Part shown: in pieces, positions 1 through 64,000 of the stretch
Numbering within the stretch: position 1 is the first letter of the stretch
Layout: the number at the start of each line of letters is the position of its first letter
Source: a bacterium
GTDB taxonomy: Bacteria; SZUA-182; DTGQ01
Assembly (NCBI GenBank): GCA_023512255.1
Contig: JAILZY010000010.1
Span: forward strand, 2,246-66,245
Reading direction: 5' to 3'
Length of the DNA: 64,000 bases
Made by a program: the position numbers and the translations under genes
The notes under the pieces: generated by a model
Databases searched by the model: none
The model's input: only the letters and a program-made list of their open reading frames with translations
What the model was told of the DNA's origin: nothing

Positions 1-599
1 TTCGGGATGAACATGGATCAGGCCGATTAATTCTCTCTGTTGCCTCAAGGGGCGAAGAATTATATCTTCCCATAGCTTGTCCTCCAGCTCTGCCTTACGC
101 CAAGGGGTTGAGCGGATTGCCTCCTCAACGAGATCAACCCATGATGGGGAAACAATTTTCAGCAGGTGATGGTTCTTTACGGTTGGCGTAACCTGCTCCC
201 GAATGGCATCAAGGGTAGCTTTTGAAACTGCGGGAAACTCTATCTCAAGCTCCATCTCGGCTTCTTCACCTGCTATCTCGGCCTCAAGCTGCTCGTTATC
301 CTCCCAAAACAGCCCCTCTTCTGCCTGCCAAGGCTTGAATCCAGCAGGCCGCACCACCATATCGAGTAGGCAGTTTCTGAGCAGAGATATGAGGCGTGCG
401 ACCTGCTCTCTATTCCCCGAAATGAGCACTCCTTGATGATCCCTGCGGTCCCTGATCAGAATATCCTCCGGGGAATTTGTCCCCATAAGGGCGAATCGCT
501 GCTGAATCTGAGGGGATGGTCGGGTGATCTTATAACCATGATCAAGGAGAAGCCTGGTCAGGGCGGTAGTATAGATACCGCGAATTTTGACATATACTG
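1..599 (-). CDS. Hypothetical protein, 5'-complete but running off the window start; weak resemblance to RNase E/G-like FAU-1-type RNA-binding proteins
   Basis: Not in the ORF track because there is no stop in the window. ATG on the reverse strand at 599..597 with a GGGAGA RBS 4-9 nt upstream (rc of 603-608). 199 sense codons stay open to position 1. Translation begins MAASVYVKIRGIYTTALTRLLLDHGYKITRPSPQIQQRF. Same strand as, and downstream of, rtcA. Confidence 0.55.
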
Positions 600-905
600 A
601 TGCAGCCATTTTTCTCCCTAAAATCACGTGAGTCCGATATAACTATGGCAAAAAAGGCTAAGTAAATCAATTGGATAAATATTTCAGTACTCACTAAAGT
701 CGAAAATACTATCTAAATGTCGAACTCGCGTTAAAATCAGCTTACTACCGGACACATTTTATCTTCCGGTTTTGTATATGCACTGTAGGTGCAGGCATTT
801 CATGTCATTCCCCCGTAGGCGGGAATCCAGAGGGTTGCTGCAACCATATATGGATTACCACCTTCGAGGGAATGACGATAAAAGTGTCCGGTAGTGAAAA
901 AATCA

Positions 906-1961
906 CTAGCTATTAGGGTATGGCCAAAAGCCGATTCCCTCTATTCTGATCAGACGGCCATCTTGGGAGGTTTTGGCTCCAAGGATCTTGTTTACTAGCC
1001 ACAGATTGGTCTCTACATGCGGGGTCATGTGAGGAATAAGGTATTCTGTGGTTCCCCGAGCCAAGCTGGCAAAGAGAATCAACTGGTCAGCCAGATGGCG
1101 GTCAACCGAGGCCCCAGAGCGAAGGTCCTCAAGGAGCATGTGGGCTACCTGGGCAGCAATCCACTCAGATCTTCTGCCAGGTTTTCCCGCCATATCAGCC
1201 CCAAGAAGGCAGCCAGATCGGGTAGAGGCTACGGCAAAGAGCGCCGCTCCCTTCTGAGCAGCTTTGGTATCATTGATGATTTCAATGTGGGCTTCAAGGC
1301 CGCTTTCTTGCAGCAGCTTGCGGCAGGTGTCAGCCATACGCTGGCTAACTTTTTGCTCTTCGAGATGAGAGGAAAGAGATATTCCCCAGACCCGCTCGAT
1401 CTCACCCTGGGTAGGGAGAGAGAGGCCGCAGAGGGGATGGTCCAAAGGAGAGGTAACAAGCTCGATCTTTCCCTCGCCTTGCGGCACATAGCCTGGCTGG
1501 AGAATTCTCAACTCGGCCCTTACTCCCATTCGGGCCAAAAGGGGCAAGAGAACATGCTGAAGGTGATAGGCGCTGGGGGCAAAGTCCTGGAAAAGCCCGC
1601 CACAGATAGTAAAGCTGTGGAGCTGGCGGGAGAAGATAGCCAGGGGAAGAATACTGAAGGCTAACATGGTGGTTGATCCGGCTGTGCCGATGTTCCAGGA
1701 AAAATCCCGCCGCGAGATTTTAGATGAGCCCGGATAGTAGAAAATTTCTCCAGACCCAACCTGCGCCCCCTCAACCCGGCCTCCGCTCATCTCACAGCAG
1801 GCAAGGAGTGCGGTAAGGTGCTGGGGACGAAGCCCGGGTTTGTCCCGCTTAGCCCTGATGTTGACTAGATGAAGCTTTTCCCCAAGCAAAGAGGCAAGGC
1901 TGACTGCATAGCGCAGGATCGTTCCGCTCCCTGATTTTGTCGCCCCGTCAAGCTCAATCAT
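906..1961 (-). CDS. rtcA: RNA 3'-terminal phosphate cyclase
   Basis: MIELDGATKSGSGTILRYAVSLASLLGEKLHLVNIRAKRDKPGLRPQHLTALLACCEMSGG aligns closely with E. coli RtcA ([48 protein letters not shown]). The 421-aa track ORF is trimmed to the Met at residue 71, because the upstream 70 codons read through a MITE-like repeat. Confidence 0.8.
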   Translation of the reverse strand: MIELDGATKSGSGTILRYAVSLASLLGEKLHLVNIRAKRDKPGLRPQHLTALLACCEMSGGRVEGAQVGSGEIFYYPGSSKISRRDFSWNIGTAGSTTMLAFSILPLAIFSRQLHSFTICGGLFQDFAPSAYHLQHVLLPLLARMGVRAELRILQPGYVPQGEGKIELVTSPLDHPLCGLSLPTQGEIERVWGISLSSHLEEQKVSQRMADTCRKLLQESGLEAHIEIINDTKAAQKGAALFAVASTRSGCLLGADMAGKPGRRSEWIAAQVAHMLLEDLRSGASVDRHLADQLILFASLARGTTEYLIPHMTPHVETNLWLVNKILGAKTSQDGRLIRIEGIGFWPYPNS

Positions 1962-1986
1962 AGAAAATTGCCTCCCCGAAAATGGC

Positions 1987-2070
1987 CTAATTAAAGTTTT
2001 AGGAGGATGGATTGGAAGGAACCCTTTTTCAAAAGGGTTCCTTCCAAAATCACTACGATAAGTTCCTTCC
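1987..2070. repeat. MITE/REP-like composite palindromic element, copy 1 (partial: right half of P2 plus P3 plus an extra half-site)
   Basis: attaaagttttagg followed by ggaaggaaccctttttcaaaagggttccttcc (a 15-bp-stem palindrome) and an extra gttccttccaaa. The same modules recur at about 8.0, 10.9, 49.7 and 63.9 kb. Confidence 0.75.
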
Positions 2071-2265
2071 AAATCTTTCTTCCCAACTCTCCCTTCAAGA
2101 ATTACCTTGATGCTCAAGCCCTTATCGGTTTCATACAGTGTAACTATACGAATAATCATAAGCATTGTCAATGAATTATGAATTTTTCACGACATAAGGA
2201 TTAAACAGTAAACTTGGCTTAGACATAAAACAATTTCCTCGAAAGAGGGCAAAATTCAATTTGAT

Positions 2266-3063
2266 GTGAGAGTTTTAGATGAGAAAGAGAGTAAAGCGAT
2301 TATGCTGGTCATTGAGAATCTAAGTGTTCGTCTTTTTAACCGGATTATCCTACACGGTGTTAATTTGCACATCCCCGCGGGTGAGGTTCACGTTCTGTTT
2401 GGCCCAAATGGATCGGGCAAGACAACCCTGCTGATGACCATTATGGGATTTGCCGACTATGAAGTTATTTCAGGCCAGATTATTTTTAATGGTAAAGATA
2501 TTACTAATCTTCCTGTTTATGAGCGGGCTCAAGCAGGGCTTGGGCTTTCATTTCAGCGGCCTCCAACCATAAAGGGAGTAAAGACCCAGCAGATGCTCGA
2601 AATTTGCAATCGCCACAGCCAACAGGATTATCGACCATTGGTCGAAGAGCTAAATTTCCAGGATTTTTTGGGCCGTGATGTCAATCAGGGATTTTCAGGT
2701 GGGGAAATCAAAAGATCAGAGCTCCTACAGCTCCTAGTACAATCTCCCACCTTAGCCCTTTTGGATGAGCCAGAGTCAGGCGTAGACCTTGAGAATATCG
2801 CTCTCATCGGTAGGGGTATCAACAAGCTGCTCCGTCGACAGTGGCCTGCAGAGGAATCAGCCGAATGCCGGCGCAAGGTACGGGAAGAGCGCAAGATCGG
2901 CGGCCTGATCATTACCCATACTGGTTATATCCTTGACTATGTGGATGCAGATCGGGGGTATGTGATGATGAACGGAACAATCGCCTGCCAGGGGAATCCG
3001 CGGGAGATACTGCGCTGCATCAAGGAGGTAGGATATGAGGAGTGTGTGCGATGCATGATCTAG
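2266..3063 (+). CDS. sufC: Fe-S cluster assembly ATPase SufC (ABC ATPase)
   Basis: Walker A GPNGSGKTTLL and ABC signature FSGGEIKRSELLQLL. Overall similar to E. coli SufC (MLSIKDL...GPNGSGKSTLS). GTG start at 2266 with an AGAGGG RBS; the alternative ATG at 2302 (MLVIENLSV) matches the SufC N-terminus better. Confidence 0.75.
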   Translation: MRVLDEKESKAIMLVIENLSVRLFNRIILHGVNLHIPAGEVHVLFGPNGSGKTTLLMTIMGFADYEVISGQIIFNGKDITNLPVYERAQAGLGLSFQRPPTIKGVKTQQMLEICNRHSQQDYRPLVEELNFQDFLGRDVNQGFSGGEIKRSELLQLLVQSPTLALLDEPESGVDLENIALIGRGINKLLRRQWPAEESAECRRKVREERKIGGLIITHTGYILDYVDADRGYVMMNGTIACQGNPREILRCIKEVGYEECVRCMI

Positions 3064-4271
3064 AAATGAAGAAGAGGGCGCAGGCGGCCCTAGACAAACC
3101 AGCCCAATACGGCCCTGATGTTGATCTTAGCCGCTTTACCCTGATAGCTCCCCAAGAGTCGTATCAGGAGGATCTGAGCCAGCTTCCGGCTGAGCTGTCC
3201 AGGCAAGTACTATCGGCTGGTATTGAAACGGGAGAAAAGGGCCGCTCAGGAACCTATTTTCAGAAAAACCACTCAGTAATACACTGCCAGATTCACCAGG
3301 AGGGAGTCGAGATTTTAACCATCGACCAGGCCCTGGCCAAATACGACTGGCTAAAGGATTACTACTGGAAGATGATCCCGCCGGATCAGGACAAATACAC
3401 AGCCTGGGCGTATCTTAATCCGCATCATGGATACTTTATCCGCACCCGGCCAGGGGTCAAAACCCTGTTTCCCGTTCAAGCCTGCCTTTATATGGAGCAA
3501 GACAACCTGGTACAAAACATACATAATATCATCATTGCCGAAGAAGAATCTGAGCTTGACATAATAACTGGCTGTGCCGCCCGGCCGCGAATGAGGCAAG
3601 GGCTGCACGTAGGAGTGTCTGAATTCTATATCAAAAAGGGGGCTCGACTCACCTTCACCATGATTCACAACTGGGCCGAGGAGATGGATGTTCGCCCACG
3701 CTCGGCAGCTTCTGTGGGACCTTCGGGTATTTTCATCTCCAATTATGTTTCCATGAAGCCTATTCACTCGCTCCAGATGTATCCGACAACCTGGCTAGAG
3801 GGGAAAGATTCCCTGGCCCGCTACTATAACATCCTGGTGGCCAGCAGAGGCTCTGAGCTCGATGTTGGCTCACGGGTTATCCTTAAGGCTGAGGGCGGCC
3901 GGGCTGAGGTAGTGAGTCGGGCTATTTCAGCCGGAGGCAACATCCGGGCCAGGGGATGTCTAGTCGGAAAGGAAAAAGATATCAAGGCTCACCTTGAATG
4001 CCGTGGTCTGATTCTTGAGCGGGGAGGAATGATTCAGGCTATTCCAGAGCTTGAGGGCTATCTGCCAGGCATAGACCTCTCTCACGAAGCCGCGGTAGGA
4101 AAGATTGCCCAGGAAGAGATAAACTATCTGATGGCCAGGGGACTTCCTGAATCAGAAGCCATTGCCGCCATTGTGCGGGGATTTTTGACCGTCGATATTG
4201 CCGGGCTTCCGACCGAGTTGCAAGCGGAATTGAATCGGGTGGTGGAGGAGAGTGAAAAAACCCTCCTATAG
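3042..4271 (+). CDS. sufB: Fe-S cluster assembly scaffold, SufB/SufD family
   Basis: C-terminal SufBD beta-helix signature (HNWAEEMDV..., ...ISAGGNIRARGCLVG). Overlaps sufC by 22 nt, which suggests translational coupling. No sufS, sufE or sufU adjacent. Confidence 0.7.
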   Translation: MCAMHDLEMKKRAQAALDKPAQYGPDVDLSRFTLIAPQESYQEDLSQLPAELSRQVLSAGIETGEKGRSGTYFQKNHSVIHCQIHQEGVEILTIDQALAKYDWLKDYYWKMIPPDQDKYTAWAYLNPHHGYFIRTRPGVKTLFPVQACLYMEQDNLVQNIHNIIIAEEESELDIITGCAARPRMRQGLHVGVSEFYIKKGARLTFTMIHNWAEEMDVRPRSAASVGPSGIFISNYVSMKPIHSLQMYPTTWLEGKDSLARYYNILVASRGSELDVGSRVILKAEGGRAEVVSRAISAGGNIRARGCLVGKEKDIKAHLECRGLILERGGMIQAIPELEGYLPGIDLSHEAAVGKIAQEEINYLMARGLPESEAIAAIVRGFLTVDIAGLPTELQAELNRVVEESEKTLL

Positions 4272-4645
4272 AAGGACAAAAAAGAGTATATGGGACCATA
4301 GTGCTCAATGGATAGTGCCAGTCGATTTATTGAGATATTACACTATTTAACTGCCCTGATCGGGCAGTCAATTAAACTGAACCAGTGCCGACTCAGGGCT
4401 TCATAATTCTAGATGTTACCTGCATTCCAATACCCCACACCCCGGCTTACACCACTTTCGAAGAGGAAAAATTACTCGTGGCTTTTGATCAGGATATTTT
4501 GTAGGATAGAGAAAAAAATGGGGGTTGATTTGATCAAAGAGATTTGCTAAGGTAGGTATGTAAGTATTTTAAACTAAAAAATATATATACTTATACGTCT
4601 TTTAGGTATCTAAATTGAATAATTTTTGATTATTTTGCGTGAGGA

Positions 4646-7600
4646 ATGGAATTGATATCACTCCAAAAAACTGCTTACCTGGAAGATGATCCCCTGTGGT
4701 ATAAGGATGCAGTCATCTATGAGCTTCACGTAAGGGCCTTTTACGATAGCAATGGTGATGGTATCGGAGACTTCCCAGGGCTTACCCAAAAACTTGATCA
4801 TCTAGAAAATCTCGGCATAACAGCCATCTGGCTCCTCCCTTTTTATCCATCACCCCTGCGCGATGATGGATATGACATCGCTAACTATTTTGATGTCCAT
4901 CCTGACTACGGCACGCTGCGAGACTTTAAGGAGTTTCTCAAAGAGGCTCATCGTCGTGGAATCAGGGTTATTACGGAGCTGGTCTTAAACCATACCTCCG
5001 ATCAGCATGAGTGGTTTCAAAGGGCGAGAAGAGCAAAACCCGGCTCTAAGTGGAGAAATTTCTACGTCTGGGATTCACCGCAAAAGTATCAAGACGCCAG
5101 GATCATCTTCAAAGACTTCGAAACCTCCAATTGGGCTTGGGATCCGCTAGCCAAGACTTATTATTGGCACCGCTTTTATTCCCATCAGCCAGATCTTAAC
5201 TACGACCATCCCCCCGTCCAGAAGGCCATGCTGAGGGTAATCGACTACTGGCTTAATATGGGTGTAGATGGCTTGCGTCTTGATGCCGTCCCCTACCTCT
5301 TTGAGCGGGAGGGAACCAATTGCGAGAATCTGCCAGAAACTTTCGAATTTTTGAAAAAACTGAGGGCTCATATTGATAGCCGATTCAAGGGCAGGATGCT
5401 TCTAGCCGAGGCTAACCAGTGGCCGGAGGATGCGGTTAACTATTTCGGACAGGGTGATGAGTGCCATATGGCCTTTCATTTTCCCCTGATGCCCAGGATG
5501 TTTATGGCTATCAGGATGGAAAACCGATACCCGATCATAGAAATCCTCGATCAGACACCGCCGATCCCTGATGTGTGTCAGTGGGCACTTTTTTTACGAA
5601 ATCATGATGAGCTTACCCTTGAGATGGTAACCGATGAAGAGCGGGATTATATGTACAGGATTTACGCCAAAGACCGCACAGCCAGGATCAATCTTGGGAT
5701 TCGAAGGCGTCTGGCCCCGCTCCTTGAAAATGACCGCAGAAAGATAGAGCTGATGAATTTCCTTCTTCTTTCTCTGCCGGGGACTCCGGTGATCTACTAT
5801 GGTGATGAGATCGGTATGGGAGATAACTATTACCTCGGAGACAGGAATGGGGTCAGAACCCCCATGCAGTGGAGTGGAGACAGAAACGCCGGATTCTCGC
5901 GGGCTAATCCCCAGAAGCTCTATTTGCCCGTGATTATTGATCCTGAGTACCACTATGAAGCCGTTAACGTGGAGAATCAGGACAGAAGCCAATCCTCCCT
6001 GCTATGGTGGATGAGACATTTCATCGCTATGAGAAACAATTTCAAGGCCTTTGGTCGGGGGAGGATTGAATTTCTCTACCCTGAGAATATGAAGATTTTG
6101 GCTTTTATCCGCCAGTATCAGGATGAGAACATTCTGGTGGTCGTGAATCTGTCGCGGCATCCTCAACTGGTCGAGCTAGACCTTTCTAAGTACGCCGGTT
6201 ATGTACCGGTAGAGGCCTTCAGTAAGAATCCCTTTCTGGCCATTAGGGAGCATCATCCTTACGCCCTGACCCTCGGATCATACGGCTATTACCTGTTTCT
6301 GCTAGAGAGGCAGAAGGAGGGAGGAGAAGTGCGAGCCACGAGGGCTCTGCCCCAAATCCAAGTAAGCCGAAAGTGGGAGATGCTTTTTGAGGGGAAAGCA
6401 AAAGAGGTGCTCGAGGAGGAGATATTGCCTCTTTTCCTGAAAAACGCCCGCTGGTTTGGAGGTAAGATGAGGCGGATTCAGCAGGTCAAGATAGTGAAAG
6501 ATATTTCGGTTGGCAAGACCCCTCCGGCCACTCATCTCCTCTTCCTTGAGGTTCAGTACACAGAAGGGGTCCCTGACATGTATCTGCTGCCGCTCAGTTT
6601 TGCCCAAGAAGATCAGGGGCAAAAAATTATCGAGGAATCACCGCAGGGAGTAATAGCCAAGTTGGCGGTTGATGAGACCAGAGGAATAATCTACGATGGC
6701 CTCTATAGCCCTAAATTTCGCCATGATCTTTTGATGATGGTGGTCAAAAGGCTTAAAGTTAAGGATAAAGAAGGTGAGTTGGCTGCCTATCCAGGAAAGG
6801 CGCTTCGGGATTTCATCAGACGGGAGCAAATCCCTTCCGAATCCCAGGTGTTGCGGGCAGAGCAGAGTAACTCCTCCATTCTCTACGGGAATAAATTTTT
6901 CCTTAAGCTGTTTAGACGGCTTGAGGAGGGAATGAATTCAGAGCTTGAGATGCTTTGGTTTCTGACTGAAAAGTTATCTTTCCCCCATGTGCCGCCCTTT
7001 GCTGGAGTGATTGAGTATCGAAAACCAAAGGCAGAGCCGCTTATCTTGGCTATTGTTCAGGGGTTTGTGCCTAATGCAGGAGATGCCTGGAGTTATACCC
7101 TCGATGCGCTGGAGGGGTATTTTGGCATGGTACTTTCCAAGGTAGGCGAGATTCAAGAGCTTCCGAAAGCCCCAGCTTCGCCTCTTGAGGCGGCTTATCA
7201 GGAAATTCCACCGCTTTTTCAGGAGCTTATGTCAGCTTATCTTGACATGATTAGCATCTTGGGCAAAAGAACAGCAGAGCTCCACCTTGCTCTGGCCTCA
7301 GACCCAGAAAATCCTCATTTTGCCTTAGAGCCTTACTCGCTTCTTCACCAGCGGGCCGTTTATCAATCATTGCAAACCGGGGCCTTGCACACCCTTCAAC
7401 TTCTGGAAAAAAGCCTATCGGTGCTTCCTGCTGAGGAAAGAAAGCTGGCTGAGGAGATTCTCAGCTCAAAGAAACAGGTAATTAGTAAGTTTAAGGCTAT
7501 TCTCCAAAAGAAGATCTGCAGTGGAAAGATCAGGATTCACGGGGATTACCACTTAGGACAGGTGCTCTATACAGGGAAGGATTTTGTGATTATTGACTTT

Positions 7601-7987
7601 GAAGGCGAGCCAGCTAGATCTTTGAGCGAGAGGCGCATCAAACGATCCCCCTTGCGGGATGTGGCAGGTATGCTAAGATCACTTCATTATGCAGCCTACA
7701 CCGCTCTGCTGAAAAAAGCCCTGATCAGGGCCGAGGATCGGATACAGCTTGAGCCCTGGGCCGAGCTGTGGTACAAATATAGCGGAGGCACTTTTCTAAG
7801 ATCATATCTTGATACGGCCAAGGGGGCGCCTTTTATCCCCCAGGAAAGAAATGAGCTGCGGATCATGCTCGATGCCTTTCTCCTCGATAAGGCGATTTAT
7901 GAGATTGGATATGAATTAAATAATCGGCCTGATTGGGTAGCTATCCCCTTGAGAGGAGTAAAACGATTGCTTGAGGAAAAAGAGTAA
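4646..7987 (+). CDS. treS: Trehalose synthase / maltokinase fusion (TreS-Mak/Pep2)
   Basis: N-terminal GH13 trehalose synthase (AVIYELHVRAFYDSNGDGIGDFPGLTQKLDHLENLGITAIWLLPFYPSPLRDDGYD) followed by a C-terminal maltokinase-like kinase domain of about 450 aa. 1113 aa in total. Confidence 0.85.
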   Translation: MELISLQKTAYLEDDPLWYKDAVIYELHVRAFYDSNGDGIGDFPGLTQKLDHLENLGITAIWLLPFYPSPLRDDGYDIANYFDVHPDYGTLRDFKEFLKEAHRRGIRVITELVLNHTSDQHEWFQRARRAKPGSKWRNFYVWDSPQKYQDARIIFKDFETSNWAWDPLAKTYYWHRFYSHQPDLNYDHPPVQKAMLRVIDYWLNMGVDGLRLDAVPYLFEREGTNCENLPETFEFLKKLRAHIDSRFKGRMLLAEANQWPEDAVNYFGQGDECHMAFHFPLMPRMFMAIRMENRYPIIEILDQTPPIPDVCQWALFLRNHDELTLEMVTDEERDYMYRIYAKDRTARINLGIRRRLAPLLENDRRKIELMNFLLLSLPGTPVIYYGDEIGMGDNYYLGDRNGVRTPMQWSGDRNAGFSRANPQKLYLPVIIDPEYHYEAVNVENQDRSQSSLLWWMRHFIAMRNNFKAFGRGRIEFLYPENMKILAFIRQYQDENILVVVNLSRHPQLVELDLSKYAGYVPVEAFSKNPFLAIREHHPYALTLGSYGYYLFLLERQKEGGEVRATRALPQIQVSRKWEMLFEGKAKEVLEEEILPLFLKNARWFGGKMRRIQQVKIVKDISVGKTPPATHLLFLEVQYTEGVPDMYLLPLSFAQEDQGQKIIEESPQGVIAKLAVDETRGIIYDGLYSPKFRHDLLMMVVKRLKVKDKEGELAAYPGKALRDFIRREQIPSESQVLRAEQSNSSILYGNKFFLKLFRRLEEGMNSELEMLWFLTEKLSFPHVPPFAGVIEYRKPKAEPLILAIVQGFVPNAGDAWSYTLDALEGYFGMVLSKVGEIQELPKAPASPLEAAYQEIPPLFQELMSAYLDMISILGKRTAELHLALASDPENPHFALEPYSLLHQRAVYQSLQTGALHTLQLLEKSLSVLPAEERKLAEEILSSKKQVISKFKAILQKKICSGKIRIHGDYHLGQVLYTGKDFVIIDFEGEPARSLSERRIKRSPLRDVAGMLRSLHYAAYTALLKKALIRAEDRIQLEPWAELWYKYSGGTFLRSYLDTAKGAPFIPQERNELRIMLDAFLLDKAIYEIGYELNNRPDWVAIPLRGVKRLLEEKE

Positions 7988-7990
7988 AAA

Positions 7991-8139
7991 GGGGAAAACC
8001 CTTTTGAAAAAGGGTTTTCCCCTTGTAACCCCTTTCCTAAAACTTTAATAACTATAGTTATTAAAGTTTTAGGAGGATGGTTTGGAAGGAACCCTTTTTC
8101 AAAAGGGTTCCTTCCAAAGAATAAGGGTTCCTTCCAAAA
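7991..8139. repeat. MITE/REP-like composite palindromic element, copy 2 (complete: P1, P2, P3 and an extra half-site)
   Basis: P1 ggggaaaacccttttgaaaaagggttttcccc (7991-8022). P2 cctaaaactttaataactatagttattaaagttttagg (8036-8073). P3 ggaaggaaccctttttcaaaagggttccttcc (8084-8115). Extra gggttccttccaaaaa. Sits immediately after the treS stop. Confidence 0.8.
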
Positions 8140-8157
8140 ATATAGTGGAGATTAGAT

Positions 8158-10164
8158 GTGGAGAGAGTGAGTCTTTTAACTGAGAATGATATTTATTTAT
8201 TTAGGGAAGGGAGCCATTTTAGGCTTTATGAGAAGCTTGGCTCGCATTTGCTCACTGTTGATGGAACCAGTGGAGTTTACTTTGCAGTCTGGGCTCCGAA
8301 TGCTGAGCAGGTTACAGTGATGGGAAAATTCAACGACTGGAACCCTGACTCCCATCCCTTGGCCCTGCGAGCGGATGGCTCAGGGATTTGGGAGGTGTTT
8401 ATTCCGGGGATCGCTCACGGAACTCCTTATAAGTACCATATCAGATCAAGGTATGAAAACTACCGCGCTGATAAGGGAGACCCATTTGCTTTCTTTTGGG
8501 AGCCTGCCCCAGAGACAGCCTCGGTAGTCTGGGACTTAAAGTATGAGTGGGCAGACAGTGATTGGATGAAAAACCGCAGCCAGGCCAATGCTCTCAATGC
8601 GCCTATAGCTATCTACGAAGTGCATCTTGGATCGTGGAGGCGGCATCCAGAAGATGGAGGCCGACCACTCACCTATCGGGAGATAGCCGAGCCCCTGGCT
8701 GATTATGTCAAGAAGATGGGGTTTACTCACGTTGAGTTTCTGCCGATTATGGAGCATCCCTTCTATGGCTCCTGGGGATATCAGATCGTCGGCTTTTTTG
8801 CTCCTACCAGCAGATTCGGCACTCCTCAGGATTTTATGTATCTGATCGATTATCTCCACCAGCGCGGGATAGGGGTTATCCTTGACTGGGTGCCTTCGCA
8901 TTTTCCCGATAATATCCAGGGGTTGGTCTACTTTGATGGTACGCATCTTTATGAGCATGCTGATCCGCGAAAGGGATTCCATCCCGAATGGAAGAGCTAT
9001 ATCTTTAACTATGGTCGCCACGAGGTCAGGGCGTTTCTGATTAGCTTTGCGCTCTTTTGGTTTGACCGCTACCATATTGATGGCATCAGGGTAGATGCCG
9101 TAGCCTCCATGCTCTACCTTGACTATGCCCGGAAAGAGGGCGAGTGGATCCCGAATGAGTATGGCGGCAAGGAGAATATCGAAGCCATTAGCTTTATCAA
9201 ACGGCTGAATGAGGCTATCTACCGGGCCTACCCTGATGTTCAGACCATAGCTGAAGAGTCAACCGCCTGGCCGATGGTTTCTCGGCCGATTTATATCGGA
9301 GGGTTAGGGTTTGGCCTAAAATGGAACATGGGCTGGATGCATGATACTCTGTCTTATTTTTCCAAAGACCCTGTCTATCGAAAGTATCATCATAATCAGT
9401 TGACCTTCAGCATCTGGTATGCTTTCTGGGAAAACTTTGTTCTGCCCCTCTCTCATGATGAAGTGGTCTATGGGAAAGGCTCTCTACTTAGCAAAATGCC
9501 TGGGGATGATTGGCAGAAATTCGCTAATCTGCGCCTTTTGCTAGGTTATATGTATGCTCATCCGGGCAAAAAGCTCTTGTTTATGGGCGGAGAGTTCGCC
9601 CAGTGGCGAGAGTGGAACCATGATGAAAGCCTTGAGTGGCATCTTCTGGCATATTTTCCCCATCAAGGGGTGCAGAGGTGGGTCGAAGACCTAAATCACC
9701 GCTATGCTTCAGAGCCTGCACTCTATGAGCTTGACTTTAGCAGCCAAGGGTTTGAATGGGTAGATTTTCATGATGCTGAATCAAGTGTAATTAGCTTTAT
9801 CAGGCGGGGGAAAACAACCCTTGATCAGATCTTAGTAGTCTGCAATTTCACTCCAGTGCCTAGAGAAAATTACCTAGTGGGAGTGCCGCAAGGCGGCCTC
9901 TGGAAAGAGATCCTAAACAGCGATGCCACGATTTATGGCGGAAGCGGCTGGGGGAATTTCGGTCAAGTCGAGGCTACCCCATTTCCTGCTCATGGTCGGA
10001 ACTACTCTCTGTCGCTGGTGCTGCCCCCTCTTGGCATTATTTTCCTCAAGAAAGAGGCAGGAGAACCAGAGGTTAAGGCGGAAGGAGAGCTTGCAGAGCT
10101 AGGAGAGGTTGCTGTGCCGGAGCAAAAGGAGCAAGAAGCGCCGGAAAATGAAGGCTGTGAGTGA
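8158..10164 (+). CDS. glgB: 1,4-alpha-glucan branching enzyme (short form) with an acidic C-terminal tail
   Basis: GH13 branching-enzyme motifs ([57 protein letters not shown]). 668 aa, lacks the long N-terminal domain. Ends in [14 protein letters not shown]. Confidence 0.85.
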
Positions 10165-10874
10165 GAGAGTGTATGCACTATCAGGATATTCATCCCTGGG
10201 CGGTTAGTCCTCAAGAAGCAGCTGAGATTCAACGAAGGCTTAGCCAGATGGTTGAGTCCCGACCCATTACCAAGCCGATAGCCTTGGTCGCCGGAGCAGA
10301 TATCTCTTACTCAAAGAGAGATAATCGCCTAGTGGCTGCGGTGGTAGTCATGACCTTCCCGAAGCTTGAGATCGTAGAGCAGATCGAGGTCGAGGGAGAA
10401 ACTGCCTTTCCCTATATTCCGGGCTTTCTTAGCTTTCGCGAAGCACCAGCCATGCTCGAAGCTTTTAGCCGGCTGCGGCATGAGCCTGATGTTATCATGG
10501 TTGACGGCCAAGGCATAGCCCATCCACGAGGCTTGGGCCTTGCCTCTCACCTTGGGGTAATCCTTGACCATCCGACCATTGGTTGCGCCAAGACCAGACT
10601 AATTGGAAAATACGCCGAGCCTGGAGAGCAAAAGGGAGAAAGATCTCCTCTCTGGCAGGGTGGAAAAATAATCGGCATGGTGCTTAGAACTAGACGAGGG
10701 ACCAAGCCGCTGTTTATCTCCATTGGCCACAAGATCGACCTAGATACAGCAGTGTCAATAGTTTTGGCCTGTACCAGAGCCTTTCGTCTTCCAGAACCTG
10801 TACGACAAGCTCACCTTTTTTGTAAGGGGAAAACCCTTTTGAAAAAGGGTTTTCCCCTTAAACCCTTTTCCTAA
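10161..10874 (+). CDS. nfi: Endonuclease V (deoxyinosine 3' endonuclease)
   Basis: Colinear with E. coli Nfi ([60 protein letters not shown]). The last roughly 14 codons and the stop are supplied by MITE copy 3. Confidence 0.8.
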
Positions 10875-10946
10875 AACTTTAATTAAATTAATTAAAGTTT
10901 TAGGAGGATGGTTTGGAAGGAACCCTTTTTCAAAAGGGTTCCTTCC
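10826..10946. repeat. MITE/REP-like composite palindromic element, copy 3 (complete)
   Basis: P1 10826-10857, P2 10870-10904 (centre ttaaattaa), P3 10915-10946. Overlaps the 3' end of nfi. Confidence 0.8.
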
Positions 10947-11023
10947 AACTTAATCCTTTTTCTGCCGATACAAAATCAGAGTAGAATCCAATATTAACCA
11001 TTAACACTAGGGGTATCTTTTAT

Positions 11024-12268
11024 ATGCCAGCAGCTAGCCAGCCAAGGTCATTATCCATTCGGATTGGGGAGCGTCTGCCTATGAAGGATCAATCCCTTGA
11101 GATTGTGGAAAAGAAAGGGAAGGGGCACCCTGACTCAATCTGCGACTGTCTGATGGAGGAGGCCTCTTGCGCCTTAGTGCAGCTTTATAAGAAATACACT
11201 GGCCGAATCCTCCACTATAATCTCGACAAGGGGCTGCTATCTGCTGGCCAGGCAGCAGTAGCTTTTGGCGGGGGGAGGATTATCACTCCTCTTCGGATGA
11301 TCATCGGGGATCGGGCCACGCTTCACTACCTTGGGCAGGAGTTGCCGGTCTGGGATACTGTGGTTGAATCAGCCCGCAATTGGATCAGACGAAACCTAAG
11401 ATATTTTGATCCGGATCAGCATATAACTTTCCAAAGCGGCCTTAATCCTGGATCAAGGGAGCTTATGGGTATCTTTACGCCAAGTGAAAGACAGGTGCTC
11501 AAAGCGAATGATACCTCGGCCACCGTAGGATTTGCTCCCTTCACTCCGACTGAAGAGCTGGTCGTCTCGCTAGAGCAGTATCTTACCTCAGTCTGTTTCC
11601 AGGAAAAATTCCCATCTGCTGGTGAAGATATCAAGATCATGGCTGTCCGATCAGATCAAGCGTTAGACCTGACCATTGCCCTGGCTATGGTGGACCGCTT
11701 CATAGCCAGTGAGAGTGACTACTTTGATCAGAAGGAAGCTATAAGACGGTCCATAGCTGACTTTGTCCGCTCCCGCTTTGATGCCTCCCCTTTGCAGATC
11801 CATCTCAATACCCTGGATGAGCGGGGGAGGGGTGAGGATGGAATTTACATTACAGTAACCGGAACATCTGCCGAGCAGGGTGACAGCGGACAGGTTGGTC
11901 GGGGAAACCAGGTGAGCGGCCTTATTTGCCTGATGCGGCCGCAGAGCGGTGAGGCTTCAGCCGGAAAAAATCCCATCAGCCATGTAGGGAAAATTTATAA
12001 TTATCTGGCTCATATATTGGCTGCTGATATTTATCAGCACTTTGAAGAAGCAGGGGAGGTTATGGTTTGGTTAGCCAGCCGAATCGGAGAGCCGATTGAT
12101 CGGCCGGCACTGGTTGCGGTTGAGCTCATTCCCCAGAAGGGGAAGAAGCTGGCTGCTGGCTACCAGAAGGTTATTGCCTGGCGGGTAGAGCAGCATTTGG
12201 AAGGAATTGCCGATCTTTCCCAGAAGCTGATTTTGGGGGAGGTATCTTTATCTCATCTTTCATTCTGA
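11024..12268 (+). CDS. mat: Archaeal-type S-adenosylmethionine synthetase (methionine adenosyltransferase)
   Basis: EIVEKKGKGHPDSICD matches the archaeal MAT N-terminal signature (…EIVERKGLGHPDSICD in Methanococcus). Length about 400 aa, not the bacterial MetK layout. The probable true start is the ATG at 11081 (MKDQSLEIVEKK). Confidence 0.75.
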   Translation: MPAASQPRSLSIRIGERLPMKDQSLEIVEKKGKGHPDSICDCLMEEASCALVQLYKKYTGRILHYNLDKGLLSAGQAAVAFGGGRIITPLRMIIGDRATLHYLGQELPVWDTVVESARNWIRRNLRYFDPDQHITFQSGLNPGSRELMGIFTPSERQVLKANDTSATVGFAPFTPTEELVVSLEQYLTSVCFQEKFPSAGEDIKIMAVRSDQALDLTIALAMVDRFIASESDYFDQKEAIRRSIADFVRSRFDASPLQIHLNTLDERGRGEDGIYITVTGTSAEQGDSGQVGRGNQVSGLICLMRPQSGEASAGKNPISHVGKIYNYLAHILAADIYQHFEEAGEVMVWLASRIGEPIDRPALVAVELIPQKGKKLAAGYQKVIAWRVEQHLEGIADLSQKLILGEVSLSHLSF

Positions 12269-12381
12269 CCGTAATATCCAAGCATCTTCTAATATCCAAG
12301 CAGCCCTACTACCTTGCTCATCGTGAACTTGTCGATAAAAGGACGAATAAGAATCAAAAAGGCAGTTACTTAAGGTTCAAG

Positions 12382-14154
12382 ATGAGGAAGGGTATGAAAA
12401 TCGATCTAGGGCCATCAATACCGATCCAGCAATTGTCAAAAGCCATCCATAAGACACCGGAAGAAATTGAAAACTCTCTGCGGGGCAGGGGAAAAGTGCT
12501 CAGAGCTGGAGATGGCCTAAAGGTTGATCAGGCTATCTGGATTGCCGAGCAGGAGGGTTTTAGGGTCAGGATCTTGAGCCGGGGCAAGGAGGAGGCTCTA
12601 TCCATAGAGCCGGAGAAAAAGTCGCTGATTCAGCCTCGGCCTCCGGTTGTAACAGTCATGGGGCATGTGGATCATGGCAAAACCGTTCTCCTTGATGCCA
12701 TTCGGCATACTAACCTGGCTAGCCAGGAGCCGGGTGCTATAACCCAGCATATTGGAGCCTACAAAATTCATTTGCCGGGCGGAGATATTGTCTTTTTGGA
12801 CACTCCTGGACATGAGGCCTTTGCAGCTATGAGGGCCAGAGGTGCCCAGCTGACAGATATTGTGGTCCTGGTTGTGGCCGCGGATGAGGGGGTTAAGCCT
12901 CAGACTATTGAGGCGGTGCAGCATGCCCAGGCGGCACGGGTTCCCATAATCGTAGCTGTGAATAAGATCGACAAGCCCCAAGCCAATCCCGCTCGCGTCA
13001 GGGAGGAGCTAGCTCAATATGGGCTGATCCCTGAGGAGTGGCAAGGTGAGACCATTTATGTGGATATTTCGGCCAAGTATCATCAAAACCTGGATAAGCT
13101 GCTTGAGATGATTTTGCTTTTGTCTGAGATGATGGAACTTAAGGCTGACCAGAGCAGAGCGGCTCGAGGAACGGTTTTAGAAAGTAGAATCGATCCGCAG
13201 CTTGGCCCGACAGCAACCGTCCTGGTTCAGGATGGAACCTTGAGGATTCGGGATTTTTTTGTCTGCGGCCAGACCTTTGGCCGGGTTAGACTAATGATGA
13301 ATGAGTGGGGCAAGCGGATGGAGACAGCTCCTCCTTCGACTCCGGTTCAGATTTCCTCCTTTTCTCAGGTCCCAAGAGCCGGTGATCCCTTTTTGGTTAT
13401 CTCCGGCGAGAAAGAAGCTAGAAAACTGGCTGATCTAATTGGCAGGCAGGAGCAGGGGGCAAAGAGACTAAGACCAAGGCCAACCACTCTGGAGGAGGTT
13501 CAGCGGGAAATCCGAAAGGAGGCCATCCCTGAGCTGCCGATTGTTCTAAAAGTGGATGTTTACGGATCCTTGCAGCCCATTGTTCAGTCTTTGCAGAGCC
13601 TAGCCATCCCTGGGGCCAGGATAACCATAATTCATAGCGGAGTGGGAGCAATCAGCGAATCGGATGTACTCTTGGCCTCAGCGACTTCTGAACGCGGGAT
13701 CATCATCGGCTTTAATGTCAAGCCAGACAGCAAAGCCGAGCTCCTTGCCCGTCAGGAGCGAGTCGACATCCGGCTATACAGTGTCATCTATGATTTGATC
13801 AATGAGGTTAGCAGACTGGCTCAAGGGCTGGTCATTCCCCGCTACCGGGAAGAGATTATTGGCCGGGGTGAGGTGATTCGGGTTTTCCACATTCCCAAGG
13901 TGGGTGTTGTAGCTGGCTGCCTTGTTCAGGAAGGGAAATTTGTCAAGGGCCGCCAGGGTAGAGTGATTCGCCGAGGGATTATTATCCACACCGGTGAGAT
14001 CGTTTCCCTGAAGCACTATGATCAGTTTGTAGATGAAATTGGCCAGGGGAAGACCTGTGGTCTGATGCTATCTCGGGGGTTTACCCGCTATCAGGTCAAG
14101 GATCAGGTTGAAGTTTTTATCAGAGAAGAATTACCCAAAGGAGGAGAAGAGTGA
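12382..14154 (+). CDS. infB: Translation initiation factor IF-2 (short form)
   Basis: G domain [65 protein letters not shown], with downstream IF2 domains colinear with E. coli IF-2. Not flanked by nusA or rbfA in this window. Confidence 0.85.
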
Positions 14155-14267
14155 ACTTTCTGTTGAATAGAGCTGTTCGATGCCCTATAATAATCTAAGT
14201 TGCGCTCGAAATCATCGACCGCTTCTTTTCAAGTAAGAGAGGCTTCTTTTCAGGTAAGAAGAGAGGA

Positions 14268-14822
14268 TTGAGAGATTTGGCCAGGACAGAGAAAGAGGCT
14301 GATGAATACCTTGAGATTGTAAACCAGCAGGGAGAAATTGTAGGCCGCGCTCTGTGCTCTGTCTGCCACGGCCATCCTGAGCTGATTCACCGGGTGAGCC
14401 ATGTTTTGGTGTTTAATGAGGCTGGCCTGATACTGCTGCAAAAAAGATCGGCAAGCAAAGATATCCAACCTGGCAAATGGGACAGCTCTGTAGGCGGTCA
14501 TCTAGCCATTGGCGAGACATTTGAGGAGGCGGCCTATCGGGAGATGGCGGAGGAGCTGTCCATTAGGAATGTTCCTATTTTTTTCTTGTATGATTATCTC
14601 ATTCGAACCCCGATGGAAACAGAACTGGTGAGAACCTTCTCTTGCTGTTTTAACGGGCCGATCTTTTTCAATGAGGAGGAAATAGAAGAGGTGAGGTTCT
14701 GGGACCTTGAGTATCTTTACTCACAGATTGAGACAGACCTTTTTACTCCTCATCTAAGAGAAGAAATATACAGGTATTTTCCCTGGAAAAAGTTGATTAA
14801 TCGATCATGGGAAAAGGAATGA
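14268..14822 (+). CDS. NUDIX hydrolase
   Basis: Nudix box GGHLAIGETFEEAAYREMAEELSI (GX5EX7REUXEEXGU). Confidence 0.65.
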   Translation: MRDLARTEKEADEYLEIVNQQGEIVGRALCSVCHGHPELIHRVSHVLVFNEAGLILLQKRSASKDIQPGKWDSSVGGHLAIGETFEEAAYREMAEELSIRNVPIFFLYDYLIRTPMETELVRTFSCCFNGPIFFNEEEIEEVRFWDLEYLYSQIETDLFTPHLREEIYRYFPWKKLINRSWEKE

Positions 14823-14826
14823 GAAG

Positions 14827-15633
14827 ATGCTCTTTCATACATTTTTGCACATTCCGGGTGTTGGAGACCGAATCGAGCAGATGCTTTGGCGTAACCGTAT
14901 CTTTACTTGGGATGATTTTCTTGAATCTCCACTCAGTCAACGGTTGGTTGGCCGAAGATACAGGACTATGGTGAAATACATCGAAAGATCGAAGCAGCAT
15001 CAGGATAATGTTTACTTTTTTAAAAAACTCCTCCCCTCACGGGAGTTGTGGAGACTTTTCCATCACTTTCGTGAGCGGGCAGCCTGCCTCGACATCGAAT
15101 CAATCTATGTCAATTCTTCTCATCAGGTTACGGTTATTGGTCTTTATGGCCAAAACCAGATGAAAAGTTTTGTCAATGGACAAAATATTGAAGATTTTAA
15201 AGATGAAATCGCTCGCTATGACCTCCTGATCACCTATAACGGGGTCTGTTTCGATCTGCCGGTGTTACGACAGCAATTTAAGATGAGTTTCCCCCATGTT
15301 CATGTTGACCTGCGCTTTTTTCTAAAGCGCCTGGGGTATACTGGAGGGCTTAAGGGGATTGAGCGGGAATTTGGCATTATTCGGCCTGATGAGGTCAAGG
15401 GGCTTTCTGGCTATGATGCTGTTCTACTTTGGAAAAAGTATCAGAAGGGAAATCAGCAGGCGCTCTCTACCCTGCTGCAATATAATACCCATGATACTCA
15501 AAACCTGTACTACCTGATGGCCAGATCCTATGAGCTGATGTTCAGGAGAATCTTCGCCGGGCATGACCACAGCTTTACTCTGGGACCTGAAGAAACCACC
15601 ATTGCTTGCCTGCCTACCTGTCGTCAGAGTTAA
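14827..15633 (+). CDS. RNase H-like 3'-5' exonuclease domain protein (YprB/COG3359-like) with an N-terminal HhH
   Basis: HhH-like HIPGVGDRIEQML, then LDIESIYVNS...LLITYNGVCFDLPVLRQ, typical of PolB-exo-like RNase H fold proteins. Confidence 0.5.
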   Translation: MLFHTFLHIPGVGDRIEQMLWRNRIFTWDDFLESPLSQRLVGRRYRTMVKYIERSKQHQDNVYFFKKLLPSRELWRLFHHFRERAACLDIESIYVNSSHQVTVIGLYGQNQMKSFVNGQNIEDFKDEIARYDLLITYNGVCFDLPVLRQQFKMSFPHVHVDLRFFLKRLGYTGGLKGIEREFGIIRPDEVKGLSGYDAVLLWKKYQKGNQQALSTLLQYNTHDTQNLYYLMARSYELMFRRIFAGHDHSFTLGPEETTIACLPTCRQS

Positions 15634-15654
15634 ACGGGGCCTTCATTTCAAAGA

Positions 15655-16413
15655 TCACATCCTTACTGGAATGCCCCGCTCTTTCAGATATGCCTTGGCT
15701 TGATGAATAGTATAGGTACGGTAGTGAAAGATAGAGGCGGCTAGCACCGCATCTGCCCTGCCTTTGACTAAGGCCTGGTAGAGGTGCTCAAGGGTGCCTG
15801 CTCCGCCAGAGGCGATGACCGGGATATTTACCCCCTCAGACACGCTGCGAGTCAGCTCAAGGTCATATCCGGTTTGCTGTCCATCCTGATCCATACTGGT
15901 TAGGAGGATTTCGCCAGCTCCAAGGGATTCAACCTCCTTTGCCCAGTCCACGGCATCAAGCCCACGGGCCACTCGGCCGCCGTGAGTGTATACCTCCCAG
16001 GAGCAAGGCCCGCTCCTTTTGGCATCTATAGCTACCACAATGCACTGACTGCCAAAGTATTCGGCTGCTTGGCGAACAAGCTGTGGGTTATCGACTGCTG
16101 AGGTATTGAGTGAAATTTTGTCCGCTCCAGCCTTCAACAGCCGCTCGATATCTTTGAGGCTGCGGATTCCACCGCCAATGGTCAGGGGCATAAATACCAT
16201 CTCAGAAGTCCTTCTGGCCACATCGATGATGATCTCCCGCTTCTCATGCGAAGCGGTAATGTCTAAAAAGACAATCTCATCGGCTTCCTCAGCTTCATAA
16301 GTTTTGGCCACCTCAACCGGATCTCCCGCATCCCGCAGGTTAACAAAACTGACCCCCTTGACTACCCGGCCATCCTTGATATCCAGACAGGGAATAATTC
16401 TTTTAGCTAGCAT
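15655..16413 (-). CDS. hisF: Imidazole glycerol phosphate synthase cyclase subunit
   Basis: [34 protein letters not shown]...VIASGGAG is a classic HisF. Last gene of the his operon. Confidence 0.9.
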
Positions 16414-16461
16414 AGAGATAATCTATCCTCTGAGAGATAATCCATCCTCTCTGGTCTGGTT

Positions 16462-17223
16462 TCAATGCTCCCAACAGGTTGGCCTAAAAGCTGGCTGATG
16501 ATCTTGATATATCCTAATTGCCTCTTGCAAATTGATACTTCCGGTATAGATTGCTTTGCCAATAATGACTCCCTCAAGACCCAGGGGCTCTAGCTCAGCC
16601 AGATTCTGAAGATCATTCATACTAGATATGCCGCCTGAGGCGATCAGTGGAATATTAATGTTTTCAACCATTTTTCTGATAGCTTCAATATTTGGCCCTT
16701 GCAAGGTACCGTCCGTTCTGATATCAGTAAAAATAATGTTTCTGACCCCCCAGCTCTCTATCTGTTGGCAGAACTCAAGAGCTTGTGACTGGGTCGTATC
16801 CTTCCATCCGTGAATAGCTATCCTACCATCCCTGGTGTCGATTCCAACCGAGATCCGACCAGGGAATTCTTGGCACAGGCTCTTGACCTGCATGGGCTCA
16901 ATAAAAGCGATTGTTCCGAGGATAACCCGATCGATCCCTGATTCCAAGAGCTTGCGAGCCATGGCTGAGGTCCTGATTCCACCGCCGAGCTCGATTGGAA
17001 TATCAAGCTCCTGAACAATTTGCATAATGATAGAAAGATTCTGGGGACTGCCTGAAAAAGCTCCATCCAGATCCACAATGTGGATAAGCTCAGCCCCCTG
17101 CTCTTGCCACCTCTTGGCAGTTTCCAGAGGAGAAGAGGAAAACACTGTTTTTTCCTCCTCTCTACCCTGATACAGCCGAACACATTCTCCTTTAACAAGG
17201 TCAATTGCTGGTATAATGAGCAT
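16462..17223 (-). CDS. hisA: ProFAR isomerase
   Basis: MLIIPAIDLVKGECVRL...LHIVDLDGA...LIASGGIS is a HisA (beta/alpha)8 signature. Confidence 0.85.
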   Translation of the reverse strand: MLIIPAIDLVKGECVRLYQGREEEKTVFSSSPLETAKRWQEQGAELIHIVDLDGAFSGSPQNLSIIMQIVQELDIPIELGGGIRTSAMARKLLESGIDRVILGTIAFIEPMQVKSLCQEFPGRISVGIDTRDGRIAIHGWKDTTQSQALEFCQQIESWGVRNIIFTDIRTDGTLQGPNIEAIRKMVENINIPLIASGGISSMNDLQNLAELEPLGLEGVIIGKAIYTGSINLQEAIRIYQDHQPAFRPTCWEH

Positions 17224-17301
17224 ATTCCCCCCAGAATTCTCTTACGATAATTTTTGGGTCAATATCCATAATCGTAAATATCCATGAATCGTGAAATCCT
17301 G

Positions 17302-17901
17302 CTAGAGCTCAGCAAACGCTTTTAGGATCTTGAGCCCGCTTGATTGGCTTTTTTCCGGATGAAACTGAGTGGCAAACAAGGCACCCTGACTAATAACCGA
17401 GGGGAAGCAAATTCCATATTCGGTAGTAGCTGCAATGCAATCCGGATCTTCTGGCTCCCCGTAATAGGAGTGAACAAAATAAAAGTACTCCCCTTGAGTG
17501 GAATTCCGTAGAAGGGGAATTGGTTTCTTAATATCAATGGAATTCCAGCCCATGTGAGGAACCTTAAGATTGATGGCAAATCGCTTTACCCTGCCAGCAA
17601 TAATACCCAAACCTTGGGTTAGGCCAAACTCCTCGCTTTCCGAAAAGAGCAATTGCATCCCCAGGCAAATTCCCAAGATCGGCTTTCCTGCCTCTACTGC
17701 GTTATAAATCGGAGTGATCAGATTATAGCGCTCAAGGTTTCTCATCCCATCCCTGAAGGCTCCAACGCCAGGGAGAATCAGTTTGTGGGCTGATTGAATC
17801 TTTGCCCGATCACGGGTAACCACAGCCTTATGACCAACCTGCTCAATCCCCTTTTGAATACTTCGCAGGTTTCCCATGTCAAAGTCGAGAATAGCGATCA
17901 T
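17302..17901 (-). CDS. hisH: Imidazole glycerol phosphate synthase glutaminase subunit
   Basis: MIAILDFDMGNLRS...LPGVGAF...GICLGMQLL...HSYY is a class I GATase of HisH type. Abuts hisB with no gap. Confidence 0.85.
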   Translation of the reverse strand: MIAILDFDMGNLRSIQKGIEQVGHKAVVTRDRAKIQSAHKLILPGVGAFRDGMRNLERYNLITPIYNAVEAGKPILGICLGMQLLFSESEEFGLTQGLGIIAGRVKRFAINLKVPHMGWNSIDIKKPIPLLRNSTQGEYFYFVHSYYGEPEDPDCIAATTEYGICFPSVISQGALFATQFHPEKSQSSGLKILKAFAEL

Positions 17902-18486
17902 TTAAAGCTTACCCTTAGTGGACAAAACTCCATTCAGAGCTGGATTGATGCGAGTAGCCTGGCTCAAAGCCCGGCCGAAGGCCTTAAATATGGCCTCGGC
18001 GATATGGTGAATGTTGCTTCCGTAAAAGAGATTGATATGTAGGGTAATCATACTATTGCTGACAAAGGCCATAAAAAATTCTTTGAGCAGATCAATATCG
18101 AAATTTCCAACCATGCCGTGCATATTTACGTTATAGACTAGAACGGAACGGGAGCAGATATCCAAAGCCACAGTAGCCAGGGCCTCATCCATTGGCAGCG
18201 TCGCTGCCCCATAACGCCTGATTCGACTTTTGTCCTCCAAAATTTGACGAAAAGCAGTGCCAAAAGTTATGCCGATATCTTCTACAAGATGATGGTAGTC
18301 GACCTCAATATCTCCATTAGCTTGAAGTTTTACATTGAAAACACTATGCTTGCACATTGAGGAGAGCATATGGTCCATAAAAGGAATGGAGGTGGCGATT
18401 TCATATTTCCCCTCCCCATCAAGTTCAAGCTCTAGTCGTATGTCCGTCTCGGTGGTTTTCCGCTCAATCTTTGTGTTGCGGCTCAT
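17902..18486 (-). CDS. hisB: Imidazoleglycerol-phosphate dehydratase
   Basis: RKTTETDIRLELELDGEGK...HHLVEDIGI...HHIAEAIFKAFGRAL are IGPD motifs. Confidence 0.85.
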   Translation of the reverse strand: MSRNTKIERKTTETDIRLELELDGEGKYEIATSIPFMDHMLSSMCKHSVFNVKLQANGDIEVDYHHLVEDIGITFGTAFRQILEDKSRIRRYGAATLPMDEALATVALDICSRSVLVYNVNMHGMVGNFDIDLLKEFFMAFVSNSMITLHINLFYGSNIHHIAEAIFKAFGRALSQATRINPALNGVLSTKGKL

Positions 18487-18579
18487 AATATCTTATCCTT
18501 TTTATTACTACCGGAAATTTTATTTCTAACTTTGCATCTGCACTTTGTAAGTGCAAGTATAGCGCGTTTTGGCTTTTAT

Positions 18580-19668
18580 TCAAGCTGAAGATAAGATTTT
18601 CTTCAGTCCGTTCAAAAAACACTCACATTCCTCTCTAGTGCCGACTGTTACTCGAAAATGTCCTCTCAATCTTCCCTGGCTGCTAAAGCCTCGCACGAGA
18701 ATCCCTTCCGCCAGCAGTTGCTCAAAAAATTTTTCAGCCTCCAAAGAGCGTACCTTAAAAAGAAGAAAATTAGCACTCGATGGGTAAACCCGCACCGCGC
18801 CGATATTCTTCATCTGCTCATACAACCAGTCCCTATTTTGCTTGATCTGAGCGATGCTCGGCTTGATAGCCTCTTTTTGAGATAGGGCGACTTTGGCTAC
18901 AGTTTCAGACAGAATGTTAATATTGTAAGGGAGTTTTACCCTATTTATATGTTGGATGATAACTGGGCCAGCCAGCAGAAAGCCCATCCTGATTCCGGCC
19001 AGACCAATCTTAGAGAGGGTGCGCAGTATAATCAGGTTGGGATGCTTGGGCAGAAGGTCAAGATAGTTGCTGTCAGCAAAATCAACATATGCCTCGTCAA
19101 TACAGACGATGCCCGGAAACTGCTCAATAATTTCCTCAACCGCCAGCCGGGAAAAACAATTTCCCGTAGGATTGTTCGGCACAGCCAGAAAAATCAGATG
19201 GCCGGCCTGAGACAGACTATACATCCGCTCTCGCCAGAGGTCTGATAGAGCCAGATCAAAATCATCGGACAGGGGAATTTCTTCTACGTTTTCGCCCATA
19301 GATTTAGCAATTATCCGATACATGGCAAAGGAAGGATCAGGGACAAAAACCGTTTTCCCTGCTCCACCAAAGGTAACGATAATTGCCTGAATCAATTCAT
19401 CTGACCCATTTCCAGGCAGGATCTGCTCTGCAGGCCACCCCCACTCTTTGGCCGCCATCTGACGCAGTTCCCAATAACTCGGATCAGGGTAGCGATTTAG
19501 GCGGGCCTGCTCAAGACTTTGAAAAATCTGTCTCATAATATCAGCAGGTAGTTCATATGGGCTCTCATTGGCATCCAGTTTGATTACTTTTGGGAAGACA
19601 GGAAGATCATAGGTTGAAGCTTGGCTCGGATCAACTCGCAGAAGTTTTTGAATATCAATTGATTTCAT
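18580..19668 (-). CDS. hisC: Histidinol-phosphate aminotransferase
   Basis: Class II aminotransferase (KLDANESPYELP, ...NNPTGN, ...RTLSKIGLAGIRMGF). First gene of the minus-strand his cluster. Confidence 0.85.
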   Translation of the reverse strand: MKSIDIQKLLRVDPSQASTYDLPVFPKVIKLDANESPYELPADIMRQIFQSLEQARLNRYPDPSYWELRQMAAKEWGWPAEQILPGNGSDELIQAIIVTFGGAGKTVFVPDPSFAMYRIIAKSMGENVEEIPLSDDFDLALSDLWRERMYSLSQAGHLIFLAVPNNPTGNCFSRLAVEEIIEQFPGIVCIDEAYVDFADSNYLDLLPKHPNLIILRTLSKIGLAGIRMGFLLAGPVIIQHINRVKLPYNINILSETVAKVALSQKEAIKPSIAQIKQNRDWLYEQMKNIGAVRVYPSSANFLLFKVRSLEAEKFFEQLLAEGILVRGFSSQGRLRGHFRVTVGTREECECFLNGLKKILSSA

Positions 19669-19883
19669 GCAAATTTTTCCATACTACAAGAAGAGAGAAA
19701 AGCTTAACAAATAAAAACAGACAATTTAAATAAAAACAGATAATTTTATAATCAATTTTAGGAAGTTGTCAAGAATTTTTGAACGGTAAAATTCACTCTT
19801 TTTAAGCGTGCACTCCTTTTGAGGGCGAATCTTTTCAAGTACTAAAAATCTTAACTTTTGTGATCTTATATATCTGGACATCT

Positions 19884-19920
19884 CTGATGGAGGGGCCGTT
19901 TATTCGCCGCCCTCCATCAG
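19884..19920. other. Intergenic 11-bp-stem hairpin (ctgatggaggg / ccctccatcag) between the receiver gene and hisC; no T-tract
   Basis: A perfect inverted repeat read directly from the sequence. It lacks a U-run on either strand, so it is not a canonical intrinsic terminator and may be a regulatory structure. Confidence 0.3.
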
Positions 19921-19958
19921 CAGCCAGTGATCATTAAAGAAAAGATCAATTTCTAAGA

Positions 19959-20360
19959 TCAATTTCTCTGGAATATGCCAGAGGCAAAATATCGGTTTTG
20001 GCCTAGAACCTTGGCTACCATAATTTTTAACATCTCAATGTTCAGTGGCTTAGTAATATAATCAAAGGCTCCATCGTGCATAGCCTTGAGATAGGTTTCT
20101 AGCTCGCCAAATCCAGTCATGATAATGAACTGGATATCAGGGTGAAGACTTTTTACCTCGCGCAGCAGCTCTAGTCCTCCCATGCAGGGCATGTTGATGT
20201 CGGTAATGATTAAATCAGGGGTAATCTCACGGACAATCTGCAGGGCTTCGCTTCCATTTTCAGCCACCATCACCTCATATCCCTCATCGGCCAGGATATC
20301 CTGCATAATGCTGCACATATTGGCTTCATCGTCAACAATCAAGATTCGCTTGGTATCCAT
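19959..20360 (-). CDS. Single-domain response regulator receiver (CheY-like)
   Basis: ILIVDDEANMCSIMQDIL...DLIITDINMPCMGGLELLREVK...FDYITKP is a REC domain of 133 aa. Confidence 0.8.
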   Translation of the reverse strand: MDTKRILIVDDEANMCSIMQDILADEGYEVMVAENGSEALQIVREITPDLIITDINMPCMGGLELLREVKSLHPDIQFIIMTGFGELETYLKAMHDGAFDYITKPLNIEMLKIMVAKVLGQNRYFASGIFQRN

Positions 20361-20800
20361 AACGTTAGCCCCTTTGCATTAAGTAAGAATGTAATAGGTA
20401 ATTGGTGGATTTCGCGTCTTTCCCAGTTTTCTTGATTTAAGAAAAGCAAATTGGATGCCAGGATTTTTGAGAGATCAAAAGAGGATGGTTTCCTATATAA
20501 GTCTTTGAAATATAATATTAATAACTCTTAACGCCAGATCTTAAGATCAGGTGAAATTTCGCACAACTCTGACCAAATGTTTATCAATTCGCTCAATCAT
20601 CTATATTACACACTACTAACAGGTCTTTTCGCTAATAAAGTGCACAATAAGGACGAAACAAGGTCCGCTCCTACAATTAGCTTATCTGCCCCTACAATTT
20701 AACGTAATTGATATCCTGATAGCGTAATTTATTCGCTGCGCAACTTGTGTTAAGTACTTAGCAAAAGAACCTCTAAAACACCCTGCTGGTTAGGGGAGGT

Positions 20801-20885
20801 GTCCACTGCCGCCTGTCCACTGCCACCTGCCACTCCTGCCCACTGCCGCCTGCCACTCCTGCTCACTGCCGCCTGCTCACTGCCG
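20801..20885. repeat. Short tandem repeats (12-15 bp units, ccactgccgcctg-like) in an intergenic region
   Basis: gtccactgccgcctg tccactgccacctg ccactcctgcccactgccgcctg ccactcctgctcactgccgcctg ctcactgccg. Confidence 0.6.
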
Positions 20886-20911
20886 ATAAAACAGCCTGCT
20901 TGGTGAGGGAA

Positions 20912-20937
20912 GGTGGGAGATTTTTGAATCTCCCACC
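20912..20937 (-). terminator. Candidate intrinsic terminator downstream of the 1119-aa gene (ggtgggagat-ttttga-atctcccacc)
   Basis: Perfect 10-bp inverted repeat with a 6-nt loop. On the minus strand it is followed by a moderately T-rich stretch. Confidence 0.4.
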
Positions 20938-21021
20938 TCAAGTCTAAGAAATCGCATCTTAAATCGCACCTTCCTGCCGTGTGCTCTTTTTAGCACAATG
21001 ACAGGCAACTACTAGCTTGGC

Positions 21022-24000
21022 TCAATGACGATTTGAACTCAATGATGAATAAAGTGATTTATAGAGCCAGTTTGCCCAAAGGTCGTTTGGAGTCCCTGAT
21101 AATGAGAAATTTGAGAGCCCAGGATAAGAGTTTGACAAGTTGTACAGGCCGCTATTAGCGTCATATAACCAGTTGGATAGCCAGTTTGATAGGTTGCTGT
21201 AAGGAGATAGGGAGCTAGTTGATGACCACAAGAAGCTGTACGATGGCCACGAGCTTAAGCTATACGATGGCCACGAGCTTAAGCTGTACGATGGCCACGA
21301 GCTCAAATCATACGAAGCTGGCCACCAGCTTGAGCTATAGGCTGTTCGCCAGTCTGCATCATACAACGACCACCAGTTTGAGCTATACCAAGGCCAGCTC
21401 AAGGCGGGGTAAATCGGCTGAGTGGTAGGAGTAGTAGGGGTAGAAGGAGTAGACGGAGTGGAAGGAGTAGACGGAGGAGAAGAGGGGCCGGCAGGAGCGG
21501 CCTGAGTTTTGAAAGAGCTGGTTCTAGCCGCACTCAGCCGATTGCCGGAAATATCTGTCGCTCCCTCATCAATCTTGATCTGATAAGTAGTGTTTGGGGC
21601 TAGCTTTGACTTTGGGGCCACAAAGGTAATCGAGGTCAGGTCCGGCGATAGCTTGACTGTGAAGTTTGGATCATCCGGGCTGATGGTAACGTTAGCCAGC
21701 AAAGAGGCCCAATCCATCGGCTCACTGAAGGTAACAGTCAGCTCCTGTGATAAGCTGACCTCGGTGGCATTGGGATTGGGCGTAATATTGACCACGATCG
21801 GAGGCGTAATATCTAACCTGCTGACCCCGCTATCTGTGCCAAACCATAAGTTTCCATAGGCATCCTGCTGAATGCACCTTATCTGATCAGTCTGTGAAGA
21901 GGATGGAGTTGTAAGATTAGGAAAGCTTCTCCAGAAATTCCAATCAGTGGTAGCCAAGACCCCAGCATCAGTAGCAAACCAGTACCGCTCGCCCGGATAG
22001 TTTTGGCCAGCTAGGGAATAGATCTCATTGACCGCGCCGTCCAGCGGGGCAGCTATCTTCGACCATCGGCCATTTTGATATCGATACGCGCCTTCTCCGG
22101 TAGCTACCCAAAGGGTGTTTTCCACCGGGTCAAAGGTGAGCGAGTTAATGGTTAGCCCATAGGCGATAAAGGGGAAGAAAGATCTATCCTGGGTTGAGTT
22201 ATAAATCAGTTTACCGGCTGCATTAAATTTATAGATATCCCCCCAGATGGTAGCCAACCAGATATTGCCTTTATCGTCCGGGGCCGCGGCCTTAACCCAA
22301 TTATCGCTTAGACCTGAATTGATGTCGAACACAACTTGCCACTGCTGATCGTACAGCTTGAGGAGGCCATGATTTTGGGTGGCTACCCACACGCCACCGT
22401 TAGGATCAATCGAAAGATCATGAATCGGATCATCAGGCAGCCCGTTTTCTCCCCTGGGGAAGAACTTGACCACTGCCCCCTTGGCTGGATCAAACTTGAC
22501 CACCCCGCTTCCGCCGCTACTGCTGCCGTCTTGTGGCTGAGTGCAGAGCCACAGATACCCTTGCCGATCCACAGCCAGGCGGGTAATGAAATTACTGGGC
22601 AGGCCGTGTTGTACGGTATATGGGTGGCTCATCCAGTCGGTCCAAAAATCAGGCTCTTGTGAATTACCTTGAGTCTTGGGAGCATAGGTGAATAACCCAG
22701 CTCCCAGGGTGGCTATCCAGAGTCTGCCGCTATTGTCCAAGGCAAGATCAGATACTGGCTTATTGATCTGAAAATGGGTCCAGCCCTGATTACATATCAT
22801 GTAGCCGAAATTAGCCTCCAGGCTGTTTGGGGATGCTGCTTGGTCTTTAGCAGTTATTTTAACGAAAATCCACTGATTGTTTTTAAAGGGAATAGCTGGA
22901 GTGTAGGAGATAGTGTATCCCTGCGCATCGGCAGCAGTAATGATTGCTTTGGCGGTTACATCAACTCCATTCACTATAAGTCGCAAGGAGCTTGGATCTA
23001 CTCCTGTTTCAAAATCGCTGACCGTATAGGTAAAGGTAGCCTTGGCCGGGATACAGGATTGGTTAGGAGGGGTAGAGCTGGCTATGAATGGCTTGCAGGA
23101 GTCCTCAGTATAGAGGAAATAGCTGCGTTCTGTCCTATGGCCAGCCTGATCGCTGACCTCAATCCTGATCGGGATAATGGTCGAGCACTCAAAAGGCGTC
23201 TTAGGTTGGTAGCTTAGGGTAAGCCCCTGGGGAGTGTCAGAAATGGTAGCTGCCTCGGTAACGTTTTGCCCATCGACGAAAAACTGGATAGAGGACCTGT
23301 CAAGTTCAGCGAAAAGAGCCTTGATATTCAAAGTAATTTTTGGGCTAGTCGGCACATTCACAGAATTAGGTGCTGGATTTATGGCCTCGATGATAATGGG
23401 CTTGAGAGCCTGGCTGTCTCCTCCAGCAGGTAAGGCTTCACCATTGGCCGCACTACTGCCACCACCAGGGGGGGGGAGGACATTGCTGCCGCCGCTAGCC
23501 GAGCTATCGGATGAGGCGGGAGCACCACCACTAGCGCCACTTCCGCCAGCCGGAAGATCACCGGCTGGTGCGCCGCCGCCAGATCCTGGGCTGCCGCTAT
23601 CAGAGCCTGTTATATTCATCTGGTAGACCTTGGGGATAAATTGGGCAGCCTGATTAAAAGAGATAGCCATTCCATTGCTCAGGGCATCTTTAGTATTATA
23701 GGAATACTGTCTGGCTATCTGATCGTGATACTTTAGGCCGACTGTGGCCCAAGCCCCACGGCTTGAGCGCGTGCTCCCCGTATCCACATCTTTATACTGG
23801 AAGACAATCTCGCCGCTTTCCTCATACAGGATGGCCTCGAAGGTAACGGTATCTGAGCTAATTTCGCCGCTGTAGTGGCGCATGGGAATCTCACGCCACT
23901 CGACAATCAGCCGGGCTGGTTTATTGGCCCTATCGACGAGGTAGCAGATGGTACCTGCGGCCGAGGGGTCAAGATCGGTCCACAGGGGAGCAATAATATC

Positions 24001-24381
24001 ACTGGGATTTCCGGCACGGGCCTTGTTAGGATCGAGCAAATCAGCCAGCGGTTCATTTCCCCACTTGGTAGCATCGTTATTGCCGAAGGTGATATAACCG
24101 TTCGAGGAGATGGTAATTCGAGTCAGCGGCTCCCCGAAGAAATAAAATCGAAATCCAAGGTTTTCAAGATCAATTGATTGACAATCATCATCTCCTAAGG
24201 GCAGAATAACTTTTGCTGGCTGTGACCATACCTCTATCCATTCATATGGATATGGGTTGCTGCCTGCCACTGCTGCCGCCGCAGACTGCACTCCGATTGA
24301 GGAACATCCTAGGGGCAAGCTCCAAAAGAATAGAGTTAAGAGTATGAAACAACAGATATTTTTTAATAATCTAACCTTCAT
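21022..24381 (-). CDS. Large secreted protein: signal peptide, Gly/Ser/Pro linker, Ig-like domains, two-component-regulator-type beta-propeller repeats, PT-rich linker, and a Trp/Tyr/Ser-rich low-complexity C-terminal tail
   Basis: N-terminus MKVRLLKNICCFILLTLFFWSLPLGCSS. Propeller blades LWIATLGAGLFTY, GYLWLCTQ, GGVWVATQNHGLLKL, GNIWLATIWGDIYKF, LWVATGEGAYRY, YWFATDAGVLAT, NLWFGTDSGVSRL. Linker PSTPSTPSTPSTPTTPTT. Tail ...SSWPSYSLSSWPSYSLSSWPSYS... Confidence 0.7.
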   Translation of the reverse strand: MKVRLLKNICCFILLTLFFWSLPLGCSSIGVQSAAAAVAGSNPYPYEWIEVWSQPAKVILPLGDDDCQSIDLENLGFRFYFFGEPLTRITISSNGYITFGNNDATKWGNEPLADLLDPNKARAGNPSDIIAPLWTDLDPSAAGTICYLVDRANKPARLIVEWREIPMRHYSGEISSDTVTFEAILYEESGEIVFQYKDVDTGSTRSSRGAWATVGLKYHDQIARQYSYNTKDALSNGMAISFNQAAQFIPKVYQMNITGSDSGSPGSGGGAPAGDLPAGGSGASGGAPASSDSSASGGSNVLPPPGGGSSAANGEALPAGGDSQALKPIIIEAINPAPNSVNVPTSPKITLNIKALFAELDRSSIQFFVDGQNVTEAATISDTPQGLTLSYQPKTPFECSTIIPIRIEVSDQAGHRTERSYFLYTEDSCKPFIASSTPPNQSCIPAKATFTYTVSDFETGVDPSSLRLIVNGVDVTAKAIITAADAQGYTISYTPAIPFKNNQWIFVKITAKDQAASPNSLEANFGYMICNQGWTHFQINKPVSDLALDNSGRLWIATLGAGLFTYAPKTQGNSQEPDFWTDWMSHPYTVQHGLPSNFITRLAVDRQGYLWLCTQPQDGSSSGGSGVVKFDPAKGAVVKFFPRGENGLPDDPIHDLSIDPNGGVWVATQNHGLLKLYDQQWQVVFDINSGLSDNWVKAAAPDDKGNIWLATIWGDIYKFNAAGKLIYNSTQDRSFFPFIAYGLTINSLTFDPVENTLWVATGEGAYRYQNGRWSKIAAPLDGAVNEIYSLAGQNYPGERYWFATDAGVLATTDWNFWRSFPNLTTPSSSQTDQIRCIQQDAYGNLWFGTDSGVSRLDITPPIVVNITPNPNATEVSLSQELTVTFSEPMDWASLLANVTISPDDPNFTVKLSPDLTSITFVAPKSKLAPNTTYQIKIDEGATDISGNRLSAARTSSFKTQAAPAGPSSPPSTPSTPSTPSTPTTPTTQPIYPALSWPWYSSNWWSLYDADWRTAYSSSWWPASYDLSSWPSYSLSSWPSYSLSSWPSYSFLWSSTSSLSPYSNLSNWLSNWLYDANSGLYNLSNSYPGLSNFSLSGTPNDLWANWLYKSLYSSLSSNRH
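21221..21340. repeat. 24-bp tandem repeat inside the CDS (gatggccacgagcttaagctatac x3 plus degenerate copies), encoding SWPSYSLS units
   Basis: Units at 21242-21265, 21266-21289 and 21290-21313, with degenerate flanks. Confidence 0.8.
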
Positions 24382-24694
24382 AGCGCTTCCTCCCGTTTAC
24401 CTTTGTTTTATTAACTGTTCATTATTTTATTCTTTGTCTATCTAAATTTTTTCTAATATAAATTTTAATCATATTTTTGAGTTTAATCGTATTCAAGTTA
24501 TTTGTACTGAGAGAAATTTCTATCTGGAGTGTTACCAAGGTCTGCGTTAGTGCAAGAGAGGAGTGGTCGGAAAACACCCTGGGGCTTCTGTCCGTCAGAA
24601 ACCCCAGGGTATGCTTGGCAGAATCAGGCCCTTTTAGAGAATGGGTGCCCGCAACTACGACTCAAAAATCGAAAATCAACATCAAGCTCAGTCA

Positions 24695-26965
24695 TTAGAA
24701 TTGATCATGACAAGCCCGGCACATGTTACTGCCCGGTGCTTCCGAATAATTATCCTGAACGAGCAATTGGCCATGTTTGCCTTTCTGTCCTGGAGCGGGA
24801 CGTGGCTCTCCGGTAATGGTTCCATCCCAGGCGGTTGCGGCTGCATGGACATTATGGCAGGTCAGACACAGCACACCATCTGTAGCTGTATTGTTTCCAG
24901 CAGTAATCCCCAGCGGGGAGCCGCTCTTTCCGCCATAAAATTGTTTTGGAAATGCCGTGCAGGTATTGCGTCCATTGGGAACCTTATCAGCTCCAACCGG
25001 ATGAGTCGTCCCCTGAGCCATTGGGTCAGGATTAGTTGCCGTGCAGTGGCATTGCTCGCAGTAGCCATTAGCCTCGTACGGGGAGGCCTTGTCATTTTCG
25101 CTCAACCGATACAAGTAAGGCGGTTTGGTATTGATATGGACATCATGGCAGGTGCCGCAGAAGATCTGTCCATCGACTGTGCCGTAATCATCCATGACTC
25201 CGCCTGCTGAACCAGGCTTGCCATCGGCTTTTAGGAATTTTGGAACACCAACACCTCCGGCGGAAATTATATTCTCGCGGGTATTGAAGCTGACCGGTTT
25301 GCAGGCAAAACGGTGACTTTGCCGACCGGTTGTATTCAGGAGAGAGCCGTTTTTCTCATAACTGCCGACAATATTAGAATTACCATGACAGCCGTAGCAC
25401 ATGGCTTCATAGCGGTCAAGAGGATCGGGTCTTAAGGCAATGTCTCCCTGGCTTCCCCAATTCAGTTCTTTGGCTGGAACCCTCATCAGGGCGTCAATAT
25501 CAGCGCGCAGAGGAGACACAACCTTCATGTCTCTTGGATCATCCTTGTCATTGGAATGGATAAAATGGCAGAACATACAGCCGCCGCATTTAACCACCTT
25601 TTCTCCTCTAGCAGATGTGGCCTTGAAGGTTCTGGTAACCCGGTTCTTCGGATCGGTTCTGGTTTTAAAATGCAGCCCGCCATTGGCTTCAAGCATTGCC
25701 CGGCTTTTCGGATGCTTAGGATCGTTATGGCAATATTCGCACAGGGCAGTATCATCATCTTTAAAAGATGCGTAACGCAGGAAGCTCGGATTGCCCTCTA
25801 TCTCAGAGGTATGGGCTCCGTGGCAAGAGGTGCAGCCGAAGATCTGCTGATCGAAAGAAGCAGAGGAACCATCTGCGTAGGAGCCGTCTAGTTTAAAAAT
25901 AAGACCATTCCCCGGTAGTTTTCCTTCATGGCATCCAGAGACTCCGCAGGAGGTCTTAGCCCACCGCTGGCCCAGTGGGTGGTGAGCACGGTTTGCTTGC
26001 AATTTTGGAGCATTTGGCCAAGTAGTAGTTGACAGGTGGCAGGAGGTACACTTTTGTGATTCATAGATCACACTTGAAGCCCCGGCATTCCTTAATACTG
26101 TCTTGAATCCTGGGTCGGCTGTTCCAAAGGTGAAGACTCCCAGCGGTTCCAGCCTATCGATGAATATCAAAGCATCATTTTCAGGATTTTGAGTATCATG
26201 ATATCCATCATGGGGACGGTGGCAGGCTTCACACTGAGGATCGGTCGCTTCACCAGAGTGGATATGGACGAGGGGCCTACCATTAATGTCTTTGGCCTTG
26301 CTAGCTTTTGGGTGGCATTGGCGGCAGAATTGCCTTCGGTCATGAGTTTCTCCCGCACTGGCAGTTGTTGAATTCAGCCGCAGATAATCACCATGCCCTG
26401 ATTCATCCTTGTTTGGCTGCTTGTGGGGATTGTGGCAGGAGCCGCAATAGAAACCCTCGGTTTTTGAGAAGGGAAAGCCGATAACCTCAGCCTCTCTGCT
26501 TCCATCTCCTTCGGTGGTGCTGATATAGCTGGTTCCTCCATCTGCATTGGGTTGAAATCTGGCCCCCATGACATGGTTGGCACTGCCTCCCAAGAAAACA
26601 TTACCATTGGCATTATTCAGATCACTGAATCTGCCTCCATATTGGCCGGTTCCCTTCATCCGCAACCCAGATTCAATCTGGGGAAAATCTTTATTACCCT
26701 GATAGTGGCAGCTGGCACACAGGTCTTTGACCGTTGTCTGCTTCCCCTGGACTTCTCCTCGTGCCCAGATTCTGGCCCCTTTTCCAGCGTGAGGGATGTG
26801 GCAGTTGGCGCAAACCTGCTTGGTTGATCCTGAGACCTCACACAGGTGCCCGTTGTAGGGTGTTTGCTTTGATCCATCGACTGCGTAAGCTGTGGGGGAA
26901 CAGCAGAACAAGATAAATAGACAAATTCCGAAAAAAGATAGTCTCGCTTTTAGTCTTTTATTCAT
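24695..26965 (-). CDS. Multiheme c-type cytochrome (about 14 CxxCH plus one possible CX4CH), secreted
   Basis: Start chosen at MNKRLKARLSFFGICLFILFCCSPTAYA (signal peptide, GAGAGGGG RBS). The track ORF extends 27 codons further upstream. Heme motifs CANCH, CASCH, CGSCH, CRQCH, CEACH, CTSCH, (CGVSGCH), CTSCH, CEYCH, CMFCH, CYGCH, CGTCH, CEQCH, CLTCH, CRACH. Confidence 0.85.
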   Translation of the reverse strand: MNKRLKARLSFFGICLFILFCCSPTAYAVDGSKQTPYNGHLCEVSGSTKQVCANCHIPHAGKGARIWARGEVQGKQTTVKDLCASCHYQGNKDFPQIESGLRMKGTGQYGGRFSDLNNANGNVFLGGSANHVMGARFQPNADGGTSYISTTEGDGSREAEVIGFPFSKTEGFYCGSCHNPHKQPNKDESGHGDYLRLNSTTASAGETHDRRQFCRQCHPKASKAKDINGRPLVHIHSGEATDPQCEACHRPHDGYHDTQNPENDALIFIDRLEPLGVFTFGTADPGFKTVLRNAGASSVIYESQKCTSCHLSTTTWPNAPKLQANRAHHPLGQRWAKTSCGVSGCHEGKLPGNGLIFKLDGSYADGSSASFDQQIFGCTSCHGAHTSEIEGNPSFLRYASFKDDDTALCEYCHNDPKHPKSRAMLEANGGLHFKTRTDPKNRVTRTFKATSARGEKVVKCGGCMFCHFIHSNDKDDPRDMKVVSPLRADIDALMRVPAKELNWGSQGDIALRPDPLDRYEAMCYGCHGNSNIVGSYEKNGSLLNTTGRQSHRFACKPVSFNTRENIISAGGVGVPKFLKADGKPGSAGGVMDDYGTVDGQIFCGTCHDVHINTKPPYLYRLSENDKASPYEANGYCEQCHCTATNPDPMAQGTTHPVGADKVPNGRNTCTAFPKQFYGGKSGSPLGITAGNNTATDGVLCLTCHNVHAAATAWDGTITGEPRPAPGQKGKHGQLLVQDNYSEAPGSNMCRACHDQF

Positions 26966-27208
26966 CTTTCGATCCCCTCTCTTCCATAAGCACTCTCTCC
27001 CAACCAAGGTTAAATATTGTTTATCACTCGAACCTAACATTAACAAACCACTTTATCACTTTTAAAATCACTTTTAAAATTCTAAAAATTGATCGCTGGT
27101 TAAGTTATCATTATCCCACTCCTTCCCTTAATCCTTATAGAATTATATAGCCGTTTAATATAGCCGTTTATCAATCGCTACCTAAGCTAACGCTTATTTA
27201 AGGCTTAC

Positions 27209-28291
27209 TTATTTAAGATTTGTATCCTTAATGATATAAATCTGATTGACTTCCTGATCAGTCAGGTAAATGGTGTCATCACGGCCAATGAATATTCCAG
27301 TTGGCATCTTGAAATATATTTTGCCCTCTTTTCCATCCAGCCATTTGATTGCACCAATAAATTTTCCATCCGGCCCAAATACCTGGATACACTTCAGTAG
27401 AAGATCGGTTACATAAGCCCGGCCTCGACGGTCGACACCGACTCCTGTCAGCCGAGAGAACTGACCAGCTCTTTCCCCGCTTTCACCTCCAATCTGAAAA
27501 AGCTCAGCTCCATCCGGCTGAAAAACCCGAACCCGGGCGCACATACCTTCAGGAACGAAGATCCGATTCTGATCATCAAAACAGACTATCCCAGGCGTAC
27601 AAAACATACCCTGTTCCTTGCCTTTAAAATAGCGTAAAAATTTGCCATGCAAGTCATAAATCCAGATATGGCCGTTTGAGGCATCACTGACATAAAGCTG
27701 ATTACTCTTTTTATCAATGGCAATACAGCCGGGCGAGGCGTTTTGATATTTGTCATCTGGGGATAGAGCTGATTTAGAGGAAAATTCTTCTACAAACTCA
27801 CCTCGAGGGGTAAAAACCAGGATTTTTTCCCGCTTGACATCACAGATGTATACTTTGTCTTGGCTGTCTATGGCAATGCTGAACGGCTGGAGAAACTGCC
27901 CTGGCCCTTTTCCTTCCTTGCCGAATTTGGATAAGAATTTACCATCACGGCTATAAATCAATACCTCGGAGGGGATATTTTTTAGGACATAGAGATCTCC
28001 TTGGGAATTCTGGACCATATGAATTATAATGCCGCTGCTTTTGCCGCCCACCGCGGCAGATGGTCCGGAATCGCCCATGGTCCCGATCAGCTTAACCGTC
28101 CTGTTTTCAACCTCCTGCTCCACGGTCTGCTCATCGGTGCGGTCGCTTGCTTTTTGTTTAGTCGCTTGCTCGCCGGCTACAGCCTGCTCTTTGGCTTCAG
28201 CCTTGGCCAGCGTAGGCCGTGGAGCAAGCAAAAAGTGGAGCAGCAGACCACTCAGCAGGAAAATCCATAACATGGATGAAGATTTTTTCAT
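27209..28291 (-). CDS. NHL-repeat beta-propeller protein, secreted
   Basis: Signal peptide MKKSSSMLWIFLLSGLLLHFLLAPRPTLA. NHL blades LTGVGVDRRGRAYVTDLLLKCIQVFGPDGKF, GIFIGRDDTIYLTDQEVNQIYII and others. Confidence 0.75.
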   Translation of the reverse strand: MKKSSSMLWIFLLSGLLLHFLLAPRPTLAKAEAKEQAVAGEQATKQKASDRTDEQTVEQEVENRTVKLIGTMGDSGPSAAVGGKSSGIIIHMVQNSQGDLYVLKNIPSEVLIYSRDGKFLSKFGKEGKGPGQFLQPFSIAIDSQDKVYICDVKREKILVFTPRGEFVEEFSSKSALSPDDKYQNASPGCIAIDKKSNQLYVSDASNGHIWIYDLHGKFLRYFKGKEQGMFCTPGIVCFDDQNRIFVPEGMCARVRVFQPDGAELFQIGGESGERAGQFSRLTGVGVDRRGRAYVTDLLLKCIQVFGPDGKFIGAIKWLDGKEGKIYFKMPTGIFIGRDDTIYLTDQEVNQIYIIKDTNLK

Positions 28292-28481
28292 AATTTTTAT
28301 CCCCCTCGAGGTTTTTCCTTTAATCGTAAATCATAAATCATAAATTTCCATTAATCGTAAAGATGGTTTAAGCCGATTTTTAGATTAGAAGCAGAGCGCC
28401 TTTTTGCCCTTGCTGTTTAACCATCACTATTTTTTTACACGTTTCTTTTTACACGAGCTTACACAGCATAACCTACAAAAA

Positions 28482-28497
28482 TGCAAAAGAAGTACCA
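28482..28497 (-). promoter_or_regulatory. Candidate sigma-54 (-24/-12) promoter for the NHL-1/cytochrome-1 module: TGGTAC-ttctt-TTGCa
   Basis: Reverse complement of 28483-28497 gives GG-N10-GC with a TTGCA -12 box, about 190 nt upstream of the NHL-1 start. One deviation from the TGGCAC consensus. Confidence 0.45.
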
Positions 28498-28755
28498 TCC
28501 ATATTTTTAAAGAAGTACCATACATCTTTTTATAGTGTTAAGGCAGATGTCATGTTAAGCCCTAGGAAGCCAATGATCATTTATTTACAAATGATATACT
28601 GTTACATTATAATACGAAAGAAAACCCAATATCAACATCCAGGTTGCGAGGTTGCCGACAAAAAGAAAAGAAAGGGGTTTGTGGCTATTAGACATATATC
28701 GGTCATTTCAACAATAGAATATTACCTGAAAATAGAAATTACCTGGCTGGGACTC

Positions 28756-30816
28756 CTAAAGCATCCCATAATGGCAATTAAAACATAATCCGCTGCCATG
28801 CTCATACACTTGGCCTTGAAAGCTTCCACCAATGGCATTATCAATAATTAAAAGTTTTCCGGCATTTAATCTTCCGCTTTGACTGATACCATCATGCCTA
28901 GTTACGGCTGAATGAACGCTGTGGCAGGACTGACAGGTGATATCTCCCTCCAGGGTATCATTTGATGTTTGCCCGCCAAACCCACCACTGAAGCCTGAGA
29001 TAACATAGCCTTGAAAATTATCGCCAAATTGAACCGATTTTTGCTTCAGAGGCCTGTTGACCGGATGGGAGGATTCGCACTCGGCAGATGCGGGTTTGCT
29101 GGTATGGCAGGCGATGCACAGGGCAGAGCCAGAATAGTCCCGGGTTGCGTTCGGCTCTCGAAGGTAAGCTGTGCGCCGATCAATAAATTTCTCGGAGGAG
29201 CGGATAGGGGGCGAGTCCTGCCGGTGGACATTGTGGCAGCTTCCGCACCAGATTCTCCCTTTCTCGACTCCGTAATCATTCTGACACTTTTTTTCCCAAC
29301 CATCGGAAACAACCTGTTTCCCATCCCCAAAAGGATTAATAATATTGATATTTTTGGAAGGCACTACATTAAACCGATGAGAGAAGTAATGGTCCTCTAC
29401 ATTATCGAGCAGCAGAGCATTTTTTTCATTGTCCGTATCTTTTGCTCCTACGATTTCGGCTCGTGAGTGGCAGCCGTAGCAGGCATCCTCGTAATCACGA
29501 CTATCCTGATCCTGCAATTTGTCAGCCCACTGAAGATTTACTGGTGCAATCCGCATGATCACATCCACCGAAGCAGAGGAATTTTCTTGGTTAGCTCGCT
29601 CATCATCTGTCTGATATAGAGCCGCAGGATCATTCGGTGATTTATGGATAGAGTGGCAGAATAGGCACTCATTTTCATTCTGGGGCGGCCCGATCGTGCG
29701 CCCGACCTGATAATGTCCGCGGCCTGGAGTGGATTCAAGATCACCGACCGCTTTATCAGAATGGCAGGCAGCACAAAAGGCCCCGGGATGAGCCGGATCG
29801 TAGTTGCTGATAATTTGCGGGTTGAGATACTTATCATTAGTGCCCTGATGAGGATCATGGCAGGATTTGCAATACAGCTCTCCCTGAGGGGAGAGTGGGC
29901 CAGATGCGGTCTTCTGATGTCCTTCGACTGTAGCCTCAGCTCCTTTCCCCATCGGGTGGTGCTCATACCGGACCAGGCAATCATCGCCATTCAGCGGAGC
30001 GTTTAGCGCCCCCTCACCCCCCCCTTGAGCTCGATGGCAGCCGTAGCAGCTAGCTGCATAAGAGTCAGCCACAGGATCGGAAAATTCGCTAACATTAGGG
30101 ACTGCTCTGAAGGGGATGCTGCTTTCAGTCTTAATGATCTTTTTCCCTCGATTGGGGGAATAATGCGGAGTATGACAGTCAAAGCAGCCATCTTTGGTTC
30201 CATGCCCCTTGGCCTTACCCTGAACCAGGGGAGCGTGGCATTGGATACAAAATTCATAATGCTTTTGTGAGGTAGTTTTGATTAAACCAGGCACTGACTC
30301 CCGCAGGTAATCGCCCCCCTCAAAGGGATCGGTATGAGGATTATGACAGCTTCCACAATAAAATCCATCTCCTCCCTCCTTAGGCCGCAGGGGAAAGGTT
30401 TCACCCCACTCTTTGCGGGTTACCGCCGGACCATTAATTAGAGCATTGGCTCCCATGGGATGATCATTACCTTCCTCAATGAATATATAATCCCTAGCTC
30501 CGAAAAGATGAGTACCATGACAGGTGCTGCACAGTCTTTTTGTTCCGGTAAACTCACCACTTGCCGCCCTAGCCCACAGAAGGTCATCAGCGGCATGGTG
30601 AGGCAGATGACAGGCTCCGCACGGATCTTCCGGTACACACCAGGCATGAGGCCCATTCAGCGCCCAGGCGAACTGAAAGCCGAAGACGACCAGCAGGAGG
30701 GAAATAATAAGGCCTATTATCCCTTTCGAAATACCTATACCGATTATCCACCGGAGAGCGATTCTCAGAAAACTACTTCGATACATCGAATACTGAAACA
30801 ACTTTTGTCTCCGCAT
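28756..30816 (-). CDS. Multiheme c-type cytochrome (14 CxxCH) with an N-terminal membrane anchor or signal
   Basis: CGACH, CSTCH, CGSCH, CIQCH, CFDCH, CYGCH, CKSCH, CAACH, CLFCH, CYGCH, CGSCH, CIACH, CQSCH, CFNCH. Hydrophobic N-terminus IIGLIISLLLVVFGFQFAWA. Alternative start MYRSS at 30786. The 5' end overlaps the 3' end of NHL-2 by 14-44 nt. Confidence 0.85.
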   Translation of the reverse strand: MRRQKLFQYSMYRSSFLRIALRWIIGIGISKGIIGLIISLLLVVFGFQFAWALNGPHAWCVPEDPCGACHLPHHAADDLLWARAASGEFTGTKRLCSTCHGTHLFGARDYIFIEEGNDHPMGANALINGPAVTRKEWGETFPLRPKEGGDGFYCGSCHNPHTDPFEGGDYLRESVPGLIKTTSQKHYEFCIQCHAPLVQGKAKGHGTKDGCFDCHTPHYSPNRGKKIIKTESSIPFRAVPNVSEFSDPVADSYAASCYGCHRAQGGGEGALNAPLNGDDCLVRYEHHPMGKGAEATVEGHQKTASGPLSPQGELYCKSCHDPHQGTNDKYLNPQIISNYDPAHPGAFCAACHSDKAVGDLESTPGRGHYQVGRTIGPPQNENECLFCHSIHKSPNDPAALYQTDDERANQENSSASVDVIMRIAPVNLQWADKLQDQDSRDYEDACYGCHSRAEIVGAKDTDNEKNALLLDNVEDHYFSHRFNVVPSKNINIINPFGDGKQVVSDGWEKKCQNDYGVEKGRIWCGSCHNVHRQDSPPIRSSEKFIDRRTAYLREPNATRDYSGSALCIACHTSKPASAECESSHPVNRPLKQKSVQFGDNFQGYVISGFSGGFGGQTSNDTLEGDITCQSCHSVHSAVTRHDGISQSGRLNAGKLLIIDNAIGGSFQGQVYEHGSGLCFNCHYGML

Positions 30817-31783
30817 TAACTACATAGATTTTATTGTTTGTCCAGGCCAGACCGAGAGGCTGGCTGAACAGCCTGGGATTGCTCGACTGGCGCATAGAGT
30901 CAAGATATTCCCCCTTCTGGTTGAATACCTGGACCGAATTTGAGATAAAATCAGAAACATAAATCCGATCTCTGGCATCAATAGCCAGGCCATAGGGTCG
31001 AATAAATTCTCCCTCTTTGGTGCCGTTTTTGCCAAAAGCATAGCGAAATTTAAAATCAGGACTAAAAGACTGGACCCTGAAATTACCCGCATCAACGACA
31101 TAAATATTTCCTCGGCTATCGAAAGCAATATGAGCCGGACCGCTCAATCCTCCGTCTCCTCCGCCGGCAGTGCCGAAGGTGGCTTTTAATTCTCCAGAGA
31201 GTGTGTAGACTCCGATCTGGTGATTGCAGGCATCAGAGATATATAGCCGATTATCGAATGGATTGTAAGCGATAAAAGGGGCACAAAGATCGCGGCCTTT
31301 CTCTGGCTGGTGAAGGGGAAATTGCCCTTTAAGTTCGCCATCTGAGCTATAAATCAAAATCTTGTCTGTGGCCAGATCCGATACGTACACCCGATCCTGC
31401 CTGTCAATCGCTATCCCTGACGGCTCGCTCAGGTTTACTCCTTTGCCTTTTCCCTTGCCCTGCTTGGTCGGCTCTTGGCCAAAAGCAAACAGTAGCCGAC
31501 CCGAAGGATCAAATACCCGAATCTCATTGGTCAGCGAGCAGACAACAAAGAGGCGACCTTTGGAATCAAGGGCCAGCGCCGTGGGCTTGCCAGATGCTGG
31601 GCCTTGAAAACCAAGCTGAATCTGCCGCTCAAGCTGATAAAAGCTTTCTTTGCCGGCAGGTTGGCCAGCAGCCAGAGCTGAGCTGCTCAAGAGGAAGAGG
31701 GGAAAAAGCAGCGTCGCCAAGACAGATGCCAGAAAACCTTTTGGATTCAAAATCGGCTGGACAGTCATTATAATAGTCATCAT
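30773..31783 (-). CDS. NHL-repeat beta-propeller protein, secreted
   Basis: Signal peptide; blades GIAIDRQDRVYVSDLATDKILIYSSDGEL, NRLYISDACNHQIGVYTLSGEL, GNIYVVDAGNFRVQSFSPD, DRIYVSDFISNSVQVFNQKGEY, NKIYVVNAETKVVSVFDV. Confidence 0.75.
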   Translation of the reverse strand: MMTIIMTVQPILNPKGFLASVLATLLFPLFLLSSSALAAGQPAGKESFYQLERQIQLGFQGPASGKPTALALDSKGRLFVVCSLTNEIRVFDPSGRLLFAFGQEPTKQGKGKGKGVNLSEPSGIAIDRQDRVYVSDLATDKILIYSSDGELKGQFPLHQPEKGRDLCAPFIAYNPFDNRLYISDACNHQIGVYTLSGELKATFGTAGGGDGGLSGPAHIAFDSRGNIYVVDAGNFRVQSFSPDFKFRYAFGKNGTKEGEFIRPYGLAIDARDRIYVSDFISNSVQVFNQKGEYLDSMRQSSNPRLFSQPLGLAWTNNKIYVVNAETKVVSVFDVSK

Positions 31784-31937
31784 AATATAAAATATTTTGA
31801 TAATATAAAATATTCGATAAATATTCGATAAAATATTGCCCCCGCCACTGAGGGTTAAAATTCAAGCTTTCTGCTTGCTGAGGTCATAATTTTTCATCTT
31901 GAAAAACATCAATTATCTTCATTTTGAAGCTATAGTA

Positions 31938-31953
31938 AGCAAAAGATGTGCCA
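31938..31953 (-). promoter_or_regulatory. Candidate sigma-54 (-24/-12) promoter for the NHL-2/cytochrome-2 module: TGGCAC-atctt-TTGCt
   Basis: Reverse complement of 31939-31953 is a perfect TGGCAC-N5-TTGC match, about 145 nt upstream of the NHL-2 start codon and immediately downstream of the sigma-54 activator gene. Confidence 0.5.
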
Positions 31954-32173
31954 TAACCAAAACAAGATGCTATAACCAGCAGTAAACAAGAAATGTACCA
32001 TAACAAATAAGACCTTACCCTAAGACAATTGGCCGGGGAGAGTGTCTCTTAGGGTTAATCCCTGATACCTTGTATTACACATATTATGAAAAAAAAATAT
32101 AGATTTAGTCAATACTAATCTTGCTCTTTTTAGGGGAGAGCAAAAACAAGCCACACAGCTTTAGCACTTGTTT

Positions 32174-33727
32174 TTAGCTTGGCTCGTCAAGGCCATATCG
32201 TTTGATTTTCTTGTGTAAACCCTGCCTGGTAATCCCAAGCAAAGAGGCTGCTTTGTTCTTATTGCCCTGGGCTTCTTGAAGCGCTTTTCGGATAAGTCTA
32301 ATTTCCAAAGCCTTAACCTGCTCAGGGAGTGAATAATCAACGGCATCTTTCTCATGATCTTGCAGACTCTTGCTGAAATTTTGCAGCTCCCGTGAGCATT
32401 TGTCAATGGTAATTCGCTCCCCCTCAGGAGTTAGCGCAACCAGATGTTCTACCTCCCGCAGCAATTGGCGAACATTGCCCGGCCATGAATACTCCTCAAA
32501 CAGCCGCAAGACTTCAGGCGCAAAGCCAGCTACCCTTTTTTTGAATCTACGGCTTACTCGATCCAGAAAGGCTAAGGCCATAGTTACAATATCCTCCCGC
32601 CGCTCCCTGAGAGGCGGAATGTGGATCTCGACTGAAAACAGACGGAAGAAAAGATCCTCCCTGAAACGCCCCAAGGCCACCTCCTGGCGCAGGTCCTTGT
32701 TGGTTGAGCTGATGATCCGCAGATTATAGCGCATTACCTTGTTGCTTCCCAGCCGACAGCCTTCCCCCTCCTGAATGGCCCGCAAGAACTTAGGCTGAAT
32801 AGCCAGAGGCATATCAGCTACCTCATCCAGAAACAGTGTTCCGCCGTCAGCCTCCTCAAATCGACCCTTGCGGCTGGTAACCGCACCGGTGAACGCCCCT
32901 TTTTCATAGCCAAAGAATTCGCTTTCCATAAGATTTTCGAGAATCGAGGCACAGTTTACAGCCACAAAGGGTTTGTCGCGGCGGTCACTGCCTTCATGGA
33001 TCATTCGAGCAATAAGCTCCTTGCCGGTCCCGTGCTCGCCGTGGATGAAGACATTGACCGGAGTTTTGCTGATCATCCGCACCTCATCCATGATATTTCT
33101 CATAATCGGGCTTTCGACAATAAAGGGTATATCCCGAAAATAATTTCTTTCGAACCACTCGACCTCGCAGTTTAACTGGCTAGAGATTTGCAGAATCTCT
33201 CGGCTTAAAAGGATGCCCTCGATAGAGGTTGCAAGGAAAGAGGCGATTTCCTGCAATTGCTCCACATCTTCTGCGCTAAATCGCCCATCTCCCTTCTTGT
33301 TTAGTACCTCGATGGCTCCGATTACACCACGGCCAGTCAGACTTCTGATCGGAGCACAGATTAGACTGTGGGTAACAAAGCCGGTCTTGGCATCAATTTC
33401 AGTATGGAAACCGTGTCGCTTGTCCAGGTCATGCTCTACAATGCATTGATCGGTAGAGATAACCTTGCCGACAACACTTTCATCTTTGGGAGGCTCAATC
33501 TTCATTCCTTCTAGACCAGTGCCGAACATCGACCAGATTGTCCCCTTTTGTGCATCAGCCACAAAAACAGTGCAGCGTTCGGCATCCATAATTTTGGGCA
33601 GAATGGCTACGTAAAATTTCAGCAGGGCCTCATAATCGCCGACTGTCCAGGATTGGGTAACCTGCTCCAGACGAAATCTAAGGTTGGCAAGTCGCTGATG
33701 AATCATTTCAGGTTCATTGGCAGCCAC
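32174..33727 (-). CDS. Sigma-54-dependent transcriptional activator (bacterial enhancer-binding protein) with an N-terminal GAF sensor domain and a C-terminal Fis-type HTH
   Basis: GAF region ([17 protein letters not shown]..., ...[24 protein letters not shown]). AAA+ sigma-54 interaction domain ([25 protein letters not shown] motif, ...LFFRL..). [24 protein letters not shown]. No REC domain. Confidence 0.85.
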
Positions 33728-34143
33728 TCTTGTTCCTCCACCTTTGTGTAAATAATGTTTACTATTGTAACCTGGTTGACATATTATAACCTGGTTGACA
33801 TCTCACCTTCTGCATGATAACTCATGGAGGTGATGCCTCATCAAGACTCTTGGCTAATAACCTCGAGAGGCTATTTTTATTGTCTTTATATTTTACCATA
33901 CTACTACATTTATTGAATACTTGCCAGACAAAGTCAAAAAGAATTTTGAAGTGTTTATAAGTTCTAGGCTTGGCCGTCTTAACTATCTGTGGAATAAACT
34001 AGGGGTATTTTCGTCAACACTGTTTACAGCAAAATCCATATCCTGCCCTTCCCAGATAATCCTGATAACTGTGGTTGAGCGCTGAGTTTTTATCATAATT
34101 TCAGTTAGTTACCGGTATACTACAACTGAAGAGACAGGTTTAT

Positions 34144-34160
34144 TGGCATGTGGTTTGCAT
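34144..34160 (+). promoter_or_regulatory. Candidate sigma-54 (-24/-12) promoter facing the giant gene: TGGCAT-gtggt-TTGCAT
   Basis: GG-N10-GC spacing with a TTGCA -12 box. Divergent from the sigma-54 activator gene. About 500 nt upstream of the giant CDS and about 20 nt upstream of a small ORF. Confidence 0.45.
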
Positions 34161-34190
34161 CCGATATAAAGTAGTTTGCATCGGGAGATC

Positions 34191-34385
34191 ATGGCTGTAA
34201 TTGCTGTAGTTCAAAATGCACTCTCATCACAGCGGATCAAAGAAGGAGGATTTCACATCATGGCAAGCTCATTAATTAATATGGCAGGTATTATTTCCGC
34301 AGAGCAGGTTATTTTCTTGGTAATGATGATCAGCCTTTCCTTTATCCTAGTTAAACGAAGAAAATTCCCCGTACTGATCAAGTAG
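34191..34385 (+). CDS. Possible small (64-aa) membrane protein immediately downstream of the sigma-54 promoter
   Basis: ATG at 34191 with a GGGAG RBS. C-terminal hydrophobic helix IISAEQVIFLVMMISLSFILV followed by KRRK. No homology recognised; the call is speculative. Confidence 0.25.
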   Translation: MAVIAVVQNALSSQRIKEGGFHIMASSLINMAGIISAEQVIFLVMMISLSFILVKRRKFPVLIK

Positions 34386-34674
34386 GCTTAGGCCAGTTTT
34401 TTTCTAGGTATATGAGTGTAGATTGATTTGCGTAGTTTATTAGGCAAACCCAAAGACACACAGAATACAGAATGAGGAGGAGGGGAGAGTTTGGGGGATT
34501 TCAAAAAATTCCCTCTTTCCTTAAAGAGGGATCGAGAGGCAAAGCTTGAAAAAAAGCCTCTCGATCCCTTCTCCAAAAGAAGGTTTTAAGAGAAGATCTT
34601 CTGGCGAAGGAGGTGAGCTTATAGAGGGGAGAGAGAGTAAAAATTTTTCATAGTAGTAGCAAGAGGTTAGGTTT

Positions 34675-37600
34675 GTGAGGTCAAAGAGCAAAGAATTTTT
34701 TTCAGATCAGAAAGGAGTGCTAAGAATCATGTCTAAGGTAAAAGACAACTGGTGGGCCAAGTTAGTAAGCTCATCCTGTCTTGTGCTCTTTACCATAATA
34801 GCCCTTAGTGTTGGGTGTATGGGGATTTGGGTTAGCAAGACAGAGGCAGGAGGGGTAAACCTTTCGCTGAGTGGACAGGCGATTTATCCTCAGCCCGTGG
34901 ATCAGGAAGTGCCGGAAATTTACGGGACCAAGGTCGTCTGGATGCAGCAGGGGAATGATTATTATTACAAAGTATTCCTTGGCGATCTTGAGACCGGCAC
35001 CAGCAGGCAGCTTGGGAGCAGCCCGGCTGCGGAAAAGTATCCGGCCATCTGGGAGAATAAGGTTATCTGGATGGATTATCGAAGCATCATGGATGATCCA
35101 ACAGTAGAAAACAAATATGCATACATTTTCAAATACTATGATATGTATGGATATGACCTGGAGAAAAATCAGGAATTTCCCATTTGTACCAATCCAGAAT
35201 GGCAGGGATATGGAGATATCCAGAAGGATCGGGTTGTGTATGCTGATATGCGTACCGGCAGCCCGGATATCTTCCTCTATGACCTGAGAAGCAGTCAGGA
35301 ATACGCCATATGTATTCATCCCGCCTGGCAGGGAAATCCGGTCATTTATGATAATTATGTCATCTGGATGGACGAGCGCTCAGGCAATTATGATATCTAC
35401 GGCCTTGATCTAGCGACCGGTAAGGAATTTCCCATTTGCACCGCGGCTGATAACCAGGCTTATCCAGCTATCAGCGGCACAAAAGTGGTCTGGCAAGACA
35501 AAAGAAGTGGCAACGACGATATCTACCTCTATGATCTGGCCACAAAACAGGAAATCGCTATCTGTACCCATCCAGGAAAGCAGCAGGTGCCTGATATTTG
35601 CGGCAATATCATTGTCTGGCAGGATGACCGTAATGGGAATTGGGACATCTATGGTTATGATCTGACTACCTATCAGGAATTTCAGATTACTAACCAGAGC
35701 GGCGATGAGACCTTCCCTGCCATATCTGGTGATCGGATCGTCTGGGTGGATTCAAGGAGCGGCCACAAAAATATTTATGCGGCTACTTTGCCGTCTGGCT
35801 TTGCTCCACAAGCCAATAATCAGGTCAGAAATCGGGAGTCAATCACTGCTGCTAGCTCACTGGGTGACTCTATCACGGCCATGTCATTTGCTGCTAGCTC
35901 ACTGGCTAGCTCTATCGCCACCACGATTGCTCCGAATATCGAGATCTTAATACCCGAATTAATACCTGAAATCACCATACCCGCGATCACCTCTCCCATC
36001 ATCGAAGTGCCAAAAACCGGCCCCTCAATTATAGGCTACGAAAATAGCGGTTGTAAAAAAGAGATTACCTCTACCACCATCCGCGCTCCTGAGGAAGAGA
36101 AATTTACCTATAAGTATCAAGACAATATCCTTTATCTTTTTCATGAGAACGCCTCTTACAATTGCTGTATTGAGGAAATCGCCATCACTATGGAGGTGGT
36201 AGGAAATATCATCAATATTTATGAAGATGAAAGGCTTGAGGGAGGCGGCTGTCGATGTCTCTGCACCTATGATATAACCACTAAGATCGGCTGTCTTGAG
36301 CCTGGCACCTATGAGGTGAAATTCTTCAACAAGCAAACCGGCAAATTGCTCGGCGTGATCAAAGAGGTGGTTATTCCCCCGATTCCCTGTCTTCTTTCTG
36401 CCGCCGCACCGGTACAAAAATGCTGTCCACTTCCCTGCACCGATCCCATAAACCGCTGCTGTCCGTATGCCTCTGCTGTGCCAGAGCAAAGATGTGTGGT
36501 CTGTCCGGTGCCTTGGTGGCCATGTCCATGCAGCTATTTCGATGATATGGAGCAAGATACTTGGACATTCAGCCGAGGGATCAGCTCTTCTTCGTCCATC
36601 TCTACGCCGCTGCCACCTCCCCCAATTCAAGAGATTGATTATTCAACTGCCCAATACGTTTCACCGAAAAGATCAATCTGGGCCTATGTAGCCAGCTATC
36701 TTGAGACCGCGACCGATGCCAGTATTACTGGAGCAGGATACCGCACCCTTGGGGAAGGAGCAGAGCTTGCTACCGCTTCCAGCACCTCAGCATCCCTAGC
36801 GGCAGCAGCCAATGCCAGGGTAAGTGCTTCTCGGTCGTTTGAGCTTTGCGGCTGTGAGAATCTCAAGCTGAAGCTTTCTTACCAGATCCGCTACTCCATA
36901 AGCAAAATTAATCAATATCTCTATCGCCGCGTCGCGGTTGAGGTGATGGCTTATGATGCTGCTGGCAATCAGATGGGCAAGCGCACCTATGTCCTGTTTA
37001 GGAATCCTATCCAGGTATTGAGTCAGGAAGATATTGATATTGTGCTCCCTGCTCAGTCTGCATGGCAGACCCTGGCAAGATCCCTCCAAAAAGATATACC
37101 GATCAAATGGTGTGAGGCGAGAAAACTTCAGGTAATTTTAAAAGCCGAAGGATATTTCCCTGCTGGTCAGGGTGACTTTGTAGAAACATTCTGGGATGAT
37201 CTGGCCATTGAGGGGCAAAACTGTAATATCATCCTGCCGTGCTGTCCGCTGGCTCAGGCTGAGGTTGGGGCGGCAGATGCCCTGTGGTGTCGGCCCTGTC
37301 CTGTGGCTACGACGACAGCAGCCAGCCAGGCTCTGTGGTGCTGGCCCTGCCCGGTGGCTTCTGTTGATGCGGCAAGTGCAGATGCTCTGTGGTGTCGGCC
37401 ATGTCCCTATGAGATTCATATGCCAGATGGGACGATTAGGCGTTGCTGTCCTGTGGCTACGACGACAGCAGCCAACCAGGCTCTGTGGTGCTGGCCCTGC
37501 CCGATAGCGACTGGTGTTGAGGTCAATGTTCAGAGCTGGTGTTGTCCGCTGGCTAAGGCCGAGGTAGATACCCAGGTTTTGTGGTGTCGGCCCTGTCCTG

Positions 37601-40600
37601 TGGCCACTCAGCTTGATAATAACCTGATTCGCTGGTGCTGTCCGCTGGCCAAGGCTGAGGTGGATAGTCAGTCTTTGTGGTGCTGGCCCTGTCCGTATGT
37701 AGTGGAAAAGGATGGTCAGCTTACCCGCTGGTGTTGTCCTGTGGCTCAAAATGTAGACACGCAACTTTGGTGCAGGCCATGTCCTTATCCCAAGGCTACT
37801 GATAAGGAGCTTAATATATACTGCTGTCCTGTGGCTACGGCGACGGCGGCTGGCCAGGCAATGTGGTGTCGGCCTTGTCCTTTGGCTTCAGATGTAGCAG
37901 ATGAGGCACTCAAGCTTTGGTGCTGTCCGCTGGCTCAGGCTGAGGTTGGGGCGGCAGATGCCCTGTGGTGTCGGCCATGCCCTGTGGCTACGACGACGGC
38001 AGCCGGCCAGGCTCTGTGGTGCTGGCCCTGCCCGGTGGCTTCTGTTGATGCGGCAAGCGCAGATGCTCTGTGGTGTCGGCCATGTCCGGTTCCGATAACT
38101 CCGCTGCCTGACAATTGCCTAATTGGAACGGTTAAAGAAATTCAACATCATGTCTCGGTCGGACGATCTGATCTAAAGGTAGTGGATGAATCGGGAAATA
38201 TTAGGGAGATATCTGTACCGCTTACCCAGGCCGAAAATCTCAAGGTTGGCGATAAGGTTAAAGTTTGCATTGAGACGGATAAAAATGGCGAGATTATTTC
38301 AATCACCATTGAAAAGTACGATCCTAACGCACAGGTAGTGCCTCCAGCTCAGATTTGCTGTCCGCTGGCTCAGGCTGAGGTTGGGGCGGCAGATGCTCTG
38401 TGGTGTCGGCCATGCCCGATAGCTTCTGTTGATGCGGCGAGCGCAGATGCCCTGTGGTGTCGGCCATGCCCTGTGGCTACGACGACGGCAGCCGGCCAGG
38501 CTCTGTGGTGCTGGCCTTGCCCGATAGCTTCTGTTGATGCGGCGAGTGCAGATGCCCTGTGGTGTCGGCCATGTCCCTATGAGATTCATATGCCAGATGG
38601 GACGATTAGGCGCTGCTGCCCTGTGGCTACGGCGACGGCAGCCAACCAGGCTCTGTGGTGCCGGCCTTGTCCTGTGGCTTATGTTGATGCGGCGAGCGCA
38701 GATGCCCTGTGGTGTCGGCCCTGTCCTGTGGCTACGACGACGGCAGATGGCCAGGCCCTGTGGTGTCGGCCCTGTCCTGTGGCCACTCAGCTTGATAATA
38801 ACCTGATTCGCTGGTGCTGTCCGCTGGCCAAGGCTGAGGTGGATAGTCAGTCTTTGTGGTGCTGGCCCTGTCCGTATGTAGTGGAAAAGGATGGTCAGCT
38901 TACCCGCTGGTGTTGTCCTGTGGCTCAAAATGTAGACACGCAACTTTGGTGCAGGCCATGTCCTTATCCCAAGGCTACTGATAAGGAGCTTAATATATAC
39001 TGCTGTCCTGTGGCTACGGCGACGGCGGCTGGCCAGGCAATGTGGTGTCGGCCTTGTCCTTTGGCTTCAGATGTAGCAGATGAGGCACTCAAGCTTTGGT
39101 GCTGTCCGCTGGCTCAGGCTGAGGTTGGGGCGGCAGATGCTCTGTGGTGTCGGCCCTGTCCTGTGGCTACGACGACGGCAGCCGGCCAGGCTCTGTGGTG
39201 CTGGCCCTGCCCGATAGCTTCTGTTGATGCGGCAAGTACAGATGCCCTGTGGTGTCCGCCCTGCCCGGTGGCTACGACTACGGCAGCCGGCCAGGCTCTG
39301 TGGTGTCGGCCCTGCCCGGTGGCTTCTGTTGATGCGGCGAGCGCAGATGCCCTGTGGTGTCGGCCCTGCCCTGTGGCTACGACGACGGCAGCCGGCCAGG
39401 CTCTGTGGTGCCAGCCAGGAGTAGTTACCGAATGTTTAGAGGAAACCTCAGGAGCCTTGGACATTGAAGGCGCTCAGGCAGATGTGGGTGATGAGGTCAA
39501 GATCAAGATTCGGATTCAGAATGCGCCCGGTGTGGTATCTTCCTTCGGCTTTGAGGTTATCTACAGGTCGGATATTTTAGAGTATCAAGGCTTTGAGCGC
39601 GGAAATCTCGTACTTTCCTTCCCCATGATTGATGTTAGCCCAAGCGGCCCAGACAGGCTCAAGGTGGGAGGATTATCAGCGAATCCTATACCGCAGGGAG
39701 CAAGTGGTTCGGTTGTGGTGCTAAAATTCAAGGTCATAGGTGGTGTGAAAGATGAATGTTATCCCTTGAGTCTGGAAAATCTGGTAGATGATCTAGTCAA
39801 ATTCTCCAAAACTGGCGGCTGTCTATGCATCAAGGATACTGTACCACCTCAGATTACCTGCCCGGGAGATAGGGTTATCGGCCAGATAAATAGCGATGGT
39901 ACGCCTGCTGACGATCCTGAGGTAGTTGCCTTCCTCGCTGAGGCCAAAGCATGGGATGCAGTTGATGGTGAGGTTGCGGTTTCAGCCACCTTCCAATTTG
40001 ATCAGACCAGTGGAGTTACCAGCACTAGTGAGCCTGTCCCTGGAGCTGAAATAATTATAGATGCAGACGATCAAGCCAAGATATTTTCTGGCAATCCTCT
40101 TATCCTTCCTCCTGGCCAGACCACAGTAATCTTTACCGCTAGAGACAAAGCTGGCAACAGCTCTTCCTGCACAGCTACGATCACCATTCAGCCAATGGTA
40201 TGCGAGGAGGATGAGTCCGGGCAGCTCGATATTAAAGGCACGGAAGGCAGGATAGGAGAGGAAGTGAAGATTCCGATTCGGATTCAGAATGCGCCCGGTG
40301 CCATCTCTGCTCTTGGCTTTGAGGTAAGCTACAAACCCTCTGTCCTTGAGTATGTTGGGTTTGAGCGAGGAAGCCTGGCGGCCTCTTTCTCTGTCTTCGA
40401 TGTCAACCCAATTGCCTCTGGCAGGCTCATTGTAGGTGGATACTCCACCCGAGGTATCCCGCAGGGAGCAAGCGGCGATCTGCTTATCCTGAAGTTTAAG
40501 GTTAAGGATGGTATGGAAGGTGGATGCTATCCCTTGAAGCTGGATGGGCTGACGGATGATGTGGTTAACTTTACAGCCAGCCCGGGTTGCTTCTGTATCA

Positions 40601-40854
40601 AGAGCTGCAACGGCGATCAAAATGGAGATGGAGTTATTACTCCTGCTGATGCGCTCATAGTGTTCAAGTGTTACCTTGGATCAGGACCTTGCGGCGATTG
40701 CGCTGATGTTGATGGCAACGGCAGTGTTACTCCGGCTGATGCCCTGTGTCTGTTCAAGAAATACCTGGGTCAGCCTTCTTGTCTGGATAACCTTATTAAG
40801 CTTAATGCTCAAAATAAGGGAACCTTTGCCGTAAGTGGAAAATCAGACGCCTAA
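34675..40854 (+). CDS. Giant secreted multidomain protein (2059 aa): signal/anchor, PD40 (TolB-like) 6-blade beta-propeller, Cys-rich linker domain, two arrays of about 26 'WC[RW]PCP' 20-residue cysteine repeats, cohesin, HYR, cohesin, type-I dockerin
   Basis: Hydrophobic N-terminus WWAKLVSSSCLVLFTIIALSVGCMGIW. PD40 blades ...YDMYGYDL, PDIFLYDL, YDIYGLDL, DDIYLYDL, WDIYGYDL, KNIYAATL. Repeats ALWCRPCPVATTTAAGQALWCWPCPVASVDAASAD... Cohesin-like DIEGAQADVGDEVKIKIRIQNAPGVVSSFGFEVIYRSDILEYQGFERG and DIKGTEGRIGEEVKIPIRIQNAPGAISALGFEVSYKPSVLEYVGFERG. HYR-like PPQITCPGDRV...TARDKAGNSSSCTATITI. Dockerin DQNGDGVITPADALIVFK / DVDGNGSVTPADALCLFK. Confidence 0.8.
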   Translation: MRSKSKEFFSDQKGVLRIMSKVKDNWWAKLVSSSCLVLFTIIALSVGCMGIWVSKTEAGGVNLSLSGQAIYPQPVDQEVPEIYGTKVVWMQQGNDYYYKVFLGDLETGTSRQLGSSPAAEKYPAIWENKVIWMDYRSIMDDPTVENKYAYIFKYYDMYGYDLEKNQEFPICTNPEWQGYGDIQKDRVVYADMRTGSPDIFLYDLRSSQEYAICIHPAWQGNPVIYDNYVIWMDERSGNYDIYGLDLATGKEFPICTAADNQAYPAISGTKVVWQDKRSGNDDIYLYDLATKQEIAICTHPGKQQVPDICGNIIVWQDDRNGNWDIYGYDLTTYQEFQITNQSGDETFPAISGDRIVWVDSRSGHKNIYAATLPSGFAPQANNQVRNRESITAASSLGDSITAMSFAASSLASSIATTIAPNIEILIPELIPEITIPAITSPIIEVPKTGPSIIGYENSGCKKEITSTTIRAPEEEKFTYKYQDNILYLFHENASYNCCIEEIAITMEVVGNIINIYEDERLEGGGCRCLCTYDITTKIGCLEPGTYEVKFFNKQTGKLLGVIKEVVIPPIPCLLSAAAPVQKCCPLPCTDPINRCCPYASAVPEQRCVVCPVPWWPCPCSYFDDMEQDTWTFSRGISSSSSISTPLPPPPIQEIDYSTAQYVSPKRSIWAYVASYLETATDASITGAGYRTLGEGAELATASSTSASLAAAANARVSASRSFELCGCENLKLKLSYQIRYSISKINQYLYRRVAVEVMAYDAAGNQMGKRTYVLFRNPIQVLSQEDIDIVLPAQSAWQTLARSLQKDIPIKWCEARKLQVILKAEGYFPAGQGDFVETFWDDLAIEGQNCNIILPCCPLAQAEVGAADALWCRPCPVATTTAASQALWCWPCPVASVDAASADALWCRPCPYEIHMPDGTIRRCCPVATTTAANQALWCWPCPIATGVEVNVQSWCCPLAKAEVDTQVLWCRPCPVATQLDNNLIRWCCPLAKAEVDSQSLWCWPCPYVVEKDGQLTRWCCPVAQNVDTQLWCRPCPYPKATDKELNIYCCPVATATAAGQAMWCRPCPLASDVADEALKLWCCPLAQAEVGAADALWCRPCPVATTTAAGQALWCWPCPVASVDAASADALWCRPCPVPITPLPDNCLIGTVKEIQHHVSVGRSDLKVVDESGNIREISVPLTQAENLKVGDKVKVCIETDKNGEIISITIEKYDPNAQVVPPAQICCPLAQAEVGAADALWCRPCPIASVDAASADALWCRPCPVATTTAAGQALWCWPCPIASVDAASADALWCRPCPYEIHMPDGTIRRCCPVATATAANQALWCRPCPVAYVDAASADALWCRPCPVATTTADGQALWCRPCPVATQLDNNLIRWCCPLAKAEVDSQSLWCWPCPYVVEKDGQLTRWCCPVAQNVDTQLWCRPCPYPKATDKELNIYCCPVATATAAGQAMWCRPCPLASDVADEALKLWCCPLAQAEVGAADALWCRPCPVATTTAAGQALWCWPCPIASVDAASTDALWCPPCPVATTTAAGQALWCRPCPVASVDAASADALWCRPCPVATTTAAGQALWCQPGVVTECLEETSGALDIEGAQADVGDEVKIKIRIQNAPGVVSSFGFEVIYRSDILEYQGFERGNLVLSFPMIDVSPSGPDRLKVGGLSANPIPQGASGSVVVLKFKVIGGVKDECYPLSLENLVDDLVKFSKTGGCLCIKDTVPPQITCPGDRVIGQINSDGTPADDPEVVAFLAEAKAWDAVDGEVAVSATFQFDQTSGVTSTSEPVPGAEIIIDADDQAKIFSGNPLILPPGQTTVIFTARDKAGNSSSCTATITIQPMVCEEDESGQLDIKGTEGRIGEEVKIPIRIQNAPGAISALGFEVSYKPSVLEYVGFERGSLAASFSVFDVNPIASGRLIVGGYSTRGIPQGASGDLLILKFKVKDGMEGGCYPLKLDGLTDDVVNFTASPGCFCIKSCNGDQNGDGVITPADALIVFKCYLGSGPCGDCADVDGNGSVTPADALCLFKKYLGQPSCLDNLIKLNAQNKGTFAVSGKSDA
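37240..39415 (+). repeat. Coding tandem-repeat arrays (60-bp units encoding WC[RW]PCP) in two blocks (37240-38095 and 38356-39415), including a 100%-identical 361-bp duplication (37600-37960 = 38779-39139)
   Basis: Direct comparison of the sequence lines shows identical text at an offset of about 1180 bp. The shadow ORFs on the opposite strand are artefacts of this repeat. Confidence 0.9.
39440..40790 (+). other. C-terminal cohesin, HYR, cohesin and dockerin module of the giant protein (approximate domain span)
   Basis: The domain-signature sequences are listed under the giant CDS. Dockerin calcium-binding repeats lie at about 40606-40790. Confidence 0.6.
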
Positions 40855-40885
40855 AGATTACTATTAGCTCTGAAGATCAGACAGC

Positions 40886-40923
40886 GAGAGGGCGATCCCA
40901 ACAGGGGCCGCCCTCTCTTTTTT
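40886..40923 (+). terminator. Rho-independent terminator after the giant gene (gagagggcg-N14-cgccctctc-tttttt)
   Basis: 9-bp GC-rich stem and a T6 tract, 32 nt after the stop codon. Confidence 0.6.
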
Positions 40924-41067
40924 CCCCATCCACAAATTATAAAATCCATGCTCCATATTTTGACAAAAAAAGATACTTATGATAAATTTTAGCGGTAAAT
41001 TTTCAAAATCTATAATTAACAACATCAACCAATTAATTACTTTTCCAAAGAGGAAGATAGAATCGGT

Positions 41068-41472
41068 ATGATCATCCAGACAGAGGTATCTTGGCAAAAT
41101 TTTGATTTACCCTCTCTTCTGCAAAGGTTCGAGCAGAAGGAGAGCTATCTGACGGGAAGTATCATTATCCATCGGGGGAAGGTAAAATCTCCGGGCAAGA
41201 AAGTAACTCATCTCTCTTCGGTCATGCTGAAAGAGCGGCTTGAGGGATCTGGCCAACAAGAATTAGCCAAAATCGCAGATGAGGCCGCGGCGAAATTTCC
41301 TCACCTTCAGCAGATTTATATCAACCATAGATTGGGAGAGGCCAAAGTGGGCGATGATATTCTCCTGCTTATTGTTTCGGCTGCGGACCGCAGAAGCGCT
41401 TTTTCCGCTGCCCAATGGATAGTCGATGAAATAAAGAAAGAAAAGATCATTACCTTGACCGAGATAGCCTGA
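41068..41472 (+). CDS. moaE: Molybdopterin synthase catalytic subunit MoaE-like
   Basis: Colinear with E. coli MoaE (…IIHRGKVKS…, …IYINHRLGEAKVGDDILLLIVSAADRRSAFSAAQWIVDEIKKEKII versus VIHRIGELWPGDEIVFVGVTSAHRSSAFEAGQFIMDYLKTRAPFWKRE). Confidence 0.55.
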   Translation: MIIQTEVSWQNFDLPSLLQRFEQKESYLTGSIIIHRGKVKSPGKKVTHLSSVMLKERLEGSGQQELAKIADEAAAKFPHLQQIYINHRLGEAKVGDDILLLIVSAADRRSAFSAAQWIVDEIKKEKIITLTEIA

Positions 41473-41494
41473 AAAAGCGTGGAGAGATGAAGAC

Positions 41495-42430
41495 ATGGAA
41501 CAGAAAAGGGACTGTCCCAAAACCAAAATACTCATGGTGGATGATGAGCCTACGATTGTAAGCATCTACCAGCACTTATACCAAGAAAATCTGTTCCCTT
41601 GGTTTGATTCGAGAATCACCGTATCAACAGCTAATTCAGGAGATCGGGCTTTAGATCTTCTTCAGAGAGAGCGGTTTGATTTACTGGTTACTGATTTTAA
41701 CCATCCCGGGCCAAGCGGCATCGAGTTTATCGGTGCAGTCAAAAAGATATGCCCTGAGCTACCCATTATTGTCTGCTCTGGACTAAACAGCGTAGGCGCT
41801 CGGATTAAAGAGTTATTCTCTGCCGGGGTGAAGGATTTTCTCTCAAAGCCTTTTCATATCTCCGAGCTTAGTCAGGCAATTTACCGCGTTCTAATCGAGG
41901 ATAAGACAGGCTCATTCTATATAAGGCAATGTATGGCTAGCCTCTGCGGTCATATCTCTTTTCTGCTGGCACCGAAGGCTAAATTGGAATGGGGTCTGAT
42001 ACGGCTCAGCAGACAGCCGGATTCGCTCAAGATTGAAGATTGTAGTGAGGCGCTGATACTGGGGTATAAAATTTCACCTCCGCCATATTTGGCTAAGGCG
42101 GCGGAAGTTATCGGCGATTTTCCCCTAGAGCGGTTTATTTCAGCAACCCTAGAGTGTATTCAAAGGCAAGATGTGGTAGCTTTGGATTTTCCCCCTGTTC
42201 AGATCGTTAACAAAGATGACCATCAGGCCATAACAACCATGAATCTTTCTACCTTGGCTTGCATTCCCCCTCCTCCTCAATTATCAAAGATAGATTGCAT
42301 TCATCTTTTCCCTCACTCTTTTGATTGTTCGCTGCCGGCGAACTGGAGCAATATTCTGAAAGGGGTAAAAAAAGAGCTCTCTTCCTACTTTCACCCTATT
42401 TATGGCCTCACTTATGGCCTCAGCGCATAA
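41495..42430 (+). CDS. Response-regulator receiver domain protein with an uncharacterised C-terminal domain
   Basis: REC KILMVDDEPTIVSIYQ...FDLLVTDFNHPGPSGIEFIGAVKK...PIIVCSG...SKP, then about 180 aa with no recognisable domain. Confidence 0.6.
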   Translation: MEQKRDCPKTKILMVDDEPTIVSIYQHLYQENLFPWFDSRITVSTANSGDRALDLLQRERFDLLVTDFNHPGPSGIEFIGAVKKICPELPIIVCSGLNSVGARIKELFSAGVKDFLSKPFHISELSQAIYRVLIEDKTGSFYIRQCMASLCGHISFLLAPKAKLEWGLIRLSRQPDSLKIEDCSEALILGYKISPPPYLAKAAEVIGDFPLERFISATLECIQRQDVVALDFPPVQIVNKDDHQAITTMNLSTLACIPPPPQLSKIDCIHLFPHSFDCSLPANWSNILKGVKKELSSYFHPIYGLTYGLSA

Positions 42431-45400
42431 AAAAATCATGCCCGAAAAAAATTCCCCATTCCTCTTATGGTTTTCCTTACTCTTCATCTGCCTCTTCATC
42501 TTCTTTCTCCTTTGCTGTCCAGCCCAGGCAGAGAAGCAGCCTTTGGGCAATGTGCTGCTGATCACCATTGATACCCTGCGGGCAGACCACCTTGGCTGCT
42601 TTGGATATCGGGTTATTCAAACCCCTAATATTGATTCCCTGGCTAGGCAGGGAGTGCTATTTCAGCAGACCTTTACTCCGGTTCCGATTACTCTTCCCTC
42701 ACATGCTTCCATTTTTACCGGCCTCTATCCCTACCAGCACGGAGTCTTGGATAACGGCTCGTTTTCCCTGAAAAAAGAAGCTATCACCCTGGCCGAGATT
42801 CTGAAGAATAGTGGATATAAGACCGCAGCCTTTGTAGGGGCCTTTGTCCTTGATTCGATCTTTGGCCTGGATCAGGGATTTGACGATTACGATGACTATA
42901 TGCCTAAGCAGGATGACCATACGGCTAAGCAGGATAAAGTGATGGCTATTCACTTCGCCGAGCGACCGGCTAGCCAAGTAACCGAGAGAGCCATTTCCTG
43001 GCTCAGGAAGCAGCAGGTGGCAAAAGCCGCGCCTTGCCCCTTTTTCCTCTGGCTCCACTACTTTGAGCCTCATGCACCCTATGAGCCGCCTGAGCCATTT
43101 AAAAGCCGCTACAGCCACTCTGCCTATGATGGGGAAATAGCCGCGGTTGATCATTGGCTCGGTATCTTGGTGCAGGAATTGAAAAGGCTGGGGCTTTTTG
43201 ACAAGATCCTCATTGTGGTTACGGCTGATCATGGAGAGGGGCTGGGGGAGCATCAGGAGAGCACTCACGGAAACTTTCTCTACGATTCCACGCTCAGGGT
43301 ACCTCTTATTTTCAAGCTTCCGCAAAGCCGATTCTTTGGCCTTATCCCAAAGCGGATAAATTCCCTTACTAGAACTATAGATGTTATGCCGACCATTCTT
43401 GACCTGCTTGGACTCTCAGCCCATATCCCGCAAGGGATCGATGGCCAGAGTTTGCTGCCGCTCATTCAGGAGGAGAGAGCCTGGAGCCGAGGAGCCACAG
43501 GGTCGGAAGGAGGCAAAGATTTTGAAGATGTTAAGGGATTTGAAGACCTTAGGGGAAAAGATTTAAAAGGAGACAAGGGGAGAGGAGATAAAAGAGATAG
43601 GAGAGGAGATAAAAGAGACAAAAGAAATGATAGCGATAAAGGAGATGATGGCGCCGGGCGGCGATACCTTTTGTGCGAAACCTATTATCCTTTTTTTCAC
43701 TATGGATGGAGCCCTGAATTTGGTTTGCGTACAGAGGAGTGGAAATATATCGAGGCGCCAAAACCAGAGCTTTATTATCTGAAAGATGATCCGGGAGAGA
43801 GGGTTAATCTCTATGAGCCAAAGCATCCTGTGGTTTCAGAGCTTCGCCTTCGGATGGAGAGGGGGCGAGTTGAGAGGGACCGAGATTTTAGGAAAATTTC
43901 ACCCTCTGCTTCCTCCGCTCCTCCTAAACTCACTCAGTTGATGAGAGAGCAGCTTGCAAGCCTTGGTTATCTTCAGGTCAATAGCTTGTCTTCTTTCGGG
44001 AAATTGGCCAGACTGCCGGATGTCAAGGACAGGGTAGCTGTGCTTCAAGGTATTGATGAGGCAGTTTCGGCCATAAGCCAAGGTAGGTATCAGGAGGCGC
44101 TCGGGAAGCTAACCTCAATCCTTCGCTCTGATTCGGAAAATATTTCCGCGCTCCTCTATCAGGCCTGCCTATATCGCAAGCTGGGCCAGTATCCTTTGGC
44201 CATAGCCGCTTTTAGGAAAATTCTGGCCATAGATCCCACTCATATTGATATTCATAATCACTTGGGCACTATTTACCATGAGATGCACGATCCCAATCAG
44301 GCTATCCGAGAATTTCTCCAGGAGATCAAACTCCACCCCAATCATGTCGAAGCTCATTATAATCTGGCCTTAGAGTATGCTGATCAGGGGAAAATCAAAA
44401 AAGCCCTGGAAAGTGTGCTCTCGGTGCTTCGGCTAGATCAGACCTATGCCGAGGGGTATAATCTGCGGGGCAAGCTCAGGATCCGAGAGGGAAATATAGT
44501 TGGAGCAGAGGAGGATTTTCAAAAGGCGATTGCTCTCTTTCCTGAATGTGCTGATGCTCATAATAATCTTGGTGTTCTCTACGGCCAGCAGGGAAAGCTG
44601 GCTCAGGCAATCAGAGAGCTGACTGTGGCCAAAAGCTTTGATCCTCAGAACGCGGCTATTTTGGTTAACCTAGCTAATGTCTGTCTTCAGCAAAACCAAT
44701 TTAGCTTAGCTGAGGAGCATCTTCAGCAGGCGCTTGTCTTGCAGCCGGCCTCAATTGAGGCAAAAGAGGCGCTCGGCCGCGTTTTCCTTCAGGCGGGGCG
44801 CACCGAAAAGGCTAGGGAGTTGCTAGAGCAGGTAGTGAAAACCTGTCCGCATCGGGCTAAAAGCAGGCTATTGCTTGGCCAGGTTTATACAATCCAGGGT
44901 TTGGGGCCAAATGCCCGAAAAGAATTGGAAGAGGCTATTCGACTCGATCCTCAAGATGAGCAGGCCTATGTTAAGCTGGCTAATCTGCTATTTCAGCAGG
45001 GGGATGTGTCCGCGGCCCTCAGCAGATGGGAAAAGGCCATTAGCCTGAATCCCAAAAATCTTGAGGCTTACCATAACCTTGGGGTTGCCTTATACCAGCA
45101 GGGAAAGATGAGCGAGGCGGTTAAGAGCTGGGAGAGTGCTCTTCGGCTAGATCCCAATTCTGCCGCGGTACGTCTTCATCTTGGCTCGGCTAGGTTTCAG
45201 CAGGGGAAGATCCAAGCGGCTATTTCAGAGTGGAAAAAGGTGTTAGCGATTGAGCCTGGGAACTTTGAGGCCCTATCAAACCTTGGCTCGGCCTATATTA
45301 GGCAGGGAGATGTGGAAGAGGCGAAGCGATATTGGCAAAAAGCGGTAGAGATCAGACCGCAGAGTGCGGATCTACACTTCAATTTAGCTATCCTCTTTTT

Positions 45401-45536
45401 GCAGCAGGGAATGATGGCTGAAGGAGAAAGCGAACTTATCAAAGTGCTCAAGATCAATCCCCACTATCCCAAGGCCCCTGAGCTGCTGGAGAGGGCCAGA
45501 GCAGGGAGGAGGGCCAGAGGGGGGACTTGGCAGTGA
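42402..45536 (+). CDS. Membrane-anchored sulfatase-family (alkaline-phosphatase superfamily) hydrolase/transferase fused to a long C-terminal TPR array
   Basis: Sulfatase N-terminus NVLLITIDTLRADHLGCFGY...NIDSLARQGVLFQQTFTPVPITLPSHASIFTG. The nucleophile position is Thr (TLPSH) rather than the Cys/Ser of CxPxR. Lys/Asp/Arg low-complexity insert KGDKGRGDKRDRRGDKRDKRNDSDKGDDG. At least 12 TPR repeats (AHYNLALEY..., AYHNLGVALYQQGK...). Alternative start at 42438 (MPEKNS). Confidence 0.7.
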   Translation: MASLMASAHKKIMPEKNSPFLLWFSLLFICLFIFFLLCCPAQAEKQPLGNVLLITIDTLRADHLGCFGYRVIQTPNIDSLARQGVLFQQTFTPVPITLPSHASIFTGLYPYQHGVLDNGSFSLKKEAITLAEILKNSGYKTAAFVGAFVLDSIFGLDQGFDDYDDYMPKQDDHTAKQDKVMAIHFAERPASQVTERAISWLRKQQVAKAAPCPFFLWLHYFEPHAPYEPPEPFKSRYSHSAYDGEIAAVDHWLGILVQELKRLGLFDKILIVVTADHGEGLGEHQESTHGNFLYDSTLRVPLIFKLPQSRFFGLIPKRINSLTRTIDVMPTILDLLGLSAHIPQGIDGQSLLPLIQEERAWSRGATGSEGGKDFEDVKGFEDLRGKDLKGDKGRGDKRDRRGDKRDKRNDSDKGDDGAGRRYLLCETYYPFFHYGWSPEFGLRTEEWKYIEAPKPELYYLKDDPGERVNLYEPKHPVVSELRLRMERGRVERDRDFRKISPSASSAPPKLTQLMREQLASLGYLQVNSLSSFGKLARLPDVKDRVAVLQGIDEAVSAISQGRYQEALGKLTSILRSDSENISALLYQACLYRKLGQYPLAIAAFRKILAIDPTHIDIHNHLGTIYHEMHDPNQAIREFLQEIKLHPNHVEAHYNLALEYADQGKIKKALESVLSVLRLDQTYAEGYNLRGKLRIREGNIVGAEEDFQKAIALFPECADAHNNLGVLYGQQGKLAQAIRELTVAKSFDPQNAAILVNLANVCLQQNQFSLAEEHLQQALVLQPASIEAKEALGRVFLQAGRTEKARELLEQVVKTCPHRAKSRLLLGQVYTIQGLGPNARKELEEAIRLDPQDEQAYVKLANLLFQQGDVSAALSRWEKAISLNPKNLEAYHNLGVALYQQGKMSEAVKSWESALRLDPNSAAVRLHLGSARFQQGKIQAAISEWKKVLAIEPGNFEALSNLGSAYIRQGDVEEAKRYWQKAVEIRPQSADLHFNLAILFLQQGMMAEGESELIKVLKINPHYPKAPELLERARAGRRARGGTWQ

Positions 45537-46186
45537 TCTTGCTTTCCATGACCAATACCTGGGGGACCAATATCTGGGCAACCAATACCCCCAATATCTA
45601 TGTGATCACTATCTATGTAGCTATTTTGCTTTGTGTCTGCACCCTGGTTTTGTTGGCCCCTCTTTCTTTGAAAGTCAACAGTCGTGAGCATGAATATGCC
45701 GTAAGCTTAGGCTGGATATTCCAAATCAGCTCTGAGGCGCCTCAACATCCGACTTGGCTGCGGTTTTCTCTCTTTGGCTGCTCATGGATCAGGGAAATCA
45801 GGTGGCCTGCGAGGTGGGACTTGAGTCAGCTAACCCAAAGCGGGAAGGTATGGATGGGTCGTCTGATTCAGGATGGAGAGACTTTCTTGGCCGTGGCTGC
45901 CAGACTTAAAGGGGCATTTTTCAGCCTAATGCAGCTTGCTAGCCAAAGAGTAGACATCAGCCTAGATGCCTCCGATGCTATGGCCAATGCTATTCTTGGG
46001 ATTATTTTTACTCATTGGACGCTCAGGGGAGTTAGGGTAAGGGTGAATTACTTAGGAGAAAATTGGCTAGTCGGCTACTTCAGGCTCCGTCTGTGGGTAT
46101 TAATCTGGGTAGGTTTAAAATTTTTCCTTTCCCGGCCAGTTTTGAAGCTAGGGAGGGCGGTCTTATGCTCACTAGAGCTTTGGTGA
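45527..46186 (+). CDS. Hypothetical membrane protein, possibly a DUF2953/YtfI-like partner of the GerW-family gene
   Basis: N-terminal TM segment. Its position immediately upstream of a YtfJ/GerW-like gene mirrors the Bacillus ytfI-ytfJ arrangement. The family assignment is tentative. Confidence 0.4.
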   Translation: MAVILLSMTNTWGTNIWATNTPNIYVITIYVAILLCVCTLVLLAPLSLKVNSREHEYAVSLGWIFQISSEAPQHPTWLRFSLFGCSWIREIRWPARWDLSQLTQSGKVWMGRLIQDGETFLAVAARLKGAFFSLMQLASQRVDISLDASDAMANAILGIIFTHWTLRGVRVRVNYLGENWLVGYFRLRLWVLIWVGLKFFLSRPVLKLGRAVLCSLELW

Positions 46187-46405
46187 AGAGGCCAGAAAAG
46201 AACCAGAAAAGAATATGAGGAGGCTAGAAAAAATGGTTTTTTCGCTAAGTGCGAGAGCATATCCCAATTATCCAATCAATTTTAGGGGTGTTCAATCAAT
46301 TGTAGGGGCGGCCCTTGTGTTCGCCCAAAGTGAGTATTTTTCAGCGATAAAACCAGAGAATAATAGAGAACCAAAGAATAATATAGGGGGGATAAAAAGA
46401 TAGAT

Positions 46406-46783
46406 ATGGAAAATCAGACTGTTGAGACGCTGTCCCTTTTATTGCAGGAGTTTCAAAAATATGGAGCTGCCGATAGTGTGATTGGCAAGGAGCTGCATAT
46501 CGGAGAGGTAACCATTGTGCCGATCAGCAAGCTTAGCCTAGGAGTTGGGGCAGGGGCAAGCACAAGCAGTAAAAAGGGAGAGGAGAAGGGGGGAGGATGT
46601 GGGGGCGGGCTTAAAGTGGAGCCGATAGCTTTTTTGGTGGTTCAAAAGGAGCGGGTTTCTCTGCTTGGTTTGGGAAAGAAAGGTCCGCTTGATGCGCTCT
46701 CTGAGCAAATACCGGATTTGATTGACAAATGGATAGGGAAAAGAGCTTCTCCCGCGCCGGCTGACAGAGAGAAGGAAGGGTAA
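46406..46783 (+). CDS. GerW/YtfJ-family protein
   Basis: SLLLQEFQKYGAADSVIGKELHIGEVTIVPISKLSLGVGAGAS...GGGGLKVEPIAFLVVQKERVSLLGL resembles the GerW/YtfJ fold signature. Confidence 0.55.
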   Translation: MENQTVETLSLLLQEFQKYGAADSVIGKELHIGEVTIVPISKLSLGVGAGASTSSKKGEEKGGGCGGGLKVEPIAFLVVQKERVSLLGLGKKGPLDALSEQIPDLIDKWIGKRASPAPADREKEG

Positions 46784-46917
46784 ATCTTCTACAATTTTCC
46801 TTCTTGGGTATTGACTGACAAATATGCTATAATCTGAATGAATCTGAATGAATAAAATGGCTGTGCCAGCATGAGTTACATGCTGTCGCTGAAACATCTA
46901 GTTAACTTTAGTATATT

Positions 46918-47859
46918 TTGGCGGCAGAGGCCTCCCTAAATTATTTCGATCAAGCAAAAATATCCAAAGACATAGAAAGGATAAAAAAAATGCGAGAACA
47001 ACTAAGAAAAGAAATACCAAAGGGAAGATGTTTTTTTTGTAATTCTGTCTTTAGCAAGGCAGCGATGACTAAACACATAACCTCATGCAAGGCCAAGGCA
47101 ACTTCTGAGGCAGCGCTTCAGAAGAGTCGAAGGTCGAGCAAAAATAACAAAAGTTTTCATATCCTGGTTGAGGGGAGGTATCTGCCTGAGTACTGGATGC
47201 ACCTTGAGGTGAAAGCCAAGGCTACTCTGGATGATTTGGATGAATTCCTGAGAGACATTTGGCTTGAGTGCTGTGGGCACATGAGCGCTTTCACCATTGG
47301 GGGGCGAACCTTCATCTCAGGGCCGGAGCGAGAGAGCGGCGAGGAGGGATTTGATATTGAGTTGGACAAACTCCTCACTCCCAAGATAACGTTTTATCAT
47401 GAATACGACTTTGGTACCACCACGGATTTGACTCTGAAGGTCCTGTCAGAGCGGGAAGACAGTACCAGTGAATGGCCGGTTCAATTGCTGGCCAGAAATG
47501 AGGCTCCGCAGATAAACTGTGATATATGCGGAAAACCTGCTACAATGGTATGTACTCAGTGTATTGAAGAGGGTGGATGGCTGTGCAGTGAGTGCGCTGA
47601 GGAGCATGAATGCGGCGAGGATATGCTCCTGCCGGTAACTAATTCCCCGCGGGTTGGAGTGTGCGGATATACTGGAAATGGTGATGATGAGGAGGATGAT
47701 GATCTTGACTGGGAGGATGAAGATGATGAGGGGTTCTTTGATGATGAGGATGATGATTACGGTGAAAATGGTGAGGATGATGATGATTTATTTGCTGATG
47801 ATCTGATGTTTGATGAAGAGGATGAAGAGGATCTATTTGAGGACGATGAAGAAGAGTGA
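46918..47859 (+). CDS. pRiA4b-ORF3-like (PF07929-like) domain protein with a CxxC...CxxC zinc ribbon and an extreme poly-Asp/Glu C-terminal tail
   Basis: TLDDLDEFLRDIWLECCGHMSAFTIGGRTF...ITFYHEYDFGTTTDLTLKVL fits the PRiA4_ORF3 pattern (…LHEF.I… YVYDFGD.W.H). CDICGKPATMVCTQCIEEGGWLCSECAEEHEC. The last roughly 70 residues are over 80% D/E. Possible true start at 46990. Confidence 0.4.
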   Translation: MAAEASLNYFDQAKISKDIERIKKMREQLRKEIPKGRCFFCNSVFSKAAMTKHITSCKAKATSEAALQKSRRSSKNNKSFHILVEGRYLPEYWMHLEVKAKATLDDLDEFLRDIWLECCGHMSAFTIGGRTFISGPERESGEEGFDIELDKLLTPKITFYHEYDFGTTTDLTLKVLSEREDSTSEWPVQLLARNEAPQINCDICGKPATMVCTQCIEEGGWLCSECAEEHECGEDMLLPVTNSPRVGVCGYTGNGDDEEDDDLDWEDEDDEGFFDDEDDDYGENGEDDDDLFADDLMFDEEDEEDLFEDDEEE

Positions 47860-49523
47860 ACCCTCAAGGCCGATTCTCTCAAAAAGTTAAAATCAAAGAC
47901 AAAGATCAGCCATTTGTTGAGCAGAGGAGAAAAACTCCAGCATCAGCTAGGCTTCGTGCTCTTTTGATTGCGACCCCACTGGTTAGCGGCGCGGCGGTGA
48001 TGATGATCGAACTTCTCGGCACGAGGATCATCAGCCCCTATTTTGGGGTTAGTCTTTATGTCTGGACCTCGCTGATTACGGTAACCTTGGTGGCTCTGGC
48101 TGCTGGTTACTGGTGGGGTGGGCATATAGCTGATAGGAAGAAAAGTGCGGGATTTTTGTATGTTCTGATTTTTCTTGCTGGAATCTTTCTCTTGCTTATC
48201 CCCGAGTTGAAAAAAACCTTCCTGCTGCTCTCCTCCCATCTTGGTTTGAGATTGGGCAGCCTGGTAGGTTCATTTTTGTTGTTTTTCCTTCCCCTCTTTC
48301 TTTTGGGTGCGGTTACACCTTATTTGGTTAGGCTCTATGCTTATGATCTTGGCCATATCGGGAAGGTGGTTGGTCATCTTTACGCTATCTCTACTGCCGG
48401 CAGTTTTGTCGGCACTATTTTAACTGGCTTTTTTTTTATTCCTCATTTTCGGAATGAATCGATTCTGCTCTTTGTCTCTGCTACCCTGATGGCTCTTTCT
48501 CTGGTTTACTGGCTTTTCTTCCAAGAGAAAAAGAGGGCTTCAGACCTGCTACTACTAACCCTTGCCGTAAGTTTTGGGGTAGCTTCGCTGCTTGGCAGGC
48601 TTTATGCCAGCCCGCAGCAGCAAGCTGCTAAGGTGATCAATCAGACCAGGCTGCGGCTGGTGGCTGAGGAGAATTCTGCTTATGGTCAGATCAAGGTGAT
48701 TGAGGCTAACGACCGGATCAGGGTTTTGGTTTTGGATGGTCTTACTCAGAATGCGGTTGATCTTTTATCTGGCCTCTCGGTCCATGAATATACTTATGCT
48801 TTGCAGCTTATTGCCCGCTCTTATAATCCAAAAGGCAGGACAGCCTTGGCCATTGGGCTTGGAGCTGGGACTATACCTTCTGAGCTTCGTCGGGATGGTT
48901 TTATGGTTGACTGTGTGGAGATCAATCCGGTCATGGCTAAGGTAGCTGAAAAGTATTTTGGCTTTAATCCTGCTGGTATCAACCTGTTCATTCAGGATGC
49001 CAGATACTTTGTCAGAAATTGCCAAAAGAAATATGACTTAATTTTCCTTGATGCCTTTAATGGAGACTCTGTTCCTGAACATCTTCTGAGCTTGGAAATG
49101 TTTTCTGATCTCAAGAGGCTCCTTAGGCCGTCCGGGGTTTTGAGTATCAATTTTTTCGGCTCTCTGGCTCCTGGATATTCATTTGGCACATCTTCTCTAT
49201 CAAGGACGCTAAGACAGGTTTTTGCTCAGGTTGTCGCTTTTGGCAATCCGCCACCGAATCAGATCGGGGGGAATATATATTTTCTGGCTACTGATGAGCA
49301 AAAAGATCCTGGTCAACTCATCGAGGTTGACCAAAATCGCTGTTTCCCTCCTCTCTATGAGAGTCTTAGTCGGCTTTGGGAACATAAAATTGATCTTAGT
49401 GCTATGAGCTCTTCGGGTTTAATCTTGACCGATGCCTATAATCCTATCTCCTTTTATGATGCCAGCACTAGGGAGAAGGTTAGGGAAGGAATGCAGTTGT
49501 TGCTTGGGAAAATGCTTCTTTAG
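47856..49523 (+). CDS. Membrane-anchored spermidine-synthase-like (polyamine aminopropyltransferase family) protein
   Basis: About 250 aa N-terminal polytopic membrane domain, then a C-terminal SAM-MTase-fold spermidine-synthase signature LAIGLGAGTIPSELRRDGFMVDCVEINPVMAKVAEKYFGF...YDLIFLDAF. Confidence 0.6.
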   Translation: MNPQGRFSQKVKIKDKDQPFVEQRRKTPASARLRALLIATPLVSGAAVMMIELLGTRIISPYFGVSLYVWTSLITVTLVALAAGYWWGGHIADRKKSAGFLYVLIFLAGIFLLLIPELKKTFLLLSSHLGLRLGSLVGSFLLFFLPLFLLGAVTPYLVRLYAYDLGHIGKVVGHLYAISTAGSFVGTILTGFFFIPHFRNESILLFVSATLMALSLVYWLFFQEKKRASDLLLLTLAVSFGVASLLGRLYASPQQQAAKVINQTRLRLVAEENSAYGQIKVIEANDRIRVLVLDGLTQNAVDLLSGLSVHEYTYALQLIARSYNPKGRTALAIGLGAGTIPSELRRDGFMVDCVEINPVMAKVAEKYFGFNPAGINLFIQDARYFVRNCQKKYDLIFLDAFNGDSVPEHLLSLEMFSDLKRLLRPSGVLSINFFGSLAPGYSFGTSSLSRTLRQVFAQVVAFGNPPPNQIGGNIYFLATDEQKDPGQLIEVDQNRCFPPLYESLSRLWEHKIDLSAMSSSGLILTDAYNPISFYDASTREKVREGMQLLLGKMLL

Positions 49524-49647
49524 GCTAGCCTGAAATTTTTTATTTTTCATAACATTTTTTATTTTTCATAACATTCTATCTTTTCTAATACCTCCTTTAA
49601 TACCACATCTTTAATACCACATCATAACACCTAATAACACCTTTCTT

Positions 49648-49765
49648 GTAACTTTAATGTAAGGTTATTAAAAGTTTTAGGAAAGGGGTTTTGAGGGGAA
49701 AACCCTTTTTCAAAAGGGTTTTCCCCTCAAAAAAGGTTTTTTCCCTTAAGGGTTTTCCCCTCAAC
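49648..49765. repeat. MITE/REP-like composite palindromic element, copy 4 (rearranged: degenerate P2, then P1-like with extra half-sites)
   Basis: gtaactttaatgtaaggttattaaaagttttagg, then ggggaaaaccctttttcaaaagggttttcccc, then ggttttttcccttaagggttttcccc. Generates spurious ORFs on both strands. Confidence 0.7.
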
Positions 49766-49836
49766 TTAATGACATTACTCATGGAATTTTTTTCCGAAAC
49801 GTTTATTTGTAGATTTTTAATGAGGAGGGGTGGTTT

Positions 49837-50952
49837 GTGGAACCCGGGGAGGCTTCTGGCAGCAGCAGATGGGTATTTTTTACTCCGCAGCGGATTGCTA
49901 TTGAGCAAAGATTGCGACTTGAATCTTCGCGGGGAAGGCTTCTCATTGCGAGTTGCCGCTCAGGTTCTGCGCTGGCCTCACAAGTGGTCAGGCGCTACAG
50001 GGAGCTTCTTTCTGTCGAGGGGGGCAGCGAGGGTGAGGTTTTATATCTCGAAGGGGTTGATTTTAAGTTTTCTGATACAGAAACCTGTGTTCGGCTTGAG
50101 GCTGATGTTAGCGGCTATGATGTTTTTCTCTTTCAGGCCTTATATGATCCGAGCACAGGCTCGACGGTTGATGAGAACTATCTGGCCCTACTTATTGCCG
50201 CCAGGGCCTTTCGGGAATGGGGTGCAAACTCACTTACCGCTATGCTTCCCTATTTGGCTTATGCCCGGCAGGACAAGCCGACCAAATTCAAGCGGGAGCC
50301 AGCCACGGCTAAGCTGATGGCAGATTTGGCTGCTGTGGCGGGTATTGATCGGCTAGTTACCTGGCATCCGCACTCTGATCAGATACGGGGATTTTATGGC
50401 TCAAGGCCTGTTGACGGAGTGGAATCACTCTCTTTATTCATTGAAGAATTTCGTGGCTTTCAGGGCAGGGAAGAGGTCATTGCTGTGGCGCCGGATGCCG
50501 GAGCATCGAAGTTTGTTACCTATTTTAGTCGGGCTCTTAATATCAGGAGCGCCATTGCCTCAAAGTATCGGCCAAGGCCGGAAGAGGCTGAGGTTTCAGA
50601 GGTTATCGGGGATTTTTCCGGCAAGCGGACAGCTATTGTGCTCGATGACATGATTGGCACTGCTGGCACAGTGTATGCTCTTATTAGGGAATTGGTTGAA
50701 AAAAAGGGGATCGAAGAGGTCTATTTAGCTGTTTCCCATAACTTGTGTCTTCAACCTGCCTATGAGCGGCTTGTGGACTTAGAGGCCCGCTATCATCTCA
50801 AAAGATTAATTCTTACCGACAGTATTCCACAGACTGAAAAATTTAAAACCCTGCCCTTTGTTACCATCAGATGTCTGGCCGATATTATGGCTCGGGTGAT
50901 CAATCGGATTCACTACAATCGGGAGGTCAGCGAGTTATGTTACCAGATTTAA
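49837..50952 (+). CDS. prs: Ribose-phosphate pyrophosphokinase (PRPP synthetase) family
   Basis: GTG start with a GAGGAGGGG RBS. Prs motifs VFLFQAL..., DRLVTWHPHSDQIRGFY, ...VLDDMIGTAGT. Confidence 0.6.
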   Translation: MEPGEASGSSRWVFFTPQRIAIEQRLRLESSRGRLLIASCRSGSALASQVVRRYRELLSVEGGSEGEVLYLEGVDFKFSDTETCVRLEADVSGYDVFLFQALYDPSTGSTVDENYLALLIAARAFREWGANSLTAMLPYLAYARQDKPTKFKREPATAKLMADLAAVAGIDRLVTWHPHSDQIRGFYGSRPVDGVESLSLFIEEFRGFQGREEVIAVAPDAGASKFVTYFSRALNIRSAIASKYRPRPEEAEVSEVIGDFSGKRTAIVLDDMIGTAGTVYALIRELVEKKGIEEVYLAVSHNLCLQPAYERLVDLEARYHLKRLILTDSIPQTEKFKTLPFVTIRCLADIMARVINRIHYNREVSELCYQI

Positions 50953-50978
50953 AAGATGTTAGATGAGGAGGTTCACTC

Positions 50979-52031
50979 ATGATAGAACGCATTGAGGAAC
51001 TTTTGGGTAGTGAAGCAGTATTGCTTTTGAGCTATAGGTGCCGGGGGATTTCCAAAGACCGGCTTCATTTGCCTGGCCCTGATTTTATCGAGCGGGTGTG
51101 TGTGCCTTCTGATCGGCCGATAGGCGTGTTGAGAAACCTTAGATGGATGTTCAATACCGGGCGGTTAGCTGGAACAGGGTATCTGTCCATTCTGCCTGTG
51201 GATCAGGGGGTAGAGCATTCGGCCGGCTCTGCCTTTGCTCCTAATCCAGATTATTTCGATCCGGGTAACATTGTCAAGCTGGCCATTGAGGGAGGATGCA
51301 GCGCTGTGGCCTCAACCTGCGGGGTGCTGGGGGCAGTGGCTCGATCCTATGCTCACAAAATTCCCTTTATTCTTAAGCTTAACCATAATGAACTTCTGTC
51401 ATATCCTAACACTTACGATCAGGTGCAGTTTGCCAGCGTGAAGAAAGCCTTTGACTTGGGGGCAGTAGGTGTCGGAGCCACCATTTATTTTGGCTCGCCA
51501 GAGTCTAGGCGGCAGATAGTTGAGATTGCAAGGCTATTTGAGCAGGCCCATGATCTTGGGATGTTCACTGTGCTGTGGTGTTATCTCCGCAATCCAACCT
51601 TTAAGCAGGACAAAGACTATCATAATGCCGCAGACCTGACTGGGCAGGCAAATCATCTGGGAGTGACTCTTCAGGCAGATATAGTTAAGCAAAAGCAGCC
51701 GGAAAACAATGGTGGATATCTGGCTCTGAAATTCGGAAAGACAGATGATAGGCTCTACTCGGAGCTTGTGCCGGACCATCCCATCGAGTGGACCCGCTAC
51801 CAGGTGGCTGCTTGCTACATGGGACGGGCAGGGTTAATTAACTCGGGTGGCGCATCAGTTGGCCAGGGGGACCTTGCTCAGGCCGTGCGCACGGCGGTCA
51901 TCAACAAACGGGCAGGAGGCATGGGGCTGATTACGGGAAGGAAGGCTTTTCAAAAGCCTCTGAAGGAGGGGATAGCTCTCCTGAATGCGATTCAGGATGT
52001 CTACCTGTCAAAGGAGGTTACGATTGCCTGA
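50979..52031 (+). CDS. fbaB: Class I fructose-bisphosphate aldolase (DhnA/FbaB type)
   Basis: Near-colinear with E. coli FbaB over the whole 350 aa ([101 protein letters not shown]). Confidence 0.9.
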
Positions 52032-52112
52032 AAACGAGTGAGTCCAGATCGGGGTAGCATTAGCTTTGGGCAGCATTGATGAGTTTAGGTCTTTAAGTCG
52101 AGAGGGCCCGCG

Positions 52113-52607
52113 TTAGGGGATAATCTTTTCTTCTTTCAATGTCTCTTGAATAGCTTTTCGAATAGCTTTCTGGGTCATCAGAGCGCTGTTTTGGTTTGGG
52201 TAGGGCTGGCGGCGCCAGATAAATCCTCTGGTAAACAGGCCGTCCTTATTCCACCGAGGGACGATATGAATATGAAGGTGCATAACCCTTTGGCTGATCC
52301 GGTTATTGATGGCTATGAAAGAGCCGTCGGCTTTAAGGCCAAGTTCCAGGGAGCGGGCTATGAGCTGGGCATTGCGAAAGAGGGGCTGAATGAGATCGGG
52401 CGGCAGGTCGAGAAAGTTTTCATAGTGCTGTCGTGGGACCAGTAGAACATGACCTCTGAGTAGGGGCTGGTGGTCAAGGAAAGCCAGCGAATCTTCATCT
52501 TCAAAGATGGTCAAGCTTTCGCTTTGGCCTTGAATGATCCTGCAAAAAGTACATTCAGGGTTCAGTATTTGGCTCTGAGAGGTAATTTTCTGATTTTGCT
52601 CACTCAT
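52113..52607 (-). CDS. HIT-family (histidine triad) nucleotide hydrolase
   Basis: Histidine-triad motif HLHIHIVPR, with GHVLLVPRQH upstream. Confidence 0.7.
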   Translation of the reverse strand: MSEQNQKITSQSQILNPECTFCRIIQGQSESLTIFEDEDSLAFLDHQPLLRGHVLLVPRQHYENFLDLPPDLIQPLFRNAQLIARSLELGLKADGSFIAINNRISQRVMHLHIHIVPRWNKDGLFTRGFIWRRQPYPNQNSALMTQKAIRKAIQETLKEEKIIP

Positions 52608-52639
52608 TTATATCCTCATACTTTCTTTTAATGATAACT

Positions 52640-52728
52640 TAATGACAATCCTTAGGGTCTTGCTTTAGGGGCTTGTCTTATCCTTGTTGTTAGCTTCTAT
52701 CCTCACTTTTCGCTCTTTTAAGCCCTAA
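52640..52728. repeat. Direct repeat A (about 87 bp), about 90% identical to a second copy at 54197-54285
   Basis: aatgacaatccttagggtcttgctttaggggcttgtcttatccttgttgttagcttctatcctcacttttcgctcttttaagccct versus aatgacagtctttagggccttgctttatgggcttgtcttatccttgctggcagcttctatcctcgctttttgctcttttaagtcct. Confidence 0.8.
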
Positions 52729-53138
52729 TTTACTATCCTCATTACTTTTTTCCCCTCCTCCTCCCCCATCTCTCATCTCTACTACCTTGGGAATAAGGGG
52801 GCGGCTGTCCTAATAACTCAATCTGAGTATCAACATCTGTGGTCCCCTGCTTATCTATCTAGCCAGGGGGAATACTTGACGTCGATAGACTATACTGATA
52901 ATAAAGAGCTTGAAATTATTGATAGTATTCCCCCTTATCCTCTTCCATGTTTATCTCCATTTCTGGTATCAACTTCATCTTCGGAAGATACACAAGCATA
53001 GGAAATGGCCCGCTTAGGTGTGTTTGGTGTGTGAGGGGGTATCTTGCCCTTATCCTGCTGTTTGGGCTATGATAGGAATACGCCTGGCCAATGAGCTCTT
53101 CATTGATCCGGCCGGGGTAGGCAGAGTGCTAGTGGCAC

Positions 53139-53684
53139 TCACCGGTCCGACTTAATTTTTTGTTTGCTCAATTCTACGAGCATTTGCATGATGGTATCAA
53201 GTCTTTGGTTTACTTGTCCAATCTGAGTATCGATCTTCTGATTTAGTTGTCCAATCTGGGTATCGATTTTCTGGTTTAATTGTCCAATCTGAGTATCGAT
53301 CTTCTGGTTTAGTTGTCCAATCTGAGTATCGATTTTCTGTTCAAGAGCATCTACTTTTTGATCTACCCTATCAATCTTTTGGTTTACTTGCCCTATGTAA
53401 GTATCAATCTTTTGGTTTACTTGTTCTATCTGAGTTTCAACTTTCTGCTCAAGAGCATCTACTTTTTGATCTATTCTCTGGTTTATCTGATCTACTCTCT
53501 GATTTATCTGGCTGATTTCTTGCCTGACTTGTCCAATTTGAGTATTGAGATATCGAAAGTCGGCCTCTTGCTTGTTTTTGAGCTCTGCTATATCCCTTTT
53601 AATTTCTGCCGTCCGCTCCTCTATGGCCTCATAGATTATTTCCAGCGATATCTTCTTGATTATCCTGTTAGCAAGCTCTTTCAT
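53139..53684 (-). CDS. Coiled-coil protein built of tandem 11-residue (hendecad) repeats QKIDTQIGQLN
   Basis: Start taken at MKELANRI (ATG 53684). At least 12 near-identical 11-mers. No TM segment or signal peptide. Confidence 0.5.
   Translation of the reverse strand: MKELANRIIKKISLEIIYEAIEERTAEIKRDIAELKNKQEADFRYLNTQIGQVRQEISQINQRVDQINQRIDQKVDALEQKVETQIEQVNQKIDTYIGQVNQKIDRVDQKVDALEQKIDTQIGQLNQKIDTQIGQLNQKIDTQIGQLNQKIDTQIGQVNQRLDTIMQMLVELSKQKIKSDR
53214..53345. repeat. Four perfect or near-perfect 33-bp tandem repeats (ttgtccaatctgagtatcgatcttctggtttag), with degenerate copies to about 53530, encoding the hendecad repeats
   Basis: Units at 53214-53246, 53247-53279, 53280-53312 and 53313-53345. 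Confidence 0.85.
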
Positions 53685-53685
53685 T

Positions 53686-53934
53686 TCACAACTGCCTTGC
53701 TGAAAAAAGAAATAACGGTCTGAATCCAGGAGTTTGAAGCTGGGCAAAGCCGAAGAATATAGCGATAGCCGCAGCAATTAAGCCTAAAAAGAAGGTAATT
53801 GCACTTCCAAGTATCCGATAATGTCTACCTGCTTTGTTACTCCTAATCTTCCCCTCGGGGATTAATTTCATAAGAGTCTGCCTGGTAATTCTTAGATATT
53901 CTGCAGCCTCTTTTGTGGTTAAAACTTCGTGCAT
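53686..53934 (-). CDS. Excisionase/MerR-type helix-turn-helix DNA-binding protein with a C-terminal transmembrane helix
   Basis: LTTKEAAEYLRITRQTLMKLIPEGKIRSNKAGRHYRI is an excisionase-family HTH. Then ITFFLGLIAAAIAIFFGF. Its stop is 1 nt from the start of the coiled-coil gene. A frameshifted fusion of the two genes is an alternative reading. Confidence 0.5.
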   Translation of the reverse strand: MHEVLTTKEAAEYLRITRQTLMKLIPEGKIRSNKAGRHYRILGSAITFFLGLIAAAIAIFFGFAQLQTPGFRPLFLFSARQL

Positions 53935-54196
53935 TTTTATTTACCTAGTCAACTATATTGTTTTGCTTCAGTTACTAAAAATATACTTTGATTAACAGTC
54001 ATGGTCAAGCAAATAATTCAGTTATTGTTATAGTCAATCAATATAGTCAAGCCAAAAATTCACCAGAAATAGAGTATGAGCCCGAGGTTGAGAGGCAAAG
54101 TCTGAGCAAGTTGCCAGAAGGGGGCCAGCGGTAGCCCCGATATTGATAGCGTAATTGATCCACTGCACTTGTGCTACACATTTAGCGAAAAGACCA

Positions 54197-54285
54197 ATGA
54201 CAGTCTTTAGGGCCTTGCTTTATGGGCTTGTCTTATCCTTGCTGGCAGCTTCTATCCTCGCTTTTTGCTCTTTTAAGTCCTCTTC
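54197..54285. repeat. Direct repeat B (partner of 52640-52728)
   Basis: See repeat A. Overlaps the last roughly 22 codons of the metallophosphoesterase gene. Confidence 0.8.
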
Positions 54286-54990
54286 TCCCACAGTCAGGAG
54301 GCACCAGTCGCGGTGGCCAAAACGGCTTTGAACAAAGCGGGAAACGTTATGAACCGGAATACCGCCTGGAGTTAAAGCATAGGGTGAGCCATGATGGGCG
54401 TGAGCATGGACAACCACATCTACCTTGTGGCGGTCAAAGACATCGGCAAAGAGTGATGAGCCGAGAAAAGGGTAGAGCTCGATCTCCTCGCCCAGCAGAG
54501 TCTCTTTGATCGGGGCATAATGCATAGCCGCTACCCTGAATGGGCAATTCAGCTCTGCCAGCGCCTTGTCAATTCGCGAGGCTTCATTGATGCTGGTCTT
54601 GATAAAGTTTTTCAGGGCCTGCTCGCCGAATGGCTGGACATGCAGTTTCCCAAATCCACCGCAAAAGCCCTTAGTGCCGACAATTCCCACCTTATCTATC
54701 AGGCAACTGGTACCGTCTAGTACCAAGATGCCGCTTTCGGTCATCATCTTGATTAGGAGCTCTATCTGGTTACTCTCATGATCATGGTTTCCGATAACCG
54801 CGACTTTTGGCAGAGAAAAGAAGCTCAGCTCATCTAGCAGGACCTCCATTTCTTCGACTAACCCCAGGTTGGTGATATCCCCCGCTAGAAGCAGAATATC
54901 GGCTTCACGGTCTACTCCTTTCAGAAGCTGTCTAATCATTCCGGCAGAGTCGCTTTTGCAGTGGAGATCGCCGATAGCGGCGATTCTCAT
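54220..54990 (-). CDS. Calcineurin-like metallophosphoesterase
   Basis: MRIAAIGDLHCKSD, LLAGDITNLG, AVIGNHDHE, HAHAHHG are the MPE motifs I-V. Confidence 0.65.
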   Translation of the reverse strand: MRIAAIGDLHCKSDSAGMIRQLLKGVDREADILLLAGDITNLGLVEEMEVLLDELSFFSLPKVAVIGNHDHESNQIELLIKMMTESGILVLDGTSCLIDKVGIVGTKGFCGGFGKLHVQPFGEQALKNFIKTSINEASRIDKALAELNCPFRVAAMHYAPIKETLLGEEIELYPFLGSSLFADVFDRHKVDVVVHAHAHHGSPYALTPGGIPVHNVSRFVQSRFGHRDWCLLTVGEEDLKEQKARIEAASKDKTSP

Positions 54991-55781
54991 ATCCGCTCCC
55001 CCTTATCGTTGACTAGGGGAAGCAGGTTGTAGCCATTTTCATATCCCCACAGCCGGCAGTCTACAGCAAAGGCGAACGGATCGAGCAGCATACCACGGAA
55101 AGCCTTTGTTTTCACAGGTCTCGACCACCCCTCCCGCATCTGTTCGAAAAGGGTAACTATAAGCTCCTTGGGTAGATAATCTGAGTGAGAAGGATAGACA
55201 AAATCAAAGAGAATGAAATAGATCAAAATGATTTCCTGGTTGTCCTTAAGATGCATGAGCACCCGCGGCCAATCGATTTTCCCCTGAACTCCCCGAATAA
55301 GGTGGACGATGTCTGCACCGTCAAAGCGGTCTCTTTTGAGCATGTAAACCTTTGAGGCGATCAATTCCTCAACTGCGGCCAGGTAAGTCTTGACCCCGAG
55401 GAGCTCAACCGGCTGGCAGCGCTCAAACCAGGTCTGGTCAATCGGGAACTGGCTGCTTGATGTTCCAAAGATCAGGTCCATGAGATATGGCTTCTGGTGT
55501 ACCTTGGCTAGCCAATGAACATCCCTGACCTCGGTTTCAAATCCCATCCTGCTCAGGGCATCAAGGGCCTTTTTGAGATCGCTCGGCTGGAGAAAGATAT
55601 CAACATCTTTTGTGTCCCGCCAGATGCCGGTATAAGCGTATACGGCAAAGGCTCCGCCTACCACGTATTTGACGCCTGCTTCATTCAGGATGGTCAGCCA
55701 GCGGGAGAAAACCTCAGCCTCCTTGGGCTCGATCTTGATATTGTCCATTGTTATTTGGTTTATCGGCGATTCTCTATCCAT
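54987..55781 (-). CDS. Pol-beta-superfamily nucleotidyltransferase-like protein
   Basis: KYVVGGAFAVYAYTGIWRDTKDVDIF fits the G[GS]...D.D minimal NTase signature. The 3' end overlaps the MPE start by 4 nt. Confidence 0.45.
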   Translation of the reverse strand: MDRESPINQITMDNIKIEPKEAEVFSRWLTILNEAGVKYVVGGAFAVYAYTGIWRDTKDVDIFLQPSDLKKALDALSRMGFETEVRDVHWLAKVHQKPYLMDLIFGTSSSQFPIDQTWFERCQPVELLGVKTYLAAVEELIASKVYMLKRDRFDGADIVHLIRGVQGKIDWPRVLMHLKDNQEIILIYFILFDFVYPSHSDYLPKELIVTLFEQMREGWSRPVKTKAFRGMLLDPFAFAVDCRLWGYENGYNLLPLVNDKGERI

Positions 55782-55869
55782 GTTTGATTTGTAAGGGTTG
55801 TCCTTCAGAAGCCTCTTCTAGCATCCAGATGTTTCCCACATAATCTATAACTTTTTGCTAAAAAACAGC

Positions 55870-56391
55870 TTATGGTTTTTGAATAACCACACAATCCTCA
55901 CCCTCGATAGGAGTACCATCAAATAGACTCCCAGTAATGGTTAGCACAGCTACATCATCGTTGTCAACCTGGCCAATGGTAGAGACTACGTCCGATATAT
56001 TGAACTCAAGTACTAAATCGATCATCCCGTCTTTCCCCTCAATGGTGCAGTCACAGATATCCTGGCGGTCAAAAACCGTCGTGCTCACATCCTCTCGCCG
56101 GTATTGGACCGCACGGACTCCTTCAAGCTCGATAGTTTGGGGATTGATCCTGGCTATATTCAGGTCCAGGGTACCAAGGATGGCTACGGGTAAAGTGCCC
56201 TGGCTTTCCACATTGAGTGGATTAGGACATAATCCTGGTTCGATATCAATTTCGACCTCTTTGATCTCTTGAGTAGCCATGATTTTCTGAGCCAAGCATC
56301 TTTGAGGGATAAACGTGGTCAAAAAGAAGGTAATCAGCAAAAAAACTAACCATAAGCTAAACATGGCTAGTATTTTGACCCCAGAGTTCAT
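55870..56391 (-). CDS. Secreted hypothetical protein (173 aa)
   Basis: N-terminal signal/TM segment ILAMFSLWLVFLLITFFLTTF. No domain recognised. Confidence 0.45.
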   Translation of the reverse strand: MNSGVKILAMFSLWLVFLLITFFLTTFIPQRCLAQKIMATQEIKEVEIDIEPGLCPNPLNVESQGTLPVAILGTLDLNIARINPQTIELEGVRAVQYRREDVSTTVFDRQDICDCTIEGKDGMIDLVLEFNISDVVSTIGQVDNDDVAVLTITGSLFDGTPIEGEDCVVIQKP

Positions 56392-57987
56392 CTTTTTATC
56401 TCCTTATAATGTATAAAATAATATTTGACAGTACATAAAATAATACTTGCATCACTAAAGTCTTTTTTATATTATTTTTTATATATTATACGTTAAAGCG
56501 TTTTTATCAGTTATGGTCACCAAGTCATAGAAATTGTCTAACTATCTCTTTTCGGTTAAAGGGCAAAGATGTCATTTCAGACAGCACAATCCGTTTGCAT
56601 CTATAGCTTTATATTATTATCTCATATTCTCTACTATTATTGTACCTCTGATTTATCTAGAGATCGTATATATTTCGGCTGTTTCACTCTTTATCCACTT
56701 GCGTTTTTCATGAAAATTGCGTAATTCCCTGGGCATTTTTTATGACATGAGCCCTACGGCCTTTAACATGTGGAGAATAAAGAACGGAATGTGAAATAAA
56801 TTGCTTACCAGGTTGTAAAAAATTGCATAATTTTTCTAAGAAGAGCTACTTGAGTGGGAGGGGGCATTTGAAAAATTTTCTGAGCGAGAGGGTTATGTTT
56901 TTGATTTTATTATATAAATTTGATATGTTTGTTTTTATAAAAAAAGATAAATTAAAAAGTTTCTATGGTATAAAGATTGCATTTTCTACAGAAGTTAGTT
57001 CTACTAGAAGTTAGTATTGATCATGAAACCCCCTTATTGCTAGCTATTGTTGCGATGGAACTAATCAGAGTTATGAAAATAATATTGATCAGCCCCTTTT
57101 ACCTGAAGAGAACGAGAATCTCTTGCCTGGTGGTGGGATTGTCGGTAGTGGGCTTTGTTTTTATGTTGAGTGGGCTTGATGCGCCTGAATATATTCGATG
57201 CAAACATATCGGGGTTTGTGAATTCCTGGAAATCTGCGGGGATGTAACTATTTCCCAGAAATCGAAAAATATGGTCAAGGCCATAGGCAGATTTACTTAT
57301 CAGACGCTATCCTCAAAAATCTCGCTTGCCCGCCCTCCCTTTCTTTTTCCCCTGCCGATAAAAAGCCTTTATCCGAGAGATGTTACTAAGATTGGCAATT
57401 ATATCTTAGCAAGTTTCGATCAGATTTTAGACCGATGTATACATCCTTCCTATAATAAGGTCTTATTCCATCCTCCCCTTGGAGAAGGGAGCAATCTTGC
57501 ATTCAATAATAAAGAATCATTATCTCCTTCGCCAGGAAGCGGCTTTTGCTCGCAAGCCTTCCTGATTATTACTACCTCTGTTATTAGATGTTGATTTTTC
57601 ATCCCCTCCTATAAAAACTAGTCTTCAGTCTGCTGAAGACTAAGTAGCCTTTGGACAAAAATAAGCTGTCTATACGACATAACCAGACATTCCCATTCCG
57701 GCTGTGGGAAGGCTTCTTAATTTATACTTTATGGCCGCGGCGGGAAGCCTTTCTTTCTGCGGCAGGAAGATAGGGAAATATCTGAAGAAACTCCCTTAGT
57801 TGGCTTGTTTTTAGTAATAAGTTGACTTTTGGCGAGGAGGGAAATTTCATAAGTAAGCTATCAATAGCTATTAATAATCTTTAGCTATTAAGTCTTTGTC
57901 AAATTTAAGGCAAAGATTTAAGGCAAAGATTAATTTTGAGGTTAAGGAAAGTAAAAAGTGATGTTTATGTTAAGGAGATAAGGAAAG

Positions 57988-60351
57988 ATGAGGGAAACAG
58001 GAAAAAGGGTATGGTTATTAACCTTTATCATGGCTGCTATTTTGCCGCTGATAGGAAGTGGGTTGGTCATAGCTCAGAATTCTCCACCGGTCTATAATCT
58101 GCCTCCTCAGCTATCCCAGCAGACCACTGTGCCTATTCACTTGCCGAATTATAACGATCCCACCGATCCCACAGGTGGTGATATCTTGATCGACAATTTC
58201 GAATACTGGGATGAGCCTAAAAATCATGGCTGGACTGTGGGAGAGCCACCATATCCAGTATGGGGATATGGCATCGGCTATGGGCAGATGCTGACAGTTT
58301 TGGATTTTCAAGAGGGGAGCCGAGTACTGGATATTTATCGGCCAGTTTCCACATTTCTGCCGTTCAATGAACCTCCGCTATCAGATCCTCAAGGGGATAA
58401 GTTTAGGTATATGCCCTATACGATCATAAGAAAGTGCAATATTGATTTTACTCAGGTTGGCCCACATCCCCTGCTGAGCTTCAAGGTTAGGGCTCCTCTG
58501 GCGGTAGAAATGTTTGACACCTTCCGGTTTATCGTTGATGTAGTAACCACAACTGACCCTGCGGTCAACCCTTGTGGTGATCCTTGCAATCCTGGTGCTA
58601 CGGCTGGTTTTGCCCGGATTGTTTTTATCCCCAGGGAAAAAAGCATTGGCTGCGATATCTCCGCCTTGGATAGCATAACCCCCAAAAGCCCGGTTATTGA
58701 TGGTGGAAATTGCAGACAAAGCCCCTGCAACAATCCACAGCCTGATATTATTGAAGTGTATCTAGGGAGAGAATTCCAGGATGGAAGCTGGCATTTAGTG
58801 ATCCAGGATCTTCAGGCCATTCTTGACCGTTATGTCAGCAATAGCGCTACTCCAGAATACATAGCCGCGATTAGGCAGATTATGATCCGGGGGAATCAAT
58901 ACCGGCTGGATGATATCACTTTTAGTCGGGGAAGCACTCTTGGCCTAGGCTGCCCCTATCTCTTTAAAACCGGCCCATTTTTTGTCCAGTTGTTTGTGCC
59001 AACGGAAAAGCTTGTTTTTGCTGAAGACCACGTGGGTAATATTTACGATGTTATCACTAACCCTGATGAAATTGCCCGAGCTTATGCTAAAGATTCGCGA
59101 GATGGTTTTGCCCCGGCCAGTATTTACGGATCTGCTGGCGATTGGACCGATCCTGATCCTGACAATTGGACCCCGGCTGACCTTCAGACTGCTAAGACGC
59201 GGGTCACGGCCGCGGGTCTCAATCTGAATAGCCCAATTCTGGCCAATGAGGGGATGAGGAGAGCAAATTCCCCCGGTCATCGAGAAGATATGCTTCGCTT
59301 TGACGCCTTCGTCGGCGGCGGAGCGGCTTCCGGCGCTTACTCTCCAATAATGATTGCCCATCTGCCGGTTGATCTTAATGATAATCGCCCCCTCTTTTTA
59401 CCCATCTATTATCGTCTGCTGGATGAAAGCGGTGAGTGGAGTGAAGATTGCTGCGTAGAGGGCGATGAATGCGTGCCACGGGTGCCTCATGAAATGGGCC
59501 CGCCTCATTGCTCTGAAGGGAATCACTTTTATCCGCTTGAGCGAGTTCAGCTCATTGAGCAAGCCCTGCAGAATGCCGGCTATACCCATTGGCCGAATGT
59601 CGCGGTCATGCGATTTCTGCCTCAATACCTGGAAGACCTGATCGTTACCGTAGAGGTAAGTAATGGTTTGACTAAGGATATTGAAACCTTCCCGGTGTCT
59701 GTAGTCAACTACCCGGTGGAGAATTATCCTCCCATCATGGAAGACCTGGATGATCAAATCGCCTATGTGGGGGAGGTTTTCAGATACGCTCTTACGGCTC
59801 TTGACCCAGATAGTTATCTTTATTCAGCCACTCATCCCAAACCGGATCAATATACCTTAACCTGGAGAGCTTACATTGCTGGCTCCCCCGATTATCGATA
59901 CGGTCCGTGGTCAGAGACGCTAATCAATCCACATACTGGGGTAATTAGCTTTGTTCCACAGTTTGAAGGGGTTTATCCGATAGTAGTTCAAGTTACAGAT
60001 TCGAGAGGTTTTTCTAGTATTAATGAATTTAGTGTCTATTGCGTCAATCGGGGAACATGGCTGAACCATCCGCCAGTTATGCTTGGTGATTGGGATCATC
60101 CGCAGGTCTGCCGTGCTGGCGAGCTGCTTATCCTGGATTCTGAGATCGATGTTCAGGATCCTGATGGCGATAAGGTGTATTTATCCTGCAACATAGGCTC
60201 TATCGGCAAAGATTCTGAGGGCAATGTGTTCTGGACATTCCAGACTCAGTTCCCCGGCTTCTATGTAGTTGAGATTTTCGCTATGGATGCTCGCGGGGCC
60301 TTTACGGTATTCACTATTGATCTTGAGGTCAGACCTTGGTGGTCGCTCTAA
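57988..60351 (+). CDS. Secreted hypothetical protein (787 aa)
   Basis: Signal peptide MRETGKRVWLLTFIMAAILPLIGSGLVIAQN and an AGGAGA RBS. A long ORF preceded by an AT-rich region. No domain recognised. Confidence 0.6.
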   Translation: MRETGKRVWLLTFIMAAILPLIGSGLVIAQNSPPVYNLPPQLSQQTTVPIHLPNYNDPTDPTGGDILIDNFEYWDEPKNHGWTVGEPPYPVWGYGIGYGQMLTVLDFQEGSRVLDIYRPVSTFLPFNEPPLSDPQGDKFRYMPYTIIRKCNIDFTQVGPHPLLSFKVRAPLAVEMFDTFRFIVDVVTTTDPAVNPCGDPCNPGATAGFARIVFIPREKSIGCDISALDSITPKSPVIDGGNCRQSPCNNPQPDIIEVYLGREFQDGSWHLVIQDLQAILDRYVSNSATPEYIAAIRQIMIRGNQYRLDDITFSRGSTLGLGCPYLFKTGPFFVQLFVPTEKLVFAEDHVGNIYDVITNPDEIARAYAKDSRDGFAPASIYGSAGDWTDPDPDNWTPADLQTAKTRVTAAGLNLNSPILANEGMRRANSPGHREDMLRFDAFVGGGAASGAYSPIMIAHLPVDLNDNRPLFLPIYYRLLDESGEWSEDCCVEGDECVPRVPHEMGPPHCSEGNHFYPLERVQLIEQALQNAGYTHWPNVAVMRFLPQYLEDLIVTVEVSNGLTKDIETFPVSVVNYPVENYPPIMEDLDDQIAYVGEVFRYALTALDPDSYLYSATHPKPDQYTLTWRAYIAGSPDYRYGPWSETLINPHTGVISFVPQFEGVYPIVVQVTDSRGFSSINEFSVYCVNRGTWLNHPPVMLGDWDHPQVCRAGELLILDSEIDVQDPDGDKVYLSCNIGSIGKDSEGNVFWTFQTQFPGFYVVEIFAMDARGAFTVFTIDLEVRPWWSL

Positions 60352-60506
60352 GTTAGAGATTAGGCTTTGGATCGGTAAATTCGAATTTCCCGATCCATTA
60401 AAAGCCTTGTGGCTTTGTACCTAACCCAAGGGAGGGGAGCTTTTCTCCTTTCTCCAAGCCGCATGGAGGAATACTTCCACCTCCATGCGAAGCCTCCCTT
60501 CCATAT

Positions 60507-60565
60507 CACGGGAGGGGCAGTAACCTTGCTTCCTCAAAGCTGCCCCTCCCGTGTAGTTTTTTATT
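60507..60565 (+). terminator. Rho-independent terminator after the 787-aa gene (cacgggaggggcag-N19-ctgcccctcccgtg followed by ttttttatt)
   Basis: Perfect 14-bp GC-rich stem followed by a T-run. A second 8-bp hairpin (catggagg...cctccatg) lies just upstream. Confidence 0.55.
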
Positions 60566-60860
60566 GGGGTTCTCCCTTTCACTATGCTTTTGTTGTCTGC
60601 CTCACCATGTCTGCTTTTTCATGTCTGCCTTTTTTATCTTTCTTACAGAATGTTTTTATGTTTCCCTTGACTGAACCTTATGCCAGAGCGAATGCTTGAT
60701 TGCATTTTAAAATCAATCAGTTAACTTTCACAAAATGTGTGAGTTAATATTCTGGATTTTGGAATATAAAGCTTTTCAGGTGTTCGCTCTGTATTCAGGC
60801 TGAAACAATCTGGTGAGAGATGAGAAAGTTACCGAAAAGGATGTAAGAGGGGGAAACATT

Positions 60861-61634
60861 ATGAAGATTCAAGTTTTGGGATGCTGTGGAGGGCGTCTGC
60901 CTGGCTTTTATACCAGCGGTTTCTTACTTAATGACCACCTTCTCCTTGATGCGGGAGAGATCGGAGGGGTATTAAAAGTTGAAGATCAATGCCATATTAC
61001 TGATATTTTGCTCACCCATGCTCACCTAGATCATATTGTCGGGCTTCCCTTTCTTGGCGATACCATTTTCGGGCAGATCCGCAAGCCTATCTCTATCATC
61101 GGGCTTCAGGAGGTGCTCGATAGCCTCCATCATTATGTATTCAACGACCAGATTTGGCCAGACTTTACCCGGCTGCCTGCCGCTCAGGGAGAGCCGGTTT
61201 TTCGCCTGCAACTTGTTCAGCTCGGCACAGTCTGCTCCGTTGCTGAGTTTGAAGTTATCCCCTTTCCTGTGCGTCATACTGTCTCAAGCGCTGGTTACCT
61301 TATTCGCCAGCAGGAAACTACGATTCTCTATTCTGGTGATACTGGCAGTCTTCAAGAGGTCATTCAGGTGATCAGAAGGAGTGAAAAACTCGCCGCAGCC
61401 TTTATTGAAACCTCTTTCCCAAACCGATTAAGGAACCTGGCTGAAGAAACAGGCCACCTTATTCCGAAAGCTCTCGACAAACTTCTGTCCGAACTCGATC
61501 CTCAGACTCAGGTCTTTCTCTTTGGCATGAAGCCGCAATATCTTGAAGAAATCAGTGCCGAGTGTCAGGCCATGCAGTCGAGGGCTAGAATACTGAAGCA
61601 GGGCGAGATTTTGTACCTGGGTGAAAATCCATAA
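60861..61634 (+). CDS. MBL-fold hydrolase, plausibly a class II 3',5'-cyclic-nucleotide phosphodiesterase
   Basis: LTHAHLDH metal-binding motif. N-terminus MKIQVLGCCGG. An AGAGGGGG RBS favours the start at 60861 over the track start at 60813. Lies directly upstream of an adenylate cyclase. Confidence 0.5.
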   Translation: MKIQVLGCCGGRLPGFYTSGFLLNDHLLLDAGEIGGVLKVEDQCHITDILLTHAHLDHIVGLPFLGDTIFGQIRKPISIIGLQEVLDSLHHYVFNDQIWPDFTRLPAAQGEPVFRLQLVQLGTVCSVAEFEVIPFPVRHTVSSAGYLIRQQETTILYSGDTGSLQEVIQVIRRSEKLAAAFIETSFPNRLRNLAEETGHLIPKALDKLLSELDPQTQVFLFGMKPQYLEEISAECQAMQSRARILKQGEILYLGENP

Positions 61635-61642
61635 ACCAGAAT

Positions 61643-63880
61643 ATGAGCGGAAGAAAAACTCTGTGCTGGGGATTCATTATTAGCCTTTCAATCAGCCTTG
61701 GCATGATTGGGCTCTATTTGAGGCATCCGCGGTTTTTGGAAGTTATTGAGCTGAAAGTGTTTGATCTGCGTTTTCGCTGGCGAGGGTGTATCCGTCCAGG
61801 GGCTGAGGTGGTCATTGCCGCTATAGACCAAAAGAGCATTGATGAGCTTGGCAGATGGCCCTGGCCACGGGCCAGAATGAGGTCCCTGGTTGAAGAGCTC
61901 AAAAGGAGTGGAGCCAAGATTGTGGCTTTTGATATCACCTTCCCCTCACCAGAGCAGGATCCGCTCTCGGCTGAAGAGTATGCCCTTGAGCTGATCAGGA
62001 ATATTGTCGATCTTCCGCTCGATCGGCAGAAGATCAGAAAGGCCTTGAGCCACCTTAATCCAGAGCGGGATTTTAGTCTGGCTCTTCAGAAAGCAGGCAA
62101 TGTTATTTTGGGCATGTTTTTCTTCCTCTCTCCCCAAGAGGTGCCAGAAGGAAAGAGGCTTCGGCCTATGCCCCCCTTTTTGTCTTCACAGCGCTATCCT
62201 CTGGTTCAGCAACCACAAAGCCCATCGGCTTCAGCCAGCCTGGTTCCTCGAGGCTATGGCTTTGAAGCTAGCCTTGATATCCTGGCTAGTTCTGCTTTGG
62301 CCAATGGGTGTTTTAACCTGTATCCAGACTTTGATGGCACGATTCGTTGGGCTCCCTTGATCATCGAATATCAGGGAAATTATTATCCTTCGCTGGACAT
62401 TCAGGTCATCAAGCATTACTGGGATTTGGGGAGAGATTCCATCCTGGTCCAAATGGGAGATCGGGGAGTAGAGAGCCTGCTCATCGAAGGCATTCCCATT
62501 CCAGTTGACGCCCGCGGGCATCTGCTCATTAACTACCGCGGACCGCACGATACCTTTGCCCACTACAGCGTAAGCGATATTCTGGCCCGGCGCATACCGG
62601 TTGAAACCTTTCGGGATAAGATCGTTCTGGTTGGAACTACTGCTGTGGGTATCTATGATCTTCGCTATACGCCGTATAAGATCATGTCTGGGGTTGAAAT
62701 CCATGCCAACATCCTGGATAGCCTGCTCCATCTCGATTTTCTCTCCCTGCCTAGGCATTATTTTCTGGCTGATGTTGGAATTTTATTGGCTTTTGGCCTG
62801 CTGCTGAGTCTTTTTCTTCCCCTTGCTCGGCCCCTTGTGGGTTTAGGGCTGACGGCTGCCCTGCTCACAGGCTATGCCGCTTTCAGCCAGTATCTTTTCA
62901 CTGTCCGTGGGGTATGGATCAATCTGGTCTATCCGCTCGCCCAAATCATGATTATCTTTACCATGATTAGCCTTTATCGCTACGCAACTGAGGAGCGAGA
63001 AAAGAGGAGGATTAAAAACTCATTCGAGCGATATCTTGCCCCTGCTCTGGTTCGAGAGCTAATCCGAAATCCTCAGATGCTGAGTCTTGGTGGAGAGCGG
63101 AAGTTTTTGACTGTTCTTTTTTCCGATATCAGGGGGTTTACCTCTATCTCCGAACAGCTTAAGCCCGAAGCCTTAGTTTCATTTTTAAACGAATATATGA
63201 GCACGATGTCCGGCATTATCTTGCATTATTCGGGATTTTTGGACAAATTCATCGGTGATGCTATTATGGCCGTCTACTGTGCACCGATCAGTCGGCAAGA
63301 TCATGCTCTCCTGGCCTGCCAGACAGCGCTCGATATGCGGGCCGCCCTGGCTAAGATTAATCTTCGATTTCAAGAGAAAAATTTCCCGCAGATCAGAATT
63401 GGCATAGGCATTAATTCCGGGGAGATGATTGTCGGCAATATGGGCTCTCGAGAGCGTATGGATTATACGGTGCTCGGAGATAATGTCAATCTGGCCTCGC
63501 GGCTTGAGGGAATTACTAAGGTCTATGGGGTTGATGTGGTGATAAGTGAATTCACCTATCAGCTTGTGCGAGAGGAATTCATCGCTCGGGAGCTTGACAG
63601 AGTGCGGGTTAAGGGAAAAACGCAACCGGTAAAGATCTACGAATTGATGGCCAGAAGACAAGAGGCCGCACAGCTTGAATCATTGCTGAATAGTTATAAT
63701 CAAGGGCTCAGGGCCTACCAGGATCAGCAGTGGGAGGAAGGAATTAGGAGATTTCAGCAGGCTTTGCAAATCTGCCCCACTGACGGTCCGTCAAAATACT
63801 ATCTTGACCGCTGCCGGCAATATCAGTGTTCTCCCCCTGTTTCTGACTGGGATGGTGTGCTTACCCTGACGGCAAAGTAG
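61643..63880 (+). CDS. CHASE2-sensor class III adenylate/guanylate cyclase
   Basis: CHASE2 hallmark LGRWPWPRARMRSLVEELKRSGAKIVAFDITF. Three or four TM helices. Cyclase domain LTVLFSDIRGFTSISE...FIGDAIMAV...GINSGEMIVGNMG...YTVLGDNVNLASRLE. Confidence 0.85.
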   Translation: MSGRKTLCWGFIISLSISLGMIGLYLRHPRFLEVIELKVFDLRFRWRGCIRPGAEVVIAAIDQKSIDELGRWPWPRARMRSLVEELKRSGAKIVAFDITFPSPEQDPLSAEEYALELIRNIVDLPLDRQKIRKALSHLNPERDFSLALQKAGNVILGMFFFLSPQEVPEGKRLRPMPPFLSSQRYPLVQQPQSPSASASLVPRGYGFEASLDILASSALANGCFNLYPDFDGTIRWAPLIIEYQGNYYPSLDIQVIKHYWDLGRDSILVQMGDRGVESLLIEGIPIPVDARGHLLINYRGPHDTFAHYSVSDILARRIPVETFRDKIVLVGTTAVGIYDLRYTPYKIMSGVEIHANILDSLLHLDFLSLPRHYFLADVGILLAFGLLLSLFLPLARPLVGLGLTAALLTGYAAFSQYLFTVRGVWINLVYPLAQIMIIFTMISLYRYATEEREKRRIKNSFERYLAPALVRELIRNPQMLSLGGERKFLTVLFSDIRGFTSISEQLKPEALVSFLNEYMSTMSGIILHYSGFLDKFIGDAIMAVYCAPISRQDHALLACQTALDMRAALAKINLRFQEKNFPQIRIGIGINSGEMIVGNMGSRERMDYTVLGDNVNLASRLEGITKVYGVDVVISEFTYQLVREEFIARELDRVRVKGKTQPVKIYELMARRQEAAQLESLLNSYNQGLRAYQDQQWEEGIRRFQQALQICPTDGPSKYYLDRCRQYQCSPPVSDWDGVLTLTAK

Positions 63881-63884
63881 ATAA

Positions 63885-63960
63885 GGGGAAAACCCTTTTG
63901 AAAAAGGGTTTTCCCCTTTTCACCCCTTTCCTAAAACTTTTAATAACTAAACCTTTAATA
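63885..63960. repeat. MITE/REP-like element, copy 5 (P1 plus the left half of P2)
   Basis: ggggaaaacccttttgaaaaagggttttcccc at 63885-63916, then cctaaaacttttaataact. Sits immediately after the cyclase stop. Confidence 0.75.
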
Positions 63961-64000
63961 ACCCTGGGGGAATATATGACTAGGGAAAAGTTTAAAGTTT

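Follow-up and report, generated by a model that had tools for sequence, protein, structure and literature searches.

A probably trans-mobilised family of nested palindromic repeats, with a half-module that recurs in distant bacterial phyla

A three-hairpin repeat of about 130 nt is present in five copies within the 64-kb window, i.e., the whole stretch of DNA that was analysed. The repeats have terminal inverted repeats, a small size and no coding capacity, and the family is probably a non-coding, non-autonomous nested-palindrome repeat of about 125-150 nt, which resembles REPINs, BIMEs and MITEs, occurs genome-wide and is mobilised in trans. A metagenome scan recovered 73 further loci, representing 66 unique element loci with 46 full composites, from a strain that is 96-97% identical, and therefore the family is genome-wide. 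An earlier note on this DNA had proposed a MITE/REP-like family of composite palindromes, and this view holds, with at least 66 other unique loci and with empty sites in sister genomes. Thus, the elements are neither confined to this region nor free of insertion polymorphism, two sister genomes being empty. Beyond what the earlier note could see, the ~60-nt half-module from which the repeats are built is, unexpectedly, shared with distant phyla.

Architecture of the repeats and the five copies of the window

Seven copies of the half-module lie at the five loci of the window. Each consists of a conserved 18-nt flank (ATTAAAGTTTTAGGA... with a purine-rich linker), followed by a hairpin of 15-18 bp. 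Two non-identical half-modules, one of P1 type and one of P3 type, are joined in inverted order to form the P1-P2-P3 composite, in which the paired flanks generate P2 and the P1 and P3 hairpins represent the outer ends. The predicted fold of the composite comprises three hairpins with about -77 kcal/mol, and every composite is also a single long imperfect palindrome. The architecture is that of a REPIN or a BIME, namely, two REP-like hairpins of different type, which are inverted and joined by a linker.

Chance does not explain the modules of the window. The P1 arm AAAAGGGTTYYCC (at most one mismatch) was found eight times, compared to an expectation of 0.64 and a maximum of three in shuffled sequences, the P2 half ATTAAAGTTTTAGG (at most two mismatches) nine times versus 0.72 expected, and the half-module pattern AAAGTTTTAGGA-N8-24-AACCCTTTT seven times versus none in 100 shuffles. 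A profile HMM of the half-module retrieved no match in the window beyond the known copies.

The hairpins have a length of 32-36 nt, which is within the 20-40 nt of REP palindromes, and those of the window are bounded by TAAGGGG...CCCCTTA and by TTTGGAAGG...CCTTCCAAA. The P1 tip reads TTTT-GA-AAAA in 32 of 45 copies, versus TTTT-TC-AAAA for the P3 tip in 33 of 43; both represent the same half-module in inverted orientation, with distinct stems and linkers. Hairpin tips vary symmetrically (CCCTTTTGAAAAAGGG, CCCTTATTCAATAAGGG, CCCTTACTCGATAAGGG), and closing pairs covary (TAAGGGG..CCCCTTA, TGAGGGG..CCCCTCA, TTAGGGG..CCCCTAA); hairpin-symmetric substitutions together with the duplication or loss of single arms are how these repeats change. 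An apparent strand asymmetry from G-U pairs was judged unreliable, because the aligner resolves a bulged base into G-U pairing.

All five loci and the three modules described in the earlier note were recovered within a few bases of where it had placed them (Table 1). Copies B and C, listed there as complete, are full composites, and the make-up of the copies that it had listed as partial or rearranged (A, D and E) is given in Table 1; copy E is a P1-P2 variant and not a fragment. The full extent of this variant is seen in its orthologue at locus L118, which ends with AAAGTTTTAGGAGGATGG and lacks P3. The L118 orthologue also holds an unrelated MITE of about 108 nt. A CRISPR array was rejected as an explanation, the copies being 3-39 kb apart and located between housekeeping genes.

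Table 1. Repeat copies of the window, their parts and their gene neighbourhood
Feature	Coordinates	Strand	Description	Parts	Neighbouring genes
Copy A	1987..2075	+	One half-module: P2 right half, P3 and extra arm	P2 right half 1990-2003; linker AGGATGGATT; P3 hairpin 2012-2048; extra 3' arm 2060-2073	Between divergent rtcA (start codon 1961-1959, minus strand) and sufC
Copy B	7989..8139	+	Full composite; -77.4 kcal/mol, three hairpins	P1 7989-8024; P2 8036-8073 (arms 8036-8049, 8060-8073); P3 8082-8118; extra 3' arm 8123-8138	Begins 1 nt past treS stop (7985-7987); ends 18 nt before glgB start (8158)
Copy C	10824..10948	+	Full composite	P1 10824-10859; P2 10870-10904; P3 10913-10948	Between nfi and metK, where gene order breaks relative to sister genomes
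Element-encoded nfi tail	10821..10874	+	17 residues and TAA stop inside P2		
Copy D	49648..49765	+	Rearranged: P2 hairpin, P1 hairpin and two extra arm copies	P2-like hairpin 49650-49681; linker; P1-type hairpin 49693-49728; partial 3' arms 49734-49746, 49749-49763	Between spermidine-synthase-like gene (ends 49523) and prs (starts 49837)
Copy E	63883..64000	+	P1-P2 variant; centre of ~50-60 nt; cut by window end	P1 hairpin 63883-63918; P2 left half 63930-63943; P2 right half begins ~63994	Begins 2 nt past cyclase stop (63878-63880)

Dispersal, fixation and the 3' end of nfi

Among the 66 unique loci of the related strain, 46 contain inverted doublets and 16 contain solitary half-modules. Copies A, B, C, and E, which are those that were checked, occupy the same sites in 97% identical strains, and only internal indels and duplicated hairpin arms differ; the position of copy A, for example, is identical at loci L092 and L103. 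A transposition event was not caught, and no empty site was found within the 97-100% identical population in 25 homologous locus pairs, including the comparison of the window with the 97% strains. Among strains of 97% identity the copies have become fixed. The same strains are polymorphic for two other MITE families, which have target duplications. An assembly artefact was rejected, since the copies of the window recur in an ENA assembly (L092) as well as in assemblies of the JGI and show differences at the strain level.

The situation is different in two sister genomes, in which the order treS-glgB-nfi is conserved and not a single module is present in 92.6 kb, compared to about seven expected at the density of the window. 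Both the treS-glgB and the nfi sites are empty in these genomes. The treS-glgB spacer has a length of 170 nt in the window, of which element B contributes 151 nt, versus 34 nt in the sister genome L177. The repeats have entered short intergenic spacers and the 3' end of one gene after the split from the sister lineages.

This gene is nfi, the open reading frame of which (10161-10874) passes through P1 and terminates at a TAA within P2. Therefore, the earlier statement that copies follow directly after the stop codons of treS, the cyclase gene and nfi is correct for the first two genes only. The Endonuclease_5 domain of the nfi product ends at residue 218 of 237, and in C-terminal alignments the homology to the sister genomes stops at ...RQAHL. 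The tails of the sister proteins are unrelated and comprise about 18 residues, which are replaced here by element C (the last ~18 codons). The nfi tail is thus a local example of a gene end that has been rewritten by a repeat, and the same element marks the break in gene order between nfi and metK. An AGGAGG-ATG/TTG motif of the element misleads gene callers, and a 458-aa metK call begins inside the element.

The half-module in other phyla and comparison with known repeats

The half-module is present in multiple copies in Ruminococcus and other Clostridia, in Desulfovibrionaceae and other Desulfobacterota, in Nitrospirota, and in Ca. Glassbacteria, a range that represents a lower bound. It is nearly identical in these distant phyla, yet it is absent from the two sister genomes. 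A cross-phylum alignment revealed compensatory changes at seven of 13 hairpin pairs. In plasmid and phage collections blastn did not yield any match, and IMG/VR contained only five matches, all of them on prophage-like contigs with copies that match the Halodesulfovibrio variant. In the literature, the sequence strings of the half-module did not match the text of any paper, and a search by topic did not retrieve a description of the repeat family. Two side observations concern Ruminococcus. Some copies have RRTAR, sometimes GTAG, 3' of the hairpin, and at locus L051 the unique flanks around one copy, 174 nt into the locus, are perfectly duplicated in inverted orientation, which looks like an assembler fold-back.

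It is conceivable, although this reading is tentative, that the half-module (AAAGTTTTAGGAARGGGG, a variable stem extension, GGGGRRAACCCTTTT-NN-AAAAGGGTTYYCCCC) forms the common core of a hairpin-repeat superfamily that has spread between Bacillota, Desulfobacterota, Nitrospirota, Ca. Glassbacteria and the unclassified clade studied here, and in which a different element of 80-400 nt surrounds the core in each lineage. If so, one conserved partner would be implied, be it an enzyme that mobilises the repeats or a protein that binds them, which reads the same flank and hairpin in all lineages, and the superfamily would be the first REP/MITE-like family that is conserved in sequence between phyla.

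Several known repeat systems share features with the family. In two reports (PMC3337134, PMC3116915) REPINs, which are REP doublets, are described as two inverted short palindromic units that fold into one long hairpin. The repeats of the window resemble the REPINs of Pseudomonas and enterobacteria, which are mobilised by RAYT transposases (Y1 HUH enzymes that are encoded by a single-copy gene flanked by the repeats), in the inverted palindromic pair, the high copy number, the extragenic location, the near-identity of copies, the solitary units as decay products and in that a target duplication was not seen. A hallmark of REPs is a tag, GTAG or CGTC, that remains unpaired on one side of the palindrome (PMC3733652). 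However, the hairpins of the window family have no conserved tag of this kind, the two units belong to different types, and no RAYT was found among the ORFs of the loci. Moreover, REPIN-RAYT systems are described as vertically inherited and lineage-specific, whereas the present half-module is common to several phyla and missing from sister genomes. Similar to the BIMEs of E. coli, which are mosaics of Y and Z REPs and linker motifs, the repeats are modular, two hairpin types alternate in orientation around a conserved linker, and variants lack one module or have extra arms; in contrast to BIMEs, with which there is no sequence similarity, the linker is itself the stem of a 14-bp palindrome.

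ERIC/IRU and Correia elements (CREE/NEMIS) are also imperfect palindromes of 100-150 nt without a known transposase, which are located in transcribed intergenic regions and sometimes extend over ORF ends. They differ in that ERIC and Correia elements are each limited to one family or genus and form one imperfect stem instead of three separate perfect hairpins, and Correia elements additionally produce a TA duplication and contain IHF sites as well as promoters. With PATEs and the ends of IS200/IS605 the family shares subterminal hairpins that are probably read on single-stranded DNA, the lack of a target duplication and, in some lineages, a fixed extrahelical base. However, the left and right hairpins of IS200/IS605 have the same orientation, while the half-modules are inverted, and neither TnpA nor TnpB is encoded near the copies. 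Integron attC sites, the RYYYAAC/GTTRRRY boxes of which are missing, and Tn3-type inverted repeats were rejected on their anatomy.

Mobilisation, RNA functions and alternative explanations

Pfam scans did not identify a transposase among the ORFs of the window, and none was detected near the copies by clustering of the surrounding ORFs and by Pfam scans of multi-copy and flanked ORFs. The search covered about 1.4 Mb of sequence around copies. The earlier note had suggested looking for a cognate transposase, for example of the IS200/IS605 type, and neither this nor another type was found near any copy. Queries for Y1 transposases (IS200, IS608, RAYT), which were approximate, had no phmmer match in the 6388 ORFs of all loci. 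An insertion sequence that shares the ends and could be the parent was also not found in the ~1.4 Mb, and in delta-proteobacterial MAGs the repeated unit does not exceed about 425 nt. Copying probably occurred in trans by an unlinked enzyme that would read the flank and the hairpin on single-stranded DNA. The leading candidate would be a HUH/Y1 enzyme similar to RAYTs, because no target duplication was seen and because the elements end in hairpins that are not the same on both sides.

Alternatively, the repeats could be MITEs of a classical DDE transposon, i.e., an internally deleted insertion sequence with the half-modules as terminal inverted repeats of about 55 bp. The ends are indeed inverted repeats, the left version of which differs slightly from the right one, like IRL and IRR, they stay constant while the part between them ranges from 11 nt to ~230 nt in different lineages, and the patchy distribution fits horizontal spread. 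Nevertheless, this origin is improbable, as neither target-site duplications nor direct repeats at the ends nor defined termini were found at 46 composites, no locus contained a full-length element or a transposase between module pairs, and solitary half-modules are as common as described above. Still less likely are duplex binding sites for a conserved chromosomal protein, comparable to parS or to the sites for gyrase and IHF that BIMEs contain, which would have been spread and homogenised by gene conversion. The primary sequence of the 18-nt flank and the hairpin is conserved across phyla beyond the needs of base-pairing, AGTTTT[AC]GGAA adjoins 65 of 92 hairpins versus a control rate of 0.33%, and the centre of P2 is AT-rich. 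However, the compensatory changes, within one genome as well as across phyla, speak for a folded single strand, a bulged purine that copies of Ruminococcus, Ca. Magnetomicrobium and Halodesulfovibrio have at a fixed position of the 5' arm would be meaningless in duplex DNA, and the distribution is patchy, with sister genomes that lack the module.

A role in RNA has the best prospects among the alternatives, although it is also rather unlikely as the sole explanation: the repeats would be host-selected, non-mobile elements, namely, 3'-end hairpins that work in both directions to stabilise transcripts or to terminate them, and new ones would arise by local duplication or recombination. Copies abut the stop codons of treS, the cyclase gene and many genes in the related strain, and the predicted fold is extremely stable. 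Single modules in other taxa are always located 3' of at least one gene (of 22, 14 are co-directional, eight convergent and none divergent), and in Ca. Magnetomicrobium long T-runs follow the hairpin. In addition, the strand that reads from P1 to P3 is the slightly more stable one (32 versus 14), and P1 adjoins the upstream gene 14 versus six times. The suggestion of the earlier note that the elements could act as terminators was not borne out for canonical terminators, as no T-runs follow the gene-strand hairpins: of the five hairpins between 1500 and 11500, P1 of copy B alone matches the terminator pattern, and it does so on the strand antisense to treS and glgB. Intrinsic (Rho-independent) terminators were rejected because the gene strand has no U-tract, which also argues against host-selected RNA elements in the window. 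Furthermore, copy A is located between divergent genes in the rtcA leader, 11 of 37 composites lie between divergent genes according to crude gene calls, sister genomes manage the same operon without the element, and the near-identity of dozens of dispersed copies requires a copying process and not a local origin. A known RNA family was rejected, as Rfam had no match at gathering threshold, neither in the window nor on the motif at 16 loci of other phyla, and below this threshold only generic long-hairpin (miRNA-precursor) models matched. In the reading of repeats mobilised in trans, the three hairpins, which are predicted to be very stable, may after transcription be barriers to 3' exonucleases or processing sites rather than canonical terminators, and the repeats may be able to rewrite gene ends, as exemplified by the nfi tail.

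Small palindromic repeats such as REPs, REPINs, and MITEs are regarded as lineage-specific, and in a survey of 183,232 genomes MITE clusters were genus-specific with 2.6% exceptions (PMC11602168). A nearly unchanged recurrence across phyla is therefore unusual. The absence of the module from sister genomes, together with its near-identity in distant phyla, makes it testable what copies the repeats and whether one recognition system works across phyla. Cultured isolates that carry the module, Ruminococcus sp. YE71 and Halodesulfovibrio spirochaetisodalis JC271, make such experiments possible.

Architecture and genome-wide spread

Reading of the five window stretches recovered exactly the three palindromic modules P1, P2 and P3 quoted in the earlier note. 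A chance origin is excluded, because shuffle controls yielded 0.64 P1 arms, 0.72 P2 halves and 0 half-modules, compared to 8, 9 and 7, respectively, in the window. The true unit is a half-module of about 60 nt, composed of the flank ATTAAAGTTTTAGGA, a purine-rich linker and a hairpin of 15-18 bp, with the loop TC in all seven half-modules of the window if the flank is taken as the 5' side. A profile HMM of the half-module matched five loci in the window and no further ones. Two non-identical half-modules in inverted order form the composite, with linker AAGGGGTTACAA and stem GGGGAAAACCC in the P1 half and linker GGATGGTTT and stem GGAAGGAACCC in the P3 half, and P2 represents their paired flanks. 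RNA folding predicted three separate hairpins with about -77 kcal/mol for 131-137 nt, and RNAalifold predicted the same structure for 43 composites. Frequently, one hairpin arm is repeated once more in direct orientation next to a terminal hairpin, as in 17 of the 46 composites of a related strain.

Coordinates of the repeat and of further features (window positions unless a locus from another assembly, L-number, is named)
Feature	Sequence or description	Position
Copies A-E	loci of the composite repeat	1987..2075, 7989..8139, 10824..10948, 49648..49765, 63883..64000
P1	GGGGAAAACCCTTTT-GA-AAAAGGGTTTTCCCC	7991-8022, 10826-10857, 63885-63916; 49695-49726 with inverted loop
P2	CCTAAAACTTTAAT ... 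ATTAAAGTTTTAGG	8036-8073, 10870-10904
P3	GGAAGGAACCCTTTT-TC-AAAAGGGTTCCTTCC	2014-2045, 8084-8115, 10915-10946
Extra arm copy	beside terminal hairpin	2060-2073, 8123-8138, 49734-49763
rtcA promoter match	near-consensus TTGACA-17-TATAGT, minus strand	2171-2143
Gene-order break	coincides exactly with copy C, versus loci L175-L178	10874-11024
Second MITE family, ~108 nt	ends CTATGCTTTTGCAC...GTGCAAAAGTGTAG	~54145 (empty; filled in L151); L118 4309-4416 (inside copy E); L107 5356-5596
Third MITE family, ~110 nt	CTCTTATATATCAGAC...GCTAATAAATAAGAG	~55850 (empty; filled in L151)
79-nt insert	lies between sufBD and treS, missing in L092 and L103, with hairpin ACTGCCCTGATCGGGCAGT at its end	4301-4379
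Methionine adenosyltransferase	archaeal type (PF01941), in a bacterium	11024-12268
IF-2	short bacterial form, 590 aa, without the usual N-terminal region	12382-14154
2059-residue ORF	cohesin and dockerin domains	34675-40854
Array within this ORF	long, diverged 105- and 150-nt repeats (D1-D3, D5)	37240 to 39490
Tandem-repeat ORF	33-nt (11-residue) repeats, minus strand; weakly similar to apolipoprotein and phasin-like coiled-coil families	53139-53777
86-nt direct repeat	88% identity, two intergenic regions; may be another small repeat family	52641-52726, 54196-54281

The view of the earlier note that the copies belong to a repeat family was borne out beyond the window. When JGI metagenome contigs were scanned once for the exact 20-nt P2-P3 junction, 73 loci were retrieved, four of which overlap the window at 96-97.5% identity, and therefore the set stems from a closely related strain. 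Removal of duplicates left 66 unique element loci, i.e., 46 full composites, 16 solitary half-modules and four other arrangements, so that the family is genome-wide. The matches in metagenome Ga0078972 are spread over contigs totalling roughly 2.8 Mb (sum over matched contigs). As the scan demanded an exact 20-mer, the real copy number per genome is higher than counted. The copies are almost invariant in sequence, and variation, where present, is symmetric, both at the tips (CCCTTTT-GA-AAAAGGG, CCCTTAT-TCA-ATAAGGG or CCCTTA-CTCGA-TAAGGG) and at the closing pairs (TAAGGGG..CCCCTTA, TGAGGGG..CCCCTCA or TTAGGGG..CCCCTAA). The P2 centre usually has 11-17 nt (range 11-29); four outliers have 50-165 nt, and in one of them another MITE is inserted.

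Insertion history and the search for a possible mobilising enzyme

The nearest relatives have about 97% identity (the ENA contig L092 and the JGI loci L103, L118, L151 and L157). Copies A, B, C and E recur there at unchanged positions and differ by internal indels of 14-21 nt, each a gain or loss of arm copies. Among the homologous locus pairs of the whole set no empty site was found (25 of 25 filled). The same strains differ in the presence of two unrelated MITE families (window ~54145, ~55850 and inside copy E), and therefore the P1-P2-P3 family is older or quieter. The ~108-nt MITE, which is polymorphic between 97% strains, has entered two P1-P2-P3 elements at their AT-rich centre, the target duplication in L118 being CTTTAAT, and the ~110-nt MITE of the related strain is accompanied by a ~13-nt duplication of ATAACTTTTTGCT.

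The organism belongs to an unclassified clade labelled "bacterium", with IF-2 relatives at 83%, 79% and 68% identity and all others at about 50%; relatives at 68% or more are exclusively unclassified 'bacterium' MAGs. The order treS-glgB-nfi is kept in the sister genomes GCA_040755755.1 and GCA_040752695.1, and a search of 92.6 kb of the two revealed no half-module. The treS-glgB spacer measures 34 and 125 nt in the two sisters, compared to 170 nt in the window, of which copy B accounts for 151 nt. The nfi proteins of the window and the sisters align up to ...RQAHL; beyond this point the sisters have unrelated tails of about 18 residues, and the 18-residue tail in the window is translated from P1. 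The earlier note had placed copy C directly after the nfi stop codon; instead, nfi reads through P1 and its stop codon is within P2. A P1 tip variant gives L092 an earlier nfi stop (224 aa). Downstream of nfi the window contains metK-infB, while both sisters have other genes there and their infB is preceded by lon, and thus copy C lies at a rearrangement junction. From the empty sites in the sister genomes we infer that the repeat has probably been mobile. The repeats are fixed now and were inserted earlier.

No target-site duplication was seen at the repeat copies, and no transposase was found among the window ORFs. Multi-copy ORF families near the copies encode sensor kinases, ABC transporters, TPR proteins and other ordinary genes, and ORFs bracketed by two elements are ordinary genes, too. 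A phmmer search of 6388 ORFs with three approximate Y1 transposase queries gave no match. A single unlinked gene elsewhere in the genome, which is the RAYT pattern, would be compatible with these negative results from the loci read.

Possible effects on gene expression

The earlier note had suggested that the elements could be terminators. This was not upheld for canonical terminators, since the gene-strand hairpins of the window are not followed by T-runs and a terminator pattern scan flagged solely P1 of copy B, on the antisense strand. By analogy with REPs, a role as 3'-exonuclease barrier or processing site is plausible. According to simple, crude ORF calls, 37 composites comprise 20 co-directional, 11 divergent and 6 convergent contexts. 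P1 points toward the upstream gene 14 times versus 6, and the P1-to-P3 strand is slightly more stable in 32 versus 14 cases (mean difference 1.5 kcal/mol); the trends are weak and come from non-independent copies.

Copy A does lie between the divergent genes rtcA and sufC, in their 5' region as described before. It would be part of the rtcA leader, because it is downstream of the rtcA promoter match. The rtcA Shine-Dalgarno sequence GGGGAGG follows 25 nt downstream of the unpaired CCATCCTCCT of the half-module (within 1961-2010), and the two could pair. The public metK gene call of L092 (10001-11377, P0001) has 44 surplus residues; its start codon is a TTG within the element, located 6 nt downstream of the element's AGGAGG, and thus the half-module mimics a ribosome-binding site.

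Occurrence in other phyla and comparison with known systems

A separate scan of genome contigs with the degenerate hairpin alone, omitting the flank, matched at least 91 loci. The carriers among the matches listed include at least Ruminococcus (including isolate YE71) and other Clostridia, Desulfovibrionaceae (including isolate Halodesulfovibrio spirochaetisodalis JC271), Desulfomonilaceae and other Thermodesulfobacteriota, Ca. Magnetomicrobium (Nitrospirota) and Ca. Glassbacteria; several carrier genomes are MAGs and two are isolates. The 11-nt flank AGTTTT[AC]GGAA is at most 45 nt away from 65 of 92 hairpins among the matches listed, compared to 0.33% of control positions. An alignment of 94 sequences revealed a common core with lineage-specific stem extensions and compensatory changes in 7 of 13 hairpin pairs. 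Ruminococcus has two non-identical half-modules around a variable centre of 40-230 nt, and delta-proteobacterial MAGs have one hairpin with the flank and a flank variant on either side, within a repeat of ~270-425 nt. Copies of Desulfovibrionaceae and Ca. Glassbacteria possess an additional GC clamp, and one extra purine occupies a fixed place in the 5' arm of Ruminococcus, Ca. Magnetomicrobium and Halodesulfovibrio copies. None of 22 single modules of other taxa lies between divergent genes. Five copies are present in prophage-like IMG/VR contigs, and the plasmid and phage collections searched contained none.

Further features were observed at these loci. In delta-proteobacterial MAGs (L012, L022, L026, L052, L056, L083 and similar) the local repeat unit includes a further conserved hairpin, GTCGTGTGCGGG ... 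CCGCAAC, ~120 nt upstream of the core hairpin; on the opposite strand its loop reads as a Shine-Dalgarno sequence plus ATG. The loop of the conserved core hairpin has been invaded by other short sequences elsewhere (L174 7761-7900, L065 6636-6730, L078 575-688 and 5643-5756); judged from these sequences, hairpin tips seem to be preferred insertion sites. At several Ruminococcus MAG loci (L051 1-330; also L006, L011 and L045) unique sequence outside the element is inversely duplicated. In L051 this duplication is perfect across 31 nt, and the element lies only 174 nt inside the locus. Either an assembler fold-back or a genuine longer palindrome could account for such duplications.

Rfam contained no family at threshold, and the sub-threshold matches were generic long hairpins. 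A literature search retrieved no paper with sequence strings of the repeat, and topic searches yielded no description. MITEs have similar inverted-repeat ends and insertion, but the target duplication is missing in the repeat described here. The architecture is similar to that of REPINs and BIMEs; however, their defining GTAG/CGTC tag (PMC3733652) is absent, and no RAYT was found in the loci searched. By this analogy the repeat would work like a REPIN/BIME-type element, and it is filed as such rather than as an established member.

Follow-up and report, generated by a model that had tools for sequence, protein, structure and literature searches.

A tryptophan-rich, length-variable C-terminal tail on an exported Ig/propeller protein encoded beside multihaem cytochrome genes

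Several described systems place a functional element at the very C-terminal end of multidomain secreted proteins, after a Pro/Thr linker, amongst them the curated sorting signals (PEP-CTERM/exosortase, LPXTG/sortase, GlyGly-CTERM/rhombosortase and the T9SS CTD). Folded domains followed by a PT linker and an aromatic C-terminal module are also the classic layout of CBM proteins, and FUS and hnRNPA1 are eukaryotic proteins with prion-like sticker-and-spacer low-complexity domains. [quoted passage not shown] At the level of gene clusters, NHL propellers and multihaem cytochromes encoded together have been proposed to act in extracellular electron transfer, as in Uet of Tenderiales and Gallionella (PMC10734462) and in DFE_0448-0465 of Desulfovibrio ferrophilus (PMC9769857).

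Here we describe a gene from a 64,000-nucleotide stretch of bacterial DNA (the window) whose 1119-aa product or setting resembles each of these in part. Its C-terminal tail lies where the curated signals lie but is five to six times longer, varies in length and has no motif, TM helix, basic cluster, folded CTD, HMM match or nearby enzyme of the kinds known from them. Like the FUS and hnRNPA1 domains, it is uncharged, Ser/Asn/Gly-rich and predicted to be disordered, with evenly spaced aromatics and a composition kept above sequence; however, it is bacterial and extracytoplasmic, has Trp (11%) rather than Tyr/Phe as a major sticker, and in the window copy is Leu-rich and poor in Gly/Gln. With PT-linker CBM proteins and ESV1/LESV (PMC10219597) it shares a flexible linker and a C-terminal aromatic module in which Trp and Tyr would be the dominant functional residues, although those modules are folded and conserved in sequence, and acidic in ESV1/LESV, whereas the tail evolves fast, is uncharged, has no predicted fold and matches no family.

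The protein and its gene neighbourhood

The gene occupies 21022..24381 (ORF list; ATG start, stop codon at 21022-21024) on the reverse strand, as do all the protein features, genes, hairpins and the promoter match placed below. The N-terminus of the protein (residues 1-35 approximately; 24277..24381) begins with the basic n-region MKVRLLKN, followed by a hydrophobic core and an Ala-rich cleavage region; outside the tail, the Wimley-White windows of greatest hydrophobicity fall in residues 1-18, and AxA-type sites are present in the N-termini of the homologues. Judged by inspection and comparison of the sequences, it is probably a signal peptide. A β domain resembling NIDO follows at about residues 45-245 (23647..24249); when residues 44-248 were scanned alone, Pfam NIDO (PF06119) matched with an E-value of 8.7e-5 and 23.0 bits, below the cut-off of 25. 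No other part of the protein is shared so widely: homologous domains are found in numerous secreted proteins, and PF06119 is present in several of them. A Gly/Ser/Ala/Pro-rich linker (residues 251-327; 23401..23631), modelled by AlphaFold2 with pLDDT of about 23-27 and variable in length across homologues, leads to two Ig-like domains of the Big_5 type (residues 328-532; 22786..23400), where AlphaFold2 gives β-sandwich segments with pLDDT of 66-86. A Reg_prop β-propeller (residues 533-856; 21814..22785) and a third Ig-like Big_5 domain (residues 857-959; 21505..21813; profile positions 1-105 of 105) complete the folded part. Pfam Reg_prop matched in five stretches (E 1.4e-24, 83.4 bits, gathering cut-off 20.4), and Big_5, of which two stretches fall in the first Ig-like pair, reached an E-value of 1.6e-23 (83.8 bits, gathering cut-off 23.6). 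Together with the ORF list and the N-terminal sequence, these matches bear out the exported Ig/propeller protein of the original prediction. Between the third Ig-like domain and the tail lies a Pro/Thr/Ser linker (residues 961-987; 21421..21501) made of 9-bp tandem repeats, for which Tandem Repeats Finder reported 6.2 copies of period 9 at 21427-21482.

The best propeller matches in a Foldseek search of the PDB were the extracellular domains of the Bacteroides hybrid two-component sensors BT3049, BT4663 and BT4673 (E of about 1e-12), which likewise combine Reg_prop with Ig-like domains. Whole-model TM-scores are low (0.15-0.23), with a single module matching, and unlike these sensors the window protein lacks a TM segment, a kinase and a receiver domain. 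The T9SS protein PorZ gave a weak NCBIfam match over the Ig/propeller region (residues 499-674), far below the cut-off (38 bits against 260). To our knowledge, neither the BT4663-type sensors nor PorZ carry an aromatic low-complexity tail.

Upstream of the gene (24695..31783) lie two pairs of NHL-propeller and cytochrome genes, recognised by Pfam and by CXXCH counts: NHL-2 (30773-31783) with 14-haem cytochrome 2 (28756-30816), and NHL-1 (27209-28291) with 14-haem cytochrome 1 (24695-27046), each cytochrome having 14 CXXCH motifs. The same gene order is repeated beside the orthologue P0001, two multihaem cytochrome genes precede the homologues P0003 and P0002 on their contig, and physical linkage to the NHL/cytochrome module is kept in all genomes seen. 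The neighbourhood may thus be likened, by gene type, to Uet and DFE_0448-0465; unlike Uet, the window cluster contains no porin, peptidyl-prolyl isomerase or other Uet-type component, and no Ig/propeller protein with an aromatic tail has been reported from either cluster.

The gene had been placed directly downstream of NHL-1/cytochrome-1, which holds, and it had been suggested to be co-transcribed with them, which is doubtful because a conserved terminator-like hairpin precedes it. This hairpin (24574..24612; −31.4 kcal/mol, z −6.4 by RNA folding), with UGUUUU after it, separates the cytochrome 1 gene from the tail-protein gene, and the same hairpin recurs at the corresponding place in the P0001 locus (L002, 9469-9502). 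Next comes an AT-rich region containing a σ70-like match, TTGAAT, a 17-nt spacer and TATGAT (24468..24496; 9/12 matches in a consensus scan), which is a consensus match only, and a GGGAGG ribosome-binding site stands just 5′ of the ATG. Beyond the gene, 85 bp past the stop codon, the hairpin GGTGGGAGATT-CAAA-AATCTCCCACC (20912..20937) with a weak T-tail is a possible terminator; its partial fold reaches a z of −1.75 only, and it is identical in L039, a homologous locus from Yellowstone. A GAF-domain σ54 activator (32174..33727; Pfam) stands at the head of the cluster, and a pattern search found −24/−12 matches upstream of the two NHL genes, one perfect (31938-31953) and one with a single mismatch (28482-28497); the window-wide count of such matches is not above chance, and what is suggestive is just where these two lie.

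The tail is compositionally conserved and length-variable

The low-complexity tail comprises 132 residues (988-1119; 21025..21420), which confirms the roughly 130 Trp/Tyr/Ser-rich residues predicted. It contains 39 Ser, 18 Leu, 15 Trp, 14 Tyr, 11 Asn, 10 Pro and 8 charged residues and ends in ...SLSSNRH. At a rate of 0.022, the probability of at least 15 Trp in 132 residues is 2.6e-7, and no second such stretch is found in the six frames of the window. Tandem Repeats Finder reported 4.3 copies of period 24 at 21233-21339, and exact mapping placed three near-perfect 24-bp units, encoding SSWPSYSL, SSWPSYSL and SSWPSYSF (residues 1027-1050), at 21232..21303. The repeats that had been predicted are therefore present, at this position and not at 21242-21313, and they do not encode the tail as a whole, since the three units account for just 24 of its 132 residues.

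The tail is real. The exact 1119-aa protein is also found on an independent Logan contig (SRR15214128), independent assemblies (Logan SRR15214128; JGI Ga0078972) retain the identical frame and stop codon, the divergent homologues all have an equivalent tail, and the dN/dS of the tail is 0.37; it is neither an assembly artefact nor a frameshift artefact, the latter having been raised as a concern. Loss of the tail in orthologues, the other concern, is not seen in any homologue.

Only four relatives were found in the searched databases (P0001, P0002, P0003 and L039), and all five family members combine a Thr/Pro linker with an 89-132-aa Trp/Tyr/Ser/Asn(/Gly) tail containing 1-8 charged residues. 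The folded domains of the homologues, two tandem paralogues among them, have diverged to about 50-63% identity, with P0001 as a 63%-identical orthologue. Among distant homologues the tail aligns poorly, with short motifs conserved at both ends, S-W-[PW]-W at the start and G-T..W-[SA]-[NS]-W-[LP] near the terminus, and a divergent middle. W996, W1052, W1067, W1102 and W1105 are invariant across the family. In the near-C-terminal motif itself, GTPNDLWANWL in the window protein (residues 1096-1106; 21064..21096; three alignments), G1096, W1102 and W1105 are invariant in 5/5 sequences, as is T1097 in the alignment of four.

The Yellowstone homologue L039, 97% identical to the window protein, has one 24-bp tail unit fewer, seen as a 24-bp gap in the DNA alignment, and three extra 9-bp linker units (+27 bp). 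Both differences are in frame and coincide exactly with the tandem repeats, so the length of the tail is mutable, as had been proposed. Against the same homologue, dN/dS is 0.14 for the body, lowest in the propeller region (0.05) and highest, signal peptide aside, in the tail (0.37), the tail value being based on few substitutions (6.5 synonymous, 9.5 non-synonymous). Constraint on the tail is present but relaxed, the pattern expected of a disordered region selected for composition.

Aromatic low-complexity sequences are also found elsewhere in the lineage. Adjoining P0002 is a gene for an unrelated 1159-aa LVIVD protein with a Thr/Pro/Gln linker and a 171-aa uncharged Ser/Tyr/Gly/Leu/Phe tail, and relatives encode signal-peptide proteins built of YSTYGSYSP and GGLY repeats; in the roughly 170 kb sampled, what these share with the window tail is composition, not homology.

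Predicted structure and sorting-signal searches

In the full-length AlphaFold2 model the tail has pLDDT of about 20 and no strands, and when predicted alone it shows no fold (mean pLDDT 36.5, pTM 0.19), so the structure check that had been called for gave no confident fold; the alignment used holds four sequences only, and the result is compatible with folding upon binding or oligomerisation. In the tail-alone model, weak helices with pLDDT below 50 appear at LSNWLSNWLY and DLWANWLYKSLY (tail residues 73-89 and 111-129). No TM helix is found in Kyte-Doolittle windows, in line with the original prediction, the maximum 19-residue mean being 0.04. The summed Wimley-White interfacial free energy of the tail is −28 kcal/mol; per residue this is −0.21, compared with +0.15 in the body. 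The tails of the homologues sum to between −11 and −26, again with no window reaching TM hydropathy. The tail thus has no predicted fold and is strongly interface-seeking by composition. Helical hydrophobic moments peak at 0.43-0.51, no higher than in shuffles, of which a fraction of 0.11-0.78 equals or exceeds the observed value. The spacing of aromatics is more even than in shuffles, with a fraction at or below the observed value of 0.0035 for the window tail, where it is partly the tandem repeat itself, 0.001 for P0001 and 0.0015 for the LVIVD-protein tail; in P0002 and P0003 it is not significant. With its few charges, polar spacers, evenly spaced aromatics and predicted disorder, the window tail has the features of sticker-and-spacer low-complexity sequences.

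The prediction that the tail has no recognisable sorting signal agrees with our searches. NCBIfam gave no sorting-signal match for the full protein (E≤1) or for the five tails (E≤10), Pfam at E≤10 gave only a chance SHIPPO-rpt match for the tail alone (E 1.2), and a PDB profile search with the tail found no match. Searched against 1.84 billion representative proteins, the tail profile found nothing outside its five-member family, so the tail is no sorting tag in wide use. No sortase, exosortase, rhombosortase or T9SS component is found among the annotated window ORFs, and no sorting-enzyme candidate in the homologous loci examined.

Known classes of C-terminal element were rejected in turn. 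A PEP-CTERM/exosortase substrate is contradicted by the absence of an NCBIfam match and of TM hydropathy (0.04) and by the ...SLSSNRH terminus; among the annotated window ORFs and within the homologous loci, no exosortase gene was seen. An LPXTG/sortase substrate would need features absent here (no LPXTG-like motif, TM helix or NCBIfam match); TamB, encoded by a relative, implies that an outer membrane is present, so this is apparently a diderm lineage. For T9SS cargo, neither Pfam nor NCBIfam CTD models match, and the tail is modelled strandless with pLDDT of about 20. The C-terminus of an outer-membrane β-barrel or autotransporter does not agree with the termini (...NRH, and ...GAN and ...SAH in two homologues) or with the strandless AlphaFold2 tail. 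Membership of CBM families, WxL, choline-binding/CW_binding, LysM or SLH was rejected as no family HMM (Pfam E≤10) or PDB profile matched the tail.

Possible roles of the tail

We tentatively favour, at somewhat less than even chances, a role of the tail as a disordered, multivalent aromatic anchor that retains an exported surface or extracellular protein and is not processed by a sortase; retention or adhesion by the tail, its binding target and its link to the NHL/multihaem-cytochrome genes are all inferred. The modular protein, with its NIDO-like, paired Ig-like, Reg_prop and third Ig-like domains, would be exported by Sec to the surface or the extracellular space, and the flexible Pro/Thr linker would tether a nearly uncharged, intrinsically disordered tail in which Trp/Tyr/Leu stickers are evenly spaced between Ser/Asn/Pro spacers. 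Many weak aromatic contacts (π-π, CH-π and interfacial hydrophobic) could then give a non-covalent hold on a surface, most likely the envelope or matrix of the cell itself, with polysaccharide or the lineage's Tyr/Gly-rich secreted proteins as the contact, and sortase-like processing would play no part. Selection would keep the composition of the tail and not its exact sequence, and as a result the tail would evolve fast and change length by slippage of the 24-bp and 9-bp repeats. Counting against this reading are the terminal motif, whose conservation may instead reflect specific recognition, and the β-sheet fold that the Trp-rich ESV1 and LESV domains do adopt (PMC10219597).

It had originally been suggested that the tail could bind glycan or mineral. 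A more specific version of surface binding, in which the tail orders on an insoluble glycan with aromatic strips stacked on sugar rings, is rather unlikely. It would fit the CBM-like layout, the resemblance of the adjacent Reg_prop propeller to BT4663-type glycan-sensing domains and the glucan binding known for Trp-rich C-termini (PMC10219597), but no CBM or other Pfam model matches the tail, and the cluster contains no extracellular glycan-processing genes. ESV1 and LESV, moreover, are acidic, strongly conserved and confidently predicted, unlike the uncharged, fast-evolving tail with no predicted fold.

It is unlikely that the tail is a peripheral membrane anchor, with Trp/Tyr/Leu in the leaflet interface and LSNWLSNWLY and DLWANWLYKSLY as in-plane amphipathic helices, similar to the Trp-rich membrane-proximal region of HIV gp41 and the C-terminal helix of PBP5. 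The favourable Wimley-White sum without TM hydropathy, a pattern seen in all homologues, and the weak AlphaFold2 helices at exactly these segments are consistent with such an anchor, but the low confidence of these helices, a hydrophobic moment no higher than in shuffled tails, and the tail of P0001, which ends in ...LWSSWP and does not have the longer helix segment, argue against it.

We consider it quite improbable that the tail is a new, lineage-specific sorting or attachment tag, whose S-W-[PW]-W and G-T..W-[SA]-[NS]-W-[LP] motifs would be read by dedicated machinery that then exports, cleaves or attaches the protein. Its position behind a Pro/Thr linker, which many sorted proteins share, the motifs kept at both ends despite a divergent middle, and the compositionally similar tail, after a similar linker, on the unrelated neighbouring LVIVD protein would all suit a tag. 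The LVIVD tail, however, has no W-x-x-W motif, the profile finds only its own family among 1.84 billion representatives, the tail has no TM helix, basic cluster or NCBIfam sorting-signal match (E≤10), and at 89-132 aa and variable length it far exceeds known signals. With the lineage analogues alike in composition only, and no enzyme candidate in either the annotated window ORFs or the homologous loci, the original suggestion that a cognate sortase or exosortase serves a shared tag loses ground.

That the tail is a functionless, tolerated by-product of 3′-end repeat expansion, at most a spacer, is very unlikely: the repeat-rich DNA, the strain-variable length, the high dN/dS and the poor alignment would be expected of it, but the composition, the invariant Trp residues and the terminal motif are kept across homologues whose folded domains are only about 50-63% identical, tandem paralogues included, dN/dS is below 1, and the tail spends Trp, the costliest and rarest residue.

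Anatomy and composition of the C-terminal tail

The minus-strand ORF at 21022..24381 was recovered in the ORF list with an ATG start and a length of 1119 amino acids, matching its original description. At the N-terminus the sequence runs from basic to hydrophobic, as is typical of a Sec signal, and residues ~45-245 form a domain common to many secreted proteins, which scored 23 bits against the Pfam NIDO model when scanned alone, just under the threshold of 25. Pfam assigned five stretches to a Reg_prop beta-propeller (E 1.4e-24) and also recognised Big_5 Ig-like domains (E 1.6e-23), of which one occupies residues 857-959. The Reg_prop module is similar to glycan-sensing Reg_prop modules, its best PDB matches being BT3049, BT4663 and BT4673. 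Next comes a Pro/Thr/Ser linker (residues 961-987), whose DNA consists of 9-bp repeats, and residues 988-1119 form the tail.

The 132 residues of the tail comprise 39 Ser, 18 Leu, 15 Trp, 14 Tyr, 11 Asn and 10 Pro, with eight charged residues. Trp-rich low-complexity sequence is very rare, and the Trp content of this tail is exceptional: at a rate of 0.022, a stretch of 132 residues would contain 15 Trp with a probability of 2.6e-7. No comparable stretch is present in the other reading frames of the 64-kb window. Three near-perfect 24-bp units encode SSWPSYSL, SSWPSYSL and SSWPSYSF at 21232-21303 on the minus strand, 10 bp away from where they had been placed originally. The units are thus real, but the proposal that they encode the tail holds only in part, since they account for just 24 of its 132 residues.

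The tail has no transmembrane helix (top 19-residue Kyte-Doolittle mean of 0.04), as had been noted from the sequence. A folded domain was considered and rejected, because two AlphaFold2 runs gave no confident structure and a PDB profile search with the tail found no relative. In the full-length model residues 963-1119 have a pLDDT of ~20 and no secondary structure, against 70-86 for the Ig-like and propeller modules, and the tail modelled alone reached a mean pLDDT of 36.5 and a pTM of 0.19, with just weak helices at LSNWLSNWLY and DLWANWLYKSLY. Since the alignment contained only four sequences, this low confidence is absence of evidence for a fold rather than proof of disorder.

Conservation and in-frame length variation

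Only three full-length homologues were found among 5.8 billion clustered proteins: P0001, 63% identical, from the NCBI MAG GCA_040755755.1, and the tandem paralogues P0002 and P0003, 48% and 55% identical, which share one ENA contig. A metagenome scan added a 97% identical homologue (locus L039, JGI project Ga0078972, a Yellowstone metagenome according to a paper) and a second copy of the P0002/P0003 locus, L040. A literature accession search identified JBLIRT as a mangrove/mudflat MAG. With the full-length alignment as query, the GTDB genome scan returned no full-length orthologue, and its matches, from many phyla, were confined to the N-terminal NIDO-like domain. The window IF-2 belongs to a tight group of ~10 sequences (68-98% identity), beyond which the next-best matches, to Nitrospirota, Firmicutes and others, are mostly <50% and at most ~55% identical; this distance to all classified groups indicates a deep, unclassified bacterial lineage. 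An outer membrane is implied by the TamB encoded in a relative. An Rfam search of the window yielded neither rRNA nor any other RNA.

Every homologue carries a Thr/Pro linker followed by a Trp/Tyr/Ser/Asn(/Gly) tail of 89-132 residues with 1-8 charged residues. Five Trp are invariant in the tail alignment, the start reads S-W-[PW]-W in most copies and the end carries a conserved G-T..[LVT]-W-[SA]-[NS]-W-[LP] motif, while the middle aligns poorly. Against the 97% homologue, dN/dS is 0.37 for the tail, 0.14 for the folded body and 0.05 for the propeller; the numbers are small, and the values point to relaxed purifying selection on the tail in its frame. The identical protein is also encoded on an independently assembled Logan contig. 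The original prediction would have failed had the tail been missing from orthologues or been a frameshift artefact; the homologues keep the tail and it is under coding constraint, and together with the independent assemblies this establishes it as genuine coding sequence and rejects a frameshift or assembly error.

The tail length had also been predicted to be mutable, and this is seen directly. The aligned DNA of the window and L039 has two indels, and no others, in the 3' portion of the gene, both in frame and within tandem arrays: in L039 a 24-bp gap removes one SSWPSYSL unit and a 27-bp insertion adds three STP units to the linker. Length variation in the family reaches beyond the tail, as P0002 and its L040 copy (10001-13153) differ by a 12-residue in-frame insertion in a (GSGTGT)n Gly/Ser/Thr loop inside the propeller. 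Such in-frame repeat variation is a usable strain-level marker.

Possible roles of the tail

The summed Wimley-White interfacial free energy of the tail is -28 kcal/mol, or -0.21 per residue compared with +0.15 outside the tail, and single 19-residue windows are as favourable as the core of the signal peptide. The homologue tails range from -11 to -26 kcal/mol, hence the composition is strongly interface-seeking throughout the family. Compared with shuffled sequences, the aromatic residues of the window tail (0.0035) and of P0001 (0.001) are more evenly spaced, which is not significantly the case in P0002 or P0003. Few charges, polar spacers, evenly spread aromatics, no detectable fold, fast turnover and a conserved composition make up a sticker-and-spacer signature.

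In light of these properties, our preferred reading, tentative and put at somewhat less than even odds, is that linker and tail act as a weak-contact aromatic retention device. The folded part, a Reg_prop module flanked by Ig-like spacers, would be held at the surface by the Pro/Thr linker and the tail through many weak aromatic contacts and with no covalent sorting; both the retention and its target are what we infer. Tails of disordered low-complexity sequence are a familiar kind of feature, and so are linker-plus-binding-module layouts; here all members of a small family have kept a Trp-rich C-terminal tail. If the reading is correct, bacterial proteins could be retained at the surface through a composition-encoded device that needs no enzyme, beside motif-encoded sorting signals, and the tail would be a rare extracellular bacterial case of sticker-and-spacer low-complexity behaviour.

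The same aromatic composition could instead form a specific glycan-binding surface that becomes ordered upon binding, a reading that we consider unlikely and that draws on analogy with plant ESV1/LESV, the sole relevant analogue in the literature (PMC10219597). A peripheral membrane-interface anchor, which we regard as rather improbable, would suit the interfacial energies, but its amphipathic-helix form finds no support in the helical hydrophobic moment of the tail, which is not higher than the shuffled expectation.

It was also suggested that the tail could be a sorting tag, perhaps shared with other proteins. As already noted from the sequence, it carries no known sorting signal: no Pfam or NCBIfam model, curated C-terminal sorting signals included, matches any of five tails (E<=10). 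When a profile of four tails was compared, with no word-index step, to 1.84 billion representative proteins, P0003 and P0001 were its only matches, so that at a HMMER-detectable level the tail is not a module of other families. Neither the annotated ORFs of the window nor the homologous loci include a sortase, exosortase, rhombosortase or T9SS gene. A word-indexed search with the tail alignment gave no match at E<=10, its own family included, probably due to bias filtering; since homology searches using HMMER with bias filters are blind to such tails, they are probably under-counted. The literature offered no precedent for a Trp-rich bacterial C-terminal tail, and the tail belongs to no described family. 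The idea of a shared tag is weakened, and a new dedicated one appears decidedly improbable. Repeat expansion devoid of function, which the length variation favours and the invariant Trp residues speak against, is very unlikely.

A survey of ~170 kb sampled from the lineage revealed several further secreted proteins of aromatic low complexity. Convergent with P0002 lies an LVIVD/CHB_HEX_C/Fn3_assoc protein of 1159 residues (L040 13383-16862 on the minus strand, equivalent to L004 13347-16958), which ends in a Thr/Pro/Gln linker and a fully uncharged 171-residue Ser/Tyr/Gly/Leu/Phe tail (...SSPLLSLPYLY), whose aromatic residues are again more evenly spaced than in shuffles (0.0015). The P0001 genome encodes a 341-residue signal-peptide protein of YSTYGSYSP and GGLY repeats as well as a GGLY-repeat protein, and GCA_049472445.1 encodes two more secreted Gly/Tyr/Phe-rich proteins. 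These four small signal-peptide proteins of relatives, at L076 (15298-16323, plus; 13754-14422, minus) and L075 (15004-15579, plus; 5012-5785, minus), consist almost entirely of YSTYGSYSP/GGLY(G) repeats or Gly/Tyr/Phe low complexity; they have no Pfam match and resemble structural or matrix proteins. All of these proteins share composition with the window tail and no homology, and they suggest that aromatic low-complexity sequence is a recurrent exterior building material of the lineage.

A far-reaching extension, which we regard as a long shot, is a lineage-wide aromatic matrix code, in which several unrelated secreted proteins would form a proteinaceous extracellular layer or condensate by co-assembly via their aromatic low-complexity parts. 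Its partners would be the family tails, the LVIVD Tyr/Ser/Gly tail and the stand-alone YSTYGSYSP and GGLY proteins; the Trp/Tyr/Ser tail would plug the Ig/propeller protein into this layer beside the 14-haem cytochromes, and its dense Trp/Tyr array might be oxidatively cross-linked or act as a redox-hopping relay. If true, bacteria would have a new means, independent of sortases, of building and populating their cell surface.

Genomic context

The window, L039 and the P0001 genome share a conserved gene order: a GAF-domain sigma-54 activator, an NHL propeller gene, a 14-haem cytochrome, a second NHL propeller gene, a second 14-haem cytochrome and, last, the gene studied here. The two paralogues on the P0002/P0003 contig likewise follow multihaem cytochromes. 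NHL-repeat proteins beside multihaem cytochromes are recognised in proposed extracellular-electron-transfer clusters (PMC10734462, PMC9769857). Linkage of the family to a putative extracellular-electron-transfer gene set is constant, within a lineage that lacks cultured or classified relatives, and the protein may be functionally coupled to the cytochromes.

The predicted tie to the NHL/cytochrome module stands as conserved linkage, whereas simple co-transcription is unlikely. On the minus strand, the 313-bp spacer before the gene contains a hairpin of -31.4 kcal/mol at 24574-24612 followed by UGUUUU, present at the equivalent position in the locus of the 63% orthologue; beyond it come AT-rich sequence containing a sigma-70-like match, and a good ribosome-binding site. 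The gene is better explained as a transcription unit of its own or as one reached by regulated read-through. A pattern search found no sigma-54 promoter directly 5' of the gene. Minus-strand -24/-12 matches, perfect at 31938-31953 and with one mismatch at 28482-28497, lie upstream of the two NHL genes, and matches with 0-1 mismatch also precede the orphan response-regulator and cohesin/dockerin genes; their placement suggests a single regulon under the GAF-domain activator (32174-33727, minus), the window-wide count of such matches being not above chance.

Between the 3' end of the gene and the orphan response-regulator gene (19959-20360, minus) lies a GGCAGTG-rich tandem array (20803-20885; three copies of a 23-bp unit, 91% matches), identical in L039, which may be a regulator-binding array; a sigma-54-like -24/-12 match follows downstream (20445-20460, minus). 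Divergent from the activator gene and preceded by a sigma-54-like match (34144-34159, plus), the gene at 34675-40854 (plus) encodes a 2059-residue protein with cohesin in two stretches, dockerin type I and traces of HYR and PD40; the relative locus L074 also has a dockerin-bearing protein.

Elsewhere on the plus strand, a fused alpha-amylase-family/maltokinase-cap gene (4646-7987, TreS-Mak-like) and a branching-enzyme-like gene with CBM_48 and alpha-amylase domains (8158-10164) appear to form a cytoplasmic alpha-glucan pathway that has no relation to the tail. The S-adenosylmethionine synthetase (11024-12268) is of the PF01941 type, which we take to be the archaeal form, and IF-2 (12382-14154) is a short form without the usual N-terminal domain, PF04760 being missing clade-wide. 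For a 787-residue Pro/Asp/Cys-rich protein with a signal-peptide-like N-terminus (57988-60351), Pfam gave nothing at E<=0.01. The gene at 42402-45536 (1044 residues) joins a sulfatase to a long TPR array, and a similar fusion is present in the P0001 genome (L076 21575-21770).

Follow-up and report, generated by a model that had tools for sequence, protein, structure and literature searches.

The window analysed here, a 64-kb stretch of DNA, contains a gene for a giant surface protein preceded by a small ORF, both read divergently from a GAF-domain activator gene. The latter is followed by genes in the order NHL, multiheme cytochrome (MHC), NHL, MHC and Reg_prop/Big_5 (Table 1). An initial annotation had proposed a GAF sensor activator without a receiver domain, NHL and 14- or 14-15-heme cytochrome genes and, behind a divergent promoter, a small ORF and a secreted giant of 2059 aa. 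These are borne out by Pfam matches, by an intact GAFTGA motif (residue 277) and the Walker A sequence GEHGTGKE in the activator, by CXXCH counts in the cytochromes and by a hydrophobic N-terminus in the giant.

Table 1. Genes and sequence elements of the locus, in order of position in the window.
Feature	Position	Strand	Remarks
Predicted sigma-54 promoter no. 4, TGGCATCCAATTTGCT, before stand-alone receiver gene 19959-20360(-)	20445-20460	-	matrix 16.5
Reg_prop + Big_5 envelope protein, 1119 aa	21022..24381	-	Reg_prop 1.4e-24, Big_5 1.6e-23
MHC-1, cytochrome, MHC-2 paralogue	24695..26965	-	14 CXXCH + 1 CX4CH; likely start MNKRL, ORF open to 27046
NHL-1, secreted NHL / DUF5128 six-bladed propeller	27209..28291	-	DUF5128 7e-21, NHL 4.2e-16; signal peptide
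Predicted sigma-54 promoter TGGTACTTCTTTTGCA, NHL-1 / 15-heme cytochrome	28482-28497	-	matrix 16.4
Sigma-70-like promoter TTGATA-18-TATAAT, upstream of NHL-1 sigma-54 site	28606..28635	-	consensus scan 11/12
MHC-2, 14-heme c-type cytochrome	28756..30816	-	14 CXXCH
NHL-2, secreted six-bladed NHL beta-propeller	30773..31783	-	Pfam NHL 2.1e-26; signal peptide
Predicted sigma-54 promoter TGGCACATCTTTTGCT, NHL-2 / 14-heme cytochrome	31938-31953	-	matrix 18.1
Near-invariant 49-bp block with sigma-70-like TTGACT-18-CATAAT	32074..32122	-	consensus scan 10/12
Sigma-54 activator (bEBP), GAF–AAA+–HTH_8	32174..33727	-	receiver domain absent
Three proximal palindrome copies, proposed autoregulatory operator	33748-33762, 33766-33780, 33785-33799	.	
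Distal palindrome GTCAACACTGTTTAC, proposed upstream activator sequence of divergent promoter	34013..34027	.	
Predicted sigma-54 promoter TGGCATGTGGTTTGCA, small ORF + giant protein	34144-34159	+	matrix 19.0, window's best
Small membrane ORF, 41 aa	34260..34385	+	N-terminus conserved
Giant surface protein	34729..40854	+	likely start MSKVKDNWW; 2059-aa ORF open from 34675

PDB NHL domains match NHL-2 at 1e-50. The cytochrome gene behind NHL-2 starts before the NHL-2 reading frame ends, and the overlap of the two genes is kept in all relatives as well as in a Thiobacillus cluster. MHC-2 matches Paired_CXXCH_1 (1e-27) and Mtrc-MtrF_II-IV_dom (35 bits, cut-off 30), and a family alignment of 29 sequences shows no variation in any of the 14 heme motifs. 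The Reg_prop/Big_5 gene closes the cytochrome cluster and is conserved in that position; that it belongs to the cluster was overlooked in the initial annotation. A gene of this type follows the NHL-MHC modules in relatives L081, L084 and L086, and an SBBP/Big_5 variant is found in L083.

The giant protein is composed, in order, of an N-terminal hydrophobic anchor or signal, beta-propeller repeats of the Methanosarcina type (TIGR04275, 267 bits), Cys-rich WCxPCP arrays, a cohesin, an HYR-like part, a second cohesin and a dockerin (Pfam Cohesin twice and Dockerin_1, type I). It contains 26 WCxPCP and 7 WCCP repeats and 125 Cys; its orthologues are 53-57% identical and vary in repeat number. The repeat block gave no Pfam match and has one database relative only, and because this repeat is without informative relatives the function of the giant is guesswork. 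In the small ORF, the first ~30 residues (M-x-S-x-L-x-N-L..T-I-S-A..V..L) are kept in L081, L082 and L083, and the C-terminus is variable.

Pfam matches in the activator are GAF (1.1e-12), Sigma54_activat (2.8e-65), AAA_lid_14 and HTH_8. It falls below every NCBIfam equivalog cut-off (NifA, 327 bits versus 529; NorR, 324 versus 476) and is a member of a distinct orthologous family spanning several phyla, throughout which the recognition helix (11 residues followed by (I/M)KRY) is kept. The orthologues elsewhere appear to control pilin-like or small envelope proteins.

Sigma-54 sites were scored with a matrix that is a generic approximation of the published consensus, and a strict pattern was tested independently of it. 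For the strict pattern TGGYAYN5TTGCW the window has 5 matches versus 0.25 expected from dinucleotide shuffles, and none of the 100 shuffles gave as many as 5. No such enrichment is seen for the looser TGG-N8-TTGC (18 versus 11.8), and thus the sigma-54 signal is that of the full consensus. The four top matrix scores of the 64 kb (34144(+), 31953(-), 20460(-) and 28497(-)) are all intergenic and face the next gene. They include the three -24/-12 elements of the initial annotation, whose coordinates proved exact. Two further sites had been overlooked, one at 20445-20460(-) and a weaker one at 56966-56981(+). The former lies before a receiver gene whose best matches are NtrC-type receiver domains; conservation of this site was looked for in L081 and none was seen.

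Three further species of this unclassified lineage (L081, L082 and L083/L087) share the complete layout, with each of the three promoters in the corresponding place, in keeping with the initial annotation. Sites orthologous to the 34144 promoter lie at 6720(-) in L081, 6165(-) in L082, 5636(-) in L083 and 6826(-) in L087. Those orthologous to 31938 are at 8932 (CGGCAC...), 8687, 8734 and 9924, respectively, and those orthologous to 28482 at 12505 in L081 and 12739 in L082; L082 carries an additional sigma-54 site (17535) ahead of a third cytochrome. The -24/-12 cores are conserved islands within otherwise diverged intergenic alignments, and 28482-28497 is the best-conserved island of alignment A3. 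All nine matrix matches of at least 14 in L081, L082 and L083 are orthologous and intergenic, facing the small ORF, an NHL or a cytochrome gene. By all sequence tests at hand, these are genuine sigma-54 promoters. The four species that show full synteny are quite closely related (IF-2 79-83% identical), and their conserved adjacency is weak evidence either way. The more distant L084-L086 retain NHL-MHC-Reg_prop clusters with sigma-54-like sites, and neither an activator nor a giant gene is present beside these clusters.

Directly 5' of the activator gene lies a palindrome typical of the family, GTAAAC-N3-GTTKAC. In other phyla, 45 loci with an orthologue (462 kb in all) gave 54 matches to GTNAAC-N3-GTTNAC, with up to one mismatch; 50 of these are found within 1.2 kb of the activator gene, every one of the 50 on its 5' side (0.59/kb near the gene versus 0.011/kb elsewhere). 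At many of these loci the palindrome is 96-193 bp from a divergent sigma-54 promoter, and the divergent gene, not the downstream genes, appears to be the target of the family in other phyla. Here, the distal palindrome is the sole perfect match to GTNAACNNNGTTNAC in the window. Its distance from the -24 element is 124 bp, and 118, 120 and 117 bp in L081, L082 and L083, a spacing held at 117-124 bp in the four species though the intergenic regions are between 532 and 905 bp long. The proximal copies lie 27-64 bp before the activator start codon and are conserved in the four species (alignment A1), the third being the product of a 19-nt tandem duplication at 33763-33801. None of the eight NHL/MHC promoter regions examined contains the palindrome.

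Other elements are found upstream of the NHL genes. A TTCATAATATGTGTAA box is shared at the NHL promoters, clear in the NHL-2 class only and at variable distance. The 49-bp block is near-unchanged in the four species, its flanks having diverged (alignment A2), and lies 68 to 343 bp from the sigma-54 site.

We consider it fairly probable that the locus comprises two adjacent sigma-54 units, the activator driving the small ORF and the giant (Unit 1) and the NHL-cytochrome modules (Unit 2) answering to another activator. The clusters of L084-L086, which lack activator and giant, together with the distribution of the palindrome suggest that there are probably two units. Since the NHL/MHC promoters are without the Unit 1 palindrome, their activator is most likely another one, with its gene located elsewhere. 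Judging from sequence, the giant-protein unit is most likely the only target of the neighbouring GAF activator.

The host is an unclassified, uncultivated, deep-branching diderm bacterium. Unit 1 would comprise the divergent -24/-12 promoter together with the GAF activator and the palindromes that it binds. A small molecule bound by the GAF domain might release the AAA+ domain, and a hexamer at the palindrome ~120 bp upstream would remodel sigma-54 RNA polymerase at 34144-34159. Two products would result, a short membrane peptide and the giant surface protein, which would be either secreted or anchored by its N-terminus; having two cohesins and one dockerin, the giant could form head-to-tail links or bind other cohesin/dockerin partners. 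The palindromes beside the activator start codon suggest that the activator might regulate itself. Unit 2 would be older and lineage-wide, with pairs of NHL propeller and 14/15-heme cytochrome followed by the Reg_prop/Big_5 protein. Each pair would be read from a separate sigma-54 promoter, a promoter of sigma-70 type probably lying upstream of it. Within a pair, NHL protein and cytochrome are translationally coupled, and it is probable that the two assemble into an electron-moving complex, either periplasmic or on the cell surface.

The cytochromes may have a role in extracellular electron transfer. Alternatively, the NHL/cytochrome pairs might be periplasmic redox proteins (e.g. for electron storage, or reduction or oxidation of soluble compounds) and the giant an unrelated adhesin or envelope neighbour. 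The cluster proteins have signal peptides of the Sec type only, and a porin, secretion gene, quinol-oxidising component and cytochrome b or c7 partner are absent from the cluster. Distant relatives keep the cytochromes without the activator/giant unit, and the apparent pilin-like or small envelope targets of orthologous activators also fit. An AlphaFold model (pLDDT 38) is too low in confidence to serve as cell-surface evidence on the cytochromes. However, the MtrC/MtrF domain II/IV and doubled-CXXCH matches in Pfam, the Thiobacillus NHL-MHC homologues in a Uet-like cluster and the ties in the literature between NHL proteins and outer-surface cytochromes make this alternative doubtful.

It is unlikely that the three (or four) sigma-54 promoters all depend on the neighbouring GAF activator, with the NHL/cytochrome modules and the giant co-regulated, as the initial annotation had it. 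The activator is placed between the promoters in an arrangement kept in four species, all promoters have the unusual TGGYAY-N5-TTGCW flavour, the NHL promoters have a half-site-like word, TGTAAY, nearby, and no second activator gene was found within the 64-kb window. No convincing upstream activator sequence was found at the NHL promoters, and the same activator could thus still act there via a weaker or different site. However, TGTAAY is too short for significance, and the palindrome, tightly tied to the activator gene, is missing at these promoters. The NHL genes of distant relatives keep sigma-54-like sites with the activator not nearby; the apparent target in other phyla is the divergent gene, and NHL/MHC neighbours of activator orthologues were never found there. 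Very improbable is a third reading, in which the -24/-12 matches are due to chance or another factor and ordinary sigma-70 promoters drive the genes: each NHL sigma-54 site has a good sigma-70-like box upstream, one of them in the near-invariant block, and rpoN was not found within the 64-kb window, but the strict motif is enriched 20-fold and unmatched by the shuffles, the sites rank top in the window, the nine strong matches in relatives are all correctly oriented, an activator with intact GAFTGA is encoded next door, and tandem promoters would be compatible with the sigma-70 boxes.

The initial annotation held that the system was not described as a unit. This stands for the WCxPCP/cohesin/dockerin giant, which was not previously known, and not for the remainder. 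Pairs of NHL propeller and doubled-CXXCH multiheme protein are known from Uet-type clusters, Geobacter and Desulfovibrio ferrophilus; NHL proteins occur alongside electron-transfer cytochromes in Uet, Geobacter metallireducens and D. ferrophilus, and in Geobacter RpoN is known to control cytochromes of extracellular electron transfer. The NHL-MHC pairs of this cluster resemble the Uet-type NHL/multiheme modules, and homologous pairs with overlapping genes are found in the Thiobacillus cluster together with cytochrome b, c7-like cytochromes and the heme-maturation genes ResB/CcsA.

The three -24/-12 sites named in the initial annotation were recovered with exactly the sequences and positions proposed (31938, 28482 and 34144). 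When the window was scanned with an approximate generic sigma-54 matrix, built from the published consensus, the four best scores in the 64 kb belonged to these three sites and to a fourth one on the minus strand (see the table). All four are intergenic and correctly oriented, lie 74-190 nt ahead of start codons, and match TGGYAY-N5-TTGCW, as asked of a sigma-54 promoter (TGGCAC-N5-TTGCW, its GG and GC dinucleotides separated by exactly 10 nt). The window contains five copies of TGGYAYN5TTGCW where 0.25 would be expected, and none of 100 shuffles reached five. An ORF map with Pfam/NCBIfam scans confirmed the gene list proposed at the outset. Each structural protein starts with a hydrophobic signal or anchor. 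Sigma54 factor (rpoN) domains were absent from all ORFs in the window, and Rfam returned no known RNAs there.

Immediately beyond the downstream end of the cytochrome cluster come the fourth sigma-54 site and the receiver gene that follows it. At three places a regulatory element coincides exactly with a short tandem duplication. The NHL-1 promoter has its -24 half copied by a 23-nt repeat at 28486-28532, one palindrome of the activator is copied by a 19-nt repeat at 33763-33801, and at 34153-34190 the -12 element of the giant's promoter, TTTGCATC, is present twice, 22 nt apart.

Features of the window discussed in the text (NHL, propeller gene; MHC, multiheme cytochrome)
Feature	Position	Strand	Remarks
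Stand-alone receiver, 133 aa	19959-20360	-	best matches are receiver domains of NtrC-type activators
Fourth sigma-54 site, TGGCATCCAATTTGCT	20445-20460	-	score 16.5; 74 nt before the stand-alone receiver gene
Reg_prop/Big_5 protein, 1119 aa	21022-24381	-	absent from the gene list of the initial annotation
MHC-1, 14 CXXCH and 1 CX4CH	24695-27046	-	
NHL-1	27209-28291	-	
TTGATA-18-TATAAT	28606-28635		sigma-70-like
MHC-2, 14 CXXCH	28756-30816	-	
NHL-2	30773-31783	-	
TTGACT-18-CATAAT	32074-32122	-	sigma-70-like; inside the 49-bp block
Activator, 517 aa	32174-33727	-	GAF, Sigma54_activat, AAA_lid_14, HTH_8
Small membrane ORF, 41 aa	34260-34385	+	
Giant, 2059 aa	34675-40854	+	hydrophobic N-terminus
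Fifth, weaker sigma-54-like site, TGGTATAAAGATTGCA	56966-56981	+	score 14.0; precedes the two envelope ORFs below
Small membrane ORF	56977-57594		no Pfam or NCBIfam match
Secreted protein, 787 aa	57988-60351		no Pfam or NCBIfam match

Relatives were found by a search with the 14-heme cytochrome, followed by inspection of gene context. The layout in which the small ORF and the giant diverge from the activator, which is followed by NHL, MHC, NHL, MHC and Reg_prop/Big_5 genes, is complete in three further species (loci L081, GCA_040755755.1; L082, GCA_040752695.1; and L083), and the neighbourhood is thus conserved. Locus L087 has the same layout with intergenic sequence identical to that of L083, and is therefore attributed to the same species. 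All nine matrix matches scoring at least 14 in these loci fall in orthologous intergenic regions, and all are oriented toward the small ORF, an NHL gene or (L082 only) a third cytochrome gene. The intergenic alignments show little other conservation and are broken by repeat insertions; within them the -24/-12 cores form conserved islands. Such footprinting across relatives removes chance as an explanation for the putative sigma-54 sites. The intergenic regions of L083/L087 are filled and lengthened by MITE/REP-like inverted repeats (GTAACTACTCAGG...CCTGAGTAGTTAC).

The organism belongs to a deep, unclassified lineage, since its IF-2 shares 68-98% identity with just a few proteins, all labelled only "bacterium", and at most 50% with anything named. 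Genes for LptC/LptA in the more distant relative L085 indicate a diderm envelope. An archaeal origin, which the archaeal-type S-adenosylmethionine synthetase and a short IF-2 had suggested, was rejected because IF-2 has a bacterial N-terminal extension and the relatives are bacterial. The synthetase itself (11024-12268, plus strand; PF01941, 2.2e-143) has a bacterial-type counterpart in L085 (1076-2221), a difference that may reflect gene replacement.

Pfam bore out the GAF-sensor sigma-54 activator lacking a receiver domain. The protein has the features of an enhancer-binding protein (PF00158, 2.8e-65; HTH_8, 5.7e-12), with the Walker A motif GEHGTGKE at residue 230 and GAFTGA at residue 277. 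Orthologues are 52-63% identical across residues ~5-515, GAF included, and were found in MAGs of Desulfobacterota, Nitrospirota (Thermodesulfovibrionia), Magnetococcales and Gammaproteobacteria as well as on many sediment metagenome contigs. Full-length similarity, the recognition helix and palindromes on the 5' side of the gene place the window protein in this orthologous family. Gene neighbourhoods vary widely among the 45 orthologues, and those in other groups had no NHL, cytochrome or giant genes close by. The best full-length orthologues (genome scan, L001-L017) come largely from MAGs of magnetotactic bacteria, including bins YD0425bin50/bin7, HA3dbin3, HCHbin5 and WMHbinv6 of Lin et al. 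2018, and Magnetococcus DMHC-8. A magnetosome link for the activator was nevertheless rejected, there being no magnetosome genes among the varied neighbours of the 45 orthologues.

Within 462 kb of orthologue loci, 50 of the 54 matches to GTNAAC-N3-GTTNAC (at most one mismatch) lie no more than 1.2 kb from an activator gene, and all 50 are on its 5' side, an approximately 56-fold enrichment. At many of these loci a divergent sigma-54 promoter is found 96-193 bp from a palindrome, and the recognition helix, in which 11 residues precede (I/M)KRY, is kept across the family. On these three grounds we predict with good confidence that the palindrome GTAAAC-N3-GTTKAC is the binding site of the activator family. 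The divergent promoters face genes for pseudopilin or type IV pilin-like proteins (GFTLxE signal) or for small membrane peptides, and the family may control envelope appendages generally. At L101, L102, L104 and L108 the gene facing the activator encodes a protein of ~230-250 aa with a type IV pilin/pseudopilin N-terminus (GFTLxE), with T2SS M/N genes close by.

The ancestral design would have been an activator gene, then palindromes, then a divergent sigma-54 promoter. Three copies of the palindrome (33748-33799) lie 27-64 bp ahead of the activator start codon in the window, and a perfect one (34013-34027) precedes the -24 element of the promoter for small ORF and giant by 124 bp. In L081, L082 and L083 the distance from the distal palindrome to the -24 element is 118, 120 and 117 bp, with intergenic lengths of 532-905 bp. 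The predicted elements of the window match the proposed design precisely. The intergenic region between activator and small ORF also contains a block conserved in all four species, TACTATAGTTCTGGAATACTTGCCAGATAAAGT (33895-33935 in the window, columns ~400-440 of alignment A1), which fits neither sigma-54 nor sigma-70 spacing.

The initial annotation had one GAF activator driving all three promoters as a single regulon, and this interpretation holds in part. The predicted sigma-54 promoters and the synteny stand, but the palindrome is missing where the cytochrome genes would need it. None was found, with up to two mismatches and in a sensible position, upstream of the eight NHL/MHC sigma-54 sites in the four species; in the window it is present for 34144, whereas no upstream activator site was found for 31938 and 28482. 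Enumeration of k-mers and anchored stacks for an upstream element common to all three promoter classes gave only AT-rich words and a box of the NHL-2 class. Furthermore, the more distant loci L084, L085 and L086, whose cytochromes are ~51% identical, have NHL-NHL-MHC-NHL-MHC-(Reg_prop/Big_5) clusters with sigma-54-like sites ahead of NHL or MHC genes, and neither the activator nor the giant gene was found beside these clusters. Given the restriction of the palindrome to the small-ORF/giant promoter and the clusters that lack activator and giant, the simplest reading is that a module of activator, small ORF and giant came to lie beside a cytochrome cluster that is older and has sigma-54 control of its own. 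That the adjacent activator drives all the promoters seems to us unlikely, at perhaps one chance in a few; we give it that much because neither another activator site nor a further activator gene was found.

In place of the palindrome, the NHL promoter regions have sigma-70-like promoters at variable distance from the sigma-54 sites. One of these lies in a 49-bp block between the activator stop codon and the NHL-2 sigma-54 site. The block is near-invariant in four species, although protein identity among them is only 70-80%. Such conservation goes beyond the need of a plain promoter. The block also contains an imperfect palindrome, GATTAGT-ATTG-ACTAAATC. Identical sigma-54-like sites (TGGCATAGATTCTGCA, score 15.0) were seen at L084 6741(+) and L086 9819(+), within the 3' end of an NHL gene and ~180-200 bp ahead of the start of the large cytochrome; they may be internal promoters.

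MHC-1 and MHC-2 are paralogues with doubled-CXXCH motifs, and all 14 CXXCH with their matching distal histidines are invariant in the family. The stop codon of NHL-2 overlaps the start of MHC-2 in every relative. The match of MHC-2 to MtrC/MtrF domain II/IV is marginal (35 bits, cut-off 30), a PDB sequence search for a close solved structure gave only marginal matches to reaction-centre cytochromes, and an AlphaFold2 model from a 29-sequence alignment was unusable (pLDDT 38). Exact-sequence matches were found neither for NHL-2 nor for P0014. A homologous arrangement, likewise overlapped and translationally coupled, with two successive NHL-MHC pairs, occurs in a Thiobacillus MAG beside genes for cytochrome b, c7-like cytochromes and ResB/CcsA, and resembles the published Uet cluster, in which the NHL proteins UetH/I flank the undecaheme UetJ. 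A connection of NHL proteins with cytochromes of the outer surface has also been made in G. metallireducens and D. ferrophilus, and in Geobacter it is established that RpoN controls electron-transfer cytochromes. Based on the heme-motif family, the Uet-like arrangement and this literature, our best functional guess is that the NHL/MHC proteins form an extracytoplasmic electron-transfer complex. However, the NHL/cytochrome cluster has no porin, quinol-oxidising partner or secretion genes, so that the cytochromes may or may not be exposed at the surface.

The giant contains Methanosarcina-type propeller repeats (TIGR04275, 267 bits), 26 WCxPCP and 7 WCCP repeats with 125 cysteines in the protein, two cohesins, an HYR-like segment and a type I dockerin, i.e. 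the domain content of a scaffoldin-type protein (Cohesin, 6.4e-21 in two stretches; Dockerin_1, 1.1e-06). The translation shows the duplicated D-x-N-G-D-G-x-(I/V)-T-P-A-D-A segments of the dockerin. Among the scanned window proteins there was no further dockerin, cohesin or CBM; the NHL and cytochrome proteins lack a dockerin, so nothing so far links them physically to the giant. Pfam has no model for the WCxPCP repeats, and a database search with this block found one relative only, although composition filters probably limit searches with such repeats, which may thus be less rare than they look. That relative, P0240 (JGI, 372 aa), has them fused to repeats of a MopE-like kind, the "putative metal-binding motif" of PF11617, a hint that the role may involve metals. 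An AlphaFold2 model of the WCxPCP segment was unusable (pLDDT 32).

Repeat number in the giant differs between species. Within its gene a stretch of 300 nt recurs at 96% identity (37543-37842 and 38722-39021), and there are tandem periodicities of 51/54/105 nt, which suggests recent repeat expansion; the repeats also call for caution on assembly accuracy in this region. Strong hairpins at 34493-34582, in the gap between small ORF and giant, include a 13-bp stem (GGGATCGAGAGGC/GCCTCTCGATCCC) and may be an attenuator or REP-like element. There is a similar hairpin at ~20920-20950, and a G-rich 14/23-nt tandem repeat follows the Reg_prop gene at 20803-20885.

The GAF domain of the activator keeps N-K-x5-F-x3-D of the NKFDE motif, and a cyclic nucleotide might be its ligand, a weak association. 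Among the genes adjoining activator orthologues are a class-II cNMP phosphodiesterase (L004 11545-12309, L005 1865-2629) and a CHASE2 adenylate/guanylate cyclase (L107, L112 2427-4778). A phosphodiesterase-cyclase pair of the same type is encoded in the window at 60813-63880(+), 27 kb away.

Together, the conserved putative sigma-54 promoters of the NHL/cytochrome pairs and the triad of activator, binding site and promoter for the Cys-rich giant amount to a map of regulation that can be tested, in a deep-branching lineage known only without cultivation. Two aspects are of the most general use, namely the cognate palindrome of a widespread GAF-activator family, common to many sediment bacteria including magnetotactic ones, and the demonstration that regulons come out too large when predicted from gene adjacency alone. 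Should the cytochrome pairs be surface electron conduits, their promoters would mark the times at which such organisms start to exchange electrons in sediment. One could go further, to an idea we hold to be a long shot, in which the giant links to itself, dockerin to cohesin, as a scaffold outside the cell and uses its thiol-rich WCxPCP arrays to bind metals, minerals or heme. It would be raised on a GAF-sensed signal, possibly a cyclic nucleotide, beside the NHL/14-heme complexes, and together these would form a cellulosome-like "cytochrome scaffold" exchanging electrons with solids or partner cells in a lineage without cultured members.

Several known systems invite comparison. With NifA, NorR and FhlA, its best full-length NCBIfam matches, the activator shares GAF, AAA+ with GAFTGA and Fis-type HTH in the same order, and the proposed logic of an inverted-repeat activator site ~100-200 bp upstream of a -24/-12 promoter. 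However, it scores far under their equivalog cut-offs (327/528.85 bits for NifA, 324.5/476 for NorR, 274/830 for FhlA), and its targets would be envelope proteins. The NifA site, TGT-N10-ACA, differs from the palindrome GTAAAC-N3-GTTKAC. As in the RpoN regulon of Geobacter sulfurreducens (including PilR acting on pilA), where sigma-54 and enhancer-binding proteins control cytochromes of extracellular electron transfer and pilins, activator orthologues in other lineages face promoters of pilin-like or pseudopilin genes, and the published consensus TTGGCACGGTTTTTGCT resembles the window sites. Here, in contrast, the sensor is a GAF domain instead of a phosphorylated receiver, the organism is unrelated, and the target beside the activator is a giant cohesin/dockerin protein.

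The modules of Uet ("Ca. Tenderia electrophaga", Gallionella), Gmet_0556 (G. metallireducens) and D. ferrophilus likewise have genes for secreted six-bladed NHL proteins directly beside large multiheme cytochromes. These are of the "doubled CXXCH / cytochrome c3 family", often with two NHL genes or two pairs, and in the window, too, an NHL propeller gene adjoins a doubled-CXXCH multiheme cytochrome. The likeness is one of gene arrangement as described; there are 14-15 hemes here versus 11, and a Reg_prop/Big_5 protein then comes after the cytochromes. The window cluster lacks the beta-barrel porin UetC, the triheme c7 UetD/E/G, the tetraheme UetA, the peptidyl-prolyl isomerase and CcsAB, and no UetJ-, UetC-, UetD/E/G-, UetA- or CcsAB-type genes were found at 19959-45536. 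The Thiobacillus cluster has no sigma-54 promoter at the equivalent places, whereas here there is one per pair. Nor does the cluster correspond to an Mtr porin-cytochrome conduit, given DmsE and GSU2203 family scores far under cut-offs and no porin gene.

For the giant, the nearest parallel is with the scaffoldin-like non-cellulosomal proteins of ANME archaea, which also combine several cohesins and a dockerin in one polypeptide, with no cellulose-degrading context, in an anaerobe with many multiheme cytochromes; a role in cell-surface assembly has been proposed for them. Unlike these, the giant is bacterial, is preceded by a putative sigma-54 promoter, has ~33 WCxPCP/WCCP repeats and has no dockerin-bearing partner in its neighbourhood. 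Control by sigma-54 and enhancer-binding proteins, and modules of NHL proteins with multiheme cytochromes, are already known kinds of system; the truly unfamiliar component is the WCxPCP/cohesin/dockerin giant.
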